Virus record (IMG/VR): IMGVR_UViG_3300043478_000034
Strand: one strand, 5' to 3'
Source: a virus
Length of the DNA: 64,000 bases
Shown: positions 1 through 64,000 of the stretch, piece after piece
Position numbering within the stretch: the stretch's first letter is position 1
Layout of the letters: each line of letters starts with the position of its first letter
The notes under the pieces: generated by a model
What the model was told of the DNA's origin: nothing
Database searches by the model: none
What the model saw: only the letters and a program-made list of their open reading frames with translations
Position numbers and translations under genes: made by a program

Positions 1-177
1 GGCCCGTCTACGCTCTGCCTCGTAGAGCAGCGGTACCTGCAAGCCGAACGTGCCCATGCCCTTGAACTCCCGGTAGAAGACATCCCAGTTGCGGAGCACA
101 GCCAGTGCGGCGGTGACCTCGGCTAGCTGGTCGTCAGGTAGTTCACGGATTGCGTCTTCCCAATCGTCGAATCTCAT
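1..177 (-). CDS. hypothetical protein (N-terminal part; continues past the left edge)
   Basis: ATG at 177 is preceded by AAAGGAGAAC (184-193). The frame stays open to position 1 (MRFDDWEDAIRELPDDQLAEV...). Too short for the ORF track. Confidence 0.45.
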   Translation of the reverse strand, partial: MRFDDWEDAIRELPDDQLAEVTAALAVLRNWDVFYREFKGMGTFGLQVPLLYEAERRRA

Positions 178-205
178 AGTCTAGTTCTCCTTTGTTGTCT
201 ATAGG

Positions 206-280
206 TTACCGGTTAGGCGTGCCTGCTGCCACGCCGAAAAAGAATGCCATGATGATGAGCAGCACACAGCCTATGCTCAT
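206..280 (-). CDS. 24-aa hydrophobic micro-ORF (MSIGCVLLIIMAFFFGVAAGTPNR)
   Basis: Hand-translated. Its ATG overlaps the TGA of 277..531 (ATGA coupling). Below the ORF-track cutoff. Confidence 0.25.
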   Translation of the reverse strand: MSIGCVLLIIMAFFFGVAAGTPNR

Positions 281-531
281 AGCTGTGCGATGACCTGCCG
301 CATGTCACCCTCATCCTCGTTGCCCTTGCACTGGTCCGGGGATACGGTGAAGTCATCGACCTCGTCGTGCAGTGTCATGGCACGCTGCCCATCCTGGTCA
401 GCCCAGACCCACATGATACGGGGATTGCCGTGGAAGTGGATGCGTACCCCCAGGTCACGGCAGAGGCGCAACTGTCTCTCTACCCAGAACGGCGTGGCCG
501 CAGGTTGCAGGCTCACGATGAACTTTGTCAT
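277..531 (-). CDS. hypothetical protein
   Basis: 84-aa track ORF. ATG 531 is preceded by TAGGAGAACAGAC. Confidence 0.6.
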   Translation of the reverse strand: MTKFIVSLQPAATPFWVERQLRLCRDLGVRIHFHGNPRIMWVWADQDGQRAMTLHDEVDDFTVSPDQCKGNEDEGDMRQVIAQL

Positions 532-608
532 GTCTGTTCTCCTATCTCGTTGACGCTAGCCAACTAAGCGGCACAGCAGAGATGTCCCTGCCGTACCTCC
601 CTAGCAGT

Positions 609-884
609 CTATCGCTTGGCGAACTGAGTGTTGCCGCCGCCGCCATAGCTACCCAAGCCACGCTCCTTGGCCACTGCCATGACAGCGGCAACTTCAGCGA
701 GGTGACATTCGGTGTCGGTCGCACAGCCACCGATCGTGGTGCCCTTGGACATCTCCGCTTCCGCATCGACCGACGCCATCTCGACAGCCATGTACTTGTC
801 GAACATGGAGTCCGCAGTGTAGAAGGCATAGGTCATGACCGTGGTGAAGGCCAAGCAGCGGATGAACTGATTGAAATTTCTCAT
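609..884 (-). CDS. hypothetical protein with hydrophobic N-terminus
   Basis: Track ORF 609..917 trimmed to ATG 884, which follows GGGAGAATCAATCAC. 91 aa. Confidence 0.55.
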   Translation of the reverse strand: MRNFNQFIRCLAFTTVMTYAFYTADSMFDKYMAVEMASVDAEAEMSKGTTIGGCATDTECHLAEVAAVMAVAKERGLGSYGGGGNTQFAKR

Positions 885-983
885 GTGATTGATTCTCCCT
901 GAGTTATCGGTATTCACTGGGGTTGATCCAGCTAGCAGGACTGTATGACGTGTGCCATCCAGCCTGTAGTTGACTCAGCCTAT

Positions 984-997
984 GTCCCCAGGGGGAC
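984..997. repeat. GTCCCCAGGGGGAC hairpin-forming 14-mer (copy 1 of 2)
   Basis: Identical to 47832-47845. It lies 1 nt downstream (minus-strand sense) of the stop of 999..1229. Confidence 0.5.
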
Positions 998-998
998 G

Positions 999-1229
999 TT
1001 AGTCGCCGTCGAGCATGTGGTCAGCCTGTGAGCGGCGCATCTCCAGGCGTGTCTCGTAGCGTGCGGTGAATAGCTCATCCCGCTGTTTACGCAGGGTGTC
1101 TATCCGCTTGGCACACTCGATGAACTTGGGCAGCGGCAGATAGCTGTAGACCTGCATGATCGTGTGGATCTCCAGGTCTATCTCCCGTATGCTCAACCGC
1201 TTGACGTCGATGGGTACGATTTGCACCAT
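999..1229 (-). CDS. hypothetical protein
   Basis: Track ORF 999..1526 trimmed to ATG 1229 (aa 100). This start lies 2 nt after the TAG of 1232..1504 and has a GGGGAGG upstream. Confidence 0.5.
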   Translation of the reverse strand: MVQIVPIDVKRLSIREIDLEIHTIMQVYSYLPLPKFIECAKRIDTLRKQRDELFTARYETRLEMRRSQADHMLDGD

Positions 1230-1231
1230 GA

Positions 1232-1504
1232 CTAGCTGGCCTCCCCTGCGACGATAGCCTTGCACGCTGCTTCCGCTGGCCCATAGCTGGCGTCCAGTGT
1301 GGACCCGCAGCCATTCAACTCGGCCATCTTGAGCAGGAACATGGTCACCACAGGGTGAGTGTTCTTGGCCTTGGTACCAAGCTGCCGGGCATGGACATCG
1401 TCGCATACGGCGTCCATAACCAAGCTGAACGTGTAGGCCACGCCCGATAGGTTGCACGCATCCTGGACATCGAGTGCCCGTTGCGCGGCTTGTTGTATAG
1501 TCAT
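1232..1504 (-). CDS. hypothetical protein
   Basis: 90-aa ORF. ATG 1504 is preceded by GGAAGGAGAATCAATCGT. Confidence 0.6.
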   Translation of the reverse strand: MTIQQAAQRALDVQDACNLSGVAYTFSLVMDAVCDDVHARQLGTKAKNTHPVVTMFLLKMAELNGCGSTLDASYGPAEAACKAIVAGEAS

Positions 1505-1527
1505 ACGATTGATTCTCCTTCCGCATG

Positions 1528-1540
1528 GTTAGTAACTAAC
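1528..1540. repeat. GTTAGTNACTAAC palindrome, copy 1/42 (centre A)
   Basis: Intergenic, 23 nt upstream of ATG 1504 (minus strand). Confidence 0.95.
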
Positions 1541-1590
1541 CAGCTAATGGGCCAGTGCGACATTGCCGCCCTGCCCATAGCTGCCCAAGG

Positions 1591-1770
1591 TTAATGCACT
1601 TGGGATAACAGCACTTGCCGTGACTGAGTGTTCACGACCCGCCACGATACGCCTAGCCCGTCGAGACGCCGCGCCTCACGCTGCGCCTTGGCTAGGCTGT
1701 GGTGAAGTGGGCCATTCCCTGACCAGTAGGGTACATTGGCGGATTTGAACTGAACGATGAAACGGTCCAT
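1591..1770 (-). CDS. hypothetical protein
   Basis: Track ORF 1591..1827 trimmed to ATG 1770, which follows AAGGAGAATCAATCAC. 59 aa. Confidence 0.55.
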   Translation of the reverse strand: MDRFIVQFKSANVPYWSGNGPLHHSLAKAQREARRLDGLGVSWRVVNTQSRQVLLSQVH

Positions 1771-1856
1771 GTGATTGATTCTCCTTGCGTTATGTGTTAG
1801 CTTGTGGCCAACCAAGTAGCACAGCACCCGTAGATGCCGTACCCTTTAGCAGTCCC

Positions 1857-2096
1857 CTAGAGCTTGACGGTCGAGACGTTCGAGACGGTCCAGCCAAAGC
1901 TAGCCCATCGGCCAGTGGTTGGCACGGCAGCCTTGTCGGACACGTATCGCCGCATCTGGATCGAGCGGTTGCCCGGTACTGTCGAGTCCAGCGCGACGAC
2001 GGCATCCTGGCTAGCGGGGAAACACCCGTCGTAGCGGAGCATGTCCATGGGGAACGTGCCCTTGCCCATCACGAAAAAACGCTGGCTATACTTCAT
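1857..2096 (-). CDS. hypothetical protein
   Basis: Track ORF 1857..2204 trimmed to ATG 2096, which follows ACAGGAGTATTACCGC. 79 aa. Confidence 0.5.
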   Translation of the reverse strand: MKYSQRFFVMGKGTFPMDMLRYDGCFPASQDAVVALDSTVPGNRSIQMRRYVSDKAAVPTTGRWASFGWTVSNVSTVKL

Positions 2097-2234
2097 GCGG
2101 TAATACTCCTGTCGCGACGGACTAGACATCCGAGACGCGAATAGGCCACCCCCGAGAGACAACTCTCCCGTGGATAGCCTATTCGTGGGGGTGTTTGTCG
2201 GCACACCCCATGCCGCTAGACGGTACTGGCGGTA

Positions 2235-2645
2235 CTACTCGCCTTTGCTGGCCAGCGCCGAGTCGTTCGCCTTGATAAAGGCGCGGATCTCCTTCTCGGC
2301 ATCGAGGAGAGTGAGCATCTGCTCTTTGTACAGCGTGACGGGAAACCGAGCGCCGAGATTGTAGATGGACATAGCGCGCTTCTCGGACACCTTGAAAACC
2401 AACGGACGCTTGACCTTGACGACGGGTTTGGCAGCAGACAGTTTGGCATTCTCTGCCTTGAGACGGGCGATTTCGGCGATGGTGGCCGAGTTATCGACCA
2501 CGGGCTTGGGTGCCGTGATCTTGGCCAGCGCATCGGCCACGGCAGCGGCAACGATTGCCGAGATGTCGAAAGACGGGACAGCAGTCGGTACTGTCGCAAT
2601 CGCCTTGCCATTGATCATGTTCTTAACGGTCGTGTTGATAGCCAT
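2235..2645 (-). CDS. hypothetical protein (first gene of the leftward arm)
   Basis: 136-aa ORF. ATG 2645 is preceded by TGGAGAACTAATCAC. Confidence 0.65.
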   Translation of the reverse strand: MAINTTVKNMINGKAIATVPTAVPSFDISAIVAAAVADALAKITAPKPVVDNSATIAEIARLKAENAKLSAAKPVVKVKRPLVFKVSEKRAMSIYNLGARFPVTLYKEQMLTLLDAEKEIRAFIKANDSALASKGE

Positions 2646-2674
2646 GTGATTAGTTCTCCATATAGCTCATTCCC

Positions 2675-2683
2675 TGTATACCA
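2675..2683 (-). promoter_or_regulatory. extended -10 promoter element TGGTATACA for the leftward arm
   Basis: The minus strand reads TGgTATACA about 30 nt upstream of ATG 2645, just after hairpin 2688-2732. Confidence 0.35.
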
Positions 2684-2687
2684 GGAC

Positions 2688-2732
2688 GGCTATGGCGGTA
2701 GATACAGTTCTCCTCTATCTATCGCCATAGCC
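2688..2732. other. strong hairpin (10 + 5 bp)
   Basis: GGCTATGGCG-GT-AGATA...TATCT-AT-CGCCATAGCC. Confidence 0.5.
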
Positions 2733-2799
2733 GTACCGACAGTCCAGTCCGCCACCGTCGCAGGGACGCAGCTCTCGATGGAGCTATCGCGTTCTGTTC

Positions 2800-2812
2800 G
2801 TTAGTGACTAAC
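2800..2812. repeat. GTTAGTNACTAAC palindrome, copy 2/42 (centre G)
   Basis: In the control region, 154 nt upstream of ATG 2645 (minus strand). Confidence 0.95.
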
Positions 2813-3229
2813 TGTCTGTCGGTCGTATCTATGTTGCGAATCATGGGCTACAGTCTGCCTGTACCCTAGACCGCTATTGTGTTTTACTGGGGACCGTTCG
2901 TTTAAGCATCGCTACGCCTACCAGTGGTCAATACCCACGCTGGAATTGTTAGGGTGATCGCTCGCGCATCTTACCGCCATCGCGACACCATGGAGTTGAG
3001 ATTTACTTAGTCCATGGCTACTCACTAGGGGACCGATCAAGGGATTCTCCACCTTGCCGACGGTCTTTCTTCCAAGATACACGTGTAGCAACTAACTTAT
3101 GTCCGTTAACCTTATGCGAGTCTCGCGTCGATAGACTATCATCCGACAGTCCGCGTGACCGTGTTCCGTACTCGCTCTTAAGCATCGCGCCCTTCAAGGT
3201 GGCCGACATGACCTAACTAGACCGACACA

Positions 3230-3282
3230 GGGATGACTACCCGCCGTCTTACTCCTTCGGTTCTGGGGATGACTACCCGCCG
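3230..3282 (+). repeat. 17-bp direct repeat GGGATGACTACCCGCCG, two copies 36 bp apart
   Basis: Identical copies at 3230-3246 and 3266-3282 in the ORF-poor control region. Confidence 0.7.
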
Positions 3283-3598
3283 ATTGGATTCATGCTTGCG
3301 ATGCCGAATATGTCAAATAACTGAGGTAATCTCCGCTTTTCTCGCTCGTGAGCTTTCGTTTCGCTCTTGGGTACTTGCGGACACTGCTACTAATGCAAGG
3401 TCATGGCCAAACTCAAATTTGCCTTGCCAGACTCAATAGAATCATGAGGATGTGTACTTTATGCGACAAAGCAACCATGCCGAGACGGCACAAATGACTG
3501 GTAAAAGATGTACTATTTACCTGATTTTTACTGCGATTACATGGTAAGATTTTCAGGGAAAAACGATTCACCTACCCCATTTTATTGGATCTAAAAGA

Positions 3599-3611
3599 GT
3601 TAGTCACTAAC
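3599..3611. repeat. GTTAGTNACTAAC palindrome, copy 3/42 (centre C)
   Basis: In the control region. It abuts a minus-strand TTGACA at 3612-3617. Confidence 0.95.
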
Positions 3612-3726
3612 TGTCAACGTGGCGTCTCGTTTCAGATACCGCCTTCCAGCTAGGCCAAAACAGGCAAATGATAGCGTTTGCAGTTTGCCTTTTTCTCTTT
3701 AGAATCATATAGATAGCAGGAATCGA

Positions 3727-3739
3727 GTTAGTCACTAAC
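3727..3739. repeat. GTTAGTNACTAAC palindrome, copy 4/42 (centre C)
   Basis: In the control region. Confidence 0.95.
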
Positions 3740-3872
3740 TTGCAAGAATGGCTGTTTTCCTTACATCCGCTGTACTCGTGGCGGACCAGCTAGGGCTAGA
3801 TTGAACGCGGCGTCTTGTTATTTTTGTGTGCTATATAAAGGATACAAACGCGGCCGCAATACCATTGGTAAG

Positions 3873-3972
3873 CCACGCGAGGTACGTGGTACGCGAGGTA
3901 CGTAGTGATAGACACGTGGTACGCGAGGTACGTGCTACGTGGTACGTACCACGCGAGACACGCGAGGTAAGA
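3873..3972. repeat. iteron-like array
   Basis: ACGCGAGGTA occurs at 3875, 3891, 3921 and 3960, with a partial copy at 3951. The 20-mer ACGTGGTACGCGAGGTACGT occurs at 3884-3903 and 3914-3933. The 16-bp palindrome CGTGGTACGTACCACG lies at 3938-3953. An AT-rich tract follows at 4040-4100. Confidence 0.7.
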
Positions 3973-4075
3973 CAATGACACGTACCACCCGCGCGGGGCC
4001 AGGGGGCGGGCGGATGGGTCCCATGGTGTACCCAGAATACGACCAATTTTTGAACTATTGGGGCATAAAATAATA

Positions 4076-4084
4076 TGCTATACT
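4076..4084 (+). promoter_or_regulatory. extended -10 element TGcTATACT
   Basis: It lies 11 nt upstream of palindrome copy 4096 and 41 nt upstream of ATG 4125. No good -35 box. Confidence 0.3.
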
Positions 4085-4095
4085 AGAAATAAACA

Positions 4096-4108
4096 GTTAG
4101 TCACTAAC
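4096..4108. repeat. GTTAGTNACTAAC palindrome, copy 5/42 (centre C)
   Basis: 16 nt upstream of ATG 4125. Confidence 0.95.
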
Positions 4109-4124
4109 TGGAAAGGGCGAATAA

Positions 4125-4304
4125 ATGGCGAAATGTGAGAAATGTCGTGTAAAAAGCATGGAAATCGCACTGCGCGACCAGCGTATCCGCATACTGGAGG
4201 CGATTATTAAGGAATATATAGAAAATGACCCCGGCTACGGCATTGGTGATGGGTATCCTAACGAGATAGTGGCCAGAATGCGCGAGATTCTAGCCGATAG
4301 TTAG
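4125..4304 (+). CDS. small AT-rich hypothetical protein (59 aa, N-terminal CxxC)
   Basis: Hand-translated: MAKCEKCRVKSMEIALRDQRIRILEAIIKEYIENDPGYGIGDGYPNEIVARMREILADS. It starts 16 nt after palindrome copy 4096-4108. Its TAG stop lies inside copy 4300-4312. One codon below the ORF-track cutoff. Confidence 0.45.
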   Translation: MAKCEKCRVKSMEIALRDQRIRILEAIIKEYIENDPGYGIGDGYPNEIVARMREILADS

Positions 4305-4312
4305 TCACTAAC
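4300..4312. repeat. GTTAGTNACTAAC palindrome, copy 6/42 (centre C)
   Basis: Contains the TAG stop of 4125..4304. Confidence 0.95.
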
Positions 4313-4330
4313 CGGGATTTACAGGTAAAA

Positions 4331-4343
4331 GTTAGTGACTAAC
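4331..4343. repeat. GTTAGTNACTAAC palindrome, copy 7/42 (centre G)
   Basis: 18 nt after copy 6. Confidence 0.95.
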
Positions 4344-4632
4344 TGGCAAAATGGCTCGATTACAGCGTTTTTACTAAGCAGGCACGTACTCCCCCACGGG
4401 GGGTCCTGGAAATTCACGTCCTGGAGGACCGATAATGAGACAATTCACCCATAACCCTTGCATTTTCATGCACTTACCTCCACTTTTACTACCATTTTCG
4501 GAGATATACACCATATGGAGAGTCGATTGCCCCCACTTTTCATTTCTCGGTTTGCCCTCACTTTACATTTCAAAGTACTCTTTATGAATTGCAAAAAGTA
4601 GTCTATATACTGTACTTTTCCGGGAATCCAAA

Positions 4633-5640
4633 ATGCCAAAACCGTCCCATCTCGAACTTTTGTCAAAAGGCACCCAGTCATTTACCCCTGATAGGCTGTT
4701 CTTGGCCCTTGGCGGGGCCTACACGCACGAAAATCTACTTGCCGCGTGCGGGAGGCTACCCATACGAGATCAGCGCCTCCTACGCCAAATGGTGAGGAAT
4801 TTCACTCCGTGGCTAAAATGGCGGGGGTTAGTTACCAACTCGCAATTCGCCGACCTGTGGGAATTTGCGACAGACCCAACGCCAGTATTGCAAATCTCCC
4901 CAGCGTCACGAGCACGGCTGGAACATTCCCTGGCCACCATCGACCGAACCAACAATTATCACAACGTCCAGTGCAATGCGCTATTCATGCTGGCACTGGG
5001 ACTAGGTATTCATCCACGCCACGCCTATACGCTGACATTACTCGACATTGCACGTATACGATCATTATTGAAATCCCTGCACTGCTACACCCAGTGGGCC
5101 TGGACGTACATTGACAAGTTAGTCACCAACAGAGGTGTGCATTTACGCCGTGGCCATTATGTACCCCAGCTATTCATCACCTACGGCACCGGCGTCCCCA
5201 TCGACCTCGCCACTGCCCACGGTCTCGCCAGCCGATGGAAGTCCCTCTACAGTCTCAACGCACGCGAAGCCATCCTCGCCCACCGCACCATGGCCGTGGA
5301 GTTCGCCGGTAACCGCCGCGCCATTACTACCCTATATAAGGAGATATTCACCGCAAATGAAAAACACCCAGGCCGATACTCGACTCCGTCAGACAGTGGC
5401 GTCCCTGTCCCAGCAACTACACCAGAACCAGACCCGGGGGGCAATGCCACTATCACCCATCCATACTGGGATGGCACCGCCCGTGATACGCAGTCACTCA
5501 AGTCCATCTCTACCGCACTCCAGCTTGCCACCCACCGGCACTTCGTCAGGTACCGGTACCTCGTTGCGCGCCGAGATTATGATCATCGCCAATACCTGCT
5601 TAGATCACATGCCGAACCGCTCGATAGCCATCTTGTCTAA
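4633..5640 (+). CDS. hypothetical protein, weak tyrosine-recombinase-like features
   Basis: 335-aa ORF. LGLGIHPRHAYTLTLLDI resembles recombinase box I. AHRT...TTLYKE resembles box II with its Tyr. No clear SD. The 3' end is uncertain because it overlaps 5357..5782. Confidence 0.5.
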   Translation: MPKPSHLELLSKGTQSFTPDRLFLALGGAYTHENLLAACGRLPIRDQRLLRQMVRNFTPWLKWRGLVTNSQFADLWEFATDPTPVLQISPASRARLEHSLATIDRTNNYHNVQCNALFMLALGLGIHPRHAYTLTLLDIARIRSLLKSLHCYTQWAWTYIDKLVTNRGVHLRRGHYVPQLFITYGTGVPIDLATAHGLASRWKSLYSLNAREAILAHRTMAVEFAGNRRAITTLYKEIFTANEKHPGRYSTPSDSGVPVPATTPEPDPGGNATITHPYWDGTARDTQSLKSISTALQLATHRHFVRYRYLVARRDYDHRQYLLRSHAEPLDSHLV

Positions 5641-5782
5641 ACGTAGTGGCGTAAACGTCCAAACCATTCGCCACATGGCCACCCGTGGCAAGATCGTCAA
5701 CCTTGCCACCATTGTCTCCCTCGCCGCCGCCATCAATGCCACCATCCACATCTCCATGGAGGCCCACGTTGCCAAGGCGTAA
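5357..5782 (+). CDS. HTH DNA-binding protein (Cro/CI-like)
   Basis: Internal ATG of track ORF 5135..5782, preceded by TATAAGGAGATATTCACCGCAA. C-terminal HTH: SIAILSKRSGVNVQTIRHMATRGKIVNLATIVSLAAAI. The start is uncertain (alternatives 5579, 5609). Confidence 0.55.
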   Translation: MKNTQADTRLRQTVASLSQQLHQNQTRGAMPLSPIHTGMAPPVIRSHSSPSLPHSSLPPTGTSSGTGTSLRAEIMIIANTCLDHMPNRSIAILSKRSGVNVQTIRHMATRGKIVNLATIVSLAAAINATIHISMEAHVAKA

Positions 5783-5909
5783 ATTAAAAGAGCGCGTCCC
5801 ATACCCGTCCCCAGCTAACCCCAACCCCACTGTTGGACCCATCGACGCCAAGACCGACAGTGACCGCAAGAGTCGTGACCGCCGCCTCGCCACATTACGT
5901 GAGCAAATC

Positions 5910-6572
5910 ATGGCCGCAGAGGCCACCGCCCCAGACAAATCCAACCGCGACCGCGCCGCCGCCGCTGCCAAGGCACGCACCTTATCTCGCCGGTACAAGA
6001 TCCCATCCTCCATTCGCGACGACATCGGCCTCACCCGTGATGAGATACTATCTAGTGCGCCAGTGTTGGCTGCGGCAGTGCGGCCTCTACCTCCAGTGGA
6101 ACCCCTGCCACCAAGCTGGCGCAAGTACTTTGCTCAAATGTGCCGCTATAGTCAAGCCGTACAATTCCGCCATCGGCTGGCCACCAAGCACGACTTGCCT
6201 ATCGACTGGTATGATATGCCGACCAAGGGTGGACTAAGCGATGTATTCAATGCGGTCTTCCTCGATGCCGACGCCGTAGCCATTACATTAGGTATCAGCG
6301 ACAACGCGGCCACCCGCCTCATGACTACTGGCCTCATCCCCAGCTTTAAGGGGCCGTCATTGCCACTCATGACCACGATCCATGACCTAACCACCTACCT
6401 ATCTATGAATCGCCTCATCGACTGGCGGGTCGTCATGTACCAAGCGGGGTGGAAAGCCGGTCTCGGCGGCATGTGGCGCGACCCATCCAATGGCGAATAC
6501 ATTCCCCTCACTGCCGCATTAGCCAAGGTCAAGGAGCGTATTGACGTCAAATTCGGTGCCAAACTCGCCTAG
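5910..6572 (+). CDS. DNA-binding protein (excisionase/MerR-like HTH near the C-terminus)
   Basis: Track ORF 5685..6572 (GTG start) trimmed to the first ATG after the upstream stop. HTH-like segment: AVAITLGISDNAATRLMTTGLIPSF. The start is uncertain. Confidence 0.5.
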   Translation: MAAEATAPDKSNRDRAAAAAKARTLSRRYKIPSSIRDDIGLTRDEILSSAPVLAAAVRPLPPVEPLPPSWRKYFAQMCRYSQAVQFRHRLATKHDLPIDWYDMPTKGGLSDVFNAVFLDADAVAITLGISDNAATRLMTTGLIPSFKGPSLPLMTTIHDLTTYLSMNRLIDWRVVMYQAGWKAGLGGMWRDPSNGEYIPLTAALAKVKERIDVKFGAKLA

Positions 6573-6625
6573 CTGTGTGTCACACATATACATAATGACG
6601 CAACACCCCTATACCTAGTGGTTAC

Positions 6626-6655
6626 TTGACATGACACGTCAACAGGTGGTATACT
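6626..6655 (+). promoter_or_regulatory. sigma70-like promoter P1 (TTGACA-N18-TGgTATACT)
   Basis: The -35 box TTGACA is at 6626-6631. The -10 box TATACT is at 6650-6655 with TG at 6647-6648. The inverted repeat TTGAC-N7-GTCAA (6626-6642) overlaps the -35 box. This is the first strong promoter facing the virion genes. Confidence 0.6.
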
Positions 6656-6710
6656 AGTATCTAGCTGTAGTGTTCCAGTCTGAGTCTAGTTGATGCCATA
6701 CGAGCCAGGA

Positions 6711-6759
6711 GTGCCCAGTGGGGGTTAGTTCAGTGATTGGTTCTCACCCTCACTGGCAC
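6711..6759 (+). promoter_or_regulatory. 5'-UTR stem-loop between P1 and the first downstream gene
   Basis: GTGCC(C)AGTGGGG pairs with CCCTCACTGGCAC (about 13 bp with one bulge). Confidence 0.35.
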
Positions 6760-6764
6760 GTCTG

Positions 6765-6777
6765 GTTAGTTACTAAC
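6765..6777. repeat. GTTAGTNACTAAC palindrome, copy 8/42 (centre T)
   Basis: 18 nt upstream of ATG 6796. The SD follows directly. Confidence 0.95.
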
Positions 6778-6795
6778 TAAGGAGAACCATTCACA

Positions 6796-7284
6796 ATGTC
6801 TACCACTGACCCCGGCACCGCCATTACCACCACCCCACCTACCACTATAGACCTGTCCAAGCTCCTCGTCCGTGGCATGAAGGGGTACCTGTATAGCCCA
6901 GTCACCAAGCGGATGTACTACATTCATGACCGCAGTGAAGTCGGCCCATCGACATACGAGCGTCCCTGGTCTGTGAACCCGGGCTACGGCTTCGAAACCC
7001 CCGTCTACCCATTAAACCCAGTAGATTACCCCACGTATAACACTGCCAACGACGTTCTCGCCTGGGCACGCGAAATGTGGCCGACCCTGCAATTCGACGT
7101 CTACGCCCCGACACCCGAAGGCTATGTCACCCAACTCCAATACTGGCTCATCGCCTGGAACGGTGCCGACATCTATGAAATCTACAGTGCAGGCTGGTGG
7201 GCATTTGACCTGGACAAAGACGGTGAAGCCGCCGCCTATGACCAACGCAGTGCCGAATTGCGCCAAGCGGGGTTCTCATTCTAA
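6796..7284 (+). CDS. hypothetical protein (first gene downstream of promoter P1)
   Basis: 162-aa ORF. The palindrome is followed by TAAGGAGAACCATTCACA and then the ATG. Confidence 0.7.
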   Translation: MSTTDPGTAITTTPPTTIDLSKLLVRGMKGYLYSPVTKRMYYIHDRSEVGPSTYERPWSVNPGYGFETPVYPLNPVDYPTYNTANDVLAWAREMWPTLQFDVYAPTPEGYVTQLQYWLIAWNGADIYEIYSAGWWAFDLDKDGEAAAYDQRSAELRQAGFSF

Positions 7285-7481
7285 TGGAACCCATCATGCA
7301 GTTCTTCGCCTACGAGCATCTCCCCCCGCACCTGCAACTGGTCAGCGCCCCATTCGGCCAACTCGCTGAAACCATTGTGTCCACTCTCCCCCGCAACCCG
7401 GAACGCACCGTAGCCCTACGCAAGTTGTTGGAATCCAAGGACGCCGCCGTCCGCGCCAAGCTCTACCAGGACCCCCAGTGA
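7284..7481 (+). CDS. hypothetical protein
   Basis: 65-aa ORF. Its ATG overlaps the upstream TAA (TAATG). Confidence 0.55.
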   Translation: MEPIMQFFAYEHLPPHLQLVSAPFGQLAETIVSTLPRNPERTVALRKLLESKDAAVRAKLYQDPQ

Positions 7482-7520
7482 CCCCCAATAGTGTATAGTA
7501 CTCCCTAGGAGCGACTTCCC

Positions 7521-8282
7521 ATGTCAACCAGATCCTCATTGCACGAACCGGCCACCACGGCCATCAACCCCAACCCCGACATCGACATCAACCGGCCCCG
7601 TGCCGCCACCCCGGCCCCAACCAAACTCGCCCCATTTCCCGGTGTGCGTACCGGCGACGATGACGACCCATTCTCCATCCCGGCCCCCAAGGAAGGCGAG
7701 ACGCCGCCCGTAATGATCACCCAGGACACATCATCCCCTGGTCGCACGATCTCCACCATGTTCGACCCCAAGGATCAACTGGAACCCGTACCCCCGGTCA
7801 CTCCCCCCGGTGGCGAAACCCCGGTAGACACAACTGTCGCCATCTCGTCCAGCGACATCATGGGCCTGTCCACCACCCCCAAACTCCTCGTCCCCGTCCC
7901 CGCTGGCGCATCCCTGGAGTTCCTGGGCGCAACTGGTGCGTACACTTTTGGCACTACCCCCTATACCGGGGCAGGTAGTCTGCAAATCAAATGCGGCGGC
8001 ACGGTAGTATCCAACGACGTCCCTGTCACTGCCATCACTGGCGGCGCATCTGGCGACGTGACCTTCACTGCACTCCCCGGTATCACTCTCCAGGCCGATA
8101 TGCCGATTACCCTTACCCAAACCGGTGGCTCACTCACTGGCGGTGACGGCACCCTGTCCCTAGTCGTCAACACCTCTACTCACCTCCCCCCGGCTGGAGA
8201 CGCCCAGGCGCAGTCCGCCCCTGCCCATGCCGCACCCAAGTCCACTGTGGGCACGTCTCTCTACGCCAGGAAAAACAGATAG
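7521..8282 (+). CDS. hypothetical protein (Pro-rich N-terminus, beta-rich C-terminus)
   Basis: 253-aa ORF with a TAGGAG SD. An intrinsic terminator follows it. Confidence 0.6.
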   Translation: MSTRSSLHEPATTAINPNPDIDINRPRAATPAPTKLAPFPGVRTGDDDDPFSIPAPKEGETPPVMITQDTSSPGRTISTMFDPKDQLEPVPPVTPPGGETPVDTTVAISSSDIMGLSTTPKLLVPVPAGASLEFLGATGAYTFGTTPYTGAGSLQIKCGGTVVSNDVPVTAITGGASGDVTFTALPGITLQADMPITLTQTGGSLTGGDGTLSLVVNTSTHLPPAGDAQAQSAPAHAAPKSTVGTSLYARKNR

Positions 8283-8313
8283 TCCATCCCTAGTCAATCG
8301 TTCATTCACCTTG

Positions 8314-8356
8314 GGGCGTGTAGGTTTGTTAGATTTCCTACACGCCCTCTTTTTAT
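8314..8356 (+). terminator. rho-independent terminator
   Basis: An 11-bp stem (GGGCGTGTAGG / CCTACACGCCC) is followed by TCTTTTTAT, right after the stop of 7521..8282. Confidence 0.7.
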
Positions 8357-8365
8357 TGGTATACT
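8357..8365 (+). promoter_or_regulatory. extended -10 element TGgTATACT upstream of the tail-fibre gene
   Basis: It directly follows the terminator and lies 7 nt before palindrome copy 8373. Confidence 0.4.
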
Positions 8366-8372
8366 CCACTTT

Positions 8373-8385
8373 GTTAGTGACTAAC
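8373..8385. repeat. GTTAGTNACTAAC palindrome, copy 9/42 (centre G)
   Basis: 16 nt upstream of ATG 8402. Confidence 0.95.
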
Positions 8386-8401
8386 CACAGGAGAGGCCAC
8401 C

Positions 8402-11400
8402 ATGACACCCACTTTAGACGAACGTTCTATCGAAACCACCAGTGTCGAATACCCGTCCCGGCCCCAGGAGGTCATCGTATTCACGCCTGTGGGCACCGAC
8501 GTAATCACTGGCATCCCCTCCCCAGCCCTCTCCTCCTATGACCAACTCACCGACAAACTCCCGTACATACAAATAGGCTTCTACGCAAGTGGACCCAACA
8601 CCGGCCCCGTCACCATCAACCTCAATAACCTCGGTCCCATCCCATTGACAAAGGCCGAAGGTGGCACCATCGAGGTCCCCCTAGAGGTTGGTGACATTGC
8701 CCTTCATCAATACGTCCAAGCCGCCTACTACCCCTGGACGCCATCATTTCAAGTCCTTACGCCACTCGCATCCAGTGAAGGCGACGTCGGCCCACAGGGA
8801 CCCCCCGGCCCCCAAGGTCCCCCAGGCACCGGCATTGCCATCAATGGAGCAGTGGACACTGTTGGTGACCTACCTCCCACTGGCGACCCCGGTGACGCCT
8901 GGGTAGTGGAAAACACCGGCCACCTCTGGGTCTGGGACGAGGACACTCAATCCTGGGTAGACAGCGGCCTGATCCAGGGACCCCCCGGCGTACCCGGCGA
9001 AGTTGGCCCAGTTGGTCCCGCAGGCCCTCCCGGCACCAACGGCGTACAAGGTCTCCCAGGTCTACCCGGTCTCGAAGGTGAAAAGGGCGATCAAGGCGAC
9101 CCCGGCCCCCAAGGCCCCACCGGCCCCCAAGGTGTCGTCGGCCCCACTGGTGCCCAAGGCGTCAAGGGCGATACTGGCACCCCTGGCGAATCGACCTCGA
9201 CGTTTCATTATAGAGTAGACGCCAACACCGTCATCCCATCTGACCCCGGCCCGGGTTACATCCGCTACAACGTTGCCAACCAGCCACTATCCACTCAGCT
9301 CTACATCGACCTCCTCACCAGCGACGGCTACGATGTACTCACCTACTTCCAACTCATGTCCCCCGGTGACGAGTTCCTCATCGTGGACCGTTACAACGCC
9401 GCATCTGCCCAAAGTTGGTCACTAACTTCTCCCGTCATCGTCAACCCCGGCTGGTTCACCGTCCCCGCGACCTGCATCAGTGGACTCTCCTTCCCGCACA
9501 ATACCCAACTCTCCATCCAGGTATTGCCCCAAGGCAGCATGGGACCCGCTGGCCCACAGGGTATCCAAGGCGTCCCCGGTCCCACCGGTCCACAAGGCGT
9601 CCAGGGTGTCCAAGGCCCCATGGGTCCCACTGGCCCAACCGGCAACATCGGCCCCGCTGGCCCCATGGGCGAAACCGGTGCCACTGGACCCCAAGGTGTA
9701 CAAGGCCCCCAAGGCGTCAAAGGCGACACCGGTCCCCAAGGCCCCATTGGCAACACCGGCCCCGTTGGCCCACAAGGTCCCCAAGGCGAAGGTCTCAACA
9801 TCCAGGGCACCGTCGATAACGCTGGCCAACTACCCCCCACCGGTTCCCCCGGTGACGCATGGGTCGCCGAAGACACCGGCCACTTATGGGTATGGGACGC
9901 CGCATCCGGCACCTGGATCGACGCCGGTAACGTCACCGGCCCCCAAGGTGAGCAAGGCCCCATCGGCGCAACCGGTCCCATTGGCCCCCAAGGTATACCC
10001 GGCCCCACTGGTCCACAAGGTATCCAGGGCATCCAAGGTCTCTCCGGGCCTGTCAACACCATGGATGAAGGGATCGGCTACCCGCAGAAGACCTATCTCA
10101 ACTTCGTCGGCGCTGGCGTCTCCCTGTCTGTCAACGACCCCAACGGCAGCATTGACGTCACTATTCCCGGTGCCACTGGTGGACACGTAATCCAGGACGA
10201 AGGCACGCCTCTCACTGCCCGTACTGCTCTCAACTTTATTGGCGTGGGTGTCACCGCCACCGACGACGCCGCCAACAACCGTACCACTGTCACCATCACC
10301 GGCGCTGGCCAAACCCCCTGGACGCAGGATATCTGGGCGGCTAACTTCAATCTCGGTGGAGTCAAGGGTATCGGTGTCGGTGCGGGGGCGAACCCGGTTA
10401 TTGCTGCCGTCTACGTGCAAACCGCTGGTGCCGGTGTCGCCGGTTTCCGCCACTTCGACTCGGCCACGACCGGTGCTGGCAGCATCATCATTGGCAACGA
10501 CCTTGGCCACTTAGGCGGTCTCATCTTCGGCGGCTCTGCACTCGCCACCGTGGGCCTCCGCGACGTCCTGTCCTTCTACACCCAGTCGGCTACTCCCATC
10601 ATCTTTGCGACCCAGGAAGTCGAACGTATGCGGGTGAAGGAAGATGGCAAGGTAGGCATTGCCTGCACTCCGTTTAGTGAACAACTTGAAGTCCGTGGCG
10701 ACGTCAGGTTCAAAGGCCCGACCTCCAGTACGTTTCTATTCATCGACACTACGGGGGCCGCTGGCAGCACTGCCATCTACTTCCAGGCGGCAGGCGCGGC
10801 CCGTGGCAACATAACTGCGGGTAGCACCTCAGTTGCACTATCCAGCAACACTTATCTATCCCTGCAAACCGGCTCTACCCCAGCCGAACGTGTCCGCATC
10901 ACTGCGGCTGGCCTCGTAGGCATCGGCAAAACTCCCGCCACTTACAAACTGGAGGTCAGTGGCGACATCGACATCACTGGAGTCTACCGTGTCAACGGCG
11001 TGCCACTCACCAGCGGCCAACCCCAAACCCCGTGGGCACAGGACATCCACGGCAACAGTAAAATCCTCTACAGTGTCGCTGCCATAGGCATCCAGGTAGC
11101 CAGCCCACAGGTTGCCCTGCAAGTGGCCGGTCAAATCTGGTCAGTCGCCGACACAGTCATCCTGGAATACGCCGCCCACAGTAGCGGGTACGGGCGGGTT
11201 GGATGCATGAGCTTCCATCCGTTGACACTCTGGACCGACCAATTGGAACGGATGCGGATCACGGCGGCGGGAGACGTGGGAATCGGCATCGCTGCTCCGG
11301 GCGCAAAACTCCATGTAATGAAGGGGACTGATGATTCCGACGCAATCTTAGTCTCCGGTGCGAGTACGACGCAATTCATGGCGTTCCAGTCGAACGCAGC

Positions 11401-13180
11401 CGCCGGTCGCATCCTGCACTGGAACGGCAGCGGCTTCGGCAACATCCACCTCTGCCCCAGCGGTGGCAACGTGGGCATTGGCACCACCAATGTTACCTCT
11501 GGACGTTTCACTGTCGAAGCGGCCACTGACCGTGTGCTCATCATCCGGGGCGACCCAGTGTCATTTGGCTTCCCTCCCGGCCTGCTCGGCCCAATCCTGG
11601 AAGGCGTAACCTCTGCCCAGAGTGCCTTTGCTCCCATCACACTTACTGCCACGACTATTAACCTGATGCCATTTGGCGGCTCCGGTGTCGTTGCTGGCGT
11701 AGGCATCGGCACAACTGCCCCCGGCCATGCGCTCGACATCGTGGGTAACTGCAACGTCACCGGCCAGTACTTAGTCAACGGTGTGCCACTTAGTACCGGC
11801 GGCTCCCAGACACCGTGGGCGACCGACATCGACGGCAATCAAAAAAACCTGCTCAATCCGCGCATCATCTCGATCAATGCGTCCTCAGTTAATGAGCATT
11901 TCCTGATGGTGAGCGGCGCGACGGTAACCGCGACCGCAACGTTTATCAACAGCATCGGAGCCGGGGCAGGCAATAGCATGAGGCTTCGGCTTGGGCCGCA
12001 CAACGGATTTGTCTCTAATCCGCAACTCTGCCCTTACGTCGAATCATTCAGCGATGCGTCAGGCTATGGCGGTCTTGCCTTCGGCACATACAGAGATGCC
12101 CCAATCGAGCGGATGAGCATCACACCTGACGGTGGTGTCGGTGTTGCGATGAGATGCGCGGCTGGCGTGACATTAGATATCGCCGGTTACCTCATGCGGA
12201 TGACTGTCCCCGGCGTGGACTTCCGGTTCAACTGCAACGCCACTTGTGCCGTTGGAACCGCGACCGCTCACCCGTTGCAGTTCTATACAGGCAATGTTCA
12301 GGCCATGCTCATATCGGCGACTCAAACAGTCGGTATTGGCCCGGATACGCCATCCTCTAAGCTCACTCTCTCTGGCGGACCTATGGAGATACGCGGCGGG
12401 AACGCCATCATGCTCCGTCCCCCGGATAACTCCTACCATTGGGAGATAAGCTCCATCGCTGCCGGTCTCCAATTGAGATCGGGCGGCGGTCCTATTGGCA
12501 TGACCATAAACGCAAGCGGTCAGGTTGGCATTGGTCAAATGAGCGCACCCTATCAAACTCTCTCGATCATTGCTCCCGGTACGATCACCGGTTTTGCCGC
12601 CGCCGGTCTACAGGTCCGCATTGGCGAGTCATCCAACAACGGCGCATACGGCATGGGACTCGGCTTCTGCTACATCAACGCCGTCTGGTCAGGCGTAATC
12701 CAAAACGTAGGCCCCGCCCCCGGCCCCATGTTCATCAACCCGCTTGGCGGCAACGTAGCCATCGGCAACATCGGCGCGATGCTTCCCACCCAGCCCACCT
12801 GGGTCAATCCCCCCAACCTGCTCACAATCGTCCCGACCGCAAACCCCACCAACTTCACCAAAGCCCAGCAACAGGTGCTCATCTGCGAGGGTTCCGCCAA
12901 CCCCGGCTACGGAATGGCAATGGGCTACTCCTCCTACGCTGGCGGGTTCTACGGAGGCTCCATCCAGGCATGGCACGCCGCTGGAGTAGGTACGTTGTAC
13001 CTGAACCCGTCAGGGGGCAATATCGTCATGGGGAATTCGGCACCCGGTGGAGCAGACACCGCGAATATGCCGCTTGGGACAATGATGATCTACTATAATC
13101 ATACGAACAGTTACTTGTATTTCTACATTAAAAGAACCGATACCCAAGTGATAAGACAGGCCGCGTTCTTATGTTCATAG
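8402..13180 (+). CDS. tail fibre protein with collagen-like Gly-X-Y repeats
   Basis: 1592-aa ORF with a CACAGGAGAGG SD. It has three long G-X-Y tracts (about nt 8780-10050, e.g. [15 protein letters not shown]). A duplicated module PPTG(D/S)PGDAWV.E(N/D)TGHLWVWD occurs twice. A QTPW(A/T)(Q/T)DI repeat occurs three times. Confidence 0.8.
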
Positions 13181-13192
13181 AAAGAGGTTCAA

Positions 13193-13480
13193 ATGACTTA
13201 CACAGAATCAGCCACACTCATGACCGACCAGACCTTTCGGGGCCGTGTCCAGGTGGCCGTCCTCAAATACGCCGACAGCATCATGATAGAGGCATCGAGC
13301 GTGCCAGCGCATAACACACGCGAACGCTGGGCAACGCAAGCGATGCAGAACCCGGCAATGGTAGCCGCGCAGATCCAACCACCCACCGTCATGGACCCCG
13401 CAGTGCAGCAGGATGGGGCGAGTGTCACAGACGCGGCATTGCAAGCCGCCGTAGAAGGTGTCGTCAATAAGTTACTATAA
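13193..13480 (+). CDS. hypothetical protein
   Basis: 95-aa ORF with an AAAGAGG SD, 12 nt after the fibre stop. Confidence 0.55.
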   Translation: MTYTESATLMTDQTFRGRVQVAVLKYADSIMIEASSVPAHNTRERWATQAMQNPAMVAAQIQPPTVMDPAVQQDGASVTDAALQAAVEGVVNKLL

Positions 13481-13487
13481 ATATCCT

Positions 13488-13847
13488 ATGCAATCCCTCA
13501 CCCTACCCTACTACCAGCGTGTCATGCTGTGGAACATGCTAGGAAACCACCAAGCCGCCAACCTCAAGGAGGCGAGTGTATATTTACGTGTCATCGAGAA
13601 AATACGTCTCACTGACCAGGAGCAGATCGACAGCGAGTTCACCACCGCTGGCCAGCAATATGGGTGGAAGCTGCCATTCGCAACCTTTGGCACACGGGAC
13701 ATCGACCTGGAAAACGAGGAGGCCAAATGCCTCTCAACTGCAATAGAATCAGCGGCCCCAGTGCGGGTCATCGACGCCGAATGGCTGTCCAGCCTAGTGT
13801 CCCAGCTGGCCCGTCCCGCTATGGAGTTAGTCACTAACCACCAGTAA
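13488..13847 (+). CDS. hypothetical protein
   Basis: Track ORF 13458..13847 (GTG start) trimmed to the first ATG after the upstream stop. No clear SD. The C-terminus ELVTNHQ is encoded by a palindrome copy. Confidence 0.45.
   Translation: MQSLTLPYYQRVMLWNMLGNHQAANLKEASVYLRVIEKIRLTDQEQIDSEFTTAGQQYGWKLPFATFGTRDIDLENEEAKCLSTAIESAAPVRVIDAEWLSSLVSQLARPAMELVTNHQ
13826..13838. repeat. GTTAGTNACTAAC palindrome, copy 10/42 (centre C)
   Basis: In frame (LVTN), 2 codons before the stop of 13488..13847. Confidence 0.95.
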
Positions 13848-13885
13848 AACAGTAACGTTACAATACGCCGACACTCATTTTCCCA

Positions 13886-13915
13886 TTGACATACGGCGTC
13901 ACTATCGTGTACTCT
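13886..13915 (+). promoter_or_regulatory. sigma70-like promoter P2 (TTGACA-N18-TACTCT)
   Basis: The -35 box TTGACA is at 13886-13891. The -10 box TACTCT is at 13910-13915. It shares TTGACAT-N5-CGTCA with P1 and P3 and faces the terminase/head genes. Confidence 0.5.
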
Positions 13916-13937
13916 ACAGCCTAGAGGAGTACCACCC

Positions 13938-14372
13938 ATGCCCAGCACGATGGACATGAACGAGCGCACGCTATACCTCGGCCTGAAGCCCACCGGCACC
14001 AAGGCCGAGAAGTACAGTGCCGAGCGCAAGGAGGCCAAGCGTGCGTCTACGTCCAATGCCTCCAATGTTCGCATCACGGACAAGGAGAATCTTGCGACCA
14101 AGACCGAGAAGGTTCACGAAGCACTAATGGAAGAGTCCCGCGCCAAGGCCAAGAAGCCAAAGTCTAAGGGAAATGGCAACATGGAATCCTGCGGGGGCAT
14201 GTACGAGTACTGCGAGATCGAAGCCATCACTCCCACTCACGTCGCCTACAAGCAAGGCCCTGACCTCTATGGGCGGACGTACATGTACGATGTGGGTACC
14301 GGCGAAGTGGAACTCGGTCCCCGCATGACGGTTCACCAGGAGCTTGTCTTCGGTAAGCCCGACGCCGCCTAG
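13938..14372 (+). CDS. hypothetical protein (Lys-rich)
   Basis: 144-aa ORF with a TAGAGGAG SD, immediately downstream of promoter P2. Confidence 0.6.
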   Translation: MPSTMDMNERTLYLGLKPTGTKAEKYSAERKEAKRASTSNASNVRITDKENLATKTEKVHEALMEESRAKAKKPKSKGNGNMESCGGMYEYCEIEAITPTHVAYKQGPDLYGRTYMYDVGTGEVELGPRMTVHQELVFGKPDAA

Positions 14373-14384
14373 TTAGTGACTAAC
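14372..14384. repeat. GTTAGTNACTAAC palindrome, copy 11/42 (centre G)
   Basis: Its first G is the last base of the TAG stop of 13938..14372. Confidence 0.95.
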
Positions 14385-14403
14385 CTTGATATGATACTTG
14401 CGT

Positions 14404-15060
14404 ATGGCTCTCAACCTACGCAATAATAGACAGGGGAACGGGAACGCCACGGCCACTGCCGTCAACGGTATCGACCATACTGCCGACAGCATCCCTCCTG
14501 GGCAACCTGTTCCCTTTGTCCCACCATGGGCACGTCTCGTTGACGACTTCACCGCAGCGTATCCCCCAACGTCTGACAACATCGACGAATACATTGCTGC
14601 GGTCGCCATCCGCTTCGCCATCCCCGAGATTGAACTATCCAATTACATACGTAGTCGCATACGTCGTGGCCAACTCATTGCACGCGCCACCATGGAACGC
14701 GCCATGTATGTTAAAGCCCAGGAGGCGGCGGCACTAGTAGGTGTACGCATTGCCAAAGCCTTCGCCGTGATAGATGATGGGATGAATGCGGAGCGTGTCA
14801 CATACGACCGGGAAGGTAACGCTCACTTTACTCCAGATCACCGTACCCGCATTACGGCAGCGGCCAAACTCCTCGACACCTTAGGGGCGAATCATCCCAG
14901 CAAGGCCATTGTCGAGCATGAGATAGGTGATAAGTTGGCCGCACTGTCCACCGATGAGTTGCGCCTACGTCTCGTAGAACTGGTGCAACAGGCCGGGGGT
15001 ACACTCCGTGCCTCTGGGGTCAAAGGTATAATTGACGTTTCACCCCCAGTTAGTGACTAA
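14404..15060 (+). CDS. putative terminase small subunit (assigned by position)
   Basis: Track ORF 14398..15060 (TTG start) trimmed to ATG 14404. It lies directly upstream of the large terminase. No diagnostic motif was recognised. Confidence 0.45.
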   Translation: MALNLRNNRQGNGNATATAVNGIDHTADSIPPGQPVPFVPPWARLVDDFTAAYPPTSDNIDEYIAAVAIRFAIPEIELSNYIRSRIRRGQLIARATMERAMYVKAQEAAALVGVRIAKAFAVIDDGMNAERVTYDREGNAHFTPDHRTRITAAAKLLDTLGANHPSKAIVEHEIGDKLAALSTDELRLRLVELVQQAGGTLRASGVKGIIDVSPPVSD

Positions 15061-15061
15061 C
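15049..15061. repeat. GTTAGTNACTAAC palindrome, copy 12/42 (centre G)
   Basis: Contains the TAA stop of 14404..15060. 4 nt before the terL ATG. Confidence 0.95.
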
Positions 15062-15065
15062 CGCA

Positions 15066-16901
15066 ATGGCCACCACTACCACCACCCCACAATTCACCCC
15101 GCTCCCCAACTTAGCTAATGTCAAACTCGCCGCCGACATCGCCGAACTCACCGACGAGCTAATCTTCCGCGAGTCCAATATCAACACCCCAAAGTCGGCC
15201 ATGTTCTGGCTCCGCAATGGCACCCGCACCGTAGACGAGCAGGATGCCAACAGCCGCAAGCCCTTCCCGCTCTCCCCCTACTTCGACTACATCGCCGCCG
15301 ACATGATGGTGCGGCCACCCAAGGGCGAGTCCCTCATCCACGCCACATACAAGTCCCGCACCCTAATGATGTCATGGACTGCCGCTGGTCTAGCCGCCCA
15401 CATGATGGCCACGCAACCCGACACCCGTGTCATTGTGCAATCCGCCGACCAGCCACGCGCCGCCAAGATCATCGAGAAGATCAAGGTCCTGTTGATGAAC
15501 AGCACTGACAGGCTAAAGGGTAAATGGCTGGGCGACCTGACGTTGGATCTATTCAGCCAGTCCTATGCCGAATGCAATCTCCCCAACGGCTCCAGTGCCG
15601 CCGCCTTTGCCTCTGGCAGTGACAAGATCCGCTTCGAGCACGGCACCATCTACATCTTTGACGAAGCATCCCTGGAGGACGAGTTACTCGAATGCGTTAC
15701 CAATGCTCTCGCCGCCAAGACACCGTTTATATGGCTCATCGCCACAGCCAAACCCGGCCCCCTGAACGAAATCTGGAAGGAATGCAAGCAGATCCCGTGG
15801 TCGTACAACCCCCTCCTCCACCAGGACTCGTACTCCTACACTCACCTTTTCGACCATGGCAGTCTTGCACAAGTTGGACTATCTGGACTACTGGTACCCA
15901 CCCCGGGGATGAGCAATGATGTCACCGGCCCAATACCCGGCCTAACCAAGCACCTCTCCCCACAGGGCTGGGTGTTCATTCGCGTCCACTACAGTTGCGA
16001 CCCATCCATGCGGGACCCCGCGAAACTCAAACGTGTCGCCAAGGTCTTCGGCGGCATGGGATCGCCCATGTGGAAGCGCGAGATGGAGATTGACGCCGAA
16101 GCTCTAGGCGGCGCATTAGTTCACCCCAAATACAGTGAGGCCATCCATGTCATCCCCGATAAATCCATACCCGAGCACGGCTGTCTCTTTATGTCCATTG
16201 ATCCTCATCCACGTACCGAGCACGCTGCCCTTTGGATGCTCGTTACTCGCGAGTACGACTTCTATTTCTATCGAGAGTCCTGGCCGTCGAATGTTTATGG
16301 TACTGGTAGAAGGCTCCGTGACGAGGATGAGTGTAACCGTTACACCGTGCGTACCTACGCCGAGTACATAGCCTTTGTCGAGGGCAATGAAATCGTTGCC
16401 ACCAACCCGGGTACCCCCTATGAAATGTACCAGTACACTCATCGCGATGGTGGCGAACGCATCGTATCTCGTCTTATGGATCAGGCAGGCAAGGGGTTTC
16501 GCATTAGTGGGGAAGGGACACCAGATCTCTTCATCTATGACGAGTACCGCAAGTATGGGATATATTGCCAAGATCCACGTAAATCACATGCGGTTGGTAA
16601 TGACAAAATCGACGAGCTACTGGAACCCAAGCCCTGGCGTAATACTACTAGGCCACGCCTATTTATCGCAGAATCCCTACTTGAGTTGCGTGCTGAATTT
16701 CGCAATCACCGCTATGCGACCACATCGACGTCACTCGCCAAGGACCTCAACCAGCGTGTATCGCAGTTCCGCACCCACATGCTGGACAACTGCCGCTATC
16801 TACTAAGTGGTAACATATTCTACACCGAGATGATGGCATCGAACCGTTACCTCATCTCCAACCAGTTCTCCTCGCCGCAAGTATTGCAAGTTAGTCACTA
16901 A
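15066..16901 (+). CDS. terL: terminase large subunit
   Basis: 611 aa. Deviant Walker A YKSRTLMMS. Walker B GTIYIFDEAS. C-terminal RNase-H-like nuclease segment FMSIDPHPRTEHAALWM. Portal-sized gene follows. Confidence 0.8.
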   Translation: MATTTTTPQFTPLPNLANVKLAADIAELTDELIFRESNINTPKSAMFWLRNGTRTVDEQDANSRKPFPLSPYFDYIAADMMVRPPKGESLIHATYKSRTLMMSWTAAGLAAHMMATQPDTRVIVQSADQPRAAKIIEKIKVLLMNSTDRLKGKWLGDLTLDLFSQSYAECNLPNGSSAAAFASGSDKIRFEHGTIYIFDEASLEDELLECVTNALAAKTPFIWLIATAKPGPLNEIWKECKQIPWSYNPLLHQDSYSYTHLFDHGSLAQVGLSGLLVPTPGMSNDVTGPIPGLTKHLSPQGWVFIRVHYSCDPSMRDPAKLKRVAKVFGGMGSPMWKREMEIDAEALGGALVHPKYSEAIHVIPDKSIPEHGCLFMSIDPHPRTEHAALWMLVTREYDFYFYRESWPSNVYGTGRRLRDEDECNRYTVRTYAEYIAFVEGNEIVATNPGTPYEMYQYTHRDGGERIVSRLMDQAGKGFRISGEGTPDLFIYDEYRKYGIYCQDPRKSHAVGNDKIDELLEPKPWRNTTRPRLFIAESLLELRAEFRNHRYATTSTSLAKDLNQRVSQFRTHMLDNCRYLLSGNIFYTEMMASNRYLISNQFSSPQVLQVSH

Positions 16902-16902
16902 C
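16890..16902. repeat. GTTAGTNACTAAC palindrome, copy 13/42 (centre C)
   Basis: Contains the TAA stop of terL. 11 nt before the portal ATG. Confidence 0.95.
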
Positions 16903-16913
16903 AAGGAGTCGCC

Positions 16914-19262
16914 ATGACCGAACAAGATCGCATCGACGTCGCCGGGGGTGGCCCATATATACCCAGCGGCAATGTAGACTTCTCCCAAGGTGACCACGAC
17001 GACGACCGCGCCCGTAACATGGACGACCGCATACGTCGCAGTGAGAACTGGCTGGAGAACAACTTCTGGCCCGTATGGGAGCGCACCTGGGAATCATATA
17101 GTGGCTTTCGCAAGCCCATCGTGCTCAACGACCCAACCATGGCTGCGCCGGGGACATTGGATGGGGCATTTGCCAGTGATAGTGTCGCCATTCTACGCGC
17201 TGCCTCTAATCGCGTCCAGCGCCAGGATCGCACTGATGGCCTGCCCGTGCTGTGGAATGCCTGCCAGCGTGTGGTCGCCCGGGTCAACGCCAATGTCCCC
17301 ATCATTACGTGCAGATCCCATGACCCGGCACGCGCCGACCGCCTCTCTGCGTCGTACATGTACTTCTACGACAAGGCGCAACGTAAGTCCCGGGTAGTGA
17401 ACAAGACATTGACGTCTACCTGGATCACCGGCTGGGGTCCCAATAGCTGGGGCTGGGACGACACGACAATTAAACGTGTACGCCTAGTCCGTCCCGAGCG
17501 CATGACCGACGACATGATCACCGCTGTACTGGAGACGTACAAGCCGCAGCTAGCCACCATCATCGAAGACATTGTCACTGCCGCCGGTATCGACCCCAAT
17601 GATGAGGAAGCCATGGATGATGCATCATTGCAAGCCATCCCGGTATTGGCTCAGCAGTATGGGCATAAGGGGCGATTACGTCTCATCTATGACGAACGTG
17701 GCTACGTTGGCCCAAGCGTCAAGTACACGTTCCCCGGTGACATATTCCCCGAACCGGAGTTCGACACCCTTGCGACCTGTGCCTACGTAGGCGAGTACAT
17801 GCGTGTCGGCATCGAGTGGTTCCAAGAACTCTACGAGAGACACAAGCTCCCCGATGGCAACTACGACCCGGAGCTAGGCACCCGTATACAACGTGTCATG
17901 GATGAGAAGCCACACGGCGACGTGCGTGCAATTGGCTCCCAATCTGAGCGCCTGCGCGGCAACCTGTACAATCTCATCAAACGCTCCACCTCCAACAACC
18001 CGTCCAACGAGGGCACCTACGCCGACGACATGGAGGTACGCTGGGGCGTGCATAAAATCGAATACCCAGGCCGTGGCGGCGAGGACGCAACCGTTGAGTA
18101 TAAATGCGGCAACATCTGGCTGGGCCACTTCTACTACCCGTTTCTAATAGGTGATGGTAAAGTTGCCCGTACAGAACTACGCATCGTAGAGTCCATCCTG
18201 GGCGGCATCGGTGAATCCCCGGCCCATCACATCGTCTCCCTCGCCGACATGTATGCCCAAAGTTTCTTTCAACGCCACGATCTCATTGACGCCATTAGTA
18301 GACCCCTCCTATGGACCGATGATGCAGCCCTCTGGTCCAACCCCGAGTTCTTTACCCGTAATACGTCTGGTTTCCGGGTCGTCTACACCCGGGGCGGGGG
18401 GAAGTCGTTTGGTTTCGAACAGTCTGGCCCTGCTATTGCCAGTGCCCTATCGTCCATGAACAGTGACGAATCGGCGATGAAACTCATCCAATCCACCACC
18501 GGCGACTCCAACCTTGGCAACATGGCGGAACTTACTCCTGGTCAGAACAACACTGCCACTGGTGCCAAGATCATGGACCGTAACACCGCGATACTCTCTG
18601 GCCAGACCACGTCCATGTTTGTCCAGAAAATCGGTGAAGACTGCGAGATGATGCGCGAGTTGTTACGCAGTGAACTCAATGAGGACTTGGCACTGGATCT
18701 AGGGCAGTATCACATGCTCAGTGGGCAGTCGGCGAAGTTGCAGGAAGTTGACGAGTCAATGGTGACCATGGAACCGGAAGACTACGAGGATGATGGCGAA
18801 ATTATCATCGACTCGACCTCTATATTCCCTGATGCCAAGCAGAACAAGGTCAACGAGGCGAATCTAATATACGGGCTGGCAAAAGAAAACCCGGACAAGA
18901 TGCACATCGACGAGTGCATCAAAGACGTACTCAAAGCCATGGGTAAGGGCAAGGACATTAGCCGCATTATGATACCCCCACCGCCACCCGGTAGTCCTGA
19001 AGCCAATGCTCAAGCCAATCCCATGGAAGCTCTCAAGGGAGCACTACAGGGCAAAGGAGGCCCACCGAATGGACAAGCAAACGCTGCACCCAACCAACCT
19101 GGACCAGGGATCGGCCCAGCCAACACCAACCCAACTTCCCCTGTTCCAGCCGGGGGTGCCACCGGAAATGCCAATGGGGTACCCGCCACTAGTGTTCCAG
19201 GAACAGCCGCCCCGGAACTGGAAGGACAGCAGGCAAGTCATGGAGGTGTACCGCTTATGTAG
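16914..19262 (+). CDS. portal protein (assigned by size and position)
   Basis: 782-aa ORF immediately after terL, with an ACAAGGAG SD and a low-complexity Pro/Gly/Asn C-terminus. Confidence 0.65.
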   Translation: MTEQDRIDVAGGGPYIPSGNVDFSQGDHDDDRARNMDDRIRRSENWLENNFWPVWERTWESYSGFRKPIVLNDPTMAAPGTLDGAFASDSVAILRAASNRVQRQDRTDGLPVLWNACQRVVARVNANVPIITCRSHDPARADRLSASYMYFYDKAQRKSRVVNKTLTSTWITGWGPNSWGWDDTTIKRVRLVRPERMTDDMITAVLETYKPQLATIIEDIVTAAGIDPNDEEAMDDASLQAIPVLAQQYGHKGRLRLIYDERGYVGPSVKYTFPGDIFPEPEFDTLATCAYVGEYMRVGIEWFQELYERHKLPDGNYDPELGTRIQRVMDEKPHGDVRAIGSQSERLRGNLYNLIKRSTSNNPSNEGTYADDMEVRWGVHKIEYPGRGGEDATVEYKCGNIWLGHFYYPFLIGDGKVARTELRIVESILGGIGESPAHHIVSLADMYAQSFFQRHDLIDAISRPLLWTDDAALWSNPEFFTRNTSGFRVVYTRGGGKSFGFEQSGPAIASALSSMNSDESAMKLIQSTTGDSNLGNMAELTPGQNNTATGAKIMDRNTAILSGQTTSMFVQKIGEDCEMMRELLRSELNEDLALDLGQYHMLSGQSAKLQEVDESMVTMEPEDYEDDGEIIIDSTSIFPDAKQNKVNEANLIYGLAKENPDKMHIDECIKDVLKAMGKGKDISRIMIPPPPPGSPEANAQANPMEALKGALQGKGGPPNGQANAAPNQPGPGIGPANTNPTSPVPAGGATGNANGVPATSVPGTAAPELEGQQASHGGVPLM

Positions 19263-19458
19263 GCCGATGCTGGAAGACTACATTGCGGATAGGCGCGGTA
19301 GTGCTATCCAGGAGATGGCCACCGCCGCCACTGCTGGCAACCTTACCAAGGCCACTCTAGCTGCCGCGCAACTCAATATGCTAGACAGCTTATTAGAATC
19401 CCTGGAGATGTACATGACCCAGGAACTGGCTATACGTAGTGCGTCGGCATTTATCTAA
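19240..19458 (+). CDS. hypothetical protein
   Basis: Internal ATG of track ORF 19006..19458, preceded by GGAAGGACAGCAGGCAAGTC. It overlaps the portal 3' end by 23 nt. ATG 19267 is an alternative start. Confidence 0.4.
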   Translation: MEVYRLCRPMLEDYIADRRGSAIQEMATAATAGNLTKATLAAAQLNMLDSLLESLEMYMTQELAIRSASAFI

Positions 19459-19478
19459 ACGTGTTACAGTAAACGACT

Positions 19479-19491
19479 GTTAGTGACTAAC
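19479..19491. repeat. GTTAGTNACTAAC palindrome, copy 14/42 (centre G)
   Basis: 19 nt before ATG 19511. Confidence 0.95.
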
Positions 19492-19510
19492 AAAGGAGAA
19501 CAGAAACCAC

Positions 19511-20779
19511 ATGGCAATGCAAACATTCGGCGACCCCACCGGCACCACCACCATGGACGAAATCAAATCCATAGGCAGTGACCAGCCCAACATTATGGAG
19601 GATGCCACCGAGGAGTCCAGTAACCCAGACGCATTAGACGAGGACGGCAACCCAGTAGAGCCAGTAGAGGATGACGAGCAGGTAGACGACGAGGGCGAGG
19701 CCAAGCCTGCCGCACCCAAGCCATCCCGTACTGCTGCCCCTGACGCCGACCATCGCGCCGCCATCGCCGGCGAACTGGGCTACGACGTCGAGAACCTCAC
19801 CCCCAAGCAGGCGTCCATCATCGAGGAAGTAATCGCCACCCTAGCGGAGAGCGAGGCTACCCCAACCACTACCGCCACTGCTGAAGAGTCTCTCACCGAG
19901 ATCGAACGTGAAGTCCGCACTGCCCGTGCCAAGGCTAGTGAAACTCCCGCAACCACCCGTACCCCGCCCCCAGCTACTCGCCCACCTGCCGATGCCCGTG
20001 ATGCCGACCCCATAGTGCTAGATCCCGCATTGCACTACACCGCGGAGGCCCAACTCTACAGCGACTCCATGGACCAGCGTTTATCTGAGCCACAGCGCCG
20101 TAGAGCATTTGAAGAACTACGGGAACACCGCCGCTACGAGTTTGCCAAAGACCTTGTCTTCAATCTCAAGTCCCCCGTGGTACTCAACTACCTCAAAGAG
20201 CAGTTACTCGCTGATGTTGCACCTAAGCTGGACCAATTCGACAACCTCAACAAGAGTGCCACGCAATTCCGCAGTAGACAAGCCGCCGAACGTTCTGCTA
20301 TAGTACAGCTTGCCAAGCTGGAAAAAACAGACCCTGACATCGCCGAATTTGTCAAGCCCACCAAGGATGGCAGTTCCACGTATCAGGCTCTACTTAGGTC
20401 TAATCCAGCCATTGTAGCCAGGGTGAACCGGTTGAGTGAGAACCCGGAATATGCCGATCTCCCAGCCGACCGACGCGCCGTATTGCACGAGATTGATCGC
20501 ATCCGTCTCGCCCATGACCTAGCGCCTCGAACAGCCAAGGCCAATGCGAATGCACAGGGCCGGGTGGCCAAGGTGAAGGCCGCAGCAGCACTAGTGAAGC
20601 GGGGTACCACAGTGTCCAGCGCCGCCAAGGCCGCAGCCGCATCTATTCTTGCCAAACGTGCCGCCGGTGCAGCAGGGGGTGGTGCCACTACCTCCACTAA
20701 TGGTCAACGTCGGTTCGCCAACCCGGACGCCGAGCGCCTCCGCATTGCCGCCAACAAATCGACCAGCATCTTTGGTTAG
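19511..20779 (+). CDS. putative scaffolding protein
   Basis: 422 aa with an acidic N-terminus and an Ala/Lys-rich helical C-terminus, between portal and capsid. Start context: palindrome, AAAGGAGAACAGAAACCAC, ATG. Confidence 0.55.
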   Translation: MAMQTFGDPTGTTTMDEIKSIGSDQPNIMEDATEESSNPDALDEDGNPVEPVEDDEQVDDEGEAKPAAPKPSRTAAPDADHRAAIAGELGYDVENLTPKQASIIEEVIATLAESEATPTTTATAEESLTEIEREVRTARAKASETPATTRTPPPATRPPADARDADPIVLDPALHYTAEAQLYSDSMDQRLSEPQRRRAFEELREHRRYEFAKDLVFNLKSPVVLNYLKEQLLADVAPKLDQFDNLNKSATQFRSRQAAERSAIVQLAKLEKTDPDIAEFVKPTKDGSSTYQALLRSNPAIVARVNRLSENPEYADLPADRRAVLHEIDRIRLAHDLAPRTAKANANAQGRVAKVKAAAALVKRGTTVSSAAKAAAASILAKRAAGAAGGGATTSTNGQRRFANPDAERLRIAANKSTSIFG

Positions 20780-20787
20780 TCACTAAC
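20775..20787. repeat. GTTAGTNACTAAC palindrome, copy 15/42 (centre C)
   Basis: Contains the TAG stop of 19511..20779. Confidence 0.95.
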
Positions 20788-20857
20788 CGCTACCGCATGG
20801 CGAGTGGTGTACTAGCCCGACTATCAACTCAGTTACCCAACAGGAGTCCTCACCGCC

Positions 20858-22096
20858 ATGCCTATCTCATACGCACTGGGTAATCGCCATACCCAACAGA
20901 TGTTTGCCGCGACCGATAACGTCCGGGTCGTCGGCGTTGACGCGATGTTGATCCGCCCCGACATCGCCCCACTGACCACGCTCCTCGTGGAGGGGTTGAA
21001 AAAGTCCAGAAAAAAGGGCCAGTCCAGCACCCTCATCGAGTGGAAAGAGGATGACTGGATGACCCAGTGGGTGATTACCGCCGCTGCCGTAGCCGATGGC
21101 GTGGCAACCTCGATCACCCTCGTTGACTCTAAACCTGTCGTCCCCGGTGATGTCCTGTACTTCCCGCCTGCCAATGCCACCGTGGCCATGGGCGAACTCG
21201 TCCGTGTCACTGCCAACAACCCGGTGACCAACATCATCACTGTCACCCGTGCATTTGCGGGTACAGTGGGCGCAGCAATTGCCTCTGGTTCTGCCCTATC
21301 CATCAACGGCCCAGCACTCAACGAAGGTGCCGCCGCTCCCGATAGCAAGTCCACTATCGCGATGACCAAGCAGACCTACATGCAGCACTTCGGCAAGACC
21401 AAGCGCATTACCTTGGAACAGGCGGCATCTCAACAGTATGCATCTCCTCAAGGACTACGGGATGAACTCCAGTCCAAGATGATGAACGAGATGAAGCTGG
21501 ACTACAACCGCACCGCCTATTGGGGCAAGGCATCGCAGGACCTCAATGACGTCAACGGCGAGATGCGGACCATGGCTGGGTTGCGTAGTGAAATAGTCAC
21601 CAATGTCGTCGATGCTGGTGGACTACTCACGTACAAGGGCTTTCTCGGCTTCGTCGAGCGGGTATTCCAATACCACGACAGCGGCAGTGAACTCGGCCTC
21701 ATTTGTCCCGCCATGGTCATCAATGCCATCAACGCTTGGCAGCACCAGTTTATGATGGTTGGACCCACTGAAAAGATGTTTGGCATCAAGACGCGCATGG
21801 TGCAGACCGGCTTTGGCGACTTGCGCCTCATCCACGACAAGACGCTCGAAACCCTCACTGGGCAGACTCGCGGCTTTGGTCACATTGCCTTTGCCGTGGA
21901 CTTCGCCAATGTCGAAATCGTCTTCCTCCAGGGGAATGGCTTCTCCTATGGTGAACCCACTGTCCTGGAAGATGTCATCAAAGATGGGGCCGGTCGCATT
22001 GTTGACCAGACCCGTATGATTTGCGGACTCAAGGTGCGTCACGAAAAGAAGCACGGGGTCCTGCAAAATGTCACCGACTACACGGCACCCTGGTAG
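20858..22096 (+). CDS. major capsid protein
   Basis: 412-aa ORF after the scaffold with a CAGGAG SD. From memory it resembles the SU10/N4-type major capsid family (..IEWKEDDW..). A stem-loop follows. Confidence 0.7.
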   Translation: MPISYALGNRHTQQMFAATDNVRVVGVDAMLIRPDIAPLTTLLVEGLKKSRKKGQSSTLIEWKEDDWMTQWVITAAAVADGVATSITLVDSKPVVPGDVLYFPPANATVAMGELVRVTANNPVTNIITVTRAFAGTVGAAIASGSALSINGPALNEGAAAPDSKSTIAMTKQTYMQHFGKTKRITLEQAASQQYASPQGLRDELQSKMMNEMKLDYNRTAYWGKASQDLNDVNGEMRTMAGLRSEIVTNVVDAGGLLTYKGFLGFVERVFQYHDSGSELGLICPAMVINAINAWQHQFMMVGPTEKMFGIKTRMVQTGFGDLRLIHDKTLETLTGQTRGFGHIAFAVDFANVEIVFLQGNGFSYGEPTVLEDVIKDGAGRIVDQTRMICGLKVRHEKKHGVLQNVTDYTAPW

Positions 22097-22161
22097 CCAG
22101 TAGTCCAACAACTCGCCAGGGCTGGACAACATGGTTCTGTTCTCCCCAGCCTGGGTTGAGC

Positions 22162-22196
22162 GGGGGCAGGTGGTATATGCGGTGCCGCCTGCCCCC
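22162..22196 (+). other. stem-loop downstream of the major capsid gene
   Basis: GGGGGCAGGTGG pairs with CCGCCTGCCCCC (12 bp including one G-U). There is no U-run. The loop contains TGGTATATG. Confidence 0.35.
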
Positions 22197-22220
22197 ACCG
22201 TTGACAGCACCGCACCACCT

Positions 22221-22233
22221 GTTAGTCACTAAC
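22221..22233. repeat. GTTAGTNACTAAC palindrome, copy 16/42 (centre C)
   Basis: 25 nt before ATG 22259. Confidence 0.95.
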
Positions 22234-22258
22234 TTCACCGCAAAGGAAACCACACCGC

Positions 22259-22993
22259 ATGACCGCAACTATCCCCGATAACGTCGTGGCCGAATACCTC
22301 GCCGACCCCAGTAATGGCCTATCACTGCTCTCCATGGGCGACCCCATGATCCACCGCCCGGGCCTGCCCATCAGGGAGTACTATTGCCTGACGTACCCCG
22401 GTCTCACCAAGCAGGTACACTTTGTCAATCCCAAGCCCGTGAGCGGCAACAAGGACGCCATCATCACTGTGCAGATGCGCTTCTCCACGGTGCCCAAGAC
22501 CATTGCCCCCGGGCAGAATGTGTCACTCGGTGTGCTGCGTACCAATAATCCCCTGTGGATCAAGGCTATCAACGACTCCCGCGACGCCGAGATCGCCGAA
22601 GGTGGTGTGGCAAGTATACTCGTTGCCGAAGAAATGGTCGAGGCCACCAAGACGCACGCCCAGCGGACGGCTGATCGCATCGTCAATGAAACCACGTCAA
22701 CACTCAACCCATTGATACGTGAACAGAAAAGCCGCCTCAACGCGCAGGAAGCCGAACTCAATCGCCTACGTGCCATCGTGGCCAAGCTCTCTGCCGACAA
22801 GGCCGTGACTACTCCCAGTGACGAACTCGCCGTTGACCCCGACATCGACCTCGACGCCATGGCCAGCGGCGACGCTCTAGGTGATGCCACCGCCGAACCC
22901 ACCGACGAAGCCACCGCCAAGTTCCTCAAGCCTGCCCAACCCGATGACGATGTAATGCTGGAGGAGGCACGCAAGGCGAGGAGACGCAAGTAG
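22259..22993 (+). CDS. hypothetical virion-module protein (coiled-coil, acidic C-terminus)
   Basis: 244-aa ORF. A palindrome copy lies 25 nt upstream, followed by an AAAGGAAAC SD. Confidence 0.6.
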   Translation: MTATIPDNVVAEYLADPSNGLSLLSMGDPMIHRPGLPIREYYCLTYPGLTKQVHFVNPKPVSGNKDAIITVQMRFSTVPKTIAPGQNVSLGVLRTNNPLWIKAINDSRDAEIAEGGVASILVAEEMVEATKTHAQRTADRIVNETTSTLNPLIREQKSRLNAQEAELNRLRAIVAKLSADKAVTTPSDELAVDPDIDLDAMASGDALGDATAEPTDEATAKFLKPAQPDDDVMLEEARKARRRK

Positions 22994-23055
22994 TACAATA
23001 ACTAAGTCAACAGGTCGGCAGGCCGACACAACGCCACGACAGGGAGGTAGCCGCC

Positions 23056-23811
23056 ATGCTATATAGCGCCTATTGGAGATTCCTCGTTAACTATGACGAA
23101 TCCGCCGTTGGCGGCTACCCCCATGATTGGCAGTTTTGGTACATAGTCCTGCCGCATTTTTGCAATGAAGTCTACAACCGGCACGGCAAGGGCTACTTTA
23201 ATACCACTGCATTTAGTATCCCGATCCCCGCTGGTGACAACCGCATTGTCCTGCCACAGGATGTGCTGACTATAGAAACGCATGGTGCATTTATTACAGG
23301 TGCGCCACTGCTTGGCAATAACATCAACTGGGCCGGGTATGAGATCACGCCCAATAACGACATTCCCGCCATTGGTGCAGTGACAGAATGGAACGACCAC
23401 GCCGACTACCCCAAGCCTGCGAATGGCTACCCGTCCACGTATCGCATTGCCGCCGCGCTTATACCGGAACTGCCACCCGGGGACGACAGTGAGGGGGATT
23501 ACAAGGTTATAGTTCTCAACTGCCCCGCGACGGATGGTCTCACTCTACGCCTCAAGTACGTGCAACGTCCCCCTATACCCGCGCACCCACTAGGCGTATG
23601 GAGCGACACTAACCTATCTCTCTACATTCCCAACCAGCTTATACCTGTACTCGCACTGCTCCACCGTGCGTACATCTTTGGGGATCGCGAGGCGGGTAAC
23701 CAGGATAGTCGCTTTGACCGGCAGATGAAACGTTTCCTGGGCGCACTGGAGACATTGAATCCAATCATGGCGGCATCACCCAGCGGCCATCACATGGTGA
23801 ACTCACGCTAG
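23056..23811 (+). CDS. hypothetical virion-module protein
   Basis: 251-aa ORF with a CAGGGAGG SD. Confidence 0.6.
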   Translation: MLYSAYWRFLVNYDESAVGGYPHDWQFWYIVLPHFCNEVYNRHGKGYFNTTAFSIPIPAGDNRIVLPQDVLTIETHGAFITGAPLLGNNINWAGYEITPNNDIPAIGAVTEWNDHADYPKPANGYPSTYRIAAALIPELPPGDDSEGDYKVIVLNCPATDGLTLRLKYVQRPPIPAHPLGVWSDTNLSLYIPNQLIPVLALLHRAYIFGDREAGNQDSRFDRQMKRFLGALETLNPIMAASPSGHHMVNSR

Positions 23812-23823
23812 TTAGTCACTAAC
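23811..23823. repeat. GTTAGTNACTAAC palindrome, copy 17/42 (centre C)
   Basis: Its first G is the last base of the TAG stop of 23056..23811. 4 nt before ATG 23828. Confidence 0.95.
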
Positions 23824-23827
23824 CGCC

Positions 23828-25918
23828 ATGGCTGACTCCAAACCTCCCGCTTATATCCCGCTCATGGGCGTAGTGACCCAGGTGAATCCCAGTGCTCCGC
23901 CCCCTGCCGCCGTGCATTGCCATAACTTTCGCGTCATGCCCAGCACTGATGGGTCACTGTGGTTACGGCTATTTGGTGGCCGTAAATGGCGTGCCTCATT
24001 TGCCAGCGGCCTGTGGAAGCAATTCCACGAGTACCGCGACCCACTCTACGCCGGTTACCTCAACCAAATACGGCTCAAGATCACCGGCAACCTCATGGAG
24101 TGGTGGTCATTGTACCTAGGCAGTTGGGACGGGGCGAAGATCCTCACCATTCCCACCACCTATGGGGGTTCCTACTGCCTCACTCGCCCTGCGCCGGTGT
24201 GTAATACCAATGAAGGCATCGTCATGTACAACGGGATGGGGTTACGCGAACCCATCATAGGCTCTGGCTCATATCCCGCACTTAGCATCTGGCTTGCCGA
24301 TGTCAACCAGTTAATGTACGTTGGCCTCGACTGTTACGTCCCATTCCTTGGCCCACACCCGTATGTGACGTCCACTGCCGGGACGATGACGATACTCAAT
24401 GAGATCACTTACTACGTCGGCATACACAACGACAGGTCCTACCACTTCTCCAATGTGATCAAAGCTGGCGTCGTCACCGCAGGCACTAATGTCGGTGTAC
24501 GCTTCGACCAGCTTAACAACATACTCATGAAGAACCACGGCCCCTATGAGCAGGGGCGGCAGAAGTATGTGTTTTATGCCACCGTGGATCTACAGAACGC
24601 CGAGGTCGGCTACCTCATGATGGACCCCGCCGACCCGACCCGGCCCATCACTGCCGACATTACCGCAACGACCATCACCATACCCAACTACGTGCTGGAT
24701 GTATTCAAGGAGGCCCCCGTAGACAACTTTCCCCCACGGCCCATGCGGTGGATTGCCCCCGTCGAAGGGCGCATATACGGGGCACTAATGCCGGGTGCAG
24801 GGCTGTCGCCAACGCAACCAGACTTCTCATACATGTCGCCGACACATTACCTATCGGGCATAGTGTGGAGCGCGGCGGCATCTGACGTAAGTGAAACCTT
24901 CTTCCTGGGTGCCCCTGAGCACGCATGGCCACTGGATAACTTTCGTGCCACCCCCAATGCCGAACAGCCCATATGGGGCGCACGGTCGCCAGAGGGGAAG
25001 TCATTGCACGTAGTCACTGAGACCACCAACTTCATCGTCTTCGAAGACATTGACGAACGCCACAGTTTCACCGAGATACCCGGGCGGTACGGCATACGCA
25101 ACACCTACACCTACTGTGAGAGAACCCCGCATGGGTCAATATGGGAAACCCAAAATGGTGAGATAGTCGCACTCGGCGAGGGTGGCAATATCGACATTCT
25201 CTCGCGCCCATACCAGGATAAGCTGCGGGGCAAGGTATCACGGTTCGCCACCCATACCTTTGACCCGCCGAACATGATTGACCGCTATGAGTTGTACTTC
25301 ACTGACAATACCCTGTGGGTACATGATTTCATTACTGGTCAAGGCTACAGCGCCGATGGCGACTTCACGTCTGGCAAGACCCTGATGGACCAAGCAATGA
25401 AGCGGTACCACATGCTGGGCAACCGGGATCTATTCACCCAAGCTGGGCAGTATGACGACTCACTAGGTAGAGAGCTAGTCAAGGACGACACGGTAGGCGG
25501 GGACTTTATTGCAGTGTCACAACGCCGCACCGGGGAGTACGAATCGCACTGGATAGACTTTGGTGAACCGGGATCTATTGGTAACATTGCGGAGACACAC
25601 GTCCATGGCGATGTGCGTAACGCCAACCTCACCATCAGTGCGTGGCGCGACCACGAGGAACCATTGCCCAATACTGGCATACCCAATGTACTTACTAGTG
25701 CCATATTCTCTGCGGCCAACTACATGGTTGCGATTGGCAAGGCCCTGCTTGGCACGGTGTGTACATTGAAACTACGTATACGTCTCGTCGCGGACGCCAA
25801 TGAAACCTACTACCCAACTATGTACCAGTATGCGCGGATGTCACTGGCCAAAACCATGGTGGGTATCGTAGGCAAGATCGGCTTTGTGCTAACCAAAGGA
25901 AGGATCAGGTTACAGTAA
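23828..25918 (+). CDS. large virion structural protein (tail tube/nozzle-like by position)
   Basis: 696-aa ORF starting 4 nt after a palindrome copy. Confidence 0.6.
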   Translation: MADSKPPAYIPLMGVVTQVNPSAPPPAAVHCHNFRVMPSTDGSLWLRLFGGRKWRASFASGLWKQFHEYRDPLYAGYLNQIRLKITGNLMEWWSLYLGSWDGAKILTIPTTYGGSYCLTRPAPVCNTNEGIVMYNGMGLREPIIGSGSYPALSIWLADVNQLMYVGLDCYVPFLGPHPYVTSTAGTMTILNEITYYVGIHNDRSYHFSNVIKAGVVTAGTNVGVRFDQLNNILMKNHGPYEQGRQKYVFYATVDLQNAEVGYLMMDPADPTRPITADITATTITIPNYVLDVFKEAPVDNFPPRPMRWIAPVEGRIYGALMPGAGLSPTQPDFSYMSPTHYLSGIVWSAAASDVSETFFLGAPEHAWPLDNFRATPNAEQPIWGARSPEGKSLHVVTETTNFIVFEDIDERHSFTEIPGRYGIRNTYTYCERTPHGSIWETQNGEIVALGEGGNIDILSRPYQDKLRGKVSRFATHTFDPPNMIDRYELYFTDNTLWVHDFITGQGYSADGDFTSGKTLMDQAMKRYHMLGNRDLFTQAGQYDDSLGRELVKDDTVGGDFIAVSQRRTGEYESHWIDFGEPGSIGNIAETHVHGDVRNANLTISAWRDHEEPLPNTGIPNVLTSAIFSAANYMVAIGKALLGTVCTLKLRIRLVADANETYYPTMYQYARMSLAKTMVGIVGKIGFVLTKGRIRLQ

Positions 25919-26121
25919 TGGACCAGCTAATAATGCTCATCGTCTACATCATCCTGTTCTGCGTGGTCGCGTATGGCCTCAACTGGGTGTGCATCACCTA
26001 CAACATACCCCAACCTATACGGTGGATCGTGGGCGGGATATTACTAATCGTCATCCTGCTATTCCTCTCACGCCAGCTTGGTGTCGGCGGCGGCGGCAGT
26101 ATCCTCCCCCACCGCCCGTAG
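25918..26121 (+). CDS. small membrane protein with two predicted TM helices (holin-like?)
   Basis: 67 aa: LIMLIVYIILFCVVAYGL... and WIVGGILLIVILLFL. Its ATG overlaps the upstream TAA. Confidence 0.5.
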   Translation: MDQLIMLIVYIILFCVVAYGLNWVCITYNIPQPIRWIVGGILLIVILLFLSRQLGVGGGGSILPHRP

Positions 26122-26133
26122 TTAGTTACTAAC
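26121..26133. repeat. GTTAGTNACTAAC palindrome, copy 18/42 (centre T)
   Basis: Its first G is the last base of the TAG stop of 25918..26121. 1 nt before ATG 26135. Confidence 0.95.
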
Positions 26134-26134
26134 A

Positions 26135-26800
26135 ATGGCCATTGAGCGTGGGTATAGACGCAGCACACGCGGTGAGGTGGAGCGCCATCTTGCCGAACTC
26201 GACCGTGCCTCGCGTCTCTCCCGCATTGCTCCCAGTGAACCGCGTGAAGTAATGGCCAATGGCACCATTTTAAGTTGGCTACCTCCACATGCAACCGATG
26301 GCGGTAAGTACACCCATTACCGGGTCTATGCTCCAGGTGACGCCGATAACAAACTAGTACGGCAAGTATCATTCGACCAGCTGTACATCAACGACGGCCT
26401 CACTGGCGATAGTGTATTTGTCTCGACCTATAACGGCACTACTGGGGCGGAATCCCACCGTGTCGCCATGAAGGGCGAGTTAAAGAAAGCCGACGATGGC
26501 ACTGGTGGTCCCGGGACCGGGGTACTGGGGTTTGGCTTTGTCTACCAACTTACCCTCACTGGTGCCGGTGCCACCCTTGTCGAATACGCCGCGCCTGCCA
26601 AAGACGGCCTATTCCTCACTGTCGATATCCTCATGCCCAACAACAACATACCCAAAGAAGTAGACTGGGGCGGGATGTTTGATAAAGACACGCCTGTTAC
26701 AATCAACGACAAGGCTCTCGCCCGGAATCTATTCTTTTTTACAGCCATAGGTGGAAGATGGACAATGCTATCGTATCGCGGCTACATGCCTACGCCATAG
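26135..26800 (+). CDS. hypothetical virion-module protein
   Basis: 221-aa ORF. The ATG lies 1 nt after a palindrome copy. Confidence 0.6.
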   Translation: MAIERGYRRSTRGEVERHLAELDRASRLSRIAPSEPREVMANGTILSWLPPHATDGGKYTHYRVYAPGDADNKLVRQVSFDQLYINDGLTGDSVFVSTYNGTTGAESHRVAMKGELKKADDGTGGPGTGVLGFGFVYQLTLTGAGATLVEYAAPAKDGLFLTVDILMPNNNIPKEVDWGGMFDKDTPVTINDKALARNLFFFTAIGGRWTMLSYRGYMPTP

Positions 26801-29619
26801 TAGTACCCGTAGTACTCGCCCTGTTAGTGACTAACTCCCTCGCCGCCCAAGGGACAATCCAGTACTCGTGGCAGGGGCCGGTGGAGATGTTGCCCAGTGC
26901 TATCTCACTTGGGGGCGATACGGGGGAATTTCGATTCAACTCTATCCGCTCATCCAATGACAAGTTCGTTGGCCTACGCGCCCCGCAGACATTAGTCAAC
27001 TCCTACCGTATGCGCTTCCCTGAAGGCCCCGGTTCGCAGGACAACTGCCTCAAGCGCGGCACCGGCGCGGCCATGAGTGACAACATCTACGACTATGCCC
27101 TGTACTTCGGGGCATGTGCCGGGGAGGGGCAGGACTGGATAAGTGCGGTACAGGATGGCGCATCCAATAACCATAACAGTACCGTCTACTCCCCTAACCA
27201 GGGTGACCGTGTGGGTTGGCGTGTGATACGCAGTCGTGGCACTGTACTCGCCCCAGAAAACGTCCTGGTCAACGACTACGTGTCAAGCGAGGAGTACTCA
27301 GCACTAATTGGTGGCAGTGTCTTCCCAGTCTTCGGTGTCAAGGTCATCCGCACCACCAATACCCCCACCTCTATTGGCACGATGGCATTCCAAACTAACG
27401 ACGCCGCCGGGGTGCCGTATAACAAGCTGATCATCAACGATAACGTCTACATCGACAACGGCCACCTTGGCTCGTCCACTATTCGAGTGCCCAAAATCTG
27501 GGTGCATGACTTCGACTGTGACGGCACCGGCTGTCCCGCTGGCGGTGGGTATTGGTTCCGCGATAGCACCGCTGGCTACGTTAGACCAATGACCGCTACT
27601 GATGATGTGCGTACACGGGCTAAGTTCGTATTCGAAGAACCCCAGTTCGGCGTTGTCACCATGGATATACTGGCACAGGTTGGGAATCCCGCCACCAGCA
27701 CAATCTCTATGGCGTTTCGTGACATGGCCGGTGCGGAGATGCTGCGGATGGAACGCCAATTCCTGGGCACCACATCCAACACCGCCACCATGGATATGCA
27801 CTTCATACCCAAGGCCAAGAACACCTACACACTAGGCTCGGCCTCGCCAGCGGATCGCTACTGGTCTGCGTCATACGTCACCAACATGTACGCGGCCACT
27901 ATCCGCCCTGCCGCCGATGCCCTCAGCCGTGTGCGGTCATTTGGCAACTGGGACCCGTCAGCGAGTGATACGTGGAGCCTGGGGGAGACCGATTTTAGAT
28001 GGAAGACCCTGTTTGTCAAGGATCTTGATTGCACTGGTAACTGCGGCCATTGGTACCGCGACGCCACTGCGGGATGGGTGCGGCCAGGGGTGGTCACCGA
28101 CGATGTGCGGACCAGGGCCAAGTTTGTATTCGAAGAACCACAATTCGGCGTAGTGACCATGGACATAAGAGCGGAGGTGGGCAACCCGGCGACATCCACT
28201 ATCGCTATGGCATTCCGCGATATGGGCGGCGGTCAGATGTTGAGACTGGAGCGCCAGTTCCTGGGCACCACCTCCAACAAGGCTACCTTTGAAATGTCCA
28301 TCCTGCCATCGGCGGCGAATACCTATTTCATTGGGGGCGACACCGCTACTGGCTGGTGGTCGCAGTCGTATGTGACCAACATGTACACCGCGTCAGTGCG
28401 GCCCAAGTCGGCGATTCCCAATAACATCAGTGCCTATGCGAACTGGAACCCAAGCGCGACCGACACATGGTCACTGGGGAATGCGGATAGTCTACGCTGG
28501 TTGAAACTGTGGGTGAAAGACATTGATGCATACGGTACCGCAACCGTGGGCAACTTGAACGTAACCAACATCGTATGTACCGGTAGCTGTCCCGGCCAAT
28601 CCTACTGGATGCGCGAACCCACCCTCGGCTATGTGCGCCCATTGACCCGCACCGATGATGTACGCACCGGGGCGAAGTTCGTGTTCGAGGACGCCCTTGG
28701 CGGCGTGATGCAGGACATTATGGCACAGACGGGCAACCCCGCCACACAAACCATATCCATGGCATTTCGCGACAACGCTGGCACCGAGTACCTGCGAATG
28801 GAACGGCGCTTCCTGGGCACCGCATCCAACATCGCCACCATTAGTTTGAACTTCGTACCAAGTGCCGCCAACACCTATAACCTGGGGTCGGCATCACCGG
28901 ATAGGTACTGGTCGCAGTCGCATGTCACCAACATGTACGCGGCGACCATACGGCCCAAGACAGGTACCACCATCGACTCATATGGTGCTCTACTCCCCTC
29001 AGCGGACAACAATGCCAACCTCACCATCGGCAATGCGTCCCAGCGTTGGTACCAAGTGTATGCGATGGGGGTGCAAACGAACGGCATATCCGGTATAAGC
29101 GGTAGTGGGCAAATACTCTCCTATGGGCACTTCATACCGGCGGCAACCTCCACGTATAACCTAGGCGCATCCAGCGTGCGGTGGAACTATGTGTATACCA
29201 GCAACCTGGACACCACGAATTTCTCGGTCTCGGCGCTCACCGTAAATACTCTCACTGTCAATGGGACATCTACCATGCGGCAGATCAACCCATCGACTGG
29301 TGGCACCTATGACTTGGGATCGACATCGTCTGGCACATGGAAGGACATACACCTTAGCGGCAAGGCATACCTTACGGCTATCAAGGCCGAGTCCGGGTCG
29401 AACTTCAACATCGAGTCGCCGTTCCGCCCTGATATCGGCAACAGCCACGACATGGGGCAGTCCAGTGCCCGGTTTAGAACCGTCTATGTGAACACTGTGG
29501 ACTTCAGCAACGGCATCACCGCCAATGGATCGGTGGGCATGTCCAGGACCGCTTACATGAATAACAGCGGGTGCTTTTTGCAGTTCCAACTTGGGGTATT
29601 GATTAACTCGAACTGTTAG
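26758..29619 (+). CDS. tail fibre/spike-like protein with three tandem ~165-aa repeats
   Basis: 953 aa. The block DDVRT(R/G)AKFVFE...GNPAT.TI(S/A)MAFRD...(R/Q)FLGT(T/A)SN...YVTNMY(A/T)A(T/S)(I/V)RP occurs three times. The start is uncertain: a palindrome copy lies at codons 23-26, and in-frame GTG 26881 and ATG 26887 lie downstream. Confidence 0.7.
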   Translation: MDNAIVSRLHAYAIVVPVVLALLVTNSLAAQGTIQYSWQGPVEMLPSAISLGGDTGEFRFNSIRSSNDKFVGLRAPQTLVNSYRMRFPEGPGSQDNCLKRGTGAAMSDNIYDYALYFGACAGEGQDWISAVQDGASNNHNSTVYSPNQGDRVGWRVIRSRGTVLAPENVLVNDYVSSEEYSALIGGSVFPVFGVKVIRTTNTPTSIGTMAFQTNDAAGVPYNKLIINDNVYIDNGHLGSSTIRVPKIWVHDFDCDGTGCPAGGGYWFRDSTAGYVRPMTATDDVRTRAKFVFEEPQFGVVTMDILAQVGNPATSTISMAFRDMAGAEMLRMERQFLGTTSNTATMDMHFIPKAKNTYTLGSASPADRYWSASYVTNMYAATIRPAADALSRVRSFGNWDPSASDTWSLGETDFRWKTLFVKDLDCTGNCGHWYRDATAGWVRPGVVTDDVRTRAKFVFEEPQFGVVTMDIRAEVGNPATSTIAMAFRDMGGGQMLRLERQFLGTTSNKATFEMSILPSAANTYFIGGDTATGWWSQSYVTNMYTASVRPKSAIPNNISAYANWNPSATDTWSLGNADSLRWLKLWVKDIDAYGTATVGNLNVTNIVCTGSCPGQSYWMREPTLGYVRPLTRTDDVRTGAKFVFEDALGGVMQDIMAQTGNPATQTISMAFRDNAGTEYLRMERRFLGTASNIATISLNFVPSAANTYNLGSASPDRYWSQSHVTNMYAATIRPKTGTTIDSYGALLPSADNNANLTIGNASQRWYQVYAMGVQTNGISGISGSGQILSYGHFIPAATSTYNLGASSVRWNYVYTSNLDTTNFSVSALTVNTLTVNGTSTMRQINPSTGGTYDLGSTSSGTWKDIHLSGKAYLTAIKAESGSNFNIESPFRPDIGNSHDMGQSSARFRTVYVNTVDFSNGITANGSVGMSRTAYMNNSGCFLQFQLGVLINSNC
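26823..26835. repeat. GTTAGTNACTAAC palindrome, copy 19/42 (centre G)
   Basis: In frame (LVTN, codons 23-26 of 26758..29619). 22 nt after the stop of 26135..26800. Confidence 0.95.
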
Positions 29620-29627
29620 TAACTAAC
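29615..29627. repeat. GTTAGTNACTAAC palindrome, copy 20/42 (centre A)
   Basis: Contains the TAG stop of 26758..29619. 18 nt before ATG 29646. Confidence 0.95.
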
Positions 29628-29645
29628 TAAGGAGAACAGAAACGA

Positions 29646-30035
29646 ATGATCCGCATCACATTCCTACTCATTGTCCTGGCCCACGTCGTCCTCGCCCAGG
29701 TGCCCACGGCACTCAATGCCAAGGCCGAGACAACCAGTAAGCCTATCGAGGTCTCCAAGGATGACCAGCTGAAGAACCTGCAACTGATCAACAATGCACG
29801 CGCAGTGGAGAACATGATTCATAGACTCAAGACTGAGTACGAGAATCGCAAGACCCAGCTTGAGACAGAACAGCGTGCCAAACTTGAGGACTATGGTCGC
29901 TTCATCGAGGCCAAACGCCGGGAGTACAAGCTGAGTAACGACTACGAGATAGACATCGACAAGGGCCTGTGGGTGGATCGTAAGGCCCTCGACGCTGAAG
30001 CTGCGGCCAAGGCGAAACAGGCACCACCGCAGTAA
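29646..30035 (+). CDS. secreted/periplasmic coiled-coil protein
   Basis: 129 aa. Signal-peptide-like MIRITFLLIVLAHVVLAQVPTALNA followed by a charged helical region. Start context: palindrome, TAAGGAGAACAGAAACGA, ATG. Confidence 0.6.
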   Translation: MIRITFLLIVLAHVVLAQVPTALNAKAETTSKPIEVSKDDQLKNLQLINNARAVENMIHRLKTEYENRKTQLETEQRAKLEDYGRFIEAKRREYKLSNDYEIDIDKGLWVDRKALDAEAAAKAKQAPPQ

Positions 30036-30045
30036 CATTACCGTA

Positions 30046-30058
30046 GTTAGTCACTAAC
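30046..30058. repeat. GTTAGTNACTAAC palindrome, copy 21/42 (centre C)
   Basis: 10 nt after the stop at 30035. The hairpin CGGGGGTAAACCCCCG follows. Confidence 0.95.
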
Positions 30059-30132
30059 CGGGGGTAAACCCCCGTACCCCAACCGCCACCCGTCAAGGGT
30101 GTACAATTGTCACCTAGGAGTCCATCACCCCC

Positions 30133-31755
30133 ATGGCTGCTGCCGCGATACCCGCATTGATCTCCACTGTAGTTCCCATCCTCTTCAAGATATTTGGCTC
30201 GGGCAAGAATGCCGAGACCAAAAAAGCCGAGGCAATGCCCGATTACTTCTTCCAAGTAATGAAGGATCTCCTCCAGGATGCCAACCTCACCAAGGACCAT
30301 GCAGATATCTATTGGAACCACTACGTGGGCAAGGTCCAAGAAATGCAGGAGCAGGGGTTTGGCAGTCCCGAGGAAATCATGGGCCGGGGGAGCACCGTCA
30401 TCCGTGACGAAGGCCAGGAGGACGCACGCAAACAGGAGACCAAGGTATTAGACGAGCGGTTCCGCAATGGGCCTAATGCGGAGACCACCTGGGGCGATGT
30501 AAGTGCAATTCTCGACCAGATGGGCATTGGCGCGGGTGCCACATTTGATGCCGCCGAAGGTCTCATCCGCGACGCCAATGGCCGCATCGTGGGCGAGATC
30601 AACGACGTAGAGAAGAAGATCCTGGAGATGACGGGGTCTACGTTTGACGCCGCCACCGCCATCCACGACAAGCTCTATGGGGAACTTCGTACCCGCATGG
30701 GTGCTGGCTTCACGGAGCAGCGCGGCCAGCTTAATAAGTTTGAGACCGACGCCACCCGCGCCCTGGAGGGTGAGTACAAGGTAGATGCCAATGCGGCCCT
30801 AGATAAGGCATTCAATCCCGATGCCACCAGTGCGCGTACAGGTAGAGCATTCGCCCCAGCGGCGGCGGCAGCGGCATTTAGAGCAAGGCGTGCGGGGCTG
30901 GGCGACACCGACCCAACCTACAATGCCATGCAGTCCCGGGTGGAGGCAAGCAGGTCACGTGCCGTGGATGATGCCCTATCCCTCGATGCCGAGAAACTCG
31001 CACAGGGCAGGCTTGGCATTAGTAACAAGGTACTGGATACCCGGCTTGGCATTGGCGGGAAAGTTCTCGACACCGGCCTGAGCATTAGCCGCGACGAGAT
31101 GGGCAAGGACATCAACCTGTCTACGGCAGATGAGGCAATACGGCGGGGTCTCATATTGGATCGCGGTGCTATCGACAGAGACACTGTAGACACTGCGGCA
31201 ACGCGCCGTATCAACGAAGACATACGTACTACCGGTCTCAACCTCAACAATACCTACCGCTACCAGGACGAGTCCAACAAGGTCTATGCCGGTCGCATTG
31301 CCGCCGCCACCGACAAGTTAACCAACAGCCGCGCGGATCTCGCCATTGCCGCTGGCCTCGCCGACCGGCGCAACGAAGATCGCGAGTATGGCAACCAGTT
31401 GCGTGAACGCCAGTATAACCTGGGTATGGGGTTCACTACCGCGGATCTGGCGCGTAAGGACAGGGGCACTGCTGCTGAGGGTGCGGCGGCGAGTAGTGAA
31501 TATGACCGCGCCTACCGCGATTTCGTGGCCGCTGGTGGCTTCGGTCAACAGGCGTCACAGGGTTATAACGCTAATGCTGCACGCGCCAATGCTGCCGGTG
31601 GGGGATTCTCCAGCTTAGTAAGCAGTCTCGCCGCCATTGGGGGCCGCGCAGCCACCGACTACTTCGCCGGTCGCAGCGGCGGCGGTGGCGGTGCTCCCAG
31701 TACCAAGATGCCGTCCGACGACCCGGAAGGTACGGGCGAATATGGGAATAACTAG
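30133..31755 (+). CDS. putative internal virion/ejection protein
   Basis: 540-aa ORF with a TAGGAG SD. Helical, with a Gly-rich C-terminus. Assigned by position next to the giant ORF. Confidence 0.6.
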   Translation: MAAAAIPALISTVVPILFKIFGSGKNAETKKAEAMPDYFFQVMKDLLQDANLTKDHADIYWNHYVGKVQEMQEQGFGSPEEIMGRGSTVIRDEGQEDARKQETKVLDERFRNGPNAETTWGDVSAILDQMGIGAGATFDAAEGLIRDANGRIVGEINDVEKKILEMTGSTFDAATAIHDKLYGELRTRMGAGFTEQRGQLNKFETDATRALEGEYKVDANAALDKAFNPDATSARTGRAFAPAAAAAAFRARRAGLGDTDPTYNAMQSRVEASRSRAVDDALSLDAEKLAQGRLGISNKVLDTRLGIGGKVLDTGLSISRDEMGKDINLSTADEAIRRGLILDRGAIDRDTVDTAATRRINEDIRTTGLNLNNTYRYQDESNKVYAGRIAAATDKLTNSRADLAIAAGLADRRNEDREYGNQLRERQYNLGMGFTTADLARKDRGTAAEGAAASSEYDRAYRDFVAAGGFGQQASQGYNANAARANAAGGGFSSLVSSLAAIGGRAATDYFAGRSGGGGGAPSTKMPSDDPEGTGEYGNN

Positions 31756-31758
31756 GCA

Positions 31759-31771
31759 GTTAGTCACTAAC
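31759..31771. repeat. GTTAGTNACTAAC palindrome, copy 22/42 (centre C)
   Basis: 3 nt after the stop at 31755. A TATAAT box follows 8 nt later. 28 nt before ATG 31800. Confidence 0.95.
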
Positions 31772-31799
31772 CCGGGTATATAATCGAGGAACATTCGCC

Positions 31800-33797
31800 A
31801 TGGCAACATCATTTATTGATCCACGCACCTACGGCGTATTATCGGATGACGAGAAGGCGTTTAAGATGCGCCAACTCTACCCGCAGATGTTTGTCAACAG
31901 CGACGATCCCACTTACCCGGGTGGCTTTGGCCAGAACATCGACTACAGTGGATATGGTAATGGGGCGACCCCAGCGACACCAGCGGCGGCACCAACACCA
32001 GCAGTATCCCCAGTAGGCTCACCCGGTACCGCTGGTGGTGGCGATGCTGCGGCCAAGCTAGCCAGCGAGATGGGTCCTAACTCCCCCGGGGCCTCGCAAG
32101 TGCCACCGTCATTCGTCGAGAAGTACGGCGGCTGGGGCGGGGAGGTGCAGGGGGGCGCAACATCCACCACTGCCGATGGCACCCCCGATCCCATGGGCGG
32201 CTGGGGCGGGACCCCCAATGCCACCCCACCCAAGACCTTAGTGAGTGATCAACAGGCTAGGTCCCAGTCCAACGTTGACCCAGGCATTTACCGCGAGGCC
32301 CAGGACAAGGGCAGGGACGAGGGCATCAATAGGCCACCCCCCGCCGGTGCCGGTAAAGATGAGGGCATCTACATGGGTGGGCCACTAGGGGTACCAGATA
32401 CTACGCCAACCCCCGCACCGCCTGCCACTCCCGCCGGTCCACCCATGGCCATCCCCAAGTCCAGCGGCCAACTTACGTCCCCCACAGGCGCACTGGGTTC
32501 CATTGTGCCAGCCTTACGTACACCAGCGTTACCCTCCACTGTTCCACCGGCCCCGGCACGGCGGCTGCAACCGCCACAGGATCGTGTCGCACTGTATCAA
32601 AAGCTACGCCCCTACCCGGGCATGTCACGGTCTGAGAAGATGTCGAACATGATCGCCGCCGCCTTTGCCTCTGCCTCGCAACCGGGGACAGGTAATGATT
32701 TCAAGGATGCGGCACGCGCATTTGCTCAAGGCAACGTCGCCTACCAGGGCATCAAGGACCAGGACCGGGCTACCCGGGCCAACTATGCGACGTCGGTACT
32801 TGGTCAACTTGCTGCACAGGAAGAGGCGGCACGCAAGGGCGCGGACACAGAGGCTGATATATACAAAAAATACGGTGAGGGCTACAAGGAATACAGCCAG
32901 GGCGGCAACTTGCAGGCTGCTTCCCGTAACATGCTGGAGTTCACCGGCCCGGCGTCACTAAAAACTGCTGAGGCTGCTGTCCAACGGGCCGCAACCGAAG
33001 ACTGGGACAAGCGCACCGCATTGCATAACGCCCCGGAGGGCACGACCATAGTACGGCGCGACCCACGCACGGGCCTGCCCATCAAGGTTGAGACGACTGC
33101 CAAGACATACGCGCCAGACGCCGCCGAGACCAAGATCAACGCCAATGTGCGCGCCATGTACATCTACGAGCAGTTAAACGGTGGCCCACTCACCGCAGAG
33201 CAGTCAACAGCGGCGTGGCGTGCCATGAACAACATGGACCCCAAGGTTATGGGTGGCACTGGCGCACTTGCCCAGGCGTGGCGGATAGGTAACATAGAGG
33301 ACCCGGCTGAACGTGCAAGGCAGACCAAGCAATTACTCGAAGCTGGTAACCTTGCCCAGAGGGTCACCCCGCCGCAGCAGACCGTATTGCAAATGCCGCT
33401 GGGCGAGACCGTCAAAGGGAAGGGTATCTCCGAACTCACCCAGAGGCACGTCAGGCAGTTCACGGGCAAGGACGGCGTCGTCGATTACCAGAAGTACATT
33501 GCCGCCGCGATGAACGGCGAATTGGACAAGACCGGGTATACACAAGTGCGTGATGTGGACTGGCAGAACAGCCTGATGCAGGCATGGCAGGAGCAGAATC
33601 AGGCCAGGAAGACGAGTGGACCGCCGAAGCTCGACAGCATAAAGGACAGGACCGGGGCGGCGAATAAGAAGAAGGAAGAAGAGGCGGCGAAGCTAGACCC
33701 GGCGGCAGCAGCAGCAGTGCAGTCCATGGCCAAGATGGTGAAGGAACGCAAAGAGGCGGCGTTGAAGGCGAAGTCACAGAAGGGCGGGTGGAACTAA
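31800..33797 (+). CDS. putative internal virion/ejection protein (Pro/Gly-rich N-terminal half)
   Basis: 665-aa ORF with a CGAGGAAC SD. Confidence 0.6.
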   Translation: MATSFIDPRTYGVLSDDEKAFKMRQLYPQMFVNSDDPTYPGGFGQNIDYSGYGNGATPATPAAAPTPAVSPVGSPGTAGGGDAAAKLASEMGPNSPGASQVPPSFVEKYGGWGGEVQGGATSTTADGTPDPMGGWGGTPNATPPKTLVSDQQARSQSNVDPGIYREAQDKGRDEGINRPPPAGAGKDEGIYMGGPLGVPDTTPTPAPPATPAGPPMAIPKSSGQLTSPTGALGSIVPALRTPALPSTVPPAPARRLQPPQDRVALYQKLRPYPGMSRSEKMSNMIAAAFASASQPGTGNDFKDAARAFAQGNVAYQGIKDQDRATRANYATSVLGQLAAQEEAARKGADTEADIYKKYGEGYKEYSQGGNLQAASRNMLEFTGPASLKTAEAAVQRAATEDWDKRTALHNAPEGTTIVRRDPRTGLPIKVETTAKTYAPDAAETKINANVRAMYIYEQLNGGPLTAEQSTAAWRAMNNMDPKVMGGTGALAQAWRIGNIEDPAERARQTKQLLEAGNLAQRVTPPQQTVLQMPLGETVKGKGISELTQRHVRQFTGKDGVVDYQKYIAAAMNGELDKTGYTQVRDVDWQNSLMQAWQEQNQARKTSGPPKLDSIKDRTGAANKKKEEEAAKLDPAAAAAVQSMAKMVKERKEAALKAKSQKGGWN

Positions 33798-36700
33798 ATG
33801 CCAGCGGAAACCTACGAGAACTTGATCACACGGCTACGCAAGGCCGACGTCAATGGGGATCTAAAGGACTTCACCGATGCGGAGTTAGTCACTAACGCCA
33901 AGCAGTTCGACCCCAAGTCATTTGGAGAAGTCGTCACTCCCGGCGAGGCCGCAGAGAGATCCATCATGGGACGGGGTGGACCAGCGGCAATGATCCCGCC
34001 GCCACCTGCCGCCGCCGTCACTCCCATCCCGGGACAGGACCTAGTACGGGCAGGGCGTGAAGCTGGCGGGTCGTGGTTGCCCGGTGGCGTCAACGATTAC
34101 CTTGACCGCCTCAAGTACTCCCTGGTGGATTCGCCAATTGAAACTGCCCGTGGCGTCGTTGGTGGCGCACTCAAAGGCGTGGGCGATCTGGCCAACCTGG
34201 GCAACGAAGCCTATGCCAAAGCCGCTGGCGTGGTTGGTGGGGATCGCACTGACCGTGTCGTTGGCCCTGCCTTGAAAGCCGCTGGTCAATGGGCATCTGG
34301 TGGCGACCCCAATAATCCTACGTTCGGTACCCAGGCAGCAGAATTAGCAGGTAGTATCGCCCCTGGTGCGATCCCTGGACTAGGCGCGGTGGGTGCCGCC
34401 CAAAAGATAGTCGCACCCGCGAAGTTGCTTACCCGGGCGTTGACTAGTGGTACGGCACAGGGCTTGGCCGAAGGTGCCCGTACATGGCTCACCCCCGAGG
34501 AGGAGCGGGTCAAGGGGCAGCGGGGCGCATTGGCAGAGACCGGGGTGCAGGGCGTCATTGGCGTACTCAGCGATGCGGTCGCCGGTAAACTTGTTGATCG
34601 GCGTCTCATCAACAGTGCAGTACAAGCTGGTCTCGGCTACATTGGTGCCGCCCCCGGGCAGGAGGTCCAGGGCGCGGGTATTCAATGGCTCCTGGCGACA
34701 CTCATGCATGGCAAGCCACCGATGGCACAGCCTGGACCGGGTGCCGGACCCACTGCTGCCGCCACTGCCGCCGGACTCGCCACCCCTGGCCCCGCTGGCC
34801 CCGCACCGGCCACTGGCCACGCTGGTGGTGCCCCCAGCCGCCCAGACGCCGCAACCATGACCGATACGGTACCCAAGCCAGCGGCATTCGGTATGCAGGA
34901 TATTGTCCAGCCCAAAGGCCCACAGGGAGTCATGCCGGGGATTGCCACGCCCCGTCCAGCCGCCGACATGGGTGCGGCACTTGGGACCACTCCCCCCGAT
35001 GTGACCACTGGTGCGGTGCCGCCGCTTGGCCGTCCACTCGGCCCACCGATACCAGAAACTGGCCCAGCCCCAGGCGTGTGGCCACCGCCGCCAGATTACG
35101 GCACGGGGCCGGTACCGGGTATCGAGACAGGGACGCTCCCGCCACCACGGGGGCCACTGGTTGGTCCAGAACCTGCACCGGGGCCGACCCCGGGTACTAC
35201 ACCGGCACCGCTGCCAGCGGATCTCATCGGCGGGTTCGAGACCGCCACGCCAGCACCGGCACGACCGGCACCGGATCTAATGGGGGGCTTCTTCCCCGGG
35301 ACACCACGTCCGCCAGTGGATCAGGGTGGTGGGCCGGGGACGCTGACCAACGACTTCTACCGCGACAAGGACCGGCCCCGTCCCGGGCAACCAGTTGATA
35401 TTGCCAGCTTCTACCAGCCGCCGCCGCGTGTTGGCATGTTGGGTAGCCCAGCAGATGTAGGGGCAGTACCCAGCATGGAGATCGGGACCGGCAACCTTGG
35501 CCAGCGGGGGCCAGCGGGGAGTGATACTGGGTATGTACCACCCGGTGTACCCCCCGGCACGACCCCGGCACCGCCACTGCCGCCCAACCTGCGGGAAGCC
35601 CCACCAGCGCCACCAGCACCATTGCCCACGGGGTTGCCCACGCCCGACAGTCCATTTGGCCGTGCCGTCCCGCCCAGTCCCTGGCCACCATTAGCTCCCC
35701 GCACTGGTACTGGGTTGCCTATGTCGCTGCGGCCAACCACACCGGATTTGCCATATGGGGCGGCATCACCATTGCCTCGTCCCGTGGGTGCAGAGCCACA
35801 GCCATTTGGCCCACAGCCTGCGCCCCGTGTGACTGGTAGGGGTGCGATGGAACCACCGCCACCACTAGCCCCGGTTGATGGCACCCTCTCGCCCACGCAA
35901 CAGCAGGAGATGCTGGACTTGACGGGTGGACGTGAGGCCGCGCCCGGGGTAGGCGAGACCCCAGTAGACCCACGGGATATTGGGTTAGTGACTAACCGGC
36001 CTGCGCCCACTACCCCAGAGGGCATGATTATCGAGGACATTGACCGGCCACAGGGTGATACTGAGACCGCCAATGCCCCAGTGGGGGGTGCCGAGCGACG
36101 CCGCCGTCTCCTCGCTGAACGTACCAAGGCCAAGTTCGCCGACCCCAACTTTGTTCCCCCCACTAAAACCCCATCCATGCTGGTGGGCAAAGGCGGACAG
36201 GTAAAAAAAAAAGTAGACGCTAGCGGTGATGGCGATGTCGTACAGCGCAACTCCACCCTGACCAACGCCTACGATGTGGCCAATCAACTTGCGGCACTGC
36301 GCGACCCCGAGTCCCAGGCGTTACTCGCCGAGTTGCAGCAACTACTCGCGGAGGCCGAGCGGCTTGCCAAGGCATCCCAGGCCAGGGCCAAGAAATCAGG
36401 CTGGGACCCACTCGACCCACTTGGCATCAACGGTGGCCGGAATGGGCCGATGCTCAACCCCGAGGAGACACTACAGTTTACTGATGAGGTGCTGCAAGAT
36501 GTCAAGACGCAGTTCAAGAAACGTCCTGGCCACACCAATACCCTGTATGTGAACCGGGAGGCTATGGATGTGATTGACTCCCTGTTCGGCGGCAATATGA
36601 TAGACTCCACCACGCATGGTGCCAACATCAAGCCCCATGGCCGCGACATGATCCAGGACCGGCTGATGGAACGGTTCCACATGATGAATGGCCTGTCCCC

Positions 36701-39700
36701 CAAGGCCAAGAACGCAGTGGTGGATTTTGCGACAAGCATCGCCGATGCGTGGGATACGATTGGCCATGGCGAGTCGCTGAAACTCGCAGTGGCCAAGGAA
36801 GGGAAGGTATTCAAGGGGCTACGTGACACCGTCTACGAGGAGTGGGCGCACGGGGGCCAGAACAAGGTCAAGATCAACCCGGATGATGTCAAGACGATCA
36901 CCAGCTCCCCGGAGTATCAAGCGGCCAGGAAGAACCTCGACCCCGGCTATACCGATAGTGACGCATTTGATGAGATCACCGCCAAGGCCATGTCCAACAG
37001 GGATCTCAAGCTGTCCATACGGCAGAACCTGACACTGGTGGAAATGTACCGGGACGCTATAGAAAGTGCCGGTGGGACTACTGCCATCAACGAGTTCACC
37101 CTACTGAAACCGGATACAAGGGAGGTATTCCAACGTGGCAAATCAGCCGCCGAAGTCGCAACCGCAGCAGAGGCCAGGGAGTCTGCGGCCCTCGCCGCCA
37201 AGGAAGCAGACGCAACCGCAGCCCTCGCAGCCCAGCGCACCACGCAGCCCCCGGGTGATGTCGGCCCCGCCGGGGTGGGACGAGGAGGCGATCAACAACT
37301 TCAACCGGGCGCAACTGGCGGCAGAAAAGGCAAGGCTGCTAGGGGAGGACCCGGACGAGGCGTTCCGCCAGAGTCTACTCCAGTCGTGGGGGAAGGAGGG
37401 CCAGGACCTGGACGCCCCGCAGGGGGAGACATTGCCCCAGGAACCCCCGCCCCAGTAGAGTCGCCGTTGAGGGCGCGTAAAGGTGAGGGGGAGGGTGAGT
37501 TAGTCACTAACCGGGGCAAGCAGGGGTTTAGTCTAGGTGCCCTTGAATCCAGCGATGCCAGCCCACATTCAATGGGATTCCTGGGGTCGCAATACGCCAG
37601 TGAGCAGGCACGCAAACTCTGGGACCATCTCAATACCCCCACTGATGCCAATGGGCGACCCATACCGCGACCGTCCAACTCCCCGTGGGCGACTGACGCA
37701 GAATACAACCGCGTCATGGGTGCATCTGTCGCAGAGCGTGAGGCGGCGGCAAAAGCGGGGAAACAAAGCTGGGCGAAGCGGGTATTCAATCAAGCGGCCC
37801 TGGATAAGTTTGTGTCGCGGCGGGTATCTACGACACGGGCCGTGCAGACGATCCAGAACCGCATTGCCAAGAAGACCGGGGAGACGCCATTACCGGGGGA
37901 CAAGGCGCGGGTGATATTCGATGACTCCACTGCGGCTAATGAAGAAGCCGAGACCCGTACCCGGGGTGTGATCAAAGGGATTATCAACAAGCACCTCAAG
38001 GGTCTCGATGGCAATGACGCGCAGACCAAGATGGAGCACGCTGGCATCTATGCCCAGGCATTGCAGGAGAGACAAGTAGAGATCAACACGCAGGGCAAGA
38101 AGGAATGGAAACGCCTAGTTGACGAGGAGAAGGCTGGGGCAGTGACCGCGAAACCCAGTGGCGACACCTATGCTGCCATTGACAAAGCCGCCGACGCTGG
38201 TGACGTCAATGCACGCATGATGCGTAACAACCATATGGCGATACTGGGCATGACCAAGTACCGGGAGGGGCTGGCGACGGGTGCCGTGGGTGAGCATTAC
38301 AAGCGGCCACTGGAGACGCTGGAGAGGGAGATTACGCAGGGGAAGAAATATCACCAGCCGATAGTGGACGATATACAGGCATACTTTAGGTCAATGCTAG
38401 ACGAGTCTGTTGCCGATGGGCGGCTGCGGCCAGAGTTGCGGGATACCCTCGTTCGCATGTACCCCGACTATGTACCTGTTGGCCGCATCATGGACGACAT
38501 CAACAGCAACGTGGAGTGGGGTAGTAGTCAACCCACTGGGCATCTCGCCCAACAGCGTAGTGTACGTATACTTGGTGGCGATAGTGATGCGCCTATCGAG
38601 GACATGTGGAAGTCGCTGGTCACCAAGACGTTCCACAACACCAAGGAAGCGAGGCGTAACACTGTAGGCAAGGAACTGTACCGCGTCTCCAAGGAGTACC
38701 AGGGGTGGGAGGGGTTTATTGAACGGGTCAAGCCCGAGGATGTCAAGGCGGGTAAGTATACTGGCAAGAACAAGCTGGACGAGACCAATAGCATTACGTT
38801 CCTGGAGAATGGCGAACCAGTTACCCTCAAGGTCGATCCCCTTATCGCCGCCGCCGCACGCAATCTCAAGCCTAATCAAATGGGGGGCCTGCTGGAGTTT
38901 GCGCGGGGATTTGCCCGGGTACTGCGTGGCACTGCGACAGGCGCGGCCAACCCATTATTCCAAATGGGCAACCTCGCCATGGACATTGGGACTAATGTGA
39001 TGAACACTGGGTTTAGCACCCTGTACAAGAAGCCGCTCAGTGCGACGTGGGATGTGGTCAAGGATACGGTAGGCAAGCACTCCGCTGACCTCGCTGAGTT
39101 GCGCTCCCACGGTGGCGCGTTCACCAGCATTGAGGCGTACCGGGATAACCCACTGCCTCAAATCAAATGGGAGGTGGCCCGGTCCCGCGAGGGTGCCAAG
39201 GCTAAGACCAAGGCTATCGCCAAGTATGCGTGGGAGAACAAGAGGGCGGCGGGATCGCAGTTCATTGCCGCTGTCGAGGACATGGCGGCTAAGACCGAGC
39301 TAATGGGACGACTGCGCGTATACACTACGGTGCGCGACCAAGCATTGGCTAAGGGGATGAGTAGGCAACAGGCTAACATTGCTGGGCTGGATGCGGCCCG
39401 TAACCAGATGGCCAACTACAGGCAAAGCGGCAGTGAGATGCAGAACTGGAATGCGGTGACCCCGTATCTCAATGCCGGGATACAGAACATTGCATCCTCA
39501 GTGGAAGCGGCACGCACGAATCCAGAACAGTTTGCACTGCGTGTGGCGTCCTATGTCGTGATGCCAACTATTGCTACCACTATCTACAACCTGTCCAACA
39601 AGGATAGACAGGAGGCTTACCTCGACGCCCAGGAGCACAACCTGGACGACAACTGGAGTGTGGTGAGACCGGGGGTGGTGGACGAGAATGGGTCGCGGCA

Positions 39701-40682
39701 GATGCTCAAGTGGCCCATACCCGGGCAGTATTCGCCACTGGTACGGGCGACACGTTACGCTATAGAGCAGGCGTGGCGGTATGCGCCTGATACGTTCAAT
39801 AGCATCGCGCAACAAATGGGGTTTGACACCAAGGCCAACGACTTCACTCCCCAGCTTGGCCCCGAGTACGACCACAAGCTACTGCCCAAGGTGGAGGGTC
39901 CGCTGGATGTGCTGACCGGGGTGGGGAACAAGGTTGCGCCGCAGGTATTCAAGGCAGTTACAGACATTACTAGTGGGGTACACCAGTTTAGCGGACGGCC
40001 ATTTGTACGCAAGGACCTGGAGAAGTTACCGTCTGAGTATCAGGTGGACAAGGATACGAGCAGGGCAGTGACGGCATTGGCACGGGCCGGGGGCGGATCG
40101 CCAGCATACCTCCAGGGGGCAATTACGTCACTAGGCGGACAGGGCATACCGCTGGGATTGAATGTCGCAGACTATGCTGTGCAGGGAGTGGGGCAACTAT
40201 TTGGGCGGGAACCTAGTGGGAAGCCGGGTGGGTTGTCGTTCGCCACCGGGTTGGAGAACAGGTTTCTAGCGGGGCGCGGCGGCAGGCTGGATACGCTGGA
40301 TAGGGACGACGTGCGGCGGCAGCAGGACGAGACGTATAAGGAACTGGCTGGTCAACTTAGCCCTGCCCAGGAGGAGATGCTGCGGCAGAATCGTACCAGC
40401 GTGCCGCCAGTGACTATCCAGGAGGGCGATACCCAGGAGGTGTTGGCATTGCGGCAGAAGGTCAAGGGCGTAATGTACAGTGCTCACTTGCAGTCGCTAT
40501 TGGATGACCCGGACTATGCCACGCTTGACCCGGCGACCAGGAAGGAAGTGATCAAGGAGCGCATGGATGCGGCGAGTCATTGGCTGAGTACACAGTCGAG
40601 TGCGAGTGGGAAACTTGATCCCGATGAGCGTGTCAACTACTGGCAGGGGGTTATGGCGCAGGTCGAGGCGGCGTACCGGTAG
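33798..40682 (+). CDS. giant virion-associated protein (2294 aa) with long Pro-rich linkers
   Basis: Uninterrupted ORF whose ATG abuts the upstream TAA. Low-complexity Pro/Gly tracts lie at about 34715-35984 and 37230-37499. It contains three in-frame palindrome copies. No enzymatic motif was recognised. Confidence 0.7.
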   Translation: MPAETYENLITRLRKADVNGDLKDFTDAELVTNAKQFDPKSFGEVVTPGEAAERSIMGRGGPAAMIPPPPAAAVTPIPGQDLVRAGREAGGSWLPGGVNDYLDRLKYSLVDSPIETARGVVGGALKGVGDLANLGNEAYAKAAGVVGGDRTDRVVGPALKAAGQWASGGDPNNPTFGTQAAELAGSIAPGAIPGLGAVGAAQKIVAPAKLLTRALTSGTAQGLAEGARTWLTPEEERVKGQRGALAETGVQGVIGVLSDAVAGKLVDRRLINSAVQAGLGYIGAAPGQEVQGAGIQWLLATLMHGKPPMAQPGPGAGPTAAATAAGLATPGPAGPAPATGHAGGAPSRPDAATMTDTVPKPAAFGMQDIVQPKGPQGVMPGIATPRPAADMGAALGTTPPDVTTGAVPPLGRPLGPPIPETGPAPGVWPPPPDYGTGPVPGIETGTLPPPRGPLVGPEPAPGPTPGTTPAPLPADLIGGFETATPAPARPAPDLMGGFFPGTPRPPVDQGGGPGTLTNDFYRDKDRPRPGQPVDIASFYQPPPRVGMLGSPADVGAVPSMEIGTGNLGQRGPAGSDTGYVPPGVPPGTTPAPPLPPNLREAPPAPPAPLPTGLPTPDSPFGRAVPPSPWPPLAPRTGTGLPMSLRPTTPDLPYGAASPLPRPVGAEPQPFGPQPAPRVTGRGAMEPPPPLAPVDGTLSPTQQQEMLDLTGGREAAPGVGETPVDPRDIGLVTNRPAPTTPEGMIIEDIDRPQGDTETANAPVGGAERRRRLLAERTKAKFADPNFVPPTKTPSMLVGKGGQVKKKVDASGDGDVVQRNSTLTNAYDVANQLAALRDPESQALLAELQQLLAEAERLAKASQARAKKSGWDPLDPLGINGGRNGPMLNPEETLQFTDEVLQDVKTQFKKRPGHTNTLYVNREAMDVIDSLFGGNMIDSTTHGANIKPHGRDMIQDRLMERFHMMNGLSPKAKNAVVDFATSIADAWDTIGHGESLKLAVAKEGKVFKGLRDTVYEEWAHGGQNKVKINPDDVKTITSSPEYQAARKNLDPGYTDSDAFDEITAKAMSNRDLKLSIRQNLTLVEMYRDAIESAGGTTAINEFTLLKPDTREVFQRGKSAAEVATAAEARESAALAAKEADATAALAAQRTTQPPGDVGPAGVGRGGDQQLQPGATGGRKGKAARGGPGRGVPPESTPVVGEGGPGPGRPAGGDIAPGTPAPVESPLRARKGEGEGELVTNRGKQGFSLGALESSDASPHSMGFLGSQYASEQARKLWDHLNTPTDANGRPIPRPSNSPWATDAEYNRVMGASVAEREAAAKAGKQSWAKRVFNQAALDKFVSRRVSTTRAVQTIQNRIAKKTGETPLPGDKARVIFDDSTAANEEAETRTRGVIKGIINKHLKGLDGNDAQTKMEHAGIYAQALQERQVEINTQGKKEWKRLVDEEKAGAVTAKPSGDTYAAIDKAADAGDVNARMMRNNHMAILGMTKYREGLATGAVGEHYKRPLETLEREITQGKKYHQPIVDDIQAYFRSMLDESVADGRLRPELRDTLVRMYPDYVPVGRIMDDINSNVEWGSSQPTGHLAQQRSVRILGGDSDAPIEDMWKSLVTKTFHNTKEARRNTVGKELYRVSKEYQGWEGFIERVKPEDVKAGKYTGKNKLDETNSITFLENGEPVTLKVDPLIAAAARNLKPNQMGGLLEFARGFARVLRGTATGAANPLFQMGNLAMDIGTNVMNTGFSTLYKKPLSATWDVVKDTVGKHSADLAELRSHGGAFTSIEAYRDNPLPQIKWEVARSREGAKAKTKAIAKYAWENKRAAGSQFIAAVEDMAAKTELMGRLRVYTTVRDQALAKGMSRQQANIAGLDAARNQMANYRQSGSEMQNWNAVTPYLNAGIQNIASSVEAARTNPEQFALRVASYVVMPTIATTIYNLSNKDRQEAYLDAQEHNLDDNWSVVRPGVVDENGSRQMLKWPIPGQYSPLVRATRYAIEQAWRYAPDTFNSIAQQMGFDTKANDFTPQLGPEYDHKLLPKVEGPLDVLTGVGNKVAPQVFKAVTDITSGVHQFSGRPFVRKDLEKLPSEYQVDKDTSRAVTALARAGGGSPAYLQGAITSLGGQGIPLGLNVADYAVQGVGQLFGREPSGKPGGLSFATGLENRFLAGRGGRLDTLDRDDVRRQQDETYKELAGQLSPAQEEMLRQNRTSVPPVTIQEGDTQEVLALRQKVKGVMYSAHLQSLLDDPDYATLDPATRKEVIKERMDAASHWLSTQSSASGKLDPDERVNYWQGVMAQVEAAYR
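33884..33896. repeat. GTTAGTNACTAAC palindrome, copy 23/42 (centre C)
   Basis: In frame (LVTN, aa 30-33 of the giant ORF). Confidence 0.95.
35984..35996. repeat. GTTAGTNACTAAC palindrome, copy 24/42 (centre G)
   Basis: In frame (LVTN, aa 730-733 of the giant ORF), at the end of the Pro-rich tract. Confidence 0.95.
37499..37511. repeat. GTTAGTNACTAAC palindrome, copy 25/42 (centre C)
   Basis: In frame (LVTN, aa 1235-1238 of the giant ORF), at the end of the second low-complexity tract. Confidence 0.95.
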
Positions 40683-40688
40683 GCGAGG

Positions 40689-40701
40689 GTTAGTGACTAA
40701 C
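40689..40701. repeat. GTTAGTNACTAAC palindrome, copy 26/42 (centre G)
   Basis: 6 nt after the stop at 40682. Confidence 0.95.
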
Positions 40702-40706
40702 CGCTG

Positions 40707-40715
40707 TGGTATAGT
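40707..40715 (+). promoter_or_regulatory. extended -10 element TGgTATAGT upstream of the PEP-CTERM gene
   Basis: It lies 5 nt after palindrome copy 40689-40701 and 60 nt before ATG 40776. Confidence 0.4.
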
Positions 40716-40775
40716 TGATGGACCGCTGGCCGGGAGATACTGAACGTTCTACATCCCTGCCAGCGGTAAGAAGGG

Positions 40776-41477
40776 ATGCACATGAAACGAATCATGCTTG
40801 TATTTTCGATGCTGGTACTAGCCAGTGTCAACCTGGGAGCGACCCTGCTGTCTACTCTCGTCGCCGGGGGGTCGTTGTCGAATGCCAACATCACGCTCGA
40901 CGACTTTGAGTTCACGCGCACCTGTGGCGGGATTGGCGTATGTGCCCCCCTGGATGCGTCTGGCATTGATGTCACGCTGGTGGGGAATAAGATCCACTTC
41001 GCGGGAGGCTTCACCGCCCTTAGTAACGGGGGTTTCGCCAGTGCCGACTTCCTCATCTCGTACAACCTCCAGTCAACGCTGGCTATCGGCGGGGTGGGGT
41101 TGCTGTTTAACGGGGCGGTAGTCGGTGACCAGTCCTTTGCCCAGGTGGTGGAGACTATTATTGCCACGGTGCCGTTCCTCCATATTGCGGGGCAGGCACA
41201 GGTCGATGCGCCGAGTGGACCGCTCCAGGATGTCGCCCTCCTCGACGGTGCATATACCAACCTGAAGATCACCAAGGATATATTTCTAGTTGGTAGTGAT
41301 AGTGAAGGACTTGGCTACGCAACCATTTCCCTCATTGACCAGTTCTATGCTGGACCTGGGGTGGACCCGTTTTGCGTGGGCGCGGAGTGCGAGGTGGTGC
41401 CCGAGCCTGCGACATATGCGATGCTGGGTGTTGGTCTCATTGGCCTCTACCTTGCCAAACGCCGCCGAGTAGTGTAG
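40776..41477 (+). CDS. PEP-CTERM sorting-domain secreted protein (moron)
   Basis: 233 aa. N-terminal signal peptide MKRIMLVFSMLVLASVNLGA. The C-terminus VPEPATYAMLGVGLIGLYLAKRRRVV has the PEP motif, a TM helix and a basic tail. Confidence 0.8.
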   Translation: MHMKRIMLVFSMLVLASVNLGATLLSTLVAGGSLSNANITLDDFEFTRTCGGIGVCAPLDASGIDVTLVGNKIHFAGGFTALSNGGFASADFLISYNLQSTLAIGGVGLLFNGAVVGDQSFAQVVETIIATVPFLHIAGQAQVDAPSGPLQDVALLDGAYTNLKITKDIFLVGSDSEGLGYATISLIDQFYAGPGVDPFCVGAECEVVPEPATYAMLGVGLIGLYLAKRRRVV

Positions 41478-41552
41478 TATAGACCAATCTCATCACGTTC
41501 ACCCCACATGGGGTGGTCACCTCTCCAGGGTGATTCTTAACAACTACGCCAC

Positions 41553-41607
41553 GGGCGGCTGGCTGGTGGTTTCCCTCATATTGCCCACTTGCCCAGCCGC
41601 CCTTTTT
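41553..41607 (+). terminator. putative terminator at the convergence point of the two arms
   Basis: A 10-bp stem (GGGCGGCTGG / CCAGCCGCCC) with a 30-nt loop is followed by TTTTT. Confidence 0.45.
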
Positions 41608-41620
41608 GTTAGTTACTAAC
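41608..41620. repeat. GTTAGTNACTAAC palindrome, copy 27/42 (centre T)
   Basis: At the convergent junction, between the terminator T-run and the polymerase stop (41623). Confidence 0.95.
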
Positions 41621-41622
41621 TG

Positions 41623-43131
41623 CTACTTCGTCCACCGGCTGGTCACCTTGCCCTCAGCGGCGACCGGGACGAGTAACTGGGTGTAGTCGTTGACCCTGGC
41701 CATACACTCCACGGTTGCGGCCTTCAACTCCTCGGCTATAGCTGTATCGCACTCTGATACAATCTCGTCATGAACCGGCATCAGAAAATTCACCTCGTAC
41801 CCGTCATCGCGGAACCGTTCGTAGACCCCGCGCAACGTCCACATGGCAATCTTGAGGAATGCGGAACCGGCAGATTGAATCGGCATATTACCCGCCTGCC
41901 TGACGCTCTCGGCTACTACTCGTTTCACAGCACTGCGTATACCATGGATGTACCGCACACTACCCATCAAGTCCCAGGTGAAGCCGTACTTACGCGCGCG
42001 ATACTCCTGCTCCCGCATGTAGGGCCGGATGGCGGCGAACACTTTGTGCCATGTTTCCTCGATGAACGCGATGGTCTGCTCCTTAGACCAGTAGATGCCA
42101 ATGAGGACAAGCTGGGCCTGCAACCCCATCCAGGTGATGCCGTAGACGATGCCGAAGTTGGCGTTCTTCATCCCGGCACGCATCGTCATGAACTCCTGTA
42201 TGGTGGGGATAGTGGCACCAGGGGTAATGGCGTAGATGGCCTTGGACTTCGGGTCGAAGGCCACCTTGTCTCGAATGCCCATCGCTTCAAGGGTGGACTC
42301 CGCATGTATGTCGCGGCCATCTATGAAGCACTGCATCATGAACGGGTCGGCAGACTCGCTGGCGAGGATACGTAGTTCTATTTGGCTATAGTCTGCGCCC
42401 ACCATGGACATGCCGTAGCTGGGCACAAACGCCGCACGCACTCTTGCCCCCATGGGGGATCTAATGGGGATGTTCATCAGGTTGGGGCGACGTCCAGCTA
42501 GTCTACCAGTGTCGGTGCGTGTCGCTACTATGGTCGAGTGAACTCTATTACTAGACTCACGATGAGTATGACCGCATACAGGACAATGACGGCCTTTAGG
42601 ATGGTGTCGGGCGATCCGCGGAAGTTTGAGGACATAGGTGGTGTATAGCTTATGAACTTCCCTGAAAGCTAGTATCTCCTGAATCGCTTCATGCTCGGCC
42701 TTGAGTGCTTCTAATTGTTTCTTACCTGTGGATATGCGTGACCCATCCGGGGTAGTGACTAACTCCTTACCCCTGCCTATGCCTAGGGTGTCGAATAGAA
42801 ACCATGCCACCTGTTCGGGGGAGGTGACCTTGAACCGGCTGGCTACCGATACCGACTCGTTACTCACCTCCCCCGCAGTCTCAGCATCGTCGCCGGTGTC
42901 ATCAACGTCGTTGCCGAGAAACTCTGCTAGCTTGTCGTGCGGAACCCGTCGCCGGACCCTAGCCGAGAGATCCTCCATAGTATCACGCATTTCCTCAGCT
43001 AATGTGCTAAGGTAGGGGACATCAATTGCCACCCCCAGGCGCATCATGTCTTCGATTGTGGGCATAGGGAGACGGTCGAGCGCCTGGGTGTTGGCAAAGC
43101 TGGGGTGGCGGACTCGCGATGGGATATACAT
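41623..43131 (-). CDS. DNA polymerase I family A, polymerase domain only
   Basis: Track ORF (GTG 43146) trimmed to ATG 43131. Motif A VGADYSQIELRILA. Motif B RAGMKNANFGIVYG. Motif C LMPVHDEIVSE. Also TGRLAGRRPNLMNIP. There is a CPVCGH insertion and no exonuclease domain. Confidence 0.85.
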   Translation of the reverse strand: MYIPSRVRHPSFANTQALDRLPMPTIEDMMRLGVAIDVPYLSTLAEEMRDTMEDLSARVRRRVPHDKLAEFLGNDVDDTGDDAETAGEVSNESVSVASRFKVTSPEQVAWFLFDTLGIGRGKELVTTPDGSRISTGKKQLEALKAEHEAIQEILAFREVHKLYTTYVLKLPRIARHHPKGRHCPVCGHTHRESSNRVHSTIVATRTDTGRLAGRRPNLMNIPIRSPMGARVRAAFVPSYGMSMVGADYSQIELRILASESADPFMMQCFIDGRDIHAESTLEAMGIRDKVAFDPKSKAIYAITPGATIPTIQEFMTMRAGMKNANFGIVYGITWMGLQAQLVLIGIYWSKEQTIAFIEETWHKVFAAIRPYMREQEYRARKYGFTWDLMGSVRYIHGIRSAVKRVVAESVRQAGNMPIQSAGSAFLKIAMWTLRGVYERFRDDGYEVNFLMPVHDEIVSECDTAIAEELKAATVECMARVNDYTQLLVPVAAEGKVTSRWTK

Positions 43132-43133
43132 AA

Positions 43134-43220
43134 CTAGTCGCGCCACTCCCGGCCAATGATGAACCCCAGGATGAAGCCCAGGATGAATACGCCAGTGAGG
43201 TAGGGGATAGAGATGTCCAT
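43134..43220 (-). CDS. 28-aa single-TM micro-ORF (MDISIPYLTGVFILGFILGFIIGREWRD)
   Basis: Hand-translated. Its ATG abuts palindrome copy 43221-43233. Its TAG lies 2 nt before the polymerase ATG. Confidence 0.3.
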   Translation of the reverse strand: MDISIPYLTGVFILGFILGFIIGREWRD

Positions 43221-43233
43221 GTTAGTCACTAAC
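43221..43233. repeat. GTTAGTNACTAAC palindrome, copy 28/42 (centre C)
   Basis: Contains the TAA stop of 43222..43776. It abuts ATG 43220. Confidence 0.95.
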
Positions 43234-43776
43234 TTCCACCACTGGGCATTTCCAGATAGAGACCTGTTTCATGTTCAAGCACTCCTCTAGTATTGGGCGC
43301 ACCTCATCTTCACTGAGACCCCCGTTGCCAATGCCAGGATAGTTGAGGCGCACCTTGGCCTTGGGGTGGGCGCGGCACCAGCGGTCGAGCATGACGCAGC
43401 TACGTTCAATGAGATCCAGTGATGCCTTGTCCTTGAATGACCGCTTCACCTGGAATGCCCCAATGTTGGGCACGACCCAGTCGCCGTCCTCGATCTCGAA
43501 CTTCGACCACACTATGCCATAGGGTTTCAAGTGCTCTATCTGGCGACCGAGATCGACATCTATACCGTCAATCTTCAATGCCAGTTGTTTCGCCGCACCC
43601 CTGCCCATGACGATGCTTTGATCTGTGCGCTTGTGGGCATTGGTGGTGACTAGTAGTGCATCACAGCGTTCCCAGTGGGCGTTGAACATGTCGCCTATCA
43701 CAGGGAATAGTGCATTGGTTGGCTTGACCCCATATGCCGCAACCTGGGCCAAGTGGGCTTTTTCTGCTGGTGTCAT
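43222..43776 (-). CDS. macro-domain-like protein (putative ADP-ribose binding/hydrolase)
   Basis: 184 aa. LLVTTNAH...MGRGAAKQLA and NYPGIGNGGLSEDEV resemble macro-domain signature segments (from memory). Confidence 0.5.
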   Translation of the reverse strand: MTPAEKAHLAQVAAYGVKPTNALFPVIGDMFNAHWERCDALLVTTNAHKRTDQSIVMGRGAAKQLALKIDGIDVDLGRQIEHLKPYGIVWSKFEIEDGDWVVPNIGAFQVKRSFKDKASLDLIERSCVMLDRWCRAHPKAKVRLNYPGIGNGGLSEDEVRPILEECLNMKQVSIWKCPVVEVSD

Positions 43777-43982
43777 AGTCTCTCACCTCCTTGCATCTTG
43801 GTAATACGGGCATTGATGGTCTGGAGCGCCACATCCAGCTTGACCATGTCTTCAGCCACGGCCTTGAGACCTTCCTCCAGGCGGTTGAGGCGTGCGGTTT
43901 GGACGGCGTTGGTGGAGATGGCCATGAGTAGCAGGACCCAGGAGATGACGGTGATCACAGCTAGCCAGGGGGTGGGTTTCAT
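43773..43982 (-). CDS. membrane-anchored coiled-coil protein
   Basis: 69 aa with an N-terminal TM helix (WLAVITVISWVLLLMAI). ATGA overlap with the upstream gene. Confidence 0.5.
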   Translation of the reverse strand: MKPTPWLAVITVISWVLLLMAISTNAVQTARLNRLEEGLKAVAEDMVKLDVALQTINARITKMQGGERL

Positions 43983-44194
43983 TGGGACATCCTTTCGATA
44001 GCCTTGCGTGCGTTGGCCTGTACTGTAATGCGGACTTGCAGTTCCTCGCGCACCTCGACCAGCGAGTCACTGGCATCCTGGATACGCCGGTAGATCTTGC
44101 GTTGTTCCATGGTGTTCAGCGCCAGATTCACCCCATCCATGGCGGCGATGGCCTCGCGGATGCGATTGAGTATTTCTCTATCGTCCATTACCAT
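43979..44194 (-). CDS. hypothetical helical protein
   Basis: 71-aa ORF, overlap-coupled to its neighbours. Confidence 0.5.
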   Translation of the reverse strand: MVMDDREILNRIREAIAAMDGVNLALNTMEQRKIYRRIQDASDSLVEVREELQVRITVQANARKAIERMSQ

Positions 44195-44343
44195 CTCTCC
44201 AATGCATCCATAAATTTCAAGTCAGGTACTACTTGGCCGCTGTACCTGCCGACTGTGGCATGGGCACCGACACGCACGGCGCACCACTTGACCAGGGTAC
44301 GTGGTAAGTGCCAAGCGACCCAGATATAGATCTTTTCCATCAT
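44188..44343 (-). CDS. hypothetical small protein (51 aa)
   Basis: Hand-translated: MMEKIYIWVAWHLPRTLVKWCAVRVGAHATVGRYSGQVVPDLKFMDALERW. The ATG is preceded by TAGGAGAACCAACCAC. Confidence 0.45.
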   Translation of the reverse strand: MMEKIYIWVAWHLPRTLVKWCAVRVGAHATVGRYSGQVVPDLKFMDALERW

Positions 44344-44441
44344 GTGGTTGGTTCTCCTATGGCTATAAGGGTAATGGGACGACGGCCACCCTTAACATGG
44401 CTTATCTCACCGCCCCCGCGCTGGCGTACATCCAGCGAACT

Positions 44442-44454
44442 GTTAGTGACTAAC
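44442..44454. repeat. GTTAGTNACTAAC palindrome, copy 29/42 (centre G)
   Basis: Contains the TAG stop of 44450..44923. Confidence 0.95.
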
Positions 44455-44923
44455 CGGCGTTGACCATGCGGATGTTGACACTGTCGCTAGTAGACGTCTT
44501 AACCACTTGAGTCAGGGTCAGCTTACCTGTCTCCTCGTCAACGACCTGCACTTCATAATCCAATATGTTGTCGATCTTGGCAGGCTGTATCCCATGGGCT
44601 AACATGGACACCTTGAGCGCGGCGAGGTTGACCGTGGTACGAGTGGCCCCACCAAGGACCGCACGCCAGACCTTACCTTCTGGTAGTCGGGAGTCAGTGA
44701 CGTGTATCTGGACCCCATCCTCCATGCGTGCCATGTGCGAGTAGATGACCGGGTTGATCTTGGCAATGAGACCAAGTGCCACTTTCTCCTGGGCTTTGTA
44801 GCCCTGGCGCTCACGGATGAGTGACTCCATTTCCTTGGCTGTGGCTAATGCGACCTTGGGTTGGGCTAGTACCTCCAGGGTGCGGACAGGTTCTTCTGTG
44901 ATGAATGGCTTTTTGTTGGCCAT
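44450..44923 (-). CDS. hypothetical protein
   Basis: 157-aa ORF. The ATG is preceded by AAAGGAGAAACCAATCAC. Its TAG stop lies inside a palindrome copy. Confidence 0.65.
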   Translation of the reverse strand: MANKKPFITEEPVRTLEVLAQPKVALATAKEMESLIRERQGYKAQEKVALGLIAKINPVIYSHMARMEDGVQIHVTDSRLPEGKVWRAVLGGATRTTVNLAALKVSMLAHGIQPAKIDNILDYEVQVVDEETGKLTLTQVVKTSTSDSVNIRMVNAG

Positions 44924-44959
44924 GTGATTGGTTTCTCCTTTAGAATGAACTACTTAACT

Positions 44960-45262
44960 CTAGTCTACCATGTCGTCAAACGCCGCCGCATCTACCTCGT
45001 CGGCAGCGGCAACGGCGTCATGGATACGTTTGCGCTCCGCATCTATCCCCGCCTGTATCCCTATCTCAAAGAACGTATGCAGTACAGCGAACAGGTCGGT
45101 CTTGTTCTTGGAGTCCGCCATCCTGAGCATAACGTCCATGAGGTACAACTCCAGGCCCATGGTTACCTTGACGTAGGTGGCCTTGGTCATGTCGGCCCGG
45201 TTGATGGACGCCTGCTTGATGTCGGCCATTGTGATTACTATGTCATCGGTTGTTCCAGTCAT
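44960..45262 (-). CDS. hypothetical protein
   Basis: 100-aa ORF with an ATGA overlap to the upstream gene. Confidence 0.55.
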   Translation of the reverse strand: MTGTTDDIVITMADIKQASINRADMTKATYVKVTMGLELYLMDVMLRMADSKNKTDLFAVLHTFFEIGIQAGIDAERKRIHDAVAAADEVDAAAFDDMVD

Positions 45263-45603
45263 TGTTTCTCGCTTTCTACTAACTTAAACTTAATCCCCAA
45301 CCTGTTGGCAATCAGGCCCATGACCCGCAGGTTGACCAACTCCCCGTCTAGCATTCGAGATATGGTGGTCACGTGTACCCGTGTGAGGCGAGACAGTGAC
45401 GCTATTGACCCCATACGTTCCACTGCACGGGTGGCAAACTGGGCGACCTCCAGTGATAGCCAGCGTATCTCTATGTCATCCGGGTGGACGAGACGTGTAC
45501 CTATGGGGCGGCCCTTACGTGTTGGTGATGGTGGTGGTACGGTGCTACTGGCATTTACTGTGGCCACCATTTGGCGGATTGATCTACCGCGCGTTCCAGT
45601 CAT
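45259..45603 (-). CDS. HTH (XRE-like) DNA-binding protein
   Basis: 114 aa. HTH segment: SIASLSRLTRVHVTTISRMLDGELVNLRVMGLIANRLG. Confidence 0.6.
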   Translation of the reverse strand: MTGTRGRSIRQMVATVNASSTVPPPSPTRKGRPIGTRLVHPDDIEIRWLSLEVAQFATRAVERMGSIASLSRLTRVHVTTISRMLDGELVNLRVMGLIANRLGIKFKLVESEKQ

Positions 45604-47053
45604 ACTCTCTCACTTTCCATAGACTGTCTAAGTCCTTGCCTATCGTGTAGTACACCCGGCAGGTTGCGTCGGCGTCCCGGCAGGCGTACCATTTGGCGAG
45701 CACTGGGTCTACGTGTCGCAGTCCCCGTTGTGGCATGTCACTACCTACGTGATCCAACAGCCACTCCCGCCAGTACCATTGCTTCTTCTTTGTCTCTATC
45801 GCGGCCTGTGTCGCTGCCGCCGGTAGTTCCTCCTTGTGTTCTCGCCAGCGTTTCCATGGGTCGTACTTGGGATTCGTGGTCATGGATCGCAGTATCCCAT
45901 CGAGTACTGCCACCATGGGGTTCTCACTTCTCTTAGGCTTCAAGTACTTGCCGGTCTTGTCGCTGATCCGGTTAGTGACTAACTGCGGCAGGTGATCAAC
46001 TACCTCCACTATCCACTCCTTGACTTTGCGTTTACTAGCTTGGTTGGTTACCTCCATGTATGACTGCATCTTCATGCCGCAATGCCTGCGTGCCAGTGGC
46101 TTGAGACCTTGTGACATCGCACGCCTGTAGGCGATCTGCATTGTATCTGTTACCTTGGCCCAGTCCACGTGTATGCCCAGTGCTCTAAATGCCGCCACCT
46201 CGACGATAGCATTTTGCATCACCAGCACCTTGCACTCGTTGAGTAGCCTTTGCAAATACCTCCTCTTGCTGTCAATGCGTTGGGTCGAGTCCCCATGCTC
46301 CTGGACCATCACCCCCACCCCCGGCACCTGGGTGAATTGCCATGAGTACAATGCCCCATACTCGCTCTCACTGTCGATGAACACCGGGCGATTCCCCTTG
46401 TGCCCACCGTCCCAATCCTCTAGATATACATACTCCTCCTCACCGGCCCACTCATCGACCGGCTCACTATACCTACCGGCCAACCACTTGCCGACATTGC
46501 TAAACCCCTCCTCGATGGCGTCGATACGATTCGACACATGCAACCCCAGTGCCGGGTGATAGGTGGGCATGATGTCATACGGCCCCCTGCCCAGTATCGT
46601 CCCGTGGTAATGCCGCCCATGATCACTCTCCAGGTCTACGGGGTTGCCGTCCACTATACTAGATGCAGTGCCGCCCATAAGTACGACCAACCTGGGTGAC
46701 AGGCGGTCTAACTCACGCGCCAGGAAGTGCATCGAGCACGCACCTATTTCCTTCACGTTGGGGGTGCGGTTCGACGGTGGGCGGCACTTACACACGTTAG
46801 TGATGTATACCTCGTCACGGGTCAACTTGGCCAGGGGCAGGTAGTGGTTATCTAGTTCCATACCTGCATTCCCCTGGAATGGCTCGTCCCGCTCCTGCCC
46901 ACCGGGGGCCTCGCCAACGAGTACGACATCTGCATCGGCTGGCCCACAGGGCGGGACGACGTGACTGTACTGGCTGGGGTCGAGGCTAGCGATGCATTGA
47001 CTGCAACGTGCGCCCACCCCCCTGGTTAGATACGGCCAAAAGTCTACCGCCAT
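45584..47053 (-). CDS. uracil-DNA glycosylase (family 4-like) fused to a 3'-5' exonuclease domain (N-terminal part of a split PolA)
   Basis: 489 aa. UDG segments VLVGEAPGGQE...FQGNAG and YHPALGL. DnaQ-like Exo I segment VFIDSESEYG. One in-frame palindrome copy. Confidence 0.75.
   Translation of the reverse strand: MAVDFWPYLTRGVGARCSQCIASLDPSQYSHVVPPCGPADADVVLVGEAPGGQERDEPFQGNAGMELDNHYLPLAKLTRDEVYITNVCKCRPPSNRTPNVKEIGACSMHFLARELDRLSPRLVVLMGGTASSIVDGNPVDLESDHGRHYHGTILGRGPYDIMPTYHPALGLHVSNRIDAIEEGFSNVGKWLAGRYSEPVDEWAGEEEYVYLEDWDGGHKGNRPVFIDSESEYGALYSWQFTQVPGVGVMVQEHGDSTQRIDSKRRYLQRLLNECKVLVMQNAIVEVAAFRALGIHVDWAKVTDTMQIAYRRAMSQGLKPLARRHCGMKMQSYMEVTNQASKRKVKEWIVEVVDHLPQLVTNRISDKTGKYLKPKRSENPMVAVLDGILRSMTTNPKYDPWKRWREHKEELPAAATQAAIETKKKQWYWREWLLDHVGSDMPQRGLRHVDPVLAKWYACRDADATCRVYYTIGKDLDSLWKVREYDWNAR
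45971..45983. repeat. GTTAGTNACTAAC palindrome, copy 30/42 (centre G)
   Basis: In frame (LVTN) in the UDG-exonuclease gene. Confidence 0.95.
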
Positions 47054-47056
47054 GGT

Positions 47057-47278
47057 CTACTCGATGGTACTGTCGTAGTTGGCCATGGACCGGCGGCATT
47101 CCGGCAGGGTGTCGAACGGCCCGTAGCCATCCTCGCCGGTGTAGTCCCAGAACCAGTACTTGCCGTTGACGTCCATGGAGATGCCGGTCTCCCCCTCGAC
47201 AGAGTGGTGCTCGTCAAATAGATCCTCTGTCACGCGCATATTACTAATCCAGTCTTGATTGCTGCGTTCCATATCCAT
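47057..47278 (-). CDS. hypothetical acidic protein
   Basis: Track ORF 47057..47407 trimmed to ATG 47278 (GCGAGG SD; TAATG overlap with the upstream micro-ORF). 73 aa. Confidence 0.45.
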   Translation of the reverse strand: MDMERSNQDWISNMRVTEDLFDEHHSVEGETGISMDVNGKYWFWDYTGEDGYGPFDTLPECRRSMANYDSTIE

Positions 47279-47442
47279 TACCTCGCACCATGTATGTTGA
47301 TGGCCTTGTGTACTTCCCACAGCAGGGGCATGAGATAGGTGGTCAATGCCGTGATCCATAGCAGGTGGATAACGATGTCGGCGAGGCCCTTGATCCAGGC
47401 GTACCACAACAGCTTGTTGTCGGCCAGCTTGTTATCAGTCAT
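47278..47442 (-). CDS. 54-aa membrane micro-ORF
   Basis: Hand-translated: MTDNKLADNKLLWYAWIKGLADIVIHLLWITALTTYLMPLLWEVHKAINIHGAR. Its first codons overlap the TGA stop of 47435..47815 (ATGACTGA). Confidence 0.35.
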   Translation of the reverse strand: MTDNKLADNKLLWYAWIKGLADIVIHLLWITALTTYLMPLLWEVHKAINIHGAR

Positions 47443-47815
47443 TGTCGATGATCGTCCTTTCGGTCATCACGATGGCCTTGTTCAATAGCTTGAGTACGTC
47501 GGCCAGCACCACCGTTTCGCCGCCCTCCTCCAGCCGCCGGTGCCAGTCGTGGAGATTACCTTTCAATCCCAGCGACCGGCACATGTAACTGCACACTGCG
47601 TATAACTCATTGGGATCGTCGAGGCCCCACTCCAGGGCGCCAATGAGACTGTAGCGTTGCGCCTCTGTGATCGCACAGGGCAGGCCCCGGTTGTTCAGGT
47701 TGAAGGTGGTGCGGGACCACTTGCCCGGTTTACTGAGCAGGCGTCTCGCATTCACCATCACCTCTAACCATCGGCTATGTGCGGTAACCAATTGTTTCGT
47801 TGTCATTGTTGTCAT
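47435..47815 (-). CDS. hypothetical protein
   Basis: 126-aa ORF. The ATG is preceded by GAAGGAGAACAGAACA. Confidence 0.6.
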   Translation of the reverse strand: MTTMTTKQLVTAHSRWLEVMVNARRLLSKPGKWSRTTFNLNNRGLPCAITEAQRYSLIGALEWGLDDPNELYAVCSYMCRSLGLKGNLHDWHRRLEEGGETVVLADVLKLLNKAIVMTERTIIDND

Positions 47816-47831
47816 TGTTCTGTTCTCCTTC

Positions 47832-47845
47832 GTCCCCAGGGGGAC
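47832..47845. repeat. GTCCCCAGGGGGAC hairpin-forming 14-mer (copy 2 of 2)
   Basis: It lies between palindrome copy 47850 and the SD of 47435..47815. Confidence 0.5.
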
Positions 47846-47849
47846 ATGT

Positions 47850-47862
47850 GTTAGTGACTAAC
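47850..47862. repeat. GTTAGTNACTAAC palindrome, copy 31/42 (centre G)
   Basis: 9 nt after the stop of 47872..48321. 34 nt before ATG 47815. Confidence 0.95.
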
Positions 47863-47871
47863 TGTCGCCCA

Positions 47872-48321
47872 CTACTCGGGGTTGTGGAATGATCGCACGT
47901 TCTCAGTCAGGTGACGGTACCGCCCCTTGGTCTTGCCATTACTGCCCTTGTTGGGGTTGACGCGGTGCGGTTTACTTCCCAGCCGTTCCAACCCAGTCGG
48001 CTTGGAGAGGTGGTAGGAACCAGGGGCGAACTCGCCATTGCGGTCGTAGATGATGATCTCGTTACGGGTACTCTGCGGCACCATGTACCGTATGGCCTCG
48101 TCATCTTTGGTGATGAGGTACGCCACGGACAGTGCAACGATAATGCCTTTGACTTGGTACTCACGTTTACATGCCACTGCCAATGCACATGTGGGGTGCT
48201 TGCGCCGCTGGGCATTGGCTATGTCCTTGTCGCCTACGTTGATCTCAATGTCCTTGGACCCATCAGTCAGGGTCTTGACATTGGGATAGAATTGCTGAAC
48301 CAGTGACAATGCGGTTGCCAT
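47872..48321 (-). CDS. hypothetical protein
   Basis: 149-aa ORF. Start context: palindrome, AAAGGAGAATAACAACT, ATG. Confidence 0.6.
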   Translation of the reverse strand: MATALSLVQQFYPNVKTLTDGSKDIEINVGDKDIANAQRRKHPTCALAVACKREYQVKGIIVALSVAYLITKDDEAIRYMVPQSTRNEIIIYDRNGEFAPGSYHLSKPTGLERLGSKPHRVNPNKGSNGKTKGRYRHLTENVRSFHNPE

Positions 48322-48338
48322 AGTTGTTATTCTCCTTT

Positions 48339-48351
48339 GTTAGTCACTAAC
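48339..48351. repeat. GTTAGTNACTAAC palindrome, copy 32/42 (centre C)
   Basis: 4 nt from the 3' end of the tRNA-like RNA. 17 nt before ATG 48321. Confidence 0.95.
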
Positions 48352-48355
48352 ATTT

Positions 48356-48481
48356 GCGTACCCAGGTGGGAGTTGAACCCACACCCCCTGCCGGTATCGC
48401 AGGGCCTAGGACCAGAGGGTTCGCGGTTCGCTACCGCCGCCTTACGTTTCGGGCGTCTTCCAGTTTCGCCACTGGGTACGC
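48356..48481 (-). ncRNA. tRNA-like structured RNA, 126 nt, no recognisable anticodon arm
   Basis: On the minus strand, GCGTACCCAG pairs with CTGGGTACGC as a 10-bp terminal helix. The canonical T-arm GTGGG-TTCAACT-CCCAC abuts the 3' strand. UG followed by GCG-AAACTGGAAGA-CGC is a tRNA-Leu-like D-arm. Three further hairpins are GCGGT/ACCGC, CCT-CTGGTCCT-AGG and CCCTGC-GATACCG-GCAGGG. No 7-nt loop with U33 was found. Confidence 0.55.
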
Positions 48482-48492
48482 AATCTCAAGAT

Positions 48493-49305
48493 CTACCGTT
48501 CTCGTAACCACTTATGTATAACCCGCGCCCTCCACTTTTGCTTGGCCGGGAGTACCGTTTCCCATGACTCGATGCTGGCGTTGACCATCTCGTATGGCGT
48601 GTCGAACCCATGCTCTGTGTAACTCGCCAAGCTACCTAGCCCATCGATCTGCGCGGCCATGCGCCAACACTTACCGGGGGTCATGAACCGTGGGCCACCG
48701 GTTGGCGTAACCTTCTCCATCTTGGCCCCCACTATGCCATCGACCCCTAGTGCGTCATGCTCCTTCCACGACTTCCACTCCAGCCTGCACGCCTGGGCCA
48801 GCAGTGCGGCGCTCTCGTCCTTGGACATGGACCGCCATACCTGGAACCCTGCAATATACTGCAACTCCCACAGGAACCCCGACAGTTCACTAAACGTGGG
48901 TGGCCGTGCCGTCCCGGTCAAGGGCACTTGGTACCGCCCCTCGGTGGTGAACCTCGCCCCTGGTTTTGTCCAAGGCTTACCACGTACCACTGCGAGACCC
49001 TTTGGCCCAAGTCCCCAGTCGCCCTCGATAAGCAGGATATTGCGGTCCCCGTATTCGAGCATTCCGACGACCTGCTCAAGAAGGCGTCCATCCCGTTTGC
49101 TTGTGAGGAAATCACTGAAGGTCTTATATTCACATAGCGTCTTGACTGTTGATCCATCGCGTAACCTACTCCTCCACATGAAGTCCCCCGCTGGGAGTTG
49201 CGGCACCTGTATGACATTGCATGTGTTCTCCAACAGGGGGACGAGAGTTTTACTACCCTCTCGCATGTCAACCCTGATCGTCGGCAGGTCGAGCGTCATG
49301 CCCAT
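48493..49305 (-). CDS. ERCC4-type (XPF/Mus81/Hef-like) nuclease
   Basis: Track ORF 48493..49443 trimmed to ATG 49305 (TGGAGGGAACCT SD). Motif segments VDMRE, LPAGDFMW, CEYKTFSDFLTS and DGRLLEQ match the ERCC4 GDxn-ERKxxxD pattern. Confidence 0.6.
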   Translation of the reverse strand: MGMTLDLPTIRVDMREGSKTLVPLLENTCNVIQVPQLPAGDFMWRSRLRDGSTVKTLCEYKTFSDFLTSKRDGRLLEQVVGMLEYGDRNILLIEGDWGLGPKGLAVVRGKPWTKPGARFTTEGRYQVPLTGTARPPTFSELSGFLWELQYIAGFQVWRSMSKDESAALLAQACRLEWKSWKEHDALGVDGIVGAKMEKVTPTGGPRFMTPGKCWRMAAQIDGLGSLASYTEHGFDTPYEMVNASIESWETVLPAKQKWRARVIHKWLRER

Positions 49306-49714
49306 AGGTTCCCTCCAGGTATGGTTGACGCACGATGGCCTGGATCTTGGCCAACTGGTCGGTGAGGTCCATGCGCTTGAGCTTGAGATCCTCCAGGTGT
49401 GGGGTGTCCTGCATGGTGACAAGGCATTCCATGCACAGCACATTCAATTCCCGCACAATGCTCAACAGTGGCGGGGGCAACAGTATCGTGGAGATCAACT
49501 TGCGTACTGCGGTGTCCTCGGCCTTGCGTACCAACTCCCTGCCCATCTTGTCATGCATGAGCAGCGCATCGGCGTGGACAGTGACCTTGGTCTTAAGTGT
49601 CGCGGTCACCTCCAGGCTGTGGTCGGGTTTCTCCACGGTGTACATGTGTATAATACCTGCGGGGGTTTCGATGAGCCGTTCGGCCAGTGGCCTATTCAAC
49701 CCTTGGGTCAACAT
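49268..49714 (-). CDS. hypothetical protein
   Basis: 148-aa ORF with a GAGAGGA SD. It overlaps both neighbouring genes. Confidence 0.5.
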   Translation of the reverse strand: MLTQGLNRPLAERLIETPAGIIHMYTVEKPDHSLEVTATLKTKVTVHADALLMHDKMGRELVRKAEDTAVRKLISTILLPPPLLSIVRELNVLCMECLVTMQDTPHLEDLKLKRMDLTDQLAKIQAIVRQPYLEGTYGHDARPADDQG

Positions 49715-50180
49715 TTAGTCTGTAGTCCTCTCGTCCGTAGCGTTGGTAGTAGTAGTATTCCATCATGGCGTTGTAGGCAATGGCCAACAGGTGCGCCTCC
49801 ATGGTTTGAAAGTGGTCATGCTTCTCGCCGGTGATGTACTGCTTGAGATGCGCCGCCATGTGGTTGACAGGACTCTTCTCACCGGCGAGGCGGGAGTCGG
49901 CGTATTGTTGGACACTGCCGTACTTGACACTGGCGTAGGCGGCAATGCGTGCCATGCCGTGGATGAAGTCCCAATTAAGCTGGTGGTAGATGTAGTCAAC
50001 CGGGACACGTTTCGCCTCCACCGGCTGGTGGTCTACCACGCCTGTATCCACCACCCCCCACGTCCCCTCGCACATGTCCTCGTCATTAGGGGCGAGGTGG
50101 TCGCGGTATAGTAGCTGGCCCTCCTTCTCGACACAGGCTACTATCGTCTTGCATACGTGGCACGCAGCCATCTTGGTCAT
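49692..50180 (-). CDS. dATP/dGTP diphosphohydrolase-like (MazG-related) protein
   Basis: Track ORF trimmed to ATG 50180 (TGGAGAACCACCGC). FIHGMARIAAYASVKYG...NHMAAHLKQYITGEKHDHFQTMEAHLLAIAYNAMM resembles the phage dNTP pyrophosphohydrolase N-terminal domain (from memory). Confidence 0.5.
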   Translation of the reverse strand: MTKMAACHVCKTIVACVEKEGQLLYRDHLAPNDEDMCEGTWGVVDTGVVDHQPVEAKRVPVDYIYHQLNWDFIHGMARIAAYASVKYGSVQQYADSRLAGEKSPVNHMAAHLKQYITGEKHDHFQTMEAHLLAIAYNAMMEYYYYQRYGREDYRLNVDPRVE

Positions 50181-50536
50181 GCGGTGGTTCTCCAGGTTAC
50201 GTCGATCATTCCTCTCTCCTTCATCTTGGTGTATACTCCTTTGACTAGCTCTCTCGTACAACCGACGGCGTCGGCGATGTCGGACTGTGACATATACCCC
50301 ACATCGCCGGGTTTCAAGTGGTGGTTAGTGACTAACAGTTGGTACGCCATGTCACTCTTGCTCCCTTTGAGGAACCCAATACGTGCCGGTCCCTTGGGGC
50401 GACGTTTGATGCCCTTCATCTTGAGCACCCGGTAGACGACACTGTAGCCTACGCCCAACTGCTTGGCAATTTGACCCACTGTCGGCTGCGCTGGGCCGTT
50501 GTACAGGTCAATGACTGTTGTGGCAAAGTTACTCAT
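50177..50536 (-). CDS. DNA-binding protein with two HTH-like segments
   Basis: Track ORF trimmed to ATG 50536. First segment PTVGQIAKQLGVGYSVVYRVLKMKGI. Second segment MSQSDIADAVGCTRELVKGVYTKMKERG. An in-frame palindrome copy lies between the two. Confidence 0.55.
   Translation of the reverse strand: MSNFATTVIDLYNGPAQPTVGQIAKQLGVGYSVVYRVLKMKGIKRRPKGPARIGFLKGSKSDMAYQLLVTNHHLKPGDVGYMSQSDIADAVGCTRELVKGVYTKMKERGMIDVTWRTTA
50324..50336. repeat. GTTAGTNACTAAC palindrome, copy 33/42 (centre G)
   Basis: In frame (LVTN), between the two HTH segments of 50177..50536. Confidence 0.95.
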
Positions 50537-51587
50537 CGTCAGCCAACTCTCTATCCCATACCCGCCTATATAGTTCCGGGAATGTAATCTCCTTGTTGAC
50601 AAAGACAGACCATTCCCGCTCACCTATGAGTAGATCGACGTTGTCCTTAGACTGCTGGAGGATGAGTAGGAAATCCCCCACCACGCAACTGTCCACGGAC
50701 CTTGGGTTGCGCTTACGTACCCGCTTCCAGAACTCACTGCCGCTGGTGGTGAAGCCGTCGAAGTGGTCCTCTAGTATGAAGTTGGCCCTGTCTACCATCA
50801 TGTTGTCGTTGCAGAACATGGACATCGCCTCGACCCGTACCGTGCCACCTAGTCCACTCCAGCCGCCACGTTTCAAGAACTGGGTCTCCACTGACTTGGT
50901 TTGCGATTGCCCGTCCCGCCCACGGCTACTGACGTCAACGTAACGTGACCCGGCCTCAGCCGTGATGATGGTATGTTTACCCGCGAGGTCCGGGGCCTGC
51001 ATGATGTCAGTGAGTATGCGATTCATCTCACCACGTTCACGTTGCATGACCTTCTCGATGCGGCCATGCTCGGCGAATGACGCCGACTGGTGGATCTTGT
51101 TGGCCCCGTCGATGAGTATGGTACGCACCCGGTCGTCCACGCATAGCTCGCCTATCGCCGACTGCACCCGCATCATGTGCTCCTTGTGGATTAGCTGGGT
51201 CGGGTCCTTCTCGCCACGTGCCACAGCGGCCTCGGCCTCCTTGATTAGCTGGCCAAGGCGAATGGGATTGAATAGTGGCGCACGTAGGTCCACCTTGGGT
51301 ACGAATATGCGGCGGGGTTTACCTTTCCATTCGCCGCGCCCATGCAGTGCCGCCATCACGGTATCCCTGCCATTGGGGTCCACCAGTATGGCACCAATGG
51401 CTTCCTCGGCGGTGAGTGCAATGCGGGTCTTGCCACTGCCGGTCAGTCCAGCAATGGCTAATTTCAGACGGGGCTTCTCATTGGGCATATCCTCCTGGTC
51501 ATCCCAGAAACCGGCTAGCCTCGCATCGCTCTGTTCCGCCGATGATCTTGAAAAGCCTTGCGTAGTGTTGCGCGTTCTTGTAGCCAT
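50529..51587 (-). CDS. RecA-like AAA ATPase (Sak4/AAA_24-like)
   Basis: 352 aa. Walker A LAIAGLTGSGKT. Walker B TILIDGANK. SD: AAGAGGAACTAATAAACGG. Confidence 0.65.
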   Translation of the reverse strand: MATRTRNTTQGFSRSSAEQSDARLAGFWDDQEDMPNEKPRLKLAIAGLTGSGKTRIALTAEEAIGAILVDPNGRDTVMAALHGRGEWKGKPRRIFVPKVDLRAPLFNPIRLGQLIKEAEAAVARGEKDPTQLIHKEHMMRVQSAIGELCVDDRVRTILIDGANKIHQSASFAEHGRIEKVMQRERGEMNRILTDIMQAPDLAGKHTIITAEAGSRYVDVSSRGRDGQSQTKSVETQFLKRGGWSGLGGTVRVEAMSMFCNDNMMVDRANFILEDHFDGFTTSGSEFWKRVRKRNPRSVDSCVVGDFLLILQQSKDNVDLLIGEREWSVFVNKEITFPELYRRVWDRELADDE

Positions 51588-52252
51588 CCGTTTATTAGTT
51601 CCTCTTGCATATCGAAGTCTGAGCGGTCGAACTCGATCCAGTGACGTTTCAATACCGGGACCCCTACGACATTTTTCTCATAATGCCCATTGACGTAGAC
51701 CACGGTGAGACGCCCACGAAATACTCCCATTGCCATGCAGTACGATTTCAACTGGGTTACCGCTAACCACCAGTCGGCGATTGACTTATTCGCACTGCGC
51801 CATGTGCATTTACACTCATCGAGACAAGGGACGCGCTTGCCATTTGGCAGGACAATGAGGTCACCTCTCTCGTTGGGCCATGCGTCCAGCTTGACGGCCC
51901 AGTCGGGGGAGAAGTAGACGGTTTCCCCGCAGTCGAACTCGTATGATTGTTCCGGTATACTATGGCCCTCGGGGGCGGTTGCTGGTAATATCATTGCCTC
52001 CCATGCCAACCCCATGAGTGGCCAGAGGGGCGCGGCCCAGGTACAGGTTACGCCCACTCCATTGCCCTCACTGCCGCTGGTCTCGCTCCACCCACTGGCG
52101 GGGCGTTCCCAGGGGTCGAGCACCCCGGCCTGTTCGCCAATGGCCTGGAGGACGGCTTTCATGTGCCACCCCCCAGAGCGTATGGCGTATGGCGTGTATG
52201 AGTAAGGGACAGGGTTAACTGTCGGTATTGTTTCTACTAGTACTACTTTCAT
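51515..52252 (-). CDS. PD-(D/E)XK nuclease, RecB/Cas4-like
   Basis: 245 aa. GDLIVL...LDECKC gives the D...ExK motif. QLKSY gives the QxxxY motif. A Cys cluster surrounds the active site. Confidence 0.6.
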   Translation of the reverse strand: MKVVLVETIPTVNPVPYSYTPYAIRSGGWHMKAVLQAIGEQAGVLDPWERPASGWSETSGSEGNGVGVTCTWAAPLWPLMGLAWEAMILPATAPEGHSIPEQSYEFDCGETVYFSPDWAVKLDAWPNERGDLIVLPNGKRVPCLDECKCTWRSANKSIADWWLAVTQLKSYCMAMGVFRGRLTVVYVNGHYEKNVVGVPVLKRHWIEFDRSDFDMQEELINGWLQERATLRKAFQDHRRNRAMRG

Positions 52253-52270
52253 CCTGTCCCTCAGCTTTCT

Positions 52271-52283
52271 GTTAGTGACTAAC
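52271..52283. repeat. GTTAGTNACTAAC palindrome, copy 34/42 (centre G)
   Basis: Overlaps the stop of 52283..53263 by 1 nt. 18 nt before ATG 52252. Confidence 0.95.
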
Positions 52284-53263
52284 TACTCGACGGGCATCTG
52301 CTTGGTGATCCACTTCACGTTGGCCAGCAGATCCATGACGTCGTCGTTGAGGTCCGGGTTGGCCTCAAGCTGGTCGTCCATGGTGGCGTTACGTTTGCTG
52401 GACTTGGCCAACTTCGCGGCATCGAAGTCCGTGCCCTTGGCTTGCAGGGACTCGATGGTTTCCTCGACGATACGGAGAGCAATGGCCTCGGCAGTGAGCG
52501 CGACCTTGGCCTTGCCACCCGTAGCCTTGGCCTTAGCCTTGGGAGCCTCGACCTCTTCCTCGACCTCGACCGGCGCTGCCTTCTTGGTGGCCACCTTGGC
52601 CTTGACTGGGGCAACCTCCTCTTCTTCGACTAGGTCGGCAACGGTTGCGCCGCCGCTGGGTTGGCCGTTGACTGACTCGCCACCGGGGCCAGCGAGTATT
52701 TTACTGGGCACCGATAGGAGCTTGGCCTTCTTGTTTTTGTCCAGCTTGCCCGTGTCCACCTGGGTGAACGTGCAGACAATGCCCGACAACTCGTCCAGGT
52801 AATCGACGTTGAAGTCAACGCCCATCTGGATCGCGGCCATTAACATCCCGGCCTCGCTGCCCTTGAGGAAGCCGGTGTCCTCGCCCTTTTGAGTGGCGAG
52901 AGTACGATACCCCACCAGGGCCTTGTCGCTGGGCTGGGCCTTGGTGGCCAGCTTGTCGAGGTCGCCATCCACCACGTTGGCCGGGACGAAGTATTGCAGG
53001 TCCCAGCCAGCGCGGTAGTACTGGGTCTGGGAGTCGGCCCCGGTGATCGGCTTGTGGGTCTTCGGATTCACCGGGGTAGCGGTGACGTAGATGAACGGGG
53101 CGTCGGCGGGTTGCGCCGGGGTGCCGTCGAAGTTCTTGTCACCCGGCTTGGGTTCATAGTGGCGTAATGCGCCACCGATTTGCAGTTTGTAGACCGTGTC
53201 ATCGGCGGTGATTTGATAGCCGCCACCTAGTACCTGATCTTCTACACGTGCTTTCAATGCCAT
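52283..53263 (-). CDS. hypothetical protein, possible ssDNA-binding protein (by position)
   Basis: Track ORF (GTG 53299) trimmed to ATG 53263, preceded by CTAAGGAGAGTAACTCAA. It has a central Glu/Lys/Ala low-complexity tract. It sits next to the nuclease/ATPase pair and downstream of promoter P4. Confidence 0.55.
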   Translation of the reverse strand: MALKARVEDQVLGGGYQITADDTVYKLQIGGALRHYEPKPGDKNFDGTPAQPADAPFIYVTATPVNPKTHKPITGADSQTQYYRAGWDLQYFVPANVVDGDLDKLATKAQPSDKALVGYRTLATQKGEDTGFLKGSEAGMLMAAIQMGVDFNVDYLDELSGIVCTFTQVDTGKLDKNKKAKLLSVPSKILAGPGGESVNGQPSGGATVADLVEEEEVAPVKAKVATKKAAPVEVEEEVEAPKAKAKATGGKAKVALTAEAIALRIVEETIESLQAKGTDFDAAKLAKSSKRNATMDDQLEANPDLNDDVMDLLANVKWITKQMPVE

Positions 53264-53368
53264 TTGAGTTACTCTCCTTAGTTGATTGCCTATTGCCACA
53301 CACAGGGGGGTGGCGTGACCCCTAACCCCTGCGTTGTCATAGAGATGCGAGTTACTGCCACCTCTACT

Positions 53369-53397
53369 ATGATACTAAAAAAGTGGGTTCGTGTCAA
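53369..53397 (-). promoter_or_regulatory. sigma70-like promoter P4 (TTGACA-N17-TATCAT)
   Basis: On the minus strand, TTGACA is at 53397-53392 and TATCAT at 53374-53369. It lies about 105 nt upstream of ATG 53263. Confidence 0.55.
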
Positions 53398-53410
53398 GGG
53401 AAATTTTACG

Positions 53411-53719
53411 TTACGTTTCCCGCCGGTTAGTGACTAACGTGTGGCACTTCGGGCACCGGGTATCCACCAGTACTTGTACATGACAATGGCGTATGATAAC
53501 GGGCGGGGCCGTGGTTGCAACGATCTGCCCAATGCACGACACGCCCTCGGCGATGTGGTCCGGGTTGGTGTGGTACTCATTACATTTAGCATCGAGCCAG
53601 CGTTCGGCATCCTCCCTATGCGAGAAGGTGCTGGACTTGCCTACCACCATGGGTTCCTTGTACCCCATGCGGACGGCCTGTTTACTTATCGCCCTCCAGT
53701 AGGCAATGTAGCTAGACAC
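53411..53719 (-). CDS. hypothetical Cys-containing protein
   Basis: Track ORF 53411..53776 trimmed to in-frame GTG 53719 (ATGGAGG SD 6 nt upstream). It has a C-terminal CPKC motif. A palindrome copy encodes LVTN 4 codons before the stop. Confidence 0.4.
   Translation of the reverse strand: MSSYIAYWRAISKQAVRMGYKEPMVVGKSSTFSHREDAERWLDAKCNEYHTNPDHIAEGVSCIGQIVATTAPPVIIRHCHVQVLVDTRCPKCHTLVTNRRET
53426..53438. repeat. GTTAGTNACTAAC palindrome, copy 35/42 (centre G)
   Basis: In frame (LVTN) near the 3' end of 53411..53719. About 30 nt upstream of the P4 -35 box. Confidence 0.95.
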
Positions 53720-55343
53720 TCGGCACCTCCATGAGTTTGGGCAACCAGTCCACCCCCTTGATAGATCCCCGGTCATACAGGGGGAACCAGTCCACCATCA
53801 AGTCTTGGTTCCTCCTTAGAAATGGCCAGATGAGATCGTCCAGTACGAACACCTCGCACCAATCCTCTGGCCCACGCATACAACGGCTAACCATCTGGGC
53901 AAGTTCCTGTGCCACCAGCCCATCACTGTACCGGCCATCACGTTCCTGCCGTGCCTTCGTCAGTGGATCTCCGTGATACGTGTACGGCACTTTAGGAACA
54001 ATAACCCACCGACTCGTGTCCCCTGGGAAGTCATAACCTGTGCCGATAGCGGGACTACACAGAACGACCCCACGGTTATGGTTGGCGGGAAGTTTGAACC
54101 GATCCACTTCCATTCGGGTTGTAGCGGTTGTAGGCACGACAATACGTGGGCCATGCATTGACTCCTTCTTGATCCAGTTGGCCAACTCATAGCTGGGCGT
54201 GATGATGATACCATTACGACCACCAGCCACGGCGCGAGTACGTATAATCTGGTCAATGGTATTCAACAGCTTGGTCTTCGCATGGTGCGGCATTGACTGC
54301 TTCACTTGGCACGTCTTGATCCACACTGCTGGCCAACGTCGCGGGTCAAACTGCCCACCAGTGCGCCGCCAGTAGACCTTCTCTCCTGGTATACCCAACT
54401 GGGACAGTGACTTGGCGGTGATGGTGGCACTGGTTAACAGTACCTTCCCGGTGGGATAGAGTGCCGACTTGGCATATAACCCCGGCCATATGACGTCCAT
54501 GTACAACGTCTCATCTCCATCCCGGTGATACGTTAACCAATTCTCGGTACCACTGCACTTGGCAATGCGTGCCACCTTATCGCGTAGATCGTGCGTCTCC
54601 TGGTCGGCACGGTCCACGGTATTGCCAGCATTACCCACCCCCTCCTCATCGCAGTACTCGGCGGCGTACCACTGTAACCACTTGCCAGCGATGTCACGCC
54701 AGTTGGTCAATGCCTTGGGGGTAGGGGCGTCGATGTCGTTGAGGATACGTGCCTGTTCACGGGCATCTAGTTCAACGGCCATCGCCCTGGTTATCTCGTC
54801 GGGTACCAAGTGGCCCTCGTCCAGTACGCTGAGGTCGAAGTTGCCCACACCCACGGCATTAGGGTACAGGGACATGGACAAGCGGCAGGCGTAGTTAGTG
54901 ACTACCGTGTGGGCCATGCCGCAGATACGCTTACGGGTCGCATAGGTACAGTTGTCCTCGATGGTACAGCCATGGTCGGGGCCATCCTTGCAGGTGAGGT
55001 AGGGTTTGCGCGACCCCTTGTATTGGCAGGGATAGTTGGCACGGCCTTTGAGGTCCTCACTGAATGACGCATCACGACCTACCTGATCCTGTAGGCCACG
55101 GGACGAGGTGGTGATGATGGTGCGGCGGATGCTACCGGAGCGGCGCATTAACTGTGATAGCCCCAGGTATACGCCGCTCTTGCCGAACCCGGCTTGATCT
55201 GGCAGTACCGCAGTATCATAGCCCCCACCCCCATCCTCCACAGGGGTGAGGGCTTCGATGAGTTCGATTATCGCAGATGGCTGTTGGGCACGCCAGGAGG
55301 TGAACTGGGGTAGATCCAGCCGTGCTGGTGCAATGAGTGGCAT
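53712..55343 (-). CDS. XPD/DinG/Rad3-family Fe-S helicase
   Basis: 543 aa. Walker A AGFGKSGV. DEGH box LSVLDEGH. Four-Cys cluster CQYKG..C..DHGC..DNC between motifs I and II. Confidence 0.7.
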   Translation of the reverse strand: MPLIAPARLDLPQFTSWRAQQPSAIIELIEALTPVEDGGGGYDTAVLPDQAGFGKSGVYLGLSQLMRRSGSIRRTIITTSSRGLQDQVGRDASFSEDLKGRANYPCQYKGSRKPYLTCKDGPDHGCTIEDNCTYATRKRICGMAHTVVTNYACRLSMSLYPNAVGVGNFDLSVLDEGHLVPDEITRAMAVELDAREQARILNDIDAPTPKALTNWRDIAGKWLQWYAAEYCDEEGVGNAGNTVDRADQETHDLRDKVARIAKCSGTENWLTYHRDGDETLYMDVIWPGLYAKSALYPTGKVLLTSATITAKSLSQLGIPGEKVYWRRTGGQFDPRRWPAVWIKTCQVKQSMPHHAKTKLLNTIDQIIRTRAVAGGRNGIIITPSYELANWIKKESMHGPRIVVPTTATTRMEVDRFKLPANHNRGVVLCSPAIGTGYDFPGDTSRWVIVPKVPYTYHGDPLTKARQERDGRYSDGLVAQELAQMVSRCMRGPEDWCEVFVLDDLIWPFLRRNQDLMVDWFPLYDRGSIKGVDWLPKLMEVPSV

Positions 55344-55344
55344 A

Positions 55345-55357
55345 GTTAGTCACTAAC
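55345..55357. repeat. GTTAGTNACTAAC palindrome, copy 36/42 (centre C)
   Basis: Contains the TAA stop of 55346..56074. 1 nt before ATG 55343. Confidence 0.95.
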
Positions 55358-56074
55358 CCCCGGCTGGTCCAGGTCCAGCACGATGTCCAGTACCCGGCAC
55401 GCCTCGTACCCAAGTAGGGCGCGTATTGCCGGGTAGTGGATGTTGTGGTAGATGCGCTTGGCCAGTTGGATCTCGCCAAACTTGAGGCCAGGGTTGGGTG
55501 CGTGGTACCGCCCACACTTGACGCAGTGGTTGTTGCTGTCGAACGGGCCGGGGTGGTCGCAGTCACAGGTACCCGCCCTCACCATGTTGTCCTGCTTATC
55601 CCACCCCTCGATGCGTACACTGGTAGCCGTTGGTGCAGTGCGGCGACCCTGCTGTTCCAGCCGGTGGTCAAGGGTGGCATTGCATTCCCTGAGTTGCTCG
55701 ATAGCCTTGTCCTTGGCCTGTGTGGCCATGTTCAGTTCCACAATCTTGCCGTTCAGCGTGTCGATCACGCCCATGTTGTACTTGATGACCCCATCCCTGG
55801 CCTTGATCGTCTCGTTGCTGGACCGGATGGTGTCGTGACAGGACTTGATCTCCGCTAGCTTCTCCTGGACAATGTCATCTAGCCCAGCGATGGTGGTGTC
55901 CTTTTCATGCAGGAGGTTTTGGAATGCCTGCCGCGTAATACCCTGTTGATCCTCCAGTTCGTGGTTGGCCTTGGTTAGTGACTGGTTCTCCTCGCCGAGT
56001 TTGCGATTCTCCAGTAACAGTTCAGCGTAGCCCTCCTCCAATGAGGCGACATGCTGCGATATTGTCTTTGACAT
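55346..56074 (-). CDS. coiled-coil protein with C-terminal Cys/His cluster
   Basis: Track ORF trimmed to ATG 56074 (GAAGGAGAACGAACCAATC). It has a long heptad-like region. Cys/His cluster: CDCDHPGPFDSNNHCVKCGRYH. Confidence 0.55.
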   Translation of the reverse strand: MSKTISQHVASLEEGYAELLLENRKLGEENQSLTKANHELEDQQGITRQAFQNLLHEKDTTIAGLDDIVQEKLAEIKSCHDTIRSSNETIKARDGVIKYNMGVIDTLNGKIVELNMATQAKDKAIEQLRECNATLDHRLEQQGRRTAPTATSVRIEGWDKQDNMVRAGTCDCDHPGPFDSNNHCVKCGRYHAPNPGLKFGEIQLAKRIYHNIHYPAIRALLGYEACRVLDIVLDLDQPGVSD

Positions 56075-56091
56075 GATTGGTTCGTTCTCCT

Positions 56092-57366
56092 TCATAGTAT
56101 TCTCAGTTCTCTGCATAGTCCTGCGATATCATCGGCGAGTACCCATTCGACCCGCTTGTTGCGTATGCCATTGACCCGTTCAATAATACCCAGGTGCTCG
56201 ATGTCTTCCATATTCCTACGTATGGTTGGGGGGCTGGTCATGCGATACCCATCTACCTTGGCACGGGCTAATACGCCAGCGTCAATATCCTCATTGGTGA
56301 ACCTATTCTTGTGATACGGTGCCCCCTTGGCACGCATGGCGGCGATGATGCACTGCATGACATTGCCCCGTATGGCGGGGAGACTGCCCCATAGCATGGA
56401 CGACAACACTCTATGTGCATCCTGGTCCTCGACACCGGCGACCCGCATACCCAGGAACAGGGACTTAAATTCCCCCGCCACTCTCATTGGGCCTTCGGGT
56501 GCGGGGATGAACTCGATGATGTCGCTTTTGTACTTGTCACGTTTCACCACACTCCTTGCCCTGCATATGAGTTGCGATGCAAAGTTCGTCCACTGGTTCT
56601 CGTAGACCTCCAGTTCGAACGGCACATTGCCCTTGTCGATAATGTCCAGGGTTTGATTGAGATGATCACTCACTGCCTTGGCAATGTCTATGTCCATCTC
56701 CCGCTTGGACTTAACGGCGAGGGCTTTGAGGTTTTCGCTGTGGCCCAGCGTTGTTGCGTACCGCCACATAATAAACCGCTGGCCCATCTCCCCTATGACA
56801 CCGTGGTGCGACTCGATGATGCCGGTGCATTTGGTTATACAGCCTACCTTCCCATGCCACTTGAGGATCTTGGCACCATCTGTGCCCACGGCGCGAACGA
56901 ACTTCCCATCGTAGATCATGCGGAGGCAGGCAATGACTTCGGCTTGCTGTTCGTTGCGGAGGTTGAGGATGTTGGTGAAGTCAGACATAACCAGTATGCC
57001 TTGCCCACCGTTGCCGATCTCACGCAATACCCCACCTGTGGCATCGCGTGCCTTGTCACGCTTGGGTGAGGCCGAGAGAAATGCCGCCGCACCTTTGACA
57101 CTATCAATGGGGTGGGTGTTGCGTACTGGTTCCACGAGGATCTCGTCATCGACGCCAGTGTAGCCCAGTAGGGATGTGACCAGTGTAGATCCACCGGCAG
57201 AGGGACCGCCTATTAACATTGTCCACACTGGGGTACCGGGCAAGTGGTTGCCTGCGACGGTGCCGAGTACGACATAGAGTACCTGGGGGTCAGGCAGGTG
57301 TAGATACTGTCTCAATACCTTGGTGATATGAGACAGGGATTCATGAGGACGGAAGCGTAATGCCAT
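56092..57366 (-). CDS. replication-module protein with a degenerate P-loop (possible helicase/primase-associated NTPase)
   Basis: 424 aa. The P-loop-like LIGGPSAGGSTLV lacks the Lys. Walker-B-like GILVMSDF. Start context: palindrome, CAGGAGGAACCAATCAC, ATG. Confidence 0.55.
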   Translation of the reverse strand: MALRFRPHESLSHITKVLRQYLHLPDPQVLYVVLGTVAGNHLPGTPVWTMLIGGPSAGGSTLVTSLLGYTGVDDEILVEPVRNTHPIDSVKGAAAFLSASPKRDKARDATGGVLREIGNGGQGILVMSDFTNILNLRNEQQAEVIACLRMIYDGKFVRAVGTDGAKILKWHGKVGCITKCTGIIESHHGVIGEMGQRFIMWRYATTLGHSENLKALAVKSKREMDIDIAKAVSDHLNQTLDIIDKGNVPFELEVYENQWTNFASQLICRARSVVKRDKYKSDIIEFIPAPEGPMRVAGEFKSLFLGMRVAGVEDQDAHRVLSSMLWGSLPAIRGNVMQCIIAAMRAKGAPYHKNRFTNEDIDAGVLARAKVDGYRMTSPPTIRRNMEDIEHLGIIERVNGIRNKRVEWVLADDIAGLCRELRIL

Positions 57367-57383
57367 GTGATTGGTTCCTCCTG

Positions 57384-57396
57384 GTTAGTGACTAAC
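57384..57396. repeat. GTTAGTNACTAAC palindrome, copy 37/42 (centre G)
   Basis: 17 nt before ATG 57366. Confidence 0.95.
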
Positions 57397-57398
57397 AA

Positions 57399-57481
57399 CC
57401 GGGGCAGGGTACTGCACTGTCCGTCTGTGCCATACCCTACCCCGGTGTCCAACCCGCCGCGCTGTCTAGGCCACGGCGGGT
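57399..57481 (-). other. two consecutive hairpins downstream of the ParB-like gene
   Basis: ACCCGCCG pairs with CGGCGGGT (57452-57481). CCGGGGCAGGGTA pairs with TACCCTACCCCGG (57399-57445, one mismatch). No clear U-run. Confidence 0.3.
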
Positions 57482-57499
57482 AAGCTGGTTGACTGCCGC

Positions 57500-58735
57500 C
57501 TATTCCACGTCATCAGCAGGCAGGCAGTGCTTCTCGAACTGCTTGACCACTTCGGGCATGACCAGCGACCCGTCCATGAACTTGGACATTGCGGCCCCAA
57601 GTTTGGCAATGTGAGGATTCTCGTCGTTGATCAACTCCTCACACAGGTCGTCCAGGTGCTTGAGCTTGAGCGTCATGGACTTGGCATCGGCGCTGATACC
57701 CGCACCCTTACCCGCCGCCTCAGCCACCGCTGCCGCCGCCTTGCTGGAGAGTTTGCCTTCCTTCTCCAGCTTGATCGCTGCCTTCTTGAGATCACCCTTG
57801 GATACGGCAATGACCTCCTCGACTTCCTCGACTTCGGCACCACCCTCACCGTTCTCGCTGGCCTTGGCCGCGCGTTTCTTTGCCAGCTTGCGCTTACGTT
57901 CCAGGTTGTCCAAGCGTATCTGATCAGGCGTCCTGGTGTCTGGCGCATTCGGGTCGCGCTTGTTGTCGATCTTCTTCTTGGCATTGGCGTCGAAGGCTTC
58001 CTCGAATACCAGCTTGATCTGGTCCTCGGTGAGGAATCCGCTGGCCGCGAGACCACCCATGTCACGGGCGGCATCGGCACCGACTTCTTTGTTGTGGACT
58101 TTCTTCAGGATGTCCTTGTCGAGGAGACCCATGCGGAGGGTGCGGTAGATGGTGGCCTTGCTGGTCTCGGTGTATCGAGCCAGCTTCTCCACGTCCTTGC
58201 CACAGGCACCCACTCCCTTCTCGCCAGCCTTGGGTACCTTCACATCCCAGTCCAGGTCGTCGGCCAGGGCGAGGAATGCATTGAGCATCTCGGGTGCGGT
58301 GAGGCTACGGTTGGCGAGGTTGGCGAGGATCGCACCCTGGACAGTGGTGATGCGGTCCTTGCCCTTGCCGGGGTTCCACAGGATGACGGGTACAGTTTTG
58401 AAGCCCAGTGATTTCGCGCAGCGGAAGCGGCGGCGACCGTCTACGATTGCAAACTTACCTTCCGCGAAATGTTCCCCATCTTCCTCGGTTGTCGGCCTGA
58501 TGGTCAGTGCCTGCAACACTTGGCCAGCCTGTTCGATGGCGTGGCGCAGCATCTCTAGTTTGTTATCGCCTTCCATGCGGCCAGGGTTGTCAAGCAATAC
58601 CAAGTCCTTGACGGGGATCTGCTGTGCTGATTGAATCACCAGCGGCGTTGCGGTGACATCGACACGGGTTCCCTTCGCCACAACGGCGGCGGGGGTGACG
58701 TTCTTCTTAACGGTTGCGGTCTGTTCGGTTGCCAT
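57500..58735 (-). CDS. ParB-like nuclease-domain protein
   Basis: 411 aa. N-terminal ParB/Srx fold segments VKDLVLLDNPGRM and FAIVDGRRRFRCAKSLGFKTVPVILW. Central HTH-like ARYTETSKATIYRTLRMG. Lys/Glu-rich tail. Confidence 0.7.
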   Translation of the reverse strand: MATEQTATVKKNVTPAAVVAKGTRVDVTATPLVIQSAQQIPVKDLVLLDNPGRMEGDNKLEMLRHAIEQAGQVLQALTIRPTTEEDGEHFAEGKFAIVDGRRRFRCAKSLGFKTVPVILWNPGKGKDRITTVQGAILANLANRSLTAPEMLNAFLALADDLDWDVKVPKAGEKGVGACGKDVEKLARYTETSKATIYRTLRMGLLDKDILKKVHNKEVGADAARDMGGLAASGFLTEDQIKLVFEEAFDANAKKKIDNKRDPNAPDTRTPDQIRLDNLERKRKLAKKRAAKASENGEGGAEVEEVEEVIAVSKGDLKKAAIKLEKEGKLSSKAAAAVAEAAGKGAGISADAKSMTLKLKHLDDLCEELINDENPHIAKLGAAMSKFMDGSLVMPEVVKQFEKHCLPADDVE

Positions 58736-58764
58736 ACGATATACAATCTCCTTGATTGGTATTG

Positions 58765-58777
58765 GTTAGTGACTAAC
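58765..58777. repeat. GTTAGTNACTAAC palindrome, copy 38/42 (centre G)
   Basis: Contains the TAA stop of the HTH gene. 29 nt before the ParB-like ATG at 58735. Confidence 0.95.
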
Positions 58778-58996
58778 TTTACGCCGACGACGCTTACTTC
58801 GACCGGCGCGTTTCCTTAGCTGAGTCGTTGCCGCCTTGTCTATGACGGCGAGTAGTTCATCCATGGATAGACCCATGGCTGCGGATAGGCGACCCAGTAC
58901 ATTGACACTAGGTCTACTACCCTCGTTCAATATGCGGTAGAGGTGACGTGTTGAGATGCCCACCTCAGCGGCGAGGGTTTCAAATTGATGCGCCAC
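58766..58996 (-). CDS. HTH (XRE-like) regulator, possibly translated from a leaderless mRNA
   Basis: HTH segment: ETLAAEVGISTRHLYRILNEGSRPSVNVLGRLSAAMGLSMDELL. The track start, TTG 59032, is part of a TTGACA -35 box. In-frame GTG 58996 lies 7 nt after the TATCAT -10 box. The start is uncertain. Confidence 0.5.
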   Translation of the reverse strand: MAHQFETLAAEVGISTRHLYRILNEGSRPSVNVLGRLSAAMGLSMDELLAVIDKAATTQLRKRAGRSKRRRRKVSH

Positions 58997-59003
58997 AACT
59001 TGA

Positions 59004-59032
59004 ATGATACTACGATTGACGCCGCATGTCAA
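59004..59032 (-). promoter_or_regulatory. sigma70-like promoter P3 (TTGACA-N17-TATCAT)
   Basis: On the minus strand, TTGACA is at 59032-59027 and TATCAT at 59009-59004. It carries TTGAC-N7-GTCAA, like P1. It sits immediately upstream of the HTH gene. Confidence 0.5.
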
Positions 59033-59055
59033 CTGTAATGTGAGAATAAATTTCC

Positions 59056-59232
59056 CTATGCAAGTTCTTCAATGAGTACCGCTTCGCAGGGTTCGCCGTC
59101 GGTGGCGCACAGATCGACGCACATTTCGCATACGTGCTGGTCGCAGTTGTCGCAGTGGTGGGTGGCTTGGTTGTCACAGCGGTCGAGTTCCGCGTTGGCG
59201 TCGAGCAGGCGGTAACGTTTCTCGCATCTCAT
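59056..59232 (-). CDS. 58-aa Cys-rich (zinc-ribbon-like) protein
   Basis: Hand-translated: MRCEKRYRLLDANAELDRCDNQATHHCDNCDQHVCEMCVDLCATDGEPCEAVLIEELA. The ATG follows CAAGGAGAACCAATC. ATGA overlap with the upstream gene. Confidence 0.45.
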   Translation of the reverse strand: MRCEKRYRLLDANAELDRCDNQATHHCDNCDQHVCEMCVDLCATDGEPCEAVLIEELA

Positions 59233-59612
59233 GATTGGTTCTCCTTGTTGGACAGGCGGTACTCAGCACCAGTGTTGCCGCGCTTGATCACGGGTACCCC
59301 ATCAGGGTCATATCGTACCACAGTGAACAGTTCATCCTGGGTGGGGGCACCGGCGTTAGTGACTAACACTTCGCCGGTTGGGACGACGGGTGCGGTGGCC
59401 ATGTCGATCACCTCCATCCACTCGGCATCCCTGGGTACCAGTATCCCGCCTCTGCCCACGGTGCCAATGAGGATGGCATTAGATCCAAACCCCATCGGCC
59501 CCTTGATCTCATCCTTGACCTCACTCCACGGGTCGCGATGTGATCCAAACTTGATGCGGTAGGCGACCCGGCCCCCACTTCTTTTAATCGCGCGTGCGCG
59601 TTGCCATGTCAT
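59229..59612 (-). CDS. hypothetical protein
   Basis: Track ORF 59229..59621 trimmed to ATG 59612, 10 nt after TAAGGAGA. One in-frame palindrome copy. Confidence 0.5.
   Translation of the reverse strand: MTWQRARAIKRSGGRVAYRIKFGSHRDPWSEVKDEIKGPMGFGSNAILIGTVGRGGILVPRDAEWMEVIDMATAPVVPTGEVLVTNAGAPTQDELFTVVRYDPDGVPVIKRGNTGAEYRLSNKENQS
59355..59367. repeat. GTTAGTNACTAAC palindrome, copy 39/42 (centre G)
   Basis: In frame (LVTN) in 59229..59612. Confidence 0.95.
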
Positions 59613-59626
59613 TAGCTCCATTCTCC

Positions 59627-59764
59627 TTACTTCTGTAGCAGTACCATAATCGCCATGCTCACCGCTATCACCACCGCACTGAATGCGAAGAAGGCTACGA
59701 TGAGCATCAGTGCAATGCGGAACCAGAGCCAGATGATCTCCAGCATCTCCAGCAGTGGTGTCAT
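59627..59764 (-). CDS. 45-aa membrane micro-ORF
   Basis: Hand-translated: MTPLLEMLEIIWLWFRIALMLIVAFFAFSAVVIAVSMAIMVLLQK. ATGA overlap with the helicase stop. Confidence 0.3.
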   Translation of the reverse strand: MTPLLEMLEIIWLWFRIALMLIVAFFAFSAVVIAVSMAIMVLLQK

Positions 59765-61593
59765 TGCGTTATCTCCAGTGTCTCGGCTATTAGTTCCAAC
59801 CACCGTGACTCCAGTACCTGGGGTACCTGTACCTCGCGCCCCTTCTTGGTAATGTACGGGACAAAGTATAACCCACCCTTGGCACGGGTGAGCATGACGT
59901 TGAGGACGTTGGACTCCTGCATGGTGTCTTCGTCGTTGCGGCCAGCGACACCCAGGCGATCAGGGCGCAGCAGTACCAGTCTGTTATCACTGGTCTCGAC
60001 CTCTAGCCCCTTGAACTTGTGGCCAGTACTTAGTGTCACCTTGCCGTTGCGTGCGCCATCCCCGAAGACAAAGCGTATTGTATTCTTGATCTTACCTGCG
60101 TCCATGCCCTCCATTGCCAGGACATTGAGACAGTCAAACTGATCCTGCAATGCGGCCAGCCGACGCTCGGCATCATCCCCCTCCATGAGCAGTGGCTTGC
60201 GCTTGGCTAGGTACCAGTCGCGCAGCGACAGGCCAAACGACGAGGCATCCCCGGCCCAGTCCTTGCCGTTGACCTCGTCAACCAAGTCGCACAGCTTGTC
60301 ACCTATATCCCTGCCCTTGATCATGCAGGGGATGGACTTAGACAGTAACCTGTATGCTAGTGCAACCAAGTCGGCGTTGTTGCGGCAGAGCACCACGTCA
60401 CCGGGCTTGAGCCATGCGATTAGCTCAGTGTCCTGCACTACGCCCAGCCCACCCTTGGCAGTACCGGGCAGGCATTCGAAGTCTGGCACGATGGCCTGTG
60501 TCAACCGCACCACCATCTCGGAACAGCGGCGAGTCTGTGTCAGTGGCAGGACAGTCAAGCCCCGGTCATCTGTGCCACGTAGCAGTACCTCCCCGTTGTC
60601 CATGGCCTTGGTGTCTGCGCCACGGAATCCGAAGATGGCCTGTCTCTCGTCACCTACCACCACCACCCGTGCCCCTGCCAGTACTAACTTCCTCACCATC
60701 TCGGCCTGGGGTTGGTTGGTATCCTGGTACTCATCGACGAATACGAGTGATGGTGCAGTGGTCAACTCGGCATGTGTCTCGGCCTGCCACCAGAGTTGGT
60801 CATCGAACCCTATGCCCCACTTGCGTAGATCCAGTGACATCTCCAGCAGGTAATCCAATGCCCCGCATACCTGGGACAGGGTGCCGTTGTCCAGTGTCAC
60901 ATCGTACCGGTCACACAGGGCCTTGACATTCTCCTCGGTGGGGGTGCGCCACTCGTTCTTGCAGTACCCGAGTAACCGCCGCAGGTTGACACGCATCTTG
61001 CGTACCCGTGCCTTGGTGAGTTGGTCGTCGTTGGTGTTGGCCTTGATACCCAGTGCATCGAGCATGGCCCATATACCGCCAGCGTTGGACTTGCCTAGCT
61101 CGATGAGGCGTCCGATGTCCCGGCCCTCGATGCCATTGTCTCTCATAAACTCAATGCCAAGCTGGTGGTAGGACAGGGCACTATAGCTGGGGGCTTGACG
61201 TCCCATTGCCCTGGCAAGCAGGACGAGCCAAGCGATGCACTCGTTAATGAGTGTGGTTTTCCCCGTCCCTGCCCGTGCCCGTACCATTATGTGGCGGCGG
61301 TTAGTTACTAACTCCCGGAGTACTGCGAGTTGTTGGCCAGTGAGTTGTAGGCGTGGCTGGTCCATGAGGGTGAGCAACTTCTCACGTTCCTCGTCACGTG
61401 CGTCTGCGCCGAATGCCACGTAGCGGATACTGGTGATGGTGGGTATAGATGGGTGCATGTCCACCAGCAGTGATGCCAGCATGTTCTCATGCCATACGCT
61501 GTCGGTCCCGCGACCCTCAAGCTCCGCCGAGCGGTCAGCCGTTCGATCAGTTGTGATTGGTTGTTGTCTCTTGTTGTTTAGTTTCAATGCCAT
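59761..61593 (-). CDS. UvrD/Rep/PcrA-type SF1 DNA helicase
   Basis: 610 aa. Motif I ARAGTGKTT. Motif II VFVDEYQDTN. Motif III VVGDERQAIFGFRGAD. Motif V TGHKFKGLE. Motif VI VMLTRAKGGLYFV. Confidence 0.8.
   Translation of the reverse strand: MALKLNNKRQQPITTDRTADRSAELEGRGTDSVWHENMLASLLVDMHPSIPTITSIRYVAFGADARDEEREKLLTLMDQPRLQLTGQQLAVLRELVTNRRHIMVRARAGTGKTTLINECIAWLVLLARAMGRQAPSYSALSYHQLGIEFMRDNGIEGRDIGRLIELGKSNAGGIWAMLDALGIKANTNDDQLTKARVRKMRVNLRRLLGYCKNEWRTPTEENVKALCDRYDVTLDNGTLSQVCGALDYLLEMSLDLRKWGIGFDDQLWWQAETHAELTTAPSLVFVDEYQDTNQPQAEMVRKLVLAGARVVVVGDERQAIFGFRGADTKAMDNGEVLLRGTDDRGLTVLPLTQTRRCSEMVVRLTQAIVPDFECLPGTAKGGLGVVQDTELIAWLKPGDVVLCRNNADLVALAYRLLSKSIPCMIKGRDIGDKLCDLVDEVNGKDWAGDASSFGLSLRDWYLAKRKPLLMEGDDAERRLAALQDQFDCLNVLAMEGMDAGKIKNTIRFVFGDGARNGKVTLSTGHKFKGLEVETSDNRLVLLRPDRLGVAGRNDEDTMQESNVLNVMLTRAKGGLYFVPYITKKGREVQVPQVLESRWLELIAETLEITQ
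61300..61312. repeat. GTTAGTNACTAAC palindrome, copy 40/42 (centre T)
   Basis: In frame (LVTN) in the UvrD-like helicase, 10 codons before the Walker A motif. Confidence 0.95.
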
Positions 61594-61625
61594 AACTTAT
61601 ATACTCCCTTGCGTTTCATAATGGT

Positions 61626-61659
61626 GGTGGTACATGCGAGGTTGCCCACATGTACCACC
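61626..61659. other. 11-bp perfect stem-loop in the intergenic region upstream of the UvrD-like gene
   Basis: GGTGGTACATG - 12 nt - CATGTACCACC. Confidence 0.4.
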
Positions 61660-61703
61660 GGTGTGAACTTGCTTGTTACTGCGTAGTCCTTACCTCTATA
61701 CCC

Positions 61704-62171
61704 TCACCTCCTTCCTTTCAACAGGTTGAGGAGCAATGCGCCGACGTGGTCCTCATCAGGGGTCTCGGTCAGCGCCCAGCCTTGTCTCAGTGACAGCCCC
61801 CTGCAATCTATAGCTGGCGGGTAGTGGTCGTGGACGCTGGCCCAGAACATACCACGGTAGGTGTCGGCACGTTCCTTGGTGAGAGTACCCAACGTCTGAG
61901 CAGCGGCCTCGGCTTTGCTGCCGTCTGCGGCGAACTCATAGACAGTCTTCTGCTGGGCATGGAGCAGGTCGTAGTAGCGGGATACCAGATACAATACCCG
62001 CGTCGTCCCTTCTGGTACGGTGCCTATGAGTTTCTCGTTGTCACCTAGTGGGGTGATACCACCAGTACAATCAGGGTCGAGCGGCAGGTTGTGGCTGTCG
62101 CCCAGTACCAGTTCAAGCTCGGCCAAAAAGTTGGGCAGTACGCCCGGTGTAGTGTTCTTCATGATGATCAT
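61704..62171 (-). CDS. hypothetical protein
   Basis: Track ORF 61704..62312 trimmed to ATG 62171, 12 nt after AAAGGAG. ATGs at 62183 and 62162 are alternatives. Confidence 0.45.
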   Translation of the reverse strand: MIIMKNTTPGVLPNFLAELELVLGDSHNLPLDPDCTGGITPLGDNEKLIGTVPEGTTRVLYLVSRYYDLLHAQQKTVYEFAADGSKAEAAAQTLGTLTKERADTYRGMFWASVHDHYPPAIDCRGLSLRQGWALTETPDEDHVGALLLNLLKGRR

Positions 62172-62202
62172 TGTACCATACATCTCCTTTGGAATCAAGT
62201 AC

Positions 62203-62550
62203 TTAGCGCACCATCCGTTTCGTACACACCAGGGCATGGCCAGCGATGTAGTCACCGGGGAGTAGCCACTTGGCCACCAGTGCAGTAGCCGTGGGGTTCT
62301 CCTCCTTGCCATTCATCTTCCCTTCCTCGTCCATCCACATCAACCTACCGTCCGGCATGTCGATCATCTGCACGATGGTGGACTTCGTATGGGTGTACAG
62401 TTCCCCGATCTTGAAGTCACTGCCGTTGACTGGTTCCACGTCGGTGATCGTGCCGTCTGGGGCAATGACCTTGGCAACGGTGTCTACTGTCGCCTTGGCC
62501 AAGGGGTCAGCCATTGTTGCACTTGCGGTGCGTCGATTTGTTTTTTCCAT
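62203..62550 (-). CDS. hypothetical protein (DUF3846-like, from memory)
   Basis: 115 aa. The ATG is preceded by CAAGGAGAACAGATCGT. The pattern ...MWMDEEGKMNGKEENPTAT...DYIAGHALVC is the basis for the family guess. Confidence 0.55.
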   Translation of the reverse strand: MEKTNRRTASATMADPLAKATVDTVAKVIAPDGTITDVEPVNGSDFKIGELYTHTKSTIVQMIDMPDGRLMWMDEEGKMNGKEENPTATALVAKWLLPGDYIAGHALVCTKRMVR

Positions 62551-62590
62551 ACGATCTGTTCTCCTTGTGATACCTAGATAGCTAGGGTTA

Positions 62591-62603
62591 GTTAGTTACT
62601 AAC
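62591..62603. repeat. GTTAGTNACTAAC palindrome, copy 41/42 (centre T)
   Basis: Contains the TAA stop of 62592..63800. 40 nt before ATG 62550. Confidence 0.95.
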
Positions 62604-63800
62604 TGCGCCGCTGGTGGTATCCAGTATGGGCCGCAGTTCATCAGCCAGGATGTCATTCTCCCTGGCGTCCATCTTGCGTAGCCGTAGTGCGTGCTCCATG
62701 AACACTGGCCTGAACTCCTCAATGGTGGTACGCAGTAGAGTATGACACCCTATGATGACCTTGTCCATGTCGATGAGTTGCAATTGGTACGGTCCAATCT
62801 GTGGGCCAGGGTTGTCGTAGCTGTAGAGCAGGTCTACCCCATTGGCCCAGATGCGGTCGCACATTTGCAGCAGCCGTGCCGCTGCCCGGATACCTATGCG
62901 TGCGCCACGTGATGTCTCGACCTCGTTACCCACCACTCGTAGATAGGTAGTGGCACTGGCCTGGGTGAGTACCCATTGTGGCACCGTACTACTGTATGGC
63001 ATGGCACTGTTGGACCCGGCCTTCCACTGCTGGATGAGTTCGGCAATGCGTTCCGGTGTCCAATGTTCCTTCTCTTTCTCCTCGCGTGCCACCCGTTCGG
63101 CATCCCGTTGCCTGCGCCGCCGCTGCTGTTCCTCCCATGAGACATGCCCGAATGCGCCGTGCTTGGCAACCCGGTCATTGTCAATCACCTCCCATCTATC
63201 GCTATAGACCTTGGCTACTTCCATCTCGCTGTCGGTCCACCTGCTGGCGAGCAAGGCGGTACGACAGGTGGACAGTTCCACTACTGTGCCATTAGCCAGC
63301 GTGTCCAGCCTAGCCAGTATCTGGGCACGCTCCTCCACCTCGGCTTGGTGAGTGACCATGGCCCGGTGACGGCGTGCCTTCATGCGTGCCAGCGCCTTGT
63401 CATCCCGCCCACAGTAGCCCCAGTGGGCAGTGAAACGGGCGGCTAGGTTACGTAACGTGGCGGTGTCGTCGTCCCTGTCTACCCATTGCATGTTGTAGCC
63501 CATGATGTGCTTGGATATACGCACTGCATGATGCTGGTCAGTGGGCATACCACGGTGGATCTCATTGACAATCCGGTACGGGCTGGACCGTGACCCGCGT
63601 GGGGTATCAATGCCGTCGGCGTGGAGTGTGATTAGTACCCCACCTATAGTCAGATGCACCCCTACTACCGAGCCATCGTATAGCAGTACCTTGCCATCGC
63701 GAGTAGTGGATAGGTTGGATGCATGTTTGTCACCAGTTTCAGTGGTTACCGCACGGTTACACCACCGATGGACCAAGTCAGACTGAGTTAGTTTTGCCAT
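62592..63800 (-). CDS. hypothetical protein (402 aa)
   Basis: TGGAGG SD. The TAA stop lies inside a palindrome copy. No motif was recognised. Confidence 0.6.
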   Translation of the reverse strand: MAKLTQSDLVHRWCNRAVTTETGDKHASNLSTTRDGKVLLYDGSVVGVHLTIGGVLITLHADGIDTPRGSRSSPYRIVNEIHRGMPTDQHHAVRISKHIMGYNMQWVDRDDDTATLRNLAARFTAHWGYCGRDDKALARMKARRHRAMVTHQAEVEERAQILARLDTLANGTVVELSTCRTALLASRWTDSEMEVAKVYSDRWEVIDNDRVAKHGAFGHVSWEEQQRRRRQRDAERVAREEKEKEHWTPERIAELIQQWKAGSNSAMPYSSTVPQWVLTQASATTYLRVVGNEVETSRGARIGIRAAARLLQMCDRIWANGVDLLYSYDNPGPQIGPYQLQLIDMDKVIIGCHTLLRTTIEEFRPVFMEHALRLRKMDARENDILADELRPILDTTSGAVSN

Positions 63801-63834
63801 GTTGTCTGAACCTCCAGCACACTGGATAGGTAGC

Positions 63835-63847
63835 GTTAGTGACTAAC
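63835..63847. repeat. GTTAGTNACTAAC palindrome, copy 42/42 (centre G)
   Basis: 34 nt before ATG 63800. Flanked by CTGGATAG / CTATCCAG arms. Confidence 0.95.
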
Positions 63848-63881
63848 TATCCAGGTACTGACTGCTCAGTTTACTGCATGT

Positions 63882-64000
63882 CTATCCCATGTTGTATGGC
63901 CGGGGTGCAAAGTAGGTGAGGATCTCTATGCCATTGCCTACCAGCGTCACATCCAGCCCCGCAAGGTTACTCGTCTCCTGCCGCGAGTTGAAGCAGTACT
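63882..64000 (-). CDS. hypothetical protein (C-terminal part; continues past the right edge)
   Basis: Open frame from the right edge to TAG 63882-63884 (...LVGNGIEILTYFAPRPYNMG). Confidence 0.35.
   Translation of the reverse strand, partial: YCFNSRQETSNLAGLDVTLVGNGIEILTYFAPRPYNMG

Follow-up and report, generated by a model that had tools for sequence, protein, structure and literature searches.

A 13-bp palindrome at gene junctions throughout a soil phage genome, a putative binding site for a phage-encoded dimeric protein

The window analysed here, the whole stretch of 64,000 nt from the IMG/VR virus record IMGVR_UViG_3300043478_000034, comes from an uncultivated soil phage, and its two transcription arms are separated by a convergent gap. 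The first-pass annotation had counted by eye 42 perfect copies and five one-mismatch copies (at 4827, 5118, 9414, 42751 and 54894) of a 13-bp palindrome. A search with the regular expression GTTAGTNACTAAC gives exactly 42 perfect copies, from 1528 to 63847, and all five near copies are found as well; 100 dinucleotide-preserving shuffles contain no match. When up to two mismatches are allowed there are 49 matches versus 1.2 expected, comprising the 42 perfect copies, the five one-mismatch copies and two artefacts that overlap perfect copies, and this search finds no copies more degenerate than one mismatch. Half-sites on their own show no enrichment (15 observed versus 18.5 expected), and the enrichment is limited to the full dyad. 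The copies are spaced more evenly than random positions (coefficient of variation 0.55 versus 0.96).

The centre base is free both within and between genomes (G19, C16, T5 and A2 in the 42 copies). In agreement with the earlier claim, it does not track the gene strand significantly, being C14, G9, T3 and A2 in the intergenic copies when these are read in the gene-sense orientation. The earlier description of the flanks as not conserved is slightly too strong, because weak symmetric preferences are seen (C is rare at position -1 and G at position +13) and because the copies in the control region are mostly extended 15-mers, AGTTAGTNACTAACT.

The placement of the copies agrees with the earlier description: about 32 are intergenic, seven lie deep within genes, and three (13826, 26823 and 53426) are at or near gene ends or ambiguous. 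Six, at coordinates from 2800 to 4343, are in the non-coding control region. These are the copies at 2800..2812, at 3599..3611 and 3727..3739 (both extended 15-mers, the former AGTTAGTCACTAACT), at 4096..4108, which follows the extended -10-like sequence TGCTATACT (4076-4084) by 12 nt and precedes the ATG at 4125 by 16 nt, an operator-like position, and at 4300..4312 and 4331..4343, whose centres are 31 bp apart, or about three helical turns. The close pairs of copies in the genome are 31 and 42 bp apart, corresponding to three and four helical turns.

Ten copies contain the whole stop codon of the upstream gene, in line with the earlier estimate. The stop is TAG at 4300 (gene 4125-4304), 20775..20787 (19511-20779), 29615..29627 (gene ending at 29619; next ATG 29646) and 44442..44454 (44450-44923, minus strand). 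It is TAA at 15049..15061 (14404-15060), where the terminase ATG (15066) follows after 4 nt, at 16890..16902 (terminase-like gene 15066-16901; next ATG 16914), a copy kept in all relatives, at 43221..43233 (43222-43776, minus strand), where a 28-aa ORF begins 0 nt after the motif, at 55345..55357 (55346-56116), with the next ATG 1 nt on, at 58765..58777 (a gene for an Xre-type helix-turn-helix (HTH) protein), with the ATG of the ParB-like gene 30 nt on, and at 62591..62603 (62592-63800). Four more copies overlap a TAG stop by one base, as had also been noted: 14372..14384 (its first G; gene 13938-14372), which is followed by the -10-like sequence TGATATGAT, 23811..23823 (G; 23056-23811; ATG 23828), 26121..26133 (G; 25918-26121; ATG 26135) and 52271..52283 (52283-53299; ATG 52252).

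In long intergenic gaps the motif is often directly against a Shine-Dalgarno sequence. This is seen at seven sites: 16890, 29615, 6765..6777 (ATG 6796), 19479..19491 (ATG 19511), 47850..47862 (where, in the sense orientation, a hairpin also follows), 48339..48351 (ATG 48321) and 57384..57396 (in the gap after the ParB-like gene; next ATG 57366). The distance from motif to ATG that had been given for such sites, 16-19 nt, applies to six of them, and at 16890 it is 11 nt. The other intergenic copies are at 1528..1540, with the ATG of gene 999-1526 (minus strand) following after 1 nt; at 8373..8385, 8 nt after the extended -10-like sequence TGGTATACT (8357-8365) and ahead of the tail-fibre gene (ATG 8402); at 22221..22233, after the capsid gene (20858-22096) and before 22259; at 30046..30058, followed by a G+C-rich hairpin; at 31759..31771, followed by a TATAAT-like hexamer and the ATG at 31800; at 40689..40701, past the stop at 40682, with the extended -10-like sequence TGGTATAGT 5 nt downstream; at 41608..41620, in the convergent gap; and at 63835..63847, 34 nt upstream of the ATG at 63800. 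The copy at 26823..26835 lies past the stop at 26800; with 26887 as the start of the next gene it is intergenic, but otherwise it falls within the ORF 26758-29619. In all, four candidate promoters with an extended -10-like element adjoin a copy, most copies are distant from any recognisable promoter, and scans for sigma-70-type promoters return chance levels.

The copies within genes are translated as L-V-T-N. Two of these are at the 3' ends of genes (13826..13838 in 13488-13847 and 53426..53438 in 53411-53776), three are in the gene for a 2294-aa protein (33884..33896, 35984..35996 and 37499..37511), and the others are at 45971..45983 (in 45584-47053; kept in five relatives), 50324..50336 (in 50177-50623), 59355..59367 (in 59229-59621) and 61300..61312 (in the UvrD-like helicase gene; position kept in six relatives). 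The near copies GTTAGTTACCAAC (4827..4839) and GTTAGTCACCAAC (5118..5130), both within 4633-5640, retain L-V-T-N. The near copy GTTGGTCACTAAC (9414..9426) is in the tail-fibre gene and is the sole copy in a 5.4-kb gap, and the remaining two are in the PolA gene (42751..42763) and in the DinG-like helicase gene (54894..54906). The motif creates stop codons in two of the three frames of both strands, so in this tightly packed genome it can hardly be placed except in gaps, at gene ends as a stop codon, or as L-V-T-N. For this reason the coupling to stop codons, which exists, is weaker as a distinguishing feature than it appears.

The proteome contains 11 L-V-T-N tetrapeptides, and in every one the coding sequence is the motif or its one-mismatch form, with the codons TTA-GTN-ACT/ACC-AAC, whereas codon usage predicts a probability of 0.0085 per peptide for the perfect form; this points to selection at the level of the nucleic acid even within genes. 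Across 61 comparisons of orthologous sites with relatives whose DNA identity is about 75%, conservation is 90-100% at the 12 fixed bases, as compared with 46-85% in the flanks and 46% at the centre, and the copies within genes are likewise conserved. Clearly, strong and sequence-specific selection acts on the motif sites as nucleic acid.

Gene order is conserved among the relatives, and the motif itself changes between sister lineages. In one sister lineage GTTAGTACGTAAC replaces the motif of the window; it is asymmetric, uniformly so across the copies, and each arm has copies of it in both orientations. At one junction a third lineage has GTTATCGGATAAC, as a single copy. All motif versions share the outer GTTA..TAAC, and between the sister lineages one version has been exchanged for the other in place at orthologous sites. 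In IMG/VR every locus with multiple copies belongs to a relative of this phage, and among the 120 bacterial stretches listed and sampled (882 kb), 119 have a single copy, no organism recurs and no dense genome is present. Within the collections searched, the sites are specific to this clade of phages.

It is possible that the signal is read in RNA, as a hairpin or sequence at cistron boundaries that is recognised by an RNA-binding protein or endoribonuclease of phage or host, with an effect on the processing of polycistronic mRNA or on translation of the next gene. The copies abutting Shine-Dalgarno sequences could point to such an RNA-level or translational role, as could those that are 0-4 nt from an ATG or overlap stop codons, and in the sister lineage one orientation of the motif is somewhat commoner in the gene sense (about 10:5). 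The stem-loop that had been predicted (5 bp, a 3-nt loop and a free central base) can indeed form, but its stability is marginal at -1.1 kcal/mol, and the motif of the sister lineage forms no RNA fold at all. No compensatory changes are found; variants disrupt the pairing as frequently as they preserve it, pairing on the sense strand would be lost at 8 of 12 variant sites, and the tolerated variants show no preference for changes that preserve G.U pairs. The motif has no match in Rfam, the asymmetric variant is used in both orientations within one transcription arm, and copies are conserved within genes (7-10, three of them spread across one giant gene) and are also found in the control region and the convergent gap. 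An RNA-level role is thus considered unlikely. A palindrome imposed by the host, such as the site of a host regulator, a HIP1-like repeat driven by uptake, repair or methylation, or a REP-like element, which the phage mimics or accumulates, would be compatible with lineages having different motifs because of different hosts; the bacterial sample covered the 120 listed matches. The single copies in that sample, the confinement of the multi-copy motif to this clade in IMG/VR and the in-place conversion between sister lineages, where helices of two phage proteins have changed likewise, make this distinctly improbable.

The identity of the copies within a lineage, even of the uniformly asymmetric variant, would be explained easily by templated spread, in which the copies mark boundaries of module exchange or are footprints of a copy-and-paste micro-element kept identical by concerted evolution. 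Their location at gene boundaries fits this, and some breakpoints of homology coincide with copies (for example 62591, 20775 and 43221). Nevertheless, only 7 of 82 breakpoints are found 15 nt or less from a copy versus roughly two to three expected, a modest excess that follows from the intergenic location of the motif. Moreover, the sites keep their orthologous positions and have been converted in place, recombination among forty identical palindromes would scramble a genome whose gene order is in fact conserved, and the motif has no linked recombinase, so that such an origin is very doubtful. The all-or-none sharpness of the motif (42 perfect, five near) resembles that of enzyme recognition sites, and a phage-encoded enzyme might modify or nick the DNA there, leaving single-strand interruptions as in some phages; phage thymidine dioxygenases are also known to have ParB-like partners (bioRxiv 10.1101/2025.08.14.668559). 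The dioxygenase-associated ParBs, however, do not have a DNA-binding domain, which the ParB-like protein of this phage retains, no methyltransferase, dioxygenase or nickase domain is found among the scanned proteins (a subset of the ORFs), and nicks on both strands of the palindrome would break the genome. Of an enzyme target there is only a slight chance.

The best-supported reading is that a dimeric, phage-encoded HTH protein binds the motif in double-stranded DNA, and the earlier interpretation along these lines is partly supported overall. This reading is in agreement with the enrichment of only the full dyad, the free centre base, the use of an asymmetric sister motif in either orientation, the lack of RNA folding in that motif, the absence of a bias towards G.U pairing, the pairs at 31 and 42 bp and the confinement to this clade; we consider it somewhat more probable than its negation, with the binding, the binder and the function inferred from sequence. 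Two adjacent genes encode the candidates. The small Xre/Cro-type HTH protein (58766..58996, minus strand; Pfam HTH_3, 1.2e-7; PHROG repressor families) has 76 residues from the ATG at 58996, in an ORF that reaches 59032, and a basic C-terminal tail. Its gene is directly upstream of that of the ParB/Noc-like protein (57500..58735, minus strand, 411 aa; Pfam ParB_N, 2.8e-8), which has an N-terminal ParB domain with a DGRRRFRCA box, a partly kept ENLQRE box and a canonical ParB-type HTH. Its PDB matches are Noc and ParB (8e-10 with a profile, the HTH being collinear), it scores far below the NCBIfam cut-offs for Noc and ParB, and its structure model (pLDDT 48) is too poor for use. The two genes are adjacent in the window and in the L016, L014, L015 and L150 lineages, and both are conserved in every motif-bearing lineage where the region was recovered. 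The HTH_3 recognition helix, GISTRHLYR(I/V)LNEG, has one conservative I/V difference across all lineages with the motif of the window and is altered only in the lineage with the changed motif; the ParB helices have also changed between these sister lineages. This covariation, based on one clear motif switch and the single-copy third variant, is compatible with the HTH_3 protein, the ParB-like protein or an unrecognised protein as binder and does not separate them. The other HTH proteins listed earlier as possible binders have no specific support.

Each subunit of such a dimer would read one GTTAGT arm, leaving the centre base pair uncontacted. The binder would most probably be the Xre-type HTH or the ParB/Noc-like protein, and the two may act jointly, like KorA and KorB of plasmid RK2. 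Sites are maintained about every 1.5 kb along both transcription arms, confined by the stop codons of the motif to short gene gaps, stop-codon duty or L-V-T-N. Once occupied, the sites may silence transcription or set its timing genome-wide, as roadblocks or operators, or, if ParB binds, serve as loading points for clamps that spread over the entire phage genome.

The closest known systems are the 17-bp repeats of Cluster O mycobacteriophages and the stoperators of Cluster A, aptly named as analogues by the first-pass annotation, and the sites of KorB, KorA, Noc and ParB. Sites of the ParB family with the same 6+1+6 layout include the KorB operator OB, TTTAGCGGCTAAA (PMC11790492), and the Vibrio chromosome II site, NTTTACANTGTAAAN (PMC7022226), and the outer GTT..AAC signature of ParB-family sites is a precedent for the motif. 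The uniformly asymmetric site of the sister lineage sits awkwardly with a simple homodimer; a natural asymmetric parS is known in which one arm differs at two positions, repeated identically (PMC5450999). A genome-wide signal of this sort is real but has precedents, and the function suggested for it here is a proposed one.

As judged from sequence comparisons, the 13-bp palindrome GTTAGTNACTAAC (two 6-bp arms around a free centre base, referred to as the motif) is a genuine feature that is under strong selection and, among the collections searched, specific to the phage clade in which it is found. All 42 perfect copies that the first-pass annotation had counted by eye are reproduced at the same coordinates by a regular-expression search, and none is found in 100 dinucleotide-preserving shuffles. 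The five one-mismatch copies reported with them are also recovered. When up to two mismatches are allowed, 49 matches are obtained versus 1.2 expected, and these are the 42 perfect copies, the 5 one-mismatch copies and 2 artefacts overlapping perfect copies. As there are 42 perfect copies, 5 near copies and none more degenerate, the distribution of the motif is very sharp. Lone half-sites are not enriched (15 observed versus 18.5 expected). The centre base is G in 19, C in 16, T in 5 and A in 2 of the 42 copies, and among intergenic copies (C14, G9, T3 and A2) it does not follow gene strand significantly, in agreement with the earlier description.

The placement of the copies relative to the genes, when checked against the ORF lists, is also as first described, with the whole stop codon of the upstream gene inside 10 copies and an overlap of one base with a TAG stop at 4 copies. 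The division into intergenic and genic copies holds, 7 copies lying deep within genes and 3 at gene ends or in ambiguous positions, as does the cluster of 6 copies between 2800 and 4343 in the control region, the non-coding stretch between the two divergent arms, where the copies are 15-mers, AGTTAGTNACTAACT. The distance from the motif to the ATG of genes led by a Shine-Dalgarno sequence had been given as 16–19 nt; this is observed at six genes, but at 16890 the distance is 11 nt. A copy is present at 30 of the 59 gene junctions (about half), and the only long stretch without a perfect copy (5.4 kb) is the tail-fibre gene. Copies outside the control region are spaced more evenly than expected by chance (CV 0.55 versus 0.96, P about 1e-4), and the intragenic copies fill long genes more evenly than random placement (P = 0.002). 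Closely paired copies have a spacing of 31 bp in the window and of 42 bp in a relative, corresponding to three and four helical turns, respectively, and 4 of the 11 extended -10-like sequences of the window adjoin a copy (at 4076, 8357, 14387 and 40707). The close-pair spacing and the copies adjoining -10-like sequences would be in keeping with proteins that bind along the same face of the double helix, operator-like at some promoters.

The selection on the motif can be seen in 61 orthologous-site comparisons with relatives, which are about 75% identical to the window in DNA. The twelve fixed positions are 90–100% conserved in these comparisons, versus 46–85% for the flanks, and the centre base is only 46% conserved, indicating that it is free. 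The flanks of the window copies show a symmetric preference, in which the preceding base is rarely C and the next base is rarely G, so that the earlier statement that the flanking sequence is not conserved goes slightly too far. The most frequent tolerated change is A4 to G, equivalently T10 to C, as is also seen in the near copies of the window. Genic copies are kept as well, for example those at 45971 (in five relatives) and 61300 (in six relatives). The called proteome contains 11 L-V-T-N tetrapeptides, each of which is written as TTA-GTN-ACT/ACC-AAC, preceded by G, with TTA being only 6% of the Leu codons and ACT only 20% of the Thr codons. The codon usage predicts that a given L-V-T-N peptide is encoded by a perfect motif with a frequency of 0.0085, and this large discrepancy shows that the motif causes the peptides, not the reverse. 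In addition, the stop codons of the 58 called genes are TAG in 29, TAA in 18 and TGA in 11 genes. TAG is thus the commonest stop, which is unusual for bacteria and phages, and its excess is partly due to the motif, which supplies or abuts TAG.

The plus strand carries the structural genes, from about 4.1 to 41.5 kb, coding for an SU10-type capsid protein, a terminase-like protein and two giant proteins, being the tail fibre (8402–13180; 1592 aa, with collagen-like repeats) and a 2294-aa protein with an LPD38 'polyvalent protein' domain (33798–40682). The minus strand carries, from 64 kb down to 41.6 kb, the replication genes, which encode PolA, a UDG-like/polymerase protein, UvrD-like and DinG-like helicases, an ERCC4 nuclease and a ParB-like protein. 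The DNA polymerase is seemingly split: a 489-aa protein (45584–47053), with a UDG-superfamily domain and a match to a PHROG polymerase family, is separated by several small genes from the 507-aa PolA polymerase domain (41623–43146). Just upstream of the PolA start, a 28-aa hydrophobic ORF, MDISIPYLTGVFILGFILGFIIGREWRD (43134–43220, minus strand), begins 0 nt after the motif copy at 43221. Iteron-like direct repeats, ACGCGAGGTACGTGGT, are present at 3875–3991 in the 1.5-kb non-coding inter-arm region, in 3–4 copies plus inverted copies, and are a candidate replication origin or packaging site. The control region also has an exact 17-nt direct repeat, GGGATGACTACCCGCCG, at 3230–3246 and 3266–3282 (36 nt apart). 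The translation-initiation region is extended and unusually conserved, reading GGAGAAYCAATCAC-ATG in the minus arm and AAGGAGAACAGAAAC..ATG in the plus arm, and it exceeds a plain Shine-Dalgarno sequence (for example at 57367–57383, 44924–44940, 1527–1545, 6778–6795 and 29628–29645). G+C-rich hairpins without a T-run, such as CGGGGGTAAACCCCCG and GTCCCCCTGGGGGAC, adjoin motif copies at 30059–30074, 47835–47849 and 4385–4400. Nothing is found in the window by tRNA and Rfam scans.

There is no cultured relative to draw on, as no near relative is found among the GenBank phages: megablast of 20 kb of the window gives no match, the sole capsid match in tblastn is Caulobacter phage Kuura (26%), and the ParB-like protein gives one weak Vibrio phage match in tblastn. 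The clade of the window is a small set of contigs, 64–69 kb in length, assembled from metagenomes (JGI, ENA and Logan). When IMG/VR is scanned for the motif together with the Shine-Dalgarno sequence, 54 stretches are found, of which the multi-copy ones (0.4–1.1 copies per kb) are all relatives of the window phage, and unrelated contigs have single matches only. A group of viral contigs of low G+C (34–36%) in IMG/VR (L032, L033, L037, L044, L047, L050–L052 and L057) have one motif+AGGAG match each, which may reflect either a single site kept in an unrelated group of phages or chance. Alignment of the ParB-like protein against IMG/VR and JGI metagenomes gives close relatives only, and in the literature the 13-mer and its cores have only chance, primer-like matches. 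A less likely reading is that the motif is an iterated palindrome of the host, similar to HIP1, REP or uptake sequences. When one genome per bacterial species was searched with AGTTAGTNACTAACT, at least 120 stretches were found, and 119 of the 120 listed have a single copy, with no organism occurring twice among the matches listed; among these there is no sign of a host-type iterated repeat.

Several readings of the motif as something other than a protein-binding site can be compared with these data. The RNA hairpin of the window motif has a predicted energy of only -1.1 kcal/mol, and the sister-lineage motif (an altered, asymmetric version found in relatives) is unfolded. No compensatory double changes are seen in the motif variants. 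Of the 12 variant sites, 4 would retain a G.U pair on the sense strand and 8 would break the pairing, and Rfam has no match to the motif. Together with the strand-free centre and the occurrence of the asymmetric version in both orientations, this argues against an RNA structure, and a structured RNA element is considered unlikely. The motif is also not an intrinsic (Rho-independent) terminator, as had been concluded from its weak hairpin and the lack of a T-run; the sole copy scoring in a terminator scan is at 4096 on the minus strand, and the sigma-70-type promoter and terminator scans of the window are at chance level overall. The motif lies at variable distances (0–34 nt) from the ATG, without a preferred orientation, so that the promoter reading is rejected as well. 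If the copies were the junctions at which modules are exchanged by recombination, homology breakpoints would lie near them; a weak enrichment is seen, but only 7 of the 82 breakpoints versus two relatives are within 15 nt of a copy, and this reading has little support. The motif could also be modified or nicked by an enzyme, but no matching enzyme is recognised among the proteins scanned. The ParB proteins that assist phage thymidine dioxygenases are without the DNA-binding domain kept by the window protein, and no dioxygenase is recognised among the proteins scanned, because of which a link via ParB to a thymidine dioxygenase of the TET/JBP type is rejected. With moderate confidence, the motif is most probably a protein-binding site on duplex DNA.

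The motif differs between lineages of the clade. In the sister lineage (Logan contigs L070, L150 and L151), the gene order is the same as in the window, and the terminase and the ParB-like protein are 60% and 41% identical, respectively, to those of the window. Its motif is GTTAGTACGTAAC (reverse complement GTTACGTACTAAC), present as 18 identical copies, likewise at gene junctions and stop codons, and this asymmetric motif is found in both orientations within each transcription arm. Several copies occur at orthologous junctions, namely those following the terminase, the portal block and the 422/433-aa gene, showing that those sites have been converted in place between the lineages. The helicase gene of the sister lineage has its intragenic copy elsewhere than in the window, read as L-R-T-N, so that sites also turn over. 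At 15068–15105 of L150, a motif copy is followed by TAAC four times (ACTAACTAACTAACTAAC), which provides stops in all three frames ahead of the next Shine-Dalgarno sequence. The 14-mer GTTAGTACGTAACT of the sister lineage gives 75 single chance matches in IMG/VR. The 78% lineage, of lower G+C, keeps (G)TTAGT-W-ACTAA(C), and the 51% lineage (by TerL; SRR26786844), represented by one 2.5-kb contig, has a perfect palindrome, GTTATCGGATAAC, at the junction that precedes the terminase gene. Two scans for this third variant, GTTATCNGATAAC, give single-copy contigs only. No repeat of this kind is seen in 16 kb of the 36% lineage, and the more distant helicase homologues P0026 and P0027 belong to unrelated phages without a repeated palindrome. 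All these versions of the motif keep the outer GTTA..TAAC and differ in the inner two bases of an arm.

Wherever the region is recovered from a motif-bearing lineage, it contains two adjacent genes, which in the window are on the minus strand. One encodes a small Xre/Cro-type HTH protein with a very basic tail (HTH_3; 58766–58996), and the other encodes the 411-aa ParB-like protein (57500–58735), having a ParB_N domain and a collinear ParB-type HTH. The ParB-like protein scores 34.2 bits against Pfam ParB_N (cut-off 26.3), and its profile has Noc (8e-10) and ParB (6e-9) as the best solved relatives in the PDB, with a collinear HTH region; the match to KorB is marginal (E 0.39), and the orthologue of the sister lineage has a weak HTH_ParB match. 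The NCBIfam scores are far below the cut-offs (nucleoid_noc 35.9 bits versus 315; parB_part 35.4 versus 58.45), and the score of a curated Noc or ParB family is thus not reached. The GERRxRA-type CTP box is kept as DGRRRFRCA, with E changed to R, and the ENLQREEL box reads ANLANRSL, in which the N is kept and the first E is lost. No Walker ATPase that could be a ParA/IncC partner is recognised beside the ParB-like gene, so that, strictly speaking, the term partition system does not apply. An AlphaFold2 model of the ParB-like protein, calculated from a 5-sequence alignment, has a pLDDT of only 48. The recognition helix of HTH_3, GISTRHLYR(I/V)LNEG, is the same in all lineages with the window motif except for one conservative I/V difference, including a lineage that is only 58% identical overall, and it is GVSVRHVYRILNQG in the variant-motif lineage. 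The helix of the ParB-like protein is more variable across the lineages (SKATIYRTLRMG, SPANIYRTLRMG and DQATIYRHLRLS). This covariation of helix and motif is anecdotal, and it would suit HTH_3 at least as well as the ParB-like protein. The sequence evidence favours neither of the two candidate binders, and they may act jointly.

In the Cluster A mycobacteriophages, such as L5 and Bxb1, the stoperators are tens of near-identical 13-bp sites in short intergenic gaps throughout the genome, at which one phage HTH repressor binds and blocks transcription, thereby silencing the prophage. The stoperators are set apart because they are asymmetric and oriented with transcription, whereas the window motif is a perfect palindrome with a strand-free centre, for which orientation is irrelevant, and the sister variant occurs in both orientations. 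No integrase or lysogeny module is recognised among the window proteins scanned, many ORFs being without any match. Stoperators have been contrasted (PMC4351075) with the 17-bp dyad repeat TGTTCGGNNNCCGAACA of the Cluster O mycobacteriophages (Corndog and relatives), and the latter is the nearest described phenomenon. That repeat, with 34 perfect and 3 one-mismatch copies in about 70 kb (compared with 42 and 5 in 64 kb), has no assigned function, and its phage, which is apparently non-temperate, codes for a protein with a ParB domain (PMC4351075), as does the window phage. In both cases more than 30 inverted repeats have invariant arms and a variable, free centre, are spread genome-wide over both arms in intergenic and coding sequence, with about one third of the copies in or at the edge of coding regions, and have no orientation to transcription. 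The geometry is 6+1+6 here versus 7+3+7, and the sequence of the motif differs from both of these analogues, as the first-pass annotation had stated when naming them. Furthermore, the Cluster O phages are Mycobacterium siphoviruses, unrelated to this uncultivated phage with its SU10-type capsid; the supply of stop codons and the motif switching are not described for Corndog-type repeats, and the similarity between Corndog gp90 and the ParB-like protein is confined to the ParB_N box.

On the plasmid RK2, about a dozen KorB sites are distributed over the 60-kb replicon. The KorB site OB (TTTAGCGGCTAAA) is a 13-bp 6+1+6 palindrome with a central S, and the KorA site OA is the 12-bp GTTTAGCTAAAC (PMC11790492). 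Both share the TTAG/CTAA core with the window motif, and a small HTH gene and a ParB-family gene are likewise in one operon. The RK2 sites provide long-range silencing via a sliding clamp. The window differs from RK2 in having 42 sites instead of about 12, a single motif shared by the two candidate proteins and no IncC/ParA partner; the replicon is a phage, not a plasmid, and the KorB match is marginal. The Vibrio chrII parS site NTTTACANTGTAAAN is of odd length, many parS sites begin with GTT and end with AAC, and Myxococcus xanthus has 22 parS sites (PMC7022226). The geometry of the window motif is the same as that of OB and Vibrio parS2. As in Noc-NBS and ParB-parS systems, the motif is a short perfect palindrome in many copies, with an outer GTT..AAC and lineage-specific inner bases, and the phage encodes a ParB-family protein, in which the N-terminal ParB/Srx domain is followed by a central HTH. 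The asymmetric, identically repeated motif of the sister lineage resembles Ralstonia parS12J, a natural asymmetric site in which one arm differs at two positions and which is 'repeated identically' (PMC5450999). In contrast to Noc and ParB systems, ParA is lacking, no clustering of the sites around an origin is seen, the phage is probably lytic, the CTPase motifs are only partly kept and the scores are far below the family cut-offs. The KorA/KorB, Noc and ParB systems are the closest mechanistic models.

A more far-reaching reading, which with all its proposed consequences seems rather improbable, is that ParB/Noc-like CTP-dependent clamps load at the approximately 42 sites, roughly 1.5 kb apart, and coat the entire phage chromosome. 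With such a coating, the phage DNA would be labelled as 'self' and compacted, giving a ParB-type condensate, which could serve as a membrane-less factory for replication and packaging or as a shield from host nucleases and silencers. In a KorA-like manner, the clamps would be locked at the sites by the small HTH protein, timing late transcription. If true, the ParB clamp would be used here on the scale of a whole virus, which is not known to have been described.

Genome-wide arrays of a single short exact repeat are known from a few actinobacteriophage clusters. To our knowledge, only the Cluster A stoperators among these have a demonstrated mechanism, and the Cluster O repeats are still unexplained. 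The clade of the window provides a separate case, from an uncultivated soil phage unrelated to those clusters, and lends itself unusually well to study: the selection is measurable, the coding sequence is reshaped (L-V-T-N, TAG), the sites are altered in sister lineages, and only two adjacent candidate binder genes are conserved with the motif. The system bears on the co-evolution of one protein with about 40 dispersed sites, and it could show whether ParB-type clamps or Cro-type repressors are used in the whole-genome control of lytic phages.

What the first reader, a model, noticed from the sequence alone, without database searches (positions are those of the whole stretch)
33884..37511. In-gene copies of the palindrome are always read L-V-T-N and sit at linker or domain boundaries
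Only one of the three frames of the motif is open in either orientation: TTA GTN ACT AAC. All 10 intragenic perfect copies use that frame and encode LVTN. In the 2294-aa ORF, copies at 35984 and 37499 lie exactly where the two long Pro/Gly low-complexity tracts end (...PRDIG-LVTN-RPAPT and ...GEGEGE-LVTN-RGKQG). A third copy lies at codon 30. Other copies fall between the two HTH segments of 50177..50536, just before the Walker A motif of the UvrD-like helicase (61300), after the exonuclease core of 45584..47053 (45971), at codons 23-26 of the 953-aa fibre (26823), and within a few codons of two C-termini (13826, 53426). Two one-mismatch copies in 4633..5640 also read LVTN. My inference is that the motif is selected at the DNA or RNA level and tolerated in proteins only in its single open frame. 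The pattern fits gene fusion or module shuffling at motif sites. The giant ORF may be three or four ancestral genes joined at former junction motifs.
Basis: partly seen in the sequence, partly recalled or inferred. Interest (0 to 1): 0.62.

Follow-up and report, generated by a model that had tools for sequence, protein, structure and literature searches.

The report
In-gene copies of a phage palindrome
An uncultured 66-kb phage carries 43 copies of a 13-base DNA palindrome; the ten copies inside genes must read Leu-Val-Thr-Asn because the other two frames contain stop codons, they are kept by selection on the DNA, and they are not scars of gene fusion, although one marks a point where relatives have swapped a protein module.

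Summary
GTTAGTNACTAAC occurs 42 times in the window (0 expected). Ten copies lie in ORFs and all read LVTN. That reading is forced, because the other two frames hold TAG and TAA on either strand.

Every LVTN in three complete related genomes is encoded by the motif or a one-mismatch derivative. It uses the rarest Leu codon. In-gene copies stay letter-perfect far more often than synonymous drift allows (10 of 14 comparisons against about 10% expected). Selection therefore acts on the DNA.

Four "in-gene" copies are junction copies overlapped by the first or last 30 codons or fewer of a gene. Six are truly internal. "Linker or domain boundary" holds for the giant 2294-aa polyvalent protein and the inter-HTH linker. 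It fails for the helicase (between Q motif and Walker A) and the exonuclease (a beta-strand between ExoII and ExoIII).

No relative splits a gene at an LVTN. The only ORF break in relatives is at an A9/A10 slippery tract. Copy 3 of the giant ORF is an exact mosaic junction: about 97% identity upstream and 57% downstream against L047.

The most likely function is a binding site for the phage's ParB/KorB-like protein; this is inferred, not shown. This scan has noted similar ParB-linked phage palindromes on other DNA. Cluster O mycobacteriophages are a published analogue.

The parts
33884..33896 (+). In-gene copy 1 of the palindrome, codons 30-33 (LVTN) of the giant ORF. It is effectively a junction copy: the giant ORF's ATG abuts the stop of the upstream gene, so there is no intergenic space.
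   Evidence: Conserved in L002, L045 and L049. Absent in G001, which has LVRG there.
35984..35996 (+). In-gene copy 2, codons 730-733, at the C-terminal end of the roughly 430-aa Pro/Gly-rich tract.
   Evidence: Perfect in L002, L045, L047, G001 and G002 while the flanks carry indels.
37499..37511 (+). In-gene copy 3, codons 1235-1238, at the end of the second Gly/Pro tract. It is an exact mosaic junction.
   Evidence: Window versus L047: about 97% nucleotide identity over 360 nt upstream and 57% over 450 nt downstream. The break is at the 3' edge of the motif. G002 lacks about residues 808-1230, and that deletion ends within 15 nt of this site, which reads LVTT there.
33798..40682 (+). Giant 2294-aa ORF, a polyvalent-type large virion protein with a widely conserved C-terminal core (about residues 1515-2175).
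   Evidence: Pfam LPD38 33 bits (cut-off 27) and phrog_9854. 1560 homologues, of which the 150 listed are 532-2905 aa with variable N-terminal parts.
36201..36218 (+). Poly-A slippery tract GTA(10)GTAG. It is in frame here. Relatives with A9 end the ORF at TAG and continue in the -1 frame.
38270..38282 (+). Decayed 'site 4' (LATG, residues 1492-1495). It is a perfect motif at the homologous codons in L045, L046 and G001.
26823..26835 (+). Copy at codons 23-26 of the 953-aa tail fibre gene, 23 nt after the stop of the overlapping upstream gene. It is a junction copy read as the end of a hydrophobic N-terminal leader.
   Evidence: Perfect in G001 and G002.
13826..13838 (+). Copy 6 codons before the stop of a 129-aa gene. 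It is a junction copy met in the open frame.
53426..53438 (-). Copy 8 codons before the stop of a conserved small gene. It is a junction copy met in the open frame.
   Evidence: Perfect in G001 and G002.
45971..45983 (-). Internal copy in the UDG-3'-5' exonuclease gene, residues 358-361.
   Evidence: It forms the first strand of a beta-hairpin (AF2 pLDDT about 90) between ExoII and ExoIII, in the most variable stretch of a 40-sequence alignment. Only homologues of 75% identity or more have LVTN. None is split there.
61300..61312 (-). Internal copy in the UvrD/Rep-like helicase gene, residues 95-98.
   Evidence: It aligns to 'FVTG' of E. coli Rep, between the Q motif (GQQxAV) and Walker A, inside domain 1A. 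G001 has a synonymous one-mismatch variant that still reads LVTN.
50324..50336 (-). Internal copy in the linker between the two HTH motifs of a small DNA-binding protein.
   Evidence: Pfam HTH_7 at 36-68 and Crp-type HTH at 108-142. The ORF is continuous with LVTN in G001 (perfect) and G002 (TTG synonymous variant).
59355..59367 (-). Internal copy at codon 86 of a 130-aa ORF that has no homologue in G001 or G002.
4827..4839 (+). One-mismatch copy (ACT->ACC) that reads LVTN in the 335-aa gene. Each relative carries a different decayed version, so a perfect ancestor is likely.
5118..5130 (+). One-mismatch copy that reads LVTN. There is no motif at this position in relatives.
57500..58735 (-). 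ParB_N plus HTH protein, the candidate binder of the palindrome. This role is inferred.
   Evidence: Pfam ParB_N 34.2 bits (cut-off 26.3). phmmer hits to ParB 6t1f and Noc 7ng0, with an aligned GxRRxRA box and HTH region. NCBIfam ParB/Noc hits fall below their curated cut-offs.

Best explanation
The ten in-gene copies are ordinary members of a genome-wide family of 13-bp palindromes that is selected as DNA.

Shown:
1. Two of the three frames on each strand hold TAG or TAA. Any ORF that overlaps a copy can therefore only read it as TTA-GTN-ACT-AAC, which is LVTN.
2. The peptide is a by-product. Every LVTN in three genomes is motif-encoded with rare codons.
3. In-gene copies stay letter-perfect far above the synonymous-drift expectation, while the free centre base and the flanks vary.
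4. Four of the ten are junction copies that an ORF start or end happens to overlap. ORFs running into junction copies split about evenly among the three frames: 6 stop at TAA, 4 stop at TAG, 4 stop just before the motif and 2 read through as C-terminal LVTN.
5. The six internal copies sit where four residues are tolerated. These places are low-complexity linkers of the giant polyvalent protein, an inter-HTH linker, a lineage-variable beta-hairpin of the exonuclease, and a helicase segment where homologues naturally read F-V-T-G.
6. In-gene copies turn over. Site 4 and the 4827 site were lost. The exonuclease copy is confined to close relatives, consistent with a gain.
7. The copies are not fusion scars.
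8. Copy 3 is a recombination joint. Because the motif has one open frame, exchange at a copy keeps the reading frame.

Inferred: the selective agent is a sequence-specific dimeric DNA-binding protein. The best candidate is the phage's ParB_N-HTH protein (57500-58735), acting like KorB at its OB operators or Noc at its scattered sites. Internal copies would then add binding or loading sites inside long genes. The confidence given (0.72) is for the shown core reading of the in-gene copies; the ParB-type binder specifically is about 0.35-0.4.
For: - Frames and counts.
- LVTN count of 10-12 against 0.3 expected, all motif-encoded, with TTA at 5.9% of Leu codons.
- Same-codon baseline of 57-59%, 10 of 14 comparisons perfect, p about 7e-8.
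- Positional conservation with variable flanks and centre base.
- Junction geometry and stop-codon usage.
- Helicase mapping.
- Exonuclease alignment and AF2 model.
- ORFs continuous across LVTN in relatives.
- Gains and losses.
- Mosaic junction at copy 3.
- Indels bracketed by motif copies.
- ParB-like gene.
- KorB OB core TTTAGCGGCTAAA (13 bp, 6-N-6) shares TTAG...CTAA with this motif (PMC11790492).
- The RNA hairpin is only -1.1 kcal/mol and the centre base shows no strand bias.
- The same motif occurs at junctions next to a ParB-like homologue of 62% identity.
Against: - No binding data exist.
- The ParB-like protein reaches only the Pfam domain threshold, not the NCBIfam ParB/Noc/RepB cut-offs.
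- Its AF2 model was unusable, with pLDDT 46.
- The motif is invariant in all relatives found, so co-variation between protein and site could not be tested.
- Sharing 4 of 6 half-site bases with OB has a chance probability of about 0.04, which is only suggestive.
- The tight placement of many copies 1-30 nt upstream of SD/ATG would also fit an RNA or translation role.
- In the giant ORF all internal copies (2, 3 and site 4) sit just upstream of a module start. Simple 'tolerance' does not fully explain this.
Confidence: 0.72

Rival explanations
1. Fusion-scar model. Internal LVTN copies are former intergenic junction motifs. The giant ORF and other motif-bearing genes arose by fusing neighbouring genes at those junctions.
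For: - In the giant ORF, copies 2, 3 and site 4 each lie immediately upstream of the next module, as junction copies lie upstream of the next gene.
- The middle module is absent in G002, and the deletion ends at copy 3.
- Copy 3 is a mosaic junction.
Against: - No relative has a stop/start at any LVTN. Seven assemblies read through them.
- The only break is at the A9/A10 tract.
- The middle module has no stand-alone homologue.
- The widespread C-terminal core begins about 280 residues after copy 3.
- The helicase copy lies between the Q motif and Walker A, and the exonuclease copy between ExoII and ExoIII. Fusion there would split a catalytic domain.
- The LVTN columns are substitutions, not 12-nt insertions.
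Confidence: 0.08
2. RNA-level element. The transcribed motif (5-bp stem, 3-nt loop) is recognised by a phage or host RNA-binding protein or nuclease. It would drive mRNA processing, translational coupling or initiation. In-gene copies would mark internal processing or internal initiation sites that yield shorter protein isoforms.
For: - Many junction copies sit 1-30 nt upstream of SD/ATG on the coding strand in both gene orientations.
- In the helicase an in-frame ATG follows the motif by 4 codons.
- After copy 2 a conserved PE(G/E)(M/L) stretch provides an SD-like sequence plus a start codon.
Against: - The hairpin is only -1.1 kcal/mol.
- No compensatory or G-U variation was seen. The recurrent one-mismatch variant gives an A-C mismatch in RNA in 7 of 9 cases.
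- Copies also lie between convergent gene ends (41608) and in the ORF-poor region at 2800-4343.
- The centre base has no coding-strand bias.
- The SD-like sequences after copy 2 abut the start codon, and that spacing is unfavourable.
Confidence: 0.15
3. Recombination-joint model. The primary role of the palindrome is to provide short identical sequences, or a nuclease or recombinase target, for modular exchange between co-infecting relatives. In-gene copies are frame-locked joints that allow in-frame domain swapping in the polyvalent protein.
For: - About 9 of 19 distinct indels have an edge at a copy.
- Four are bracketed by two copies with one copy at the empty site: the PEP-CTERM gene 40689/41608 versus L001, L001 5337/5536, G002 50924-51646, and the window 47850/48339.
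- There is an exact homology break at copy 3.
- HSP ends lie within 20 bp of a copy 5-fold more often than random.
- The genome encodes an ERCC4-type nuclease.
Against: - About half of the indels have no copy nearby.
- Copies coincide with gene junctions, where indels occur anyway, and this confound was not removed.
- Thirteen bp is short for homologous recombination.
- Strong purifying selection on every copy, including the helicase and exonuclease copies where no exchange is seen, is better explained by a function in each infection cycle.
Confidence: 0.15
4. Peptide-level model. LVTN is a functional protein motif, for example a protease processing site or a linker cap, and it is selected as amino acids.
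For: - One-mismatch derivatives are often synonymous and keep LVTN (TTA->TTG, ACT->ACC).
- Copies 2 and 3 cap low-complexity tracts.
Against: - All LVTN use the same rare codons plus a fixed preceding G.
- 32 of the 42 copies are non-coding.
- The same 13-mer is conserved in both orientations.
- Lost sites change the peptide freely, to LATG, LDTG, LVRG or LVTK.
Confidence: 0.03

Closest known systems
Cluster O mycobacteriophage 17-bp repeats (5'-TGTTCGGNNNCCGAACA; Cresawn et al. 2015, PMC4351075)
   Same: - More than 30 copies per genome, with invariant inverted arms and a variable centre.
- Copies are scattered genome-wide. About a third are intergenic, about a third lie near 5' gene ends and about a third lie inside genes.
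- The function is unknown.
- Those phages also encode a ParB-like domain protein.
   Different: - Different sequence and geometry (7-N3-7 versus 6-N1-6).
- Different host and phage lineage.
- Here the density is higher (1 per 1.5 kb).
- Here the copies are tightly linked to stop/SD/start, and the in-built TAG/TAA stops lock the reading frame.
KorB and its OB operators on IncP plasmid RK2 (McLean et al. 2025, PMC11790492)
   Same: - A 13-bp palindrome with 6-bp arms and one centre base (TTTAGCGGCTAAA). It shares TTAG...CTAA with GTTAGTNACTAAC.
- Multiple copies are dispersed over a mobile genome.
- The binder is a ParB-family CTPase with an HTH. A ParB_N-HTH gene is present here.
   Different: - RK2 has about a dozen sites (from my own knowledge), against 43 here.
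- No KorA or ParA partner was identified.
- Binding is untested.
- The phage protein is only a domain-level ParB relative.
Noc binding sites and ParB parS sites; dispersed SopB centromere sites IR1-IR4 of prophage-plasmid N15 (from my own knowledge and scan notes)
   Same: Palindromic sites for ParB-family proteins are scattered around a genome. Some lie inside genes.
   Different: Those systems serve nucleoid occlusion or partition in replicons that are stably maintained. This phage has direct terminal repeats, and no ParA or integrase was detected.
Stoperators of Cluster A mycobacteriophages (L5, Bxb1; from my own knowledge, and contrasted in PMC4351075)
   Same: Dozens of 13-14-bp sites sit in short intergenic gaps near stop and start codons throughout the genome.
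   Different: Stoperators are asymmetric, oriented with transcription and bound by the immunity repressor of a temperate phage. The motif here is a perfect palindrome with no orientation.
Polyvalent proteins of phages and conjugative elements (Iyer et al. 2017, from my own knowledge; Pfam LPD38)
   Same: A giant multi-module protein with a conserved core, variable shuffled N-terminal modules and low-complexity linkers.
   Different: To my knowledge, DNA palindromes embedded at module boundaries and a poly-A slippery site splitting the ORF have not been described for this class.

Membership tests
Dispersed ParB/KorB-type binding sites (parS / OB-like) | Short perfect palindrome present in multiple dispersed copies | tested here: met
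   43 copies with 6-N-6 geometry.
Dispersed ParB/KorB-type binding sites (parS / OB-like) | A ParB-family protein (ParB_N CTPase domain with GxxRxxA box, plus HTH) encoded by the same element | tested here: met
   Pfam ParB_N 34.2 bits against a cut-off of 26.3. The alignment to ParB 6t1f and Noc 7ng0 covers the 'DGRRRFRCA' box and the HTH region. NCBIfam ParB/Noc/RepB family cut-offs are not reached, so membership holds at domain level only.
Dispersed ParB/KorB-type binding sites (parS / OB-like) | The protein binds the palindrome specifically | not testable with these tools
   This needs EMSA or ChIP-seq. The AF2 model of the protein was too poor (pLDDT 46) for structural comparison.
Dispersed ParB/KorB-type binding sites (parS / OB-like) | Site sequence co-varies with the protein's recognition helix among relatives | tested here: inconclusive
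   The motif is identical in every relative, including the contig with a ParB-like protein of 62% identity. There is no variation to correlate.
Cluster A stoperators | Asymmetric site oriented with the direction of transcription | tested here: not met
   The motif is a perfect palindrome and its centre base has no strand bias.
Cluster A stoperators | Temperate phage with an immunity repressor and an integrase | tested here: inconclusive
   No integrase or repressor family was found among the genes scanned, but many ORFs have no family hit.
   ORFs are continuous across LVTN in G001, G002, L001, L002, L045, L046 and L047. None of the 39 exonuclease homologues is split, and there is no gap at the LVTN columns.
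   Met for giant-ORF copies 2, 3 and site 4 and for the HTH linker. Not met for the helicase (inside domain 1A) or the exonuclease (a beta-strand between ExoII and ExoIII).
Polyvalent protein (giant ORF) | Large polyvalent-protein-associated domain within a multi-module protein of more than 1000 aa | tested here: met
   LPD38 33 bits against a cut-off of 27 at residues 1939-2127. The conserved core occurs in 1560 proteins, of which the 150 listed are 532-2905 aa.
Programmed -1 frameshift / slippage site (side finding) | Slippery heptamer X XXY YYZ in the 0 frame, with the downstream ORF open in -1 and lacking its own start | tested here: met
   In G001 and G002, A AAA AAG is followed by TAG. 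In G002, 92 conserved codons in the -1 frame precede the first start codon. A9 is reproduced in the independent assembly L024. Frameshifting itself is not shown.

The most novel reading that the evidence does not exclude
The palindrome has two roles. It is a ParB/KorB-type clamp-loading or operator site at very high density (1 per 1.5 kb). Because its built-in TAG/TAA stops leave one open frame, it is also a frame-locked recombination joint. Any exchange between two in-gene copies is automatically in frame. The phage lineage can therefore shuffle domains of its giant polyvalent virion protein, and whole genes at junctions, through one 13-bp element. Copy 3 is a caught example.
Probability: 0.15. 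Interest if true: 0.7.

Novelty: new member of a known kind. Interest (0 to 1): 0.4.

Why it matters
- The finding separates a trivial point from the informative ones. 'Always LVTN' is forced by stop codons. The informative points are DNA-level selection that overrides codon preference inside essential genes, turnover of in-gene sites, and one exact in-frame mosaic junction.
- It gives a clean natural example of a DNA-binding-site family imposing a tetrapeptide on unrelated proteins at permissive positions.
- It adds an uncultured phage lineage with 27-43 copies per complete genome to the short list of phages with genome-wide palindromes (Cluster O). The function of those palindromes is still unknown.
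- It names a testable binder, the ParB_N-HTH protein.
- If the ParB/KorB link holds, it extends CTP-dependent clamp regulators to apparently lytic phage genomes.

Tried and rejected
- Megablast of the giant-ORF region and tblastn of the portal against 50,697 cultured phage records found nothing. tblastn of the ParB-like protein gave one weak Vibrio phage 'nucleoid occlusion protein' hit. There is no cultured relative.
- The middle module of the giant ORF searched on its own found no homologue, so 'stand-alone ancestral gene' has no support.
- AF2 of the ParB-like protein with a 7-sequence alignment gave pLDDT 46. No fold search was attempted on it.
- A literal search for the motif in the paper library gave 0 papers.
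Transcript-end mapping at the copies was therefore impossible.
- I considered internal translation starts after in-gene copies. Only the helicase has a nearby in-frame ATG. The SD-like sequence after copy 2 abuts its start codon. I rejected this as a general rule.
- I considered a regular-spacing rule for copies. It is rejected: a 5.4-kb gap exists in the 1592-aa fibre gene, and several genes of 2 kb or more have no copy.
- Enrichment of HSP ends near copies is confounded by gene junctions. I did not treat it as decisive.

Full report
**What the window is.**
The window is nearly all of a 65,851-bp IMG/VR phage genome with direct terminal repeats. GC content is about 56%. Plus-strand virion genes run from about 4.1 to 41.5 kb and minus-strand replication genes from about 41.6 to 64 kb. 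No cultured phage is related.

Relatives from viral and metagenome collections:
- Two complete genomes of about 75% nucleotide identity: G001 (67,145 bp) and G002 (64,917 bp).
- Many partial contigs.

**The motif.**
GTTAGTNACTAAC occurs 42 times in the window and 43 times in the genome, against 0.00-0.01 expected. G001 has 39 copies and G002 has 27. Every partial relative carries the same 13-mer. So does a contig whose ParB-like protein is only 62% identical.

At homologous positions the twelve arm bases stay identical. The centre base changes freely, and the flanks accumulate substitutions and indels.

Thirty-two window copies are non-coding, at 6.0 per kb against 0.17 per kb in coding DNA. 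They sit at gene junctions. The upstream ORF often ends in the motif's own TAA or TAG, or at TA+G. The next SD/ATG follows within 1-30 nt, in both gene orientations.

**Check of the observation.**
The frame argument is correct. GTT AGT NAC TAA and (x)TAG are closed, and TTA GTN ACT AAC is open, on both strands.

Ten copies lie in credible ORFs and read LVTN. The two one-mismatch copies in 4633..5640 also read LVTN. That all copies use one frame is a logical necessity, not evidence in itself.

The informative test is the converse. In the window, G001 and G002 the tetrapeptide LVTN occurs 10, 12 and 10 times, against about 0.3 expected from composition. Every occurrence is encoded by the motif or by a one-mismatch derivative. 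This holds although TTA is the rarest Leu codon (5.9%) and ACT is a minor Thr codon (20%). Control tetrapeptides occur 0-2 times each.

Between these genomes, an identical amino acid keeps the same codon only 57-59% of the time. Protein-level constraint alone would therefore keep TTA, ACT, AAC and the preceding G in about 10% of comparisons. Observed: 10 of 14 comparisons are perfect (p about 7e-8).

**Two classes of in-gene copy.**
Four copies are junction copies overlapped by the end of a gene:
- 13826: 6 codons from a stop.
- 53426: 8 codons from a stop.
- 26823: codon 23. It lies 23 nt past the stop of the overlapping upstream gene, inside a conserved hydrophobic N-terminal leader.
- 33884: codon 30 of the giant ORF, whose ATG abuts the upstream stop.

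Among ORFs that run into a junction copy, 6 stop at the TAA, 4 stop at the TAG, 4 stop at TA+G just before it, and 2 read through as C-terminal LVTN. That is roughly one third per frame, as expected if the motif is placed without regard to frame.

Six copies are truly internal: 35984, 37499, 45971, 50324, 59355 and 61300.

**Are internal copies at linkers or domain boundaries?**
The answer is mixed.
- **Giant ORF:** yes. The Pro/Gly-rich tracts (about residues 300-730 and 1150-1235) end at copies 2 and 3.
- **Giant ORF, site 4:** a fourth site is perfect in L045, L046 and G001 and has decayed to LATG in the window at 38270-38282. It lies about 20 residues before the N-terminal edge of the widely conserved core.
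- **HTH protein:** yes. The copy lies in the linker between the two HTH motifs, and the ORF is continuous in G001 and G002.
- **Helicase:** no. LVTN aligns with 'FVTG' of E. coli Rep, between the Q motif (GQQxAV) and the Walker A loop. That is inside domain 1A.
- **UDG-exonuclease protein:** no.
  - The copy lies between ExoII (D285) and ExoIII (Y456, D460), so 'after the exonuclease core' is wrong.
  - In a confident AF2 model (pLDDT 89) it is the first strand of a beta-hairpin.
  - It is the most variable stretch of a 40-sequence alignment and lies next to an insertion hot spot.
  - Only homologues of 75% identity or more carry LVTN.
  - The LVTN columns are substitutions, not an inserted 12-mer.
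  - No homologue is split there.

The common denominator is local tolerance to four residues, not domain boundaries as such.

**Gene fusion at motif sites?**
This is not supported. Seven related assemblies read straight through every LVTN of the giant ORF.

The only ORF break in relatives is at a poly-A tract about 75 codons after copy 2:
- The window, L002, L045, L046 and L047 have GTA(10)GTAG, which is in frame.
- G001, its independent near-identical assembly L024, and G002 have A9. The 0 frame then ends VKKK-TAG and the protein continues in the -1 frame.
- In G002, 92 conserved codons in the -1 frame precede the first possible start codon. A -1 frameshift or transcriptional slippage at the dnaX-like A AAA AAG is therefore likely real in that clade.

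If the giant ORF was ever two genes, the seam is this tract and not an LVTN.

The middle module has no stand-alone homologue. The C-terminal core shared with 1560 proteins starts about 280 residues after copy 3.

**Module shuffling at motif sites?**
This is partly supported.
- Across all loci I resolved about 19 distinct indels. About 9 have an edge at a copy.
- Four are bracketed by two copies, with a single copy at the empty site:
  - the PEP-CTERM gene between 40689 and 41608, absent in L001;
  - a 186-bp cassette in L001;
  - a 721-bp cassette in G002;
  - the 47850/48339 cassette in the window.
- About half of the indels have no copy nearby, and copies coincide with gene junctions. This evidence is therefore suggestive only.

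Inside the giant ORF the evidence is sharper. The window and L047 are about 97% identical over 360 nt upstream of copy 3 and 57% identical over 450 nt downstream. The break is at the 3' edge of the motif. The window's C-terminal part is instead near-identical to L045. G002 lacks about residues 808-1230, a deletion running from the poly-A tract to within 15 nt of copy 3. The window and L045 diverge abruptly just after the poly-A tract.

The middle module therefore behaves as a swappable cassette, bounded by the slippery tract on one side and copy 3 on the other. Because the motif has one open frame, exchange at a copy preserves the frame.

**Turnover.**
In-gene copies are gained and lost.
- Copies 1 and 3 are absent in G001 (LVRG; no motif).
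- Site 4 is lost in the window and in L001.
- The 4827 site is a different decayed version in each of three genomes, which implies a perfect ancestor.
- Several one-mismatch derivatives are synonymous (TTA->TTG, ACT->ACC). The peptide can outlive the DNA site.

**What selects the DNA?**
This part is inferred.
- An RNA hairpin would have 5 bp and only -1.1 kcal/mol. No compensatory or wobble pattern is seen.
- The centre base has no coding-strand bias.
- Copies also lie between convergent gene ends and in an ORF-poor control region.
- A strict dyad with a free centre fits a dimeric DNA-binding protein.

The genome encodes a 411-aa ParB_N-HTH protein (57500-58735):
- It passes the Pfam domain threshold.
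- It aligns to ParB and Noc structures across the arginine-rich CTP box and the HTH.
- It does not reach the NCBIfam family cut-offs.

ParB-family proteins are the classic users of dispersed palindromes. The KorB operator is also a 13-bp 6-N-6 palindrome (TTTAGCGGCTAAA) and shares TTAG...CTAA with this motif. The chance of sharing at least that much is about 0.04.

Cluster O mycobacteriophages have 34 copies of a 17-bp palindrome, a third of them in genes. They also encode a ParB-like protein, and the function is unknown. Notes from this scan report similar ParB-linked palindromes in other phages. I reached the ParB lead before reading those notes, and they are not independent evidence.

I put about 0.35-0.4 on the ParB-type binder specifically, and about 0.72 on the core reading of the in-gene copies.

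**Limits.**
- There are no expression or binding data.
- The ParB-like AF2 model failed.
- The motif does not vary among the relatives found, so co-variation could not be tested.

**Verdict.**
The DNA-level selection inference is supported. The gene-fusion reading is not supported. Module exchange at a motif copy is demonstrated once inside the giant ORF. This is a new member of a known kind (genome-wide phage palindromes), and it comes with a concrete, testable candidate binder.

Noticed in passing
window 36201-36218; L030:6262; L034 minus strand 6424: A conserved poly-A slippery tract lies inside the giant ORF. It is A10 (in frame) in the window clade and A9 in G001, L024 and G002. In the A9 genomes the 0 frame stops at TAG and the -1 frame carries the conserved C-terminal 1000-1400 aa. 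In G002, 92 of those conserved codons precede any start codon. This is a likely programmed -1 frameshift or transcriptional slippage at the dnaX-like A AAA AAG. It is also a mosaic junction.
   Followed up: partly
window 57500-58735 (-): This gene encodes a ParB_N plus HTH protein with an arginine-rich GxRRxRA-like box. It is flanked by palindrome copies at 57384 and 58765. It is the candidate binder of the palindrome.
   Followed up: partly
window 49692-50261 (-): There is a weak Pfam match (24.9 bits, below the cut-off of 27) to the N-terminal domain of dATP/dGTP diphosphohydrolase (MazZ/DatZ-type). This hints at nucleotide-pool manipulation or modified DNA bases.
   Followed up: no
window 40689-41620: The PEP-CTERM-type gene 40776-41477 is bracketed by palindrome copies at 40689 and 41608. 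In relative L001 the whole 925 bp is absent and a single copy remains (L001:3736).
   Followed up: yes
window 47830-48500: A 670-bp cassette holds gene 47872-48321, a palindrome copy and the tRNA-like stretch at 48356-48481. It is absent from G001, L001, L024, L025, L026 and L027, which have one palindrome copy at the empty site.
   Followed up: partly
window 14372-14404: This is an insertion hot spot immediately 3' of the copy at 14372. Four relatives (L004, L013, L015, L019) carry a 619-bp insertion here, and L006 carries a different 292-bp insertion at the same point.
   Followed up: partly
window 38270-38282: This is a decayed palindrome site: G CTG GCG ACG GGT, read LATG. The homologous codons are a perfect motif in L045, L046 and G001, and an intermediate LDTG in L001.
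   Followed up: yes
window 26758-26835: The 953-aa fibre gene begins with a conserved hydrophobic, signal-peptide-like leader (MD.....AIVVPVVLALLVTN) that overlaps the end of the upstream gene. This is unusual for a tail fibre.
   Followed up: no
window -1 position of junction copies: The base before the motif on the coding strand is A in 20 of 32 junction copies and never C, and -2 is T in 12 of 32. This reflects TA+G stop codons that borrow the motif's first G.
   Followed up: yes
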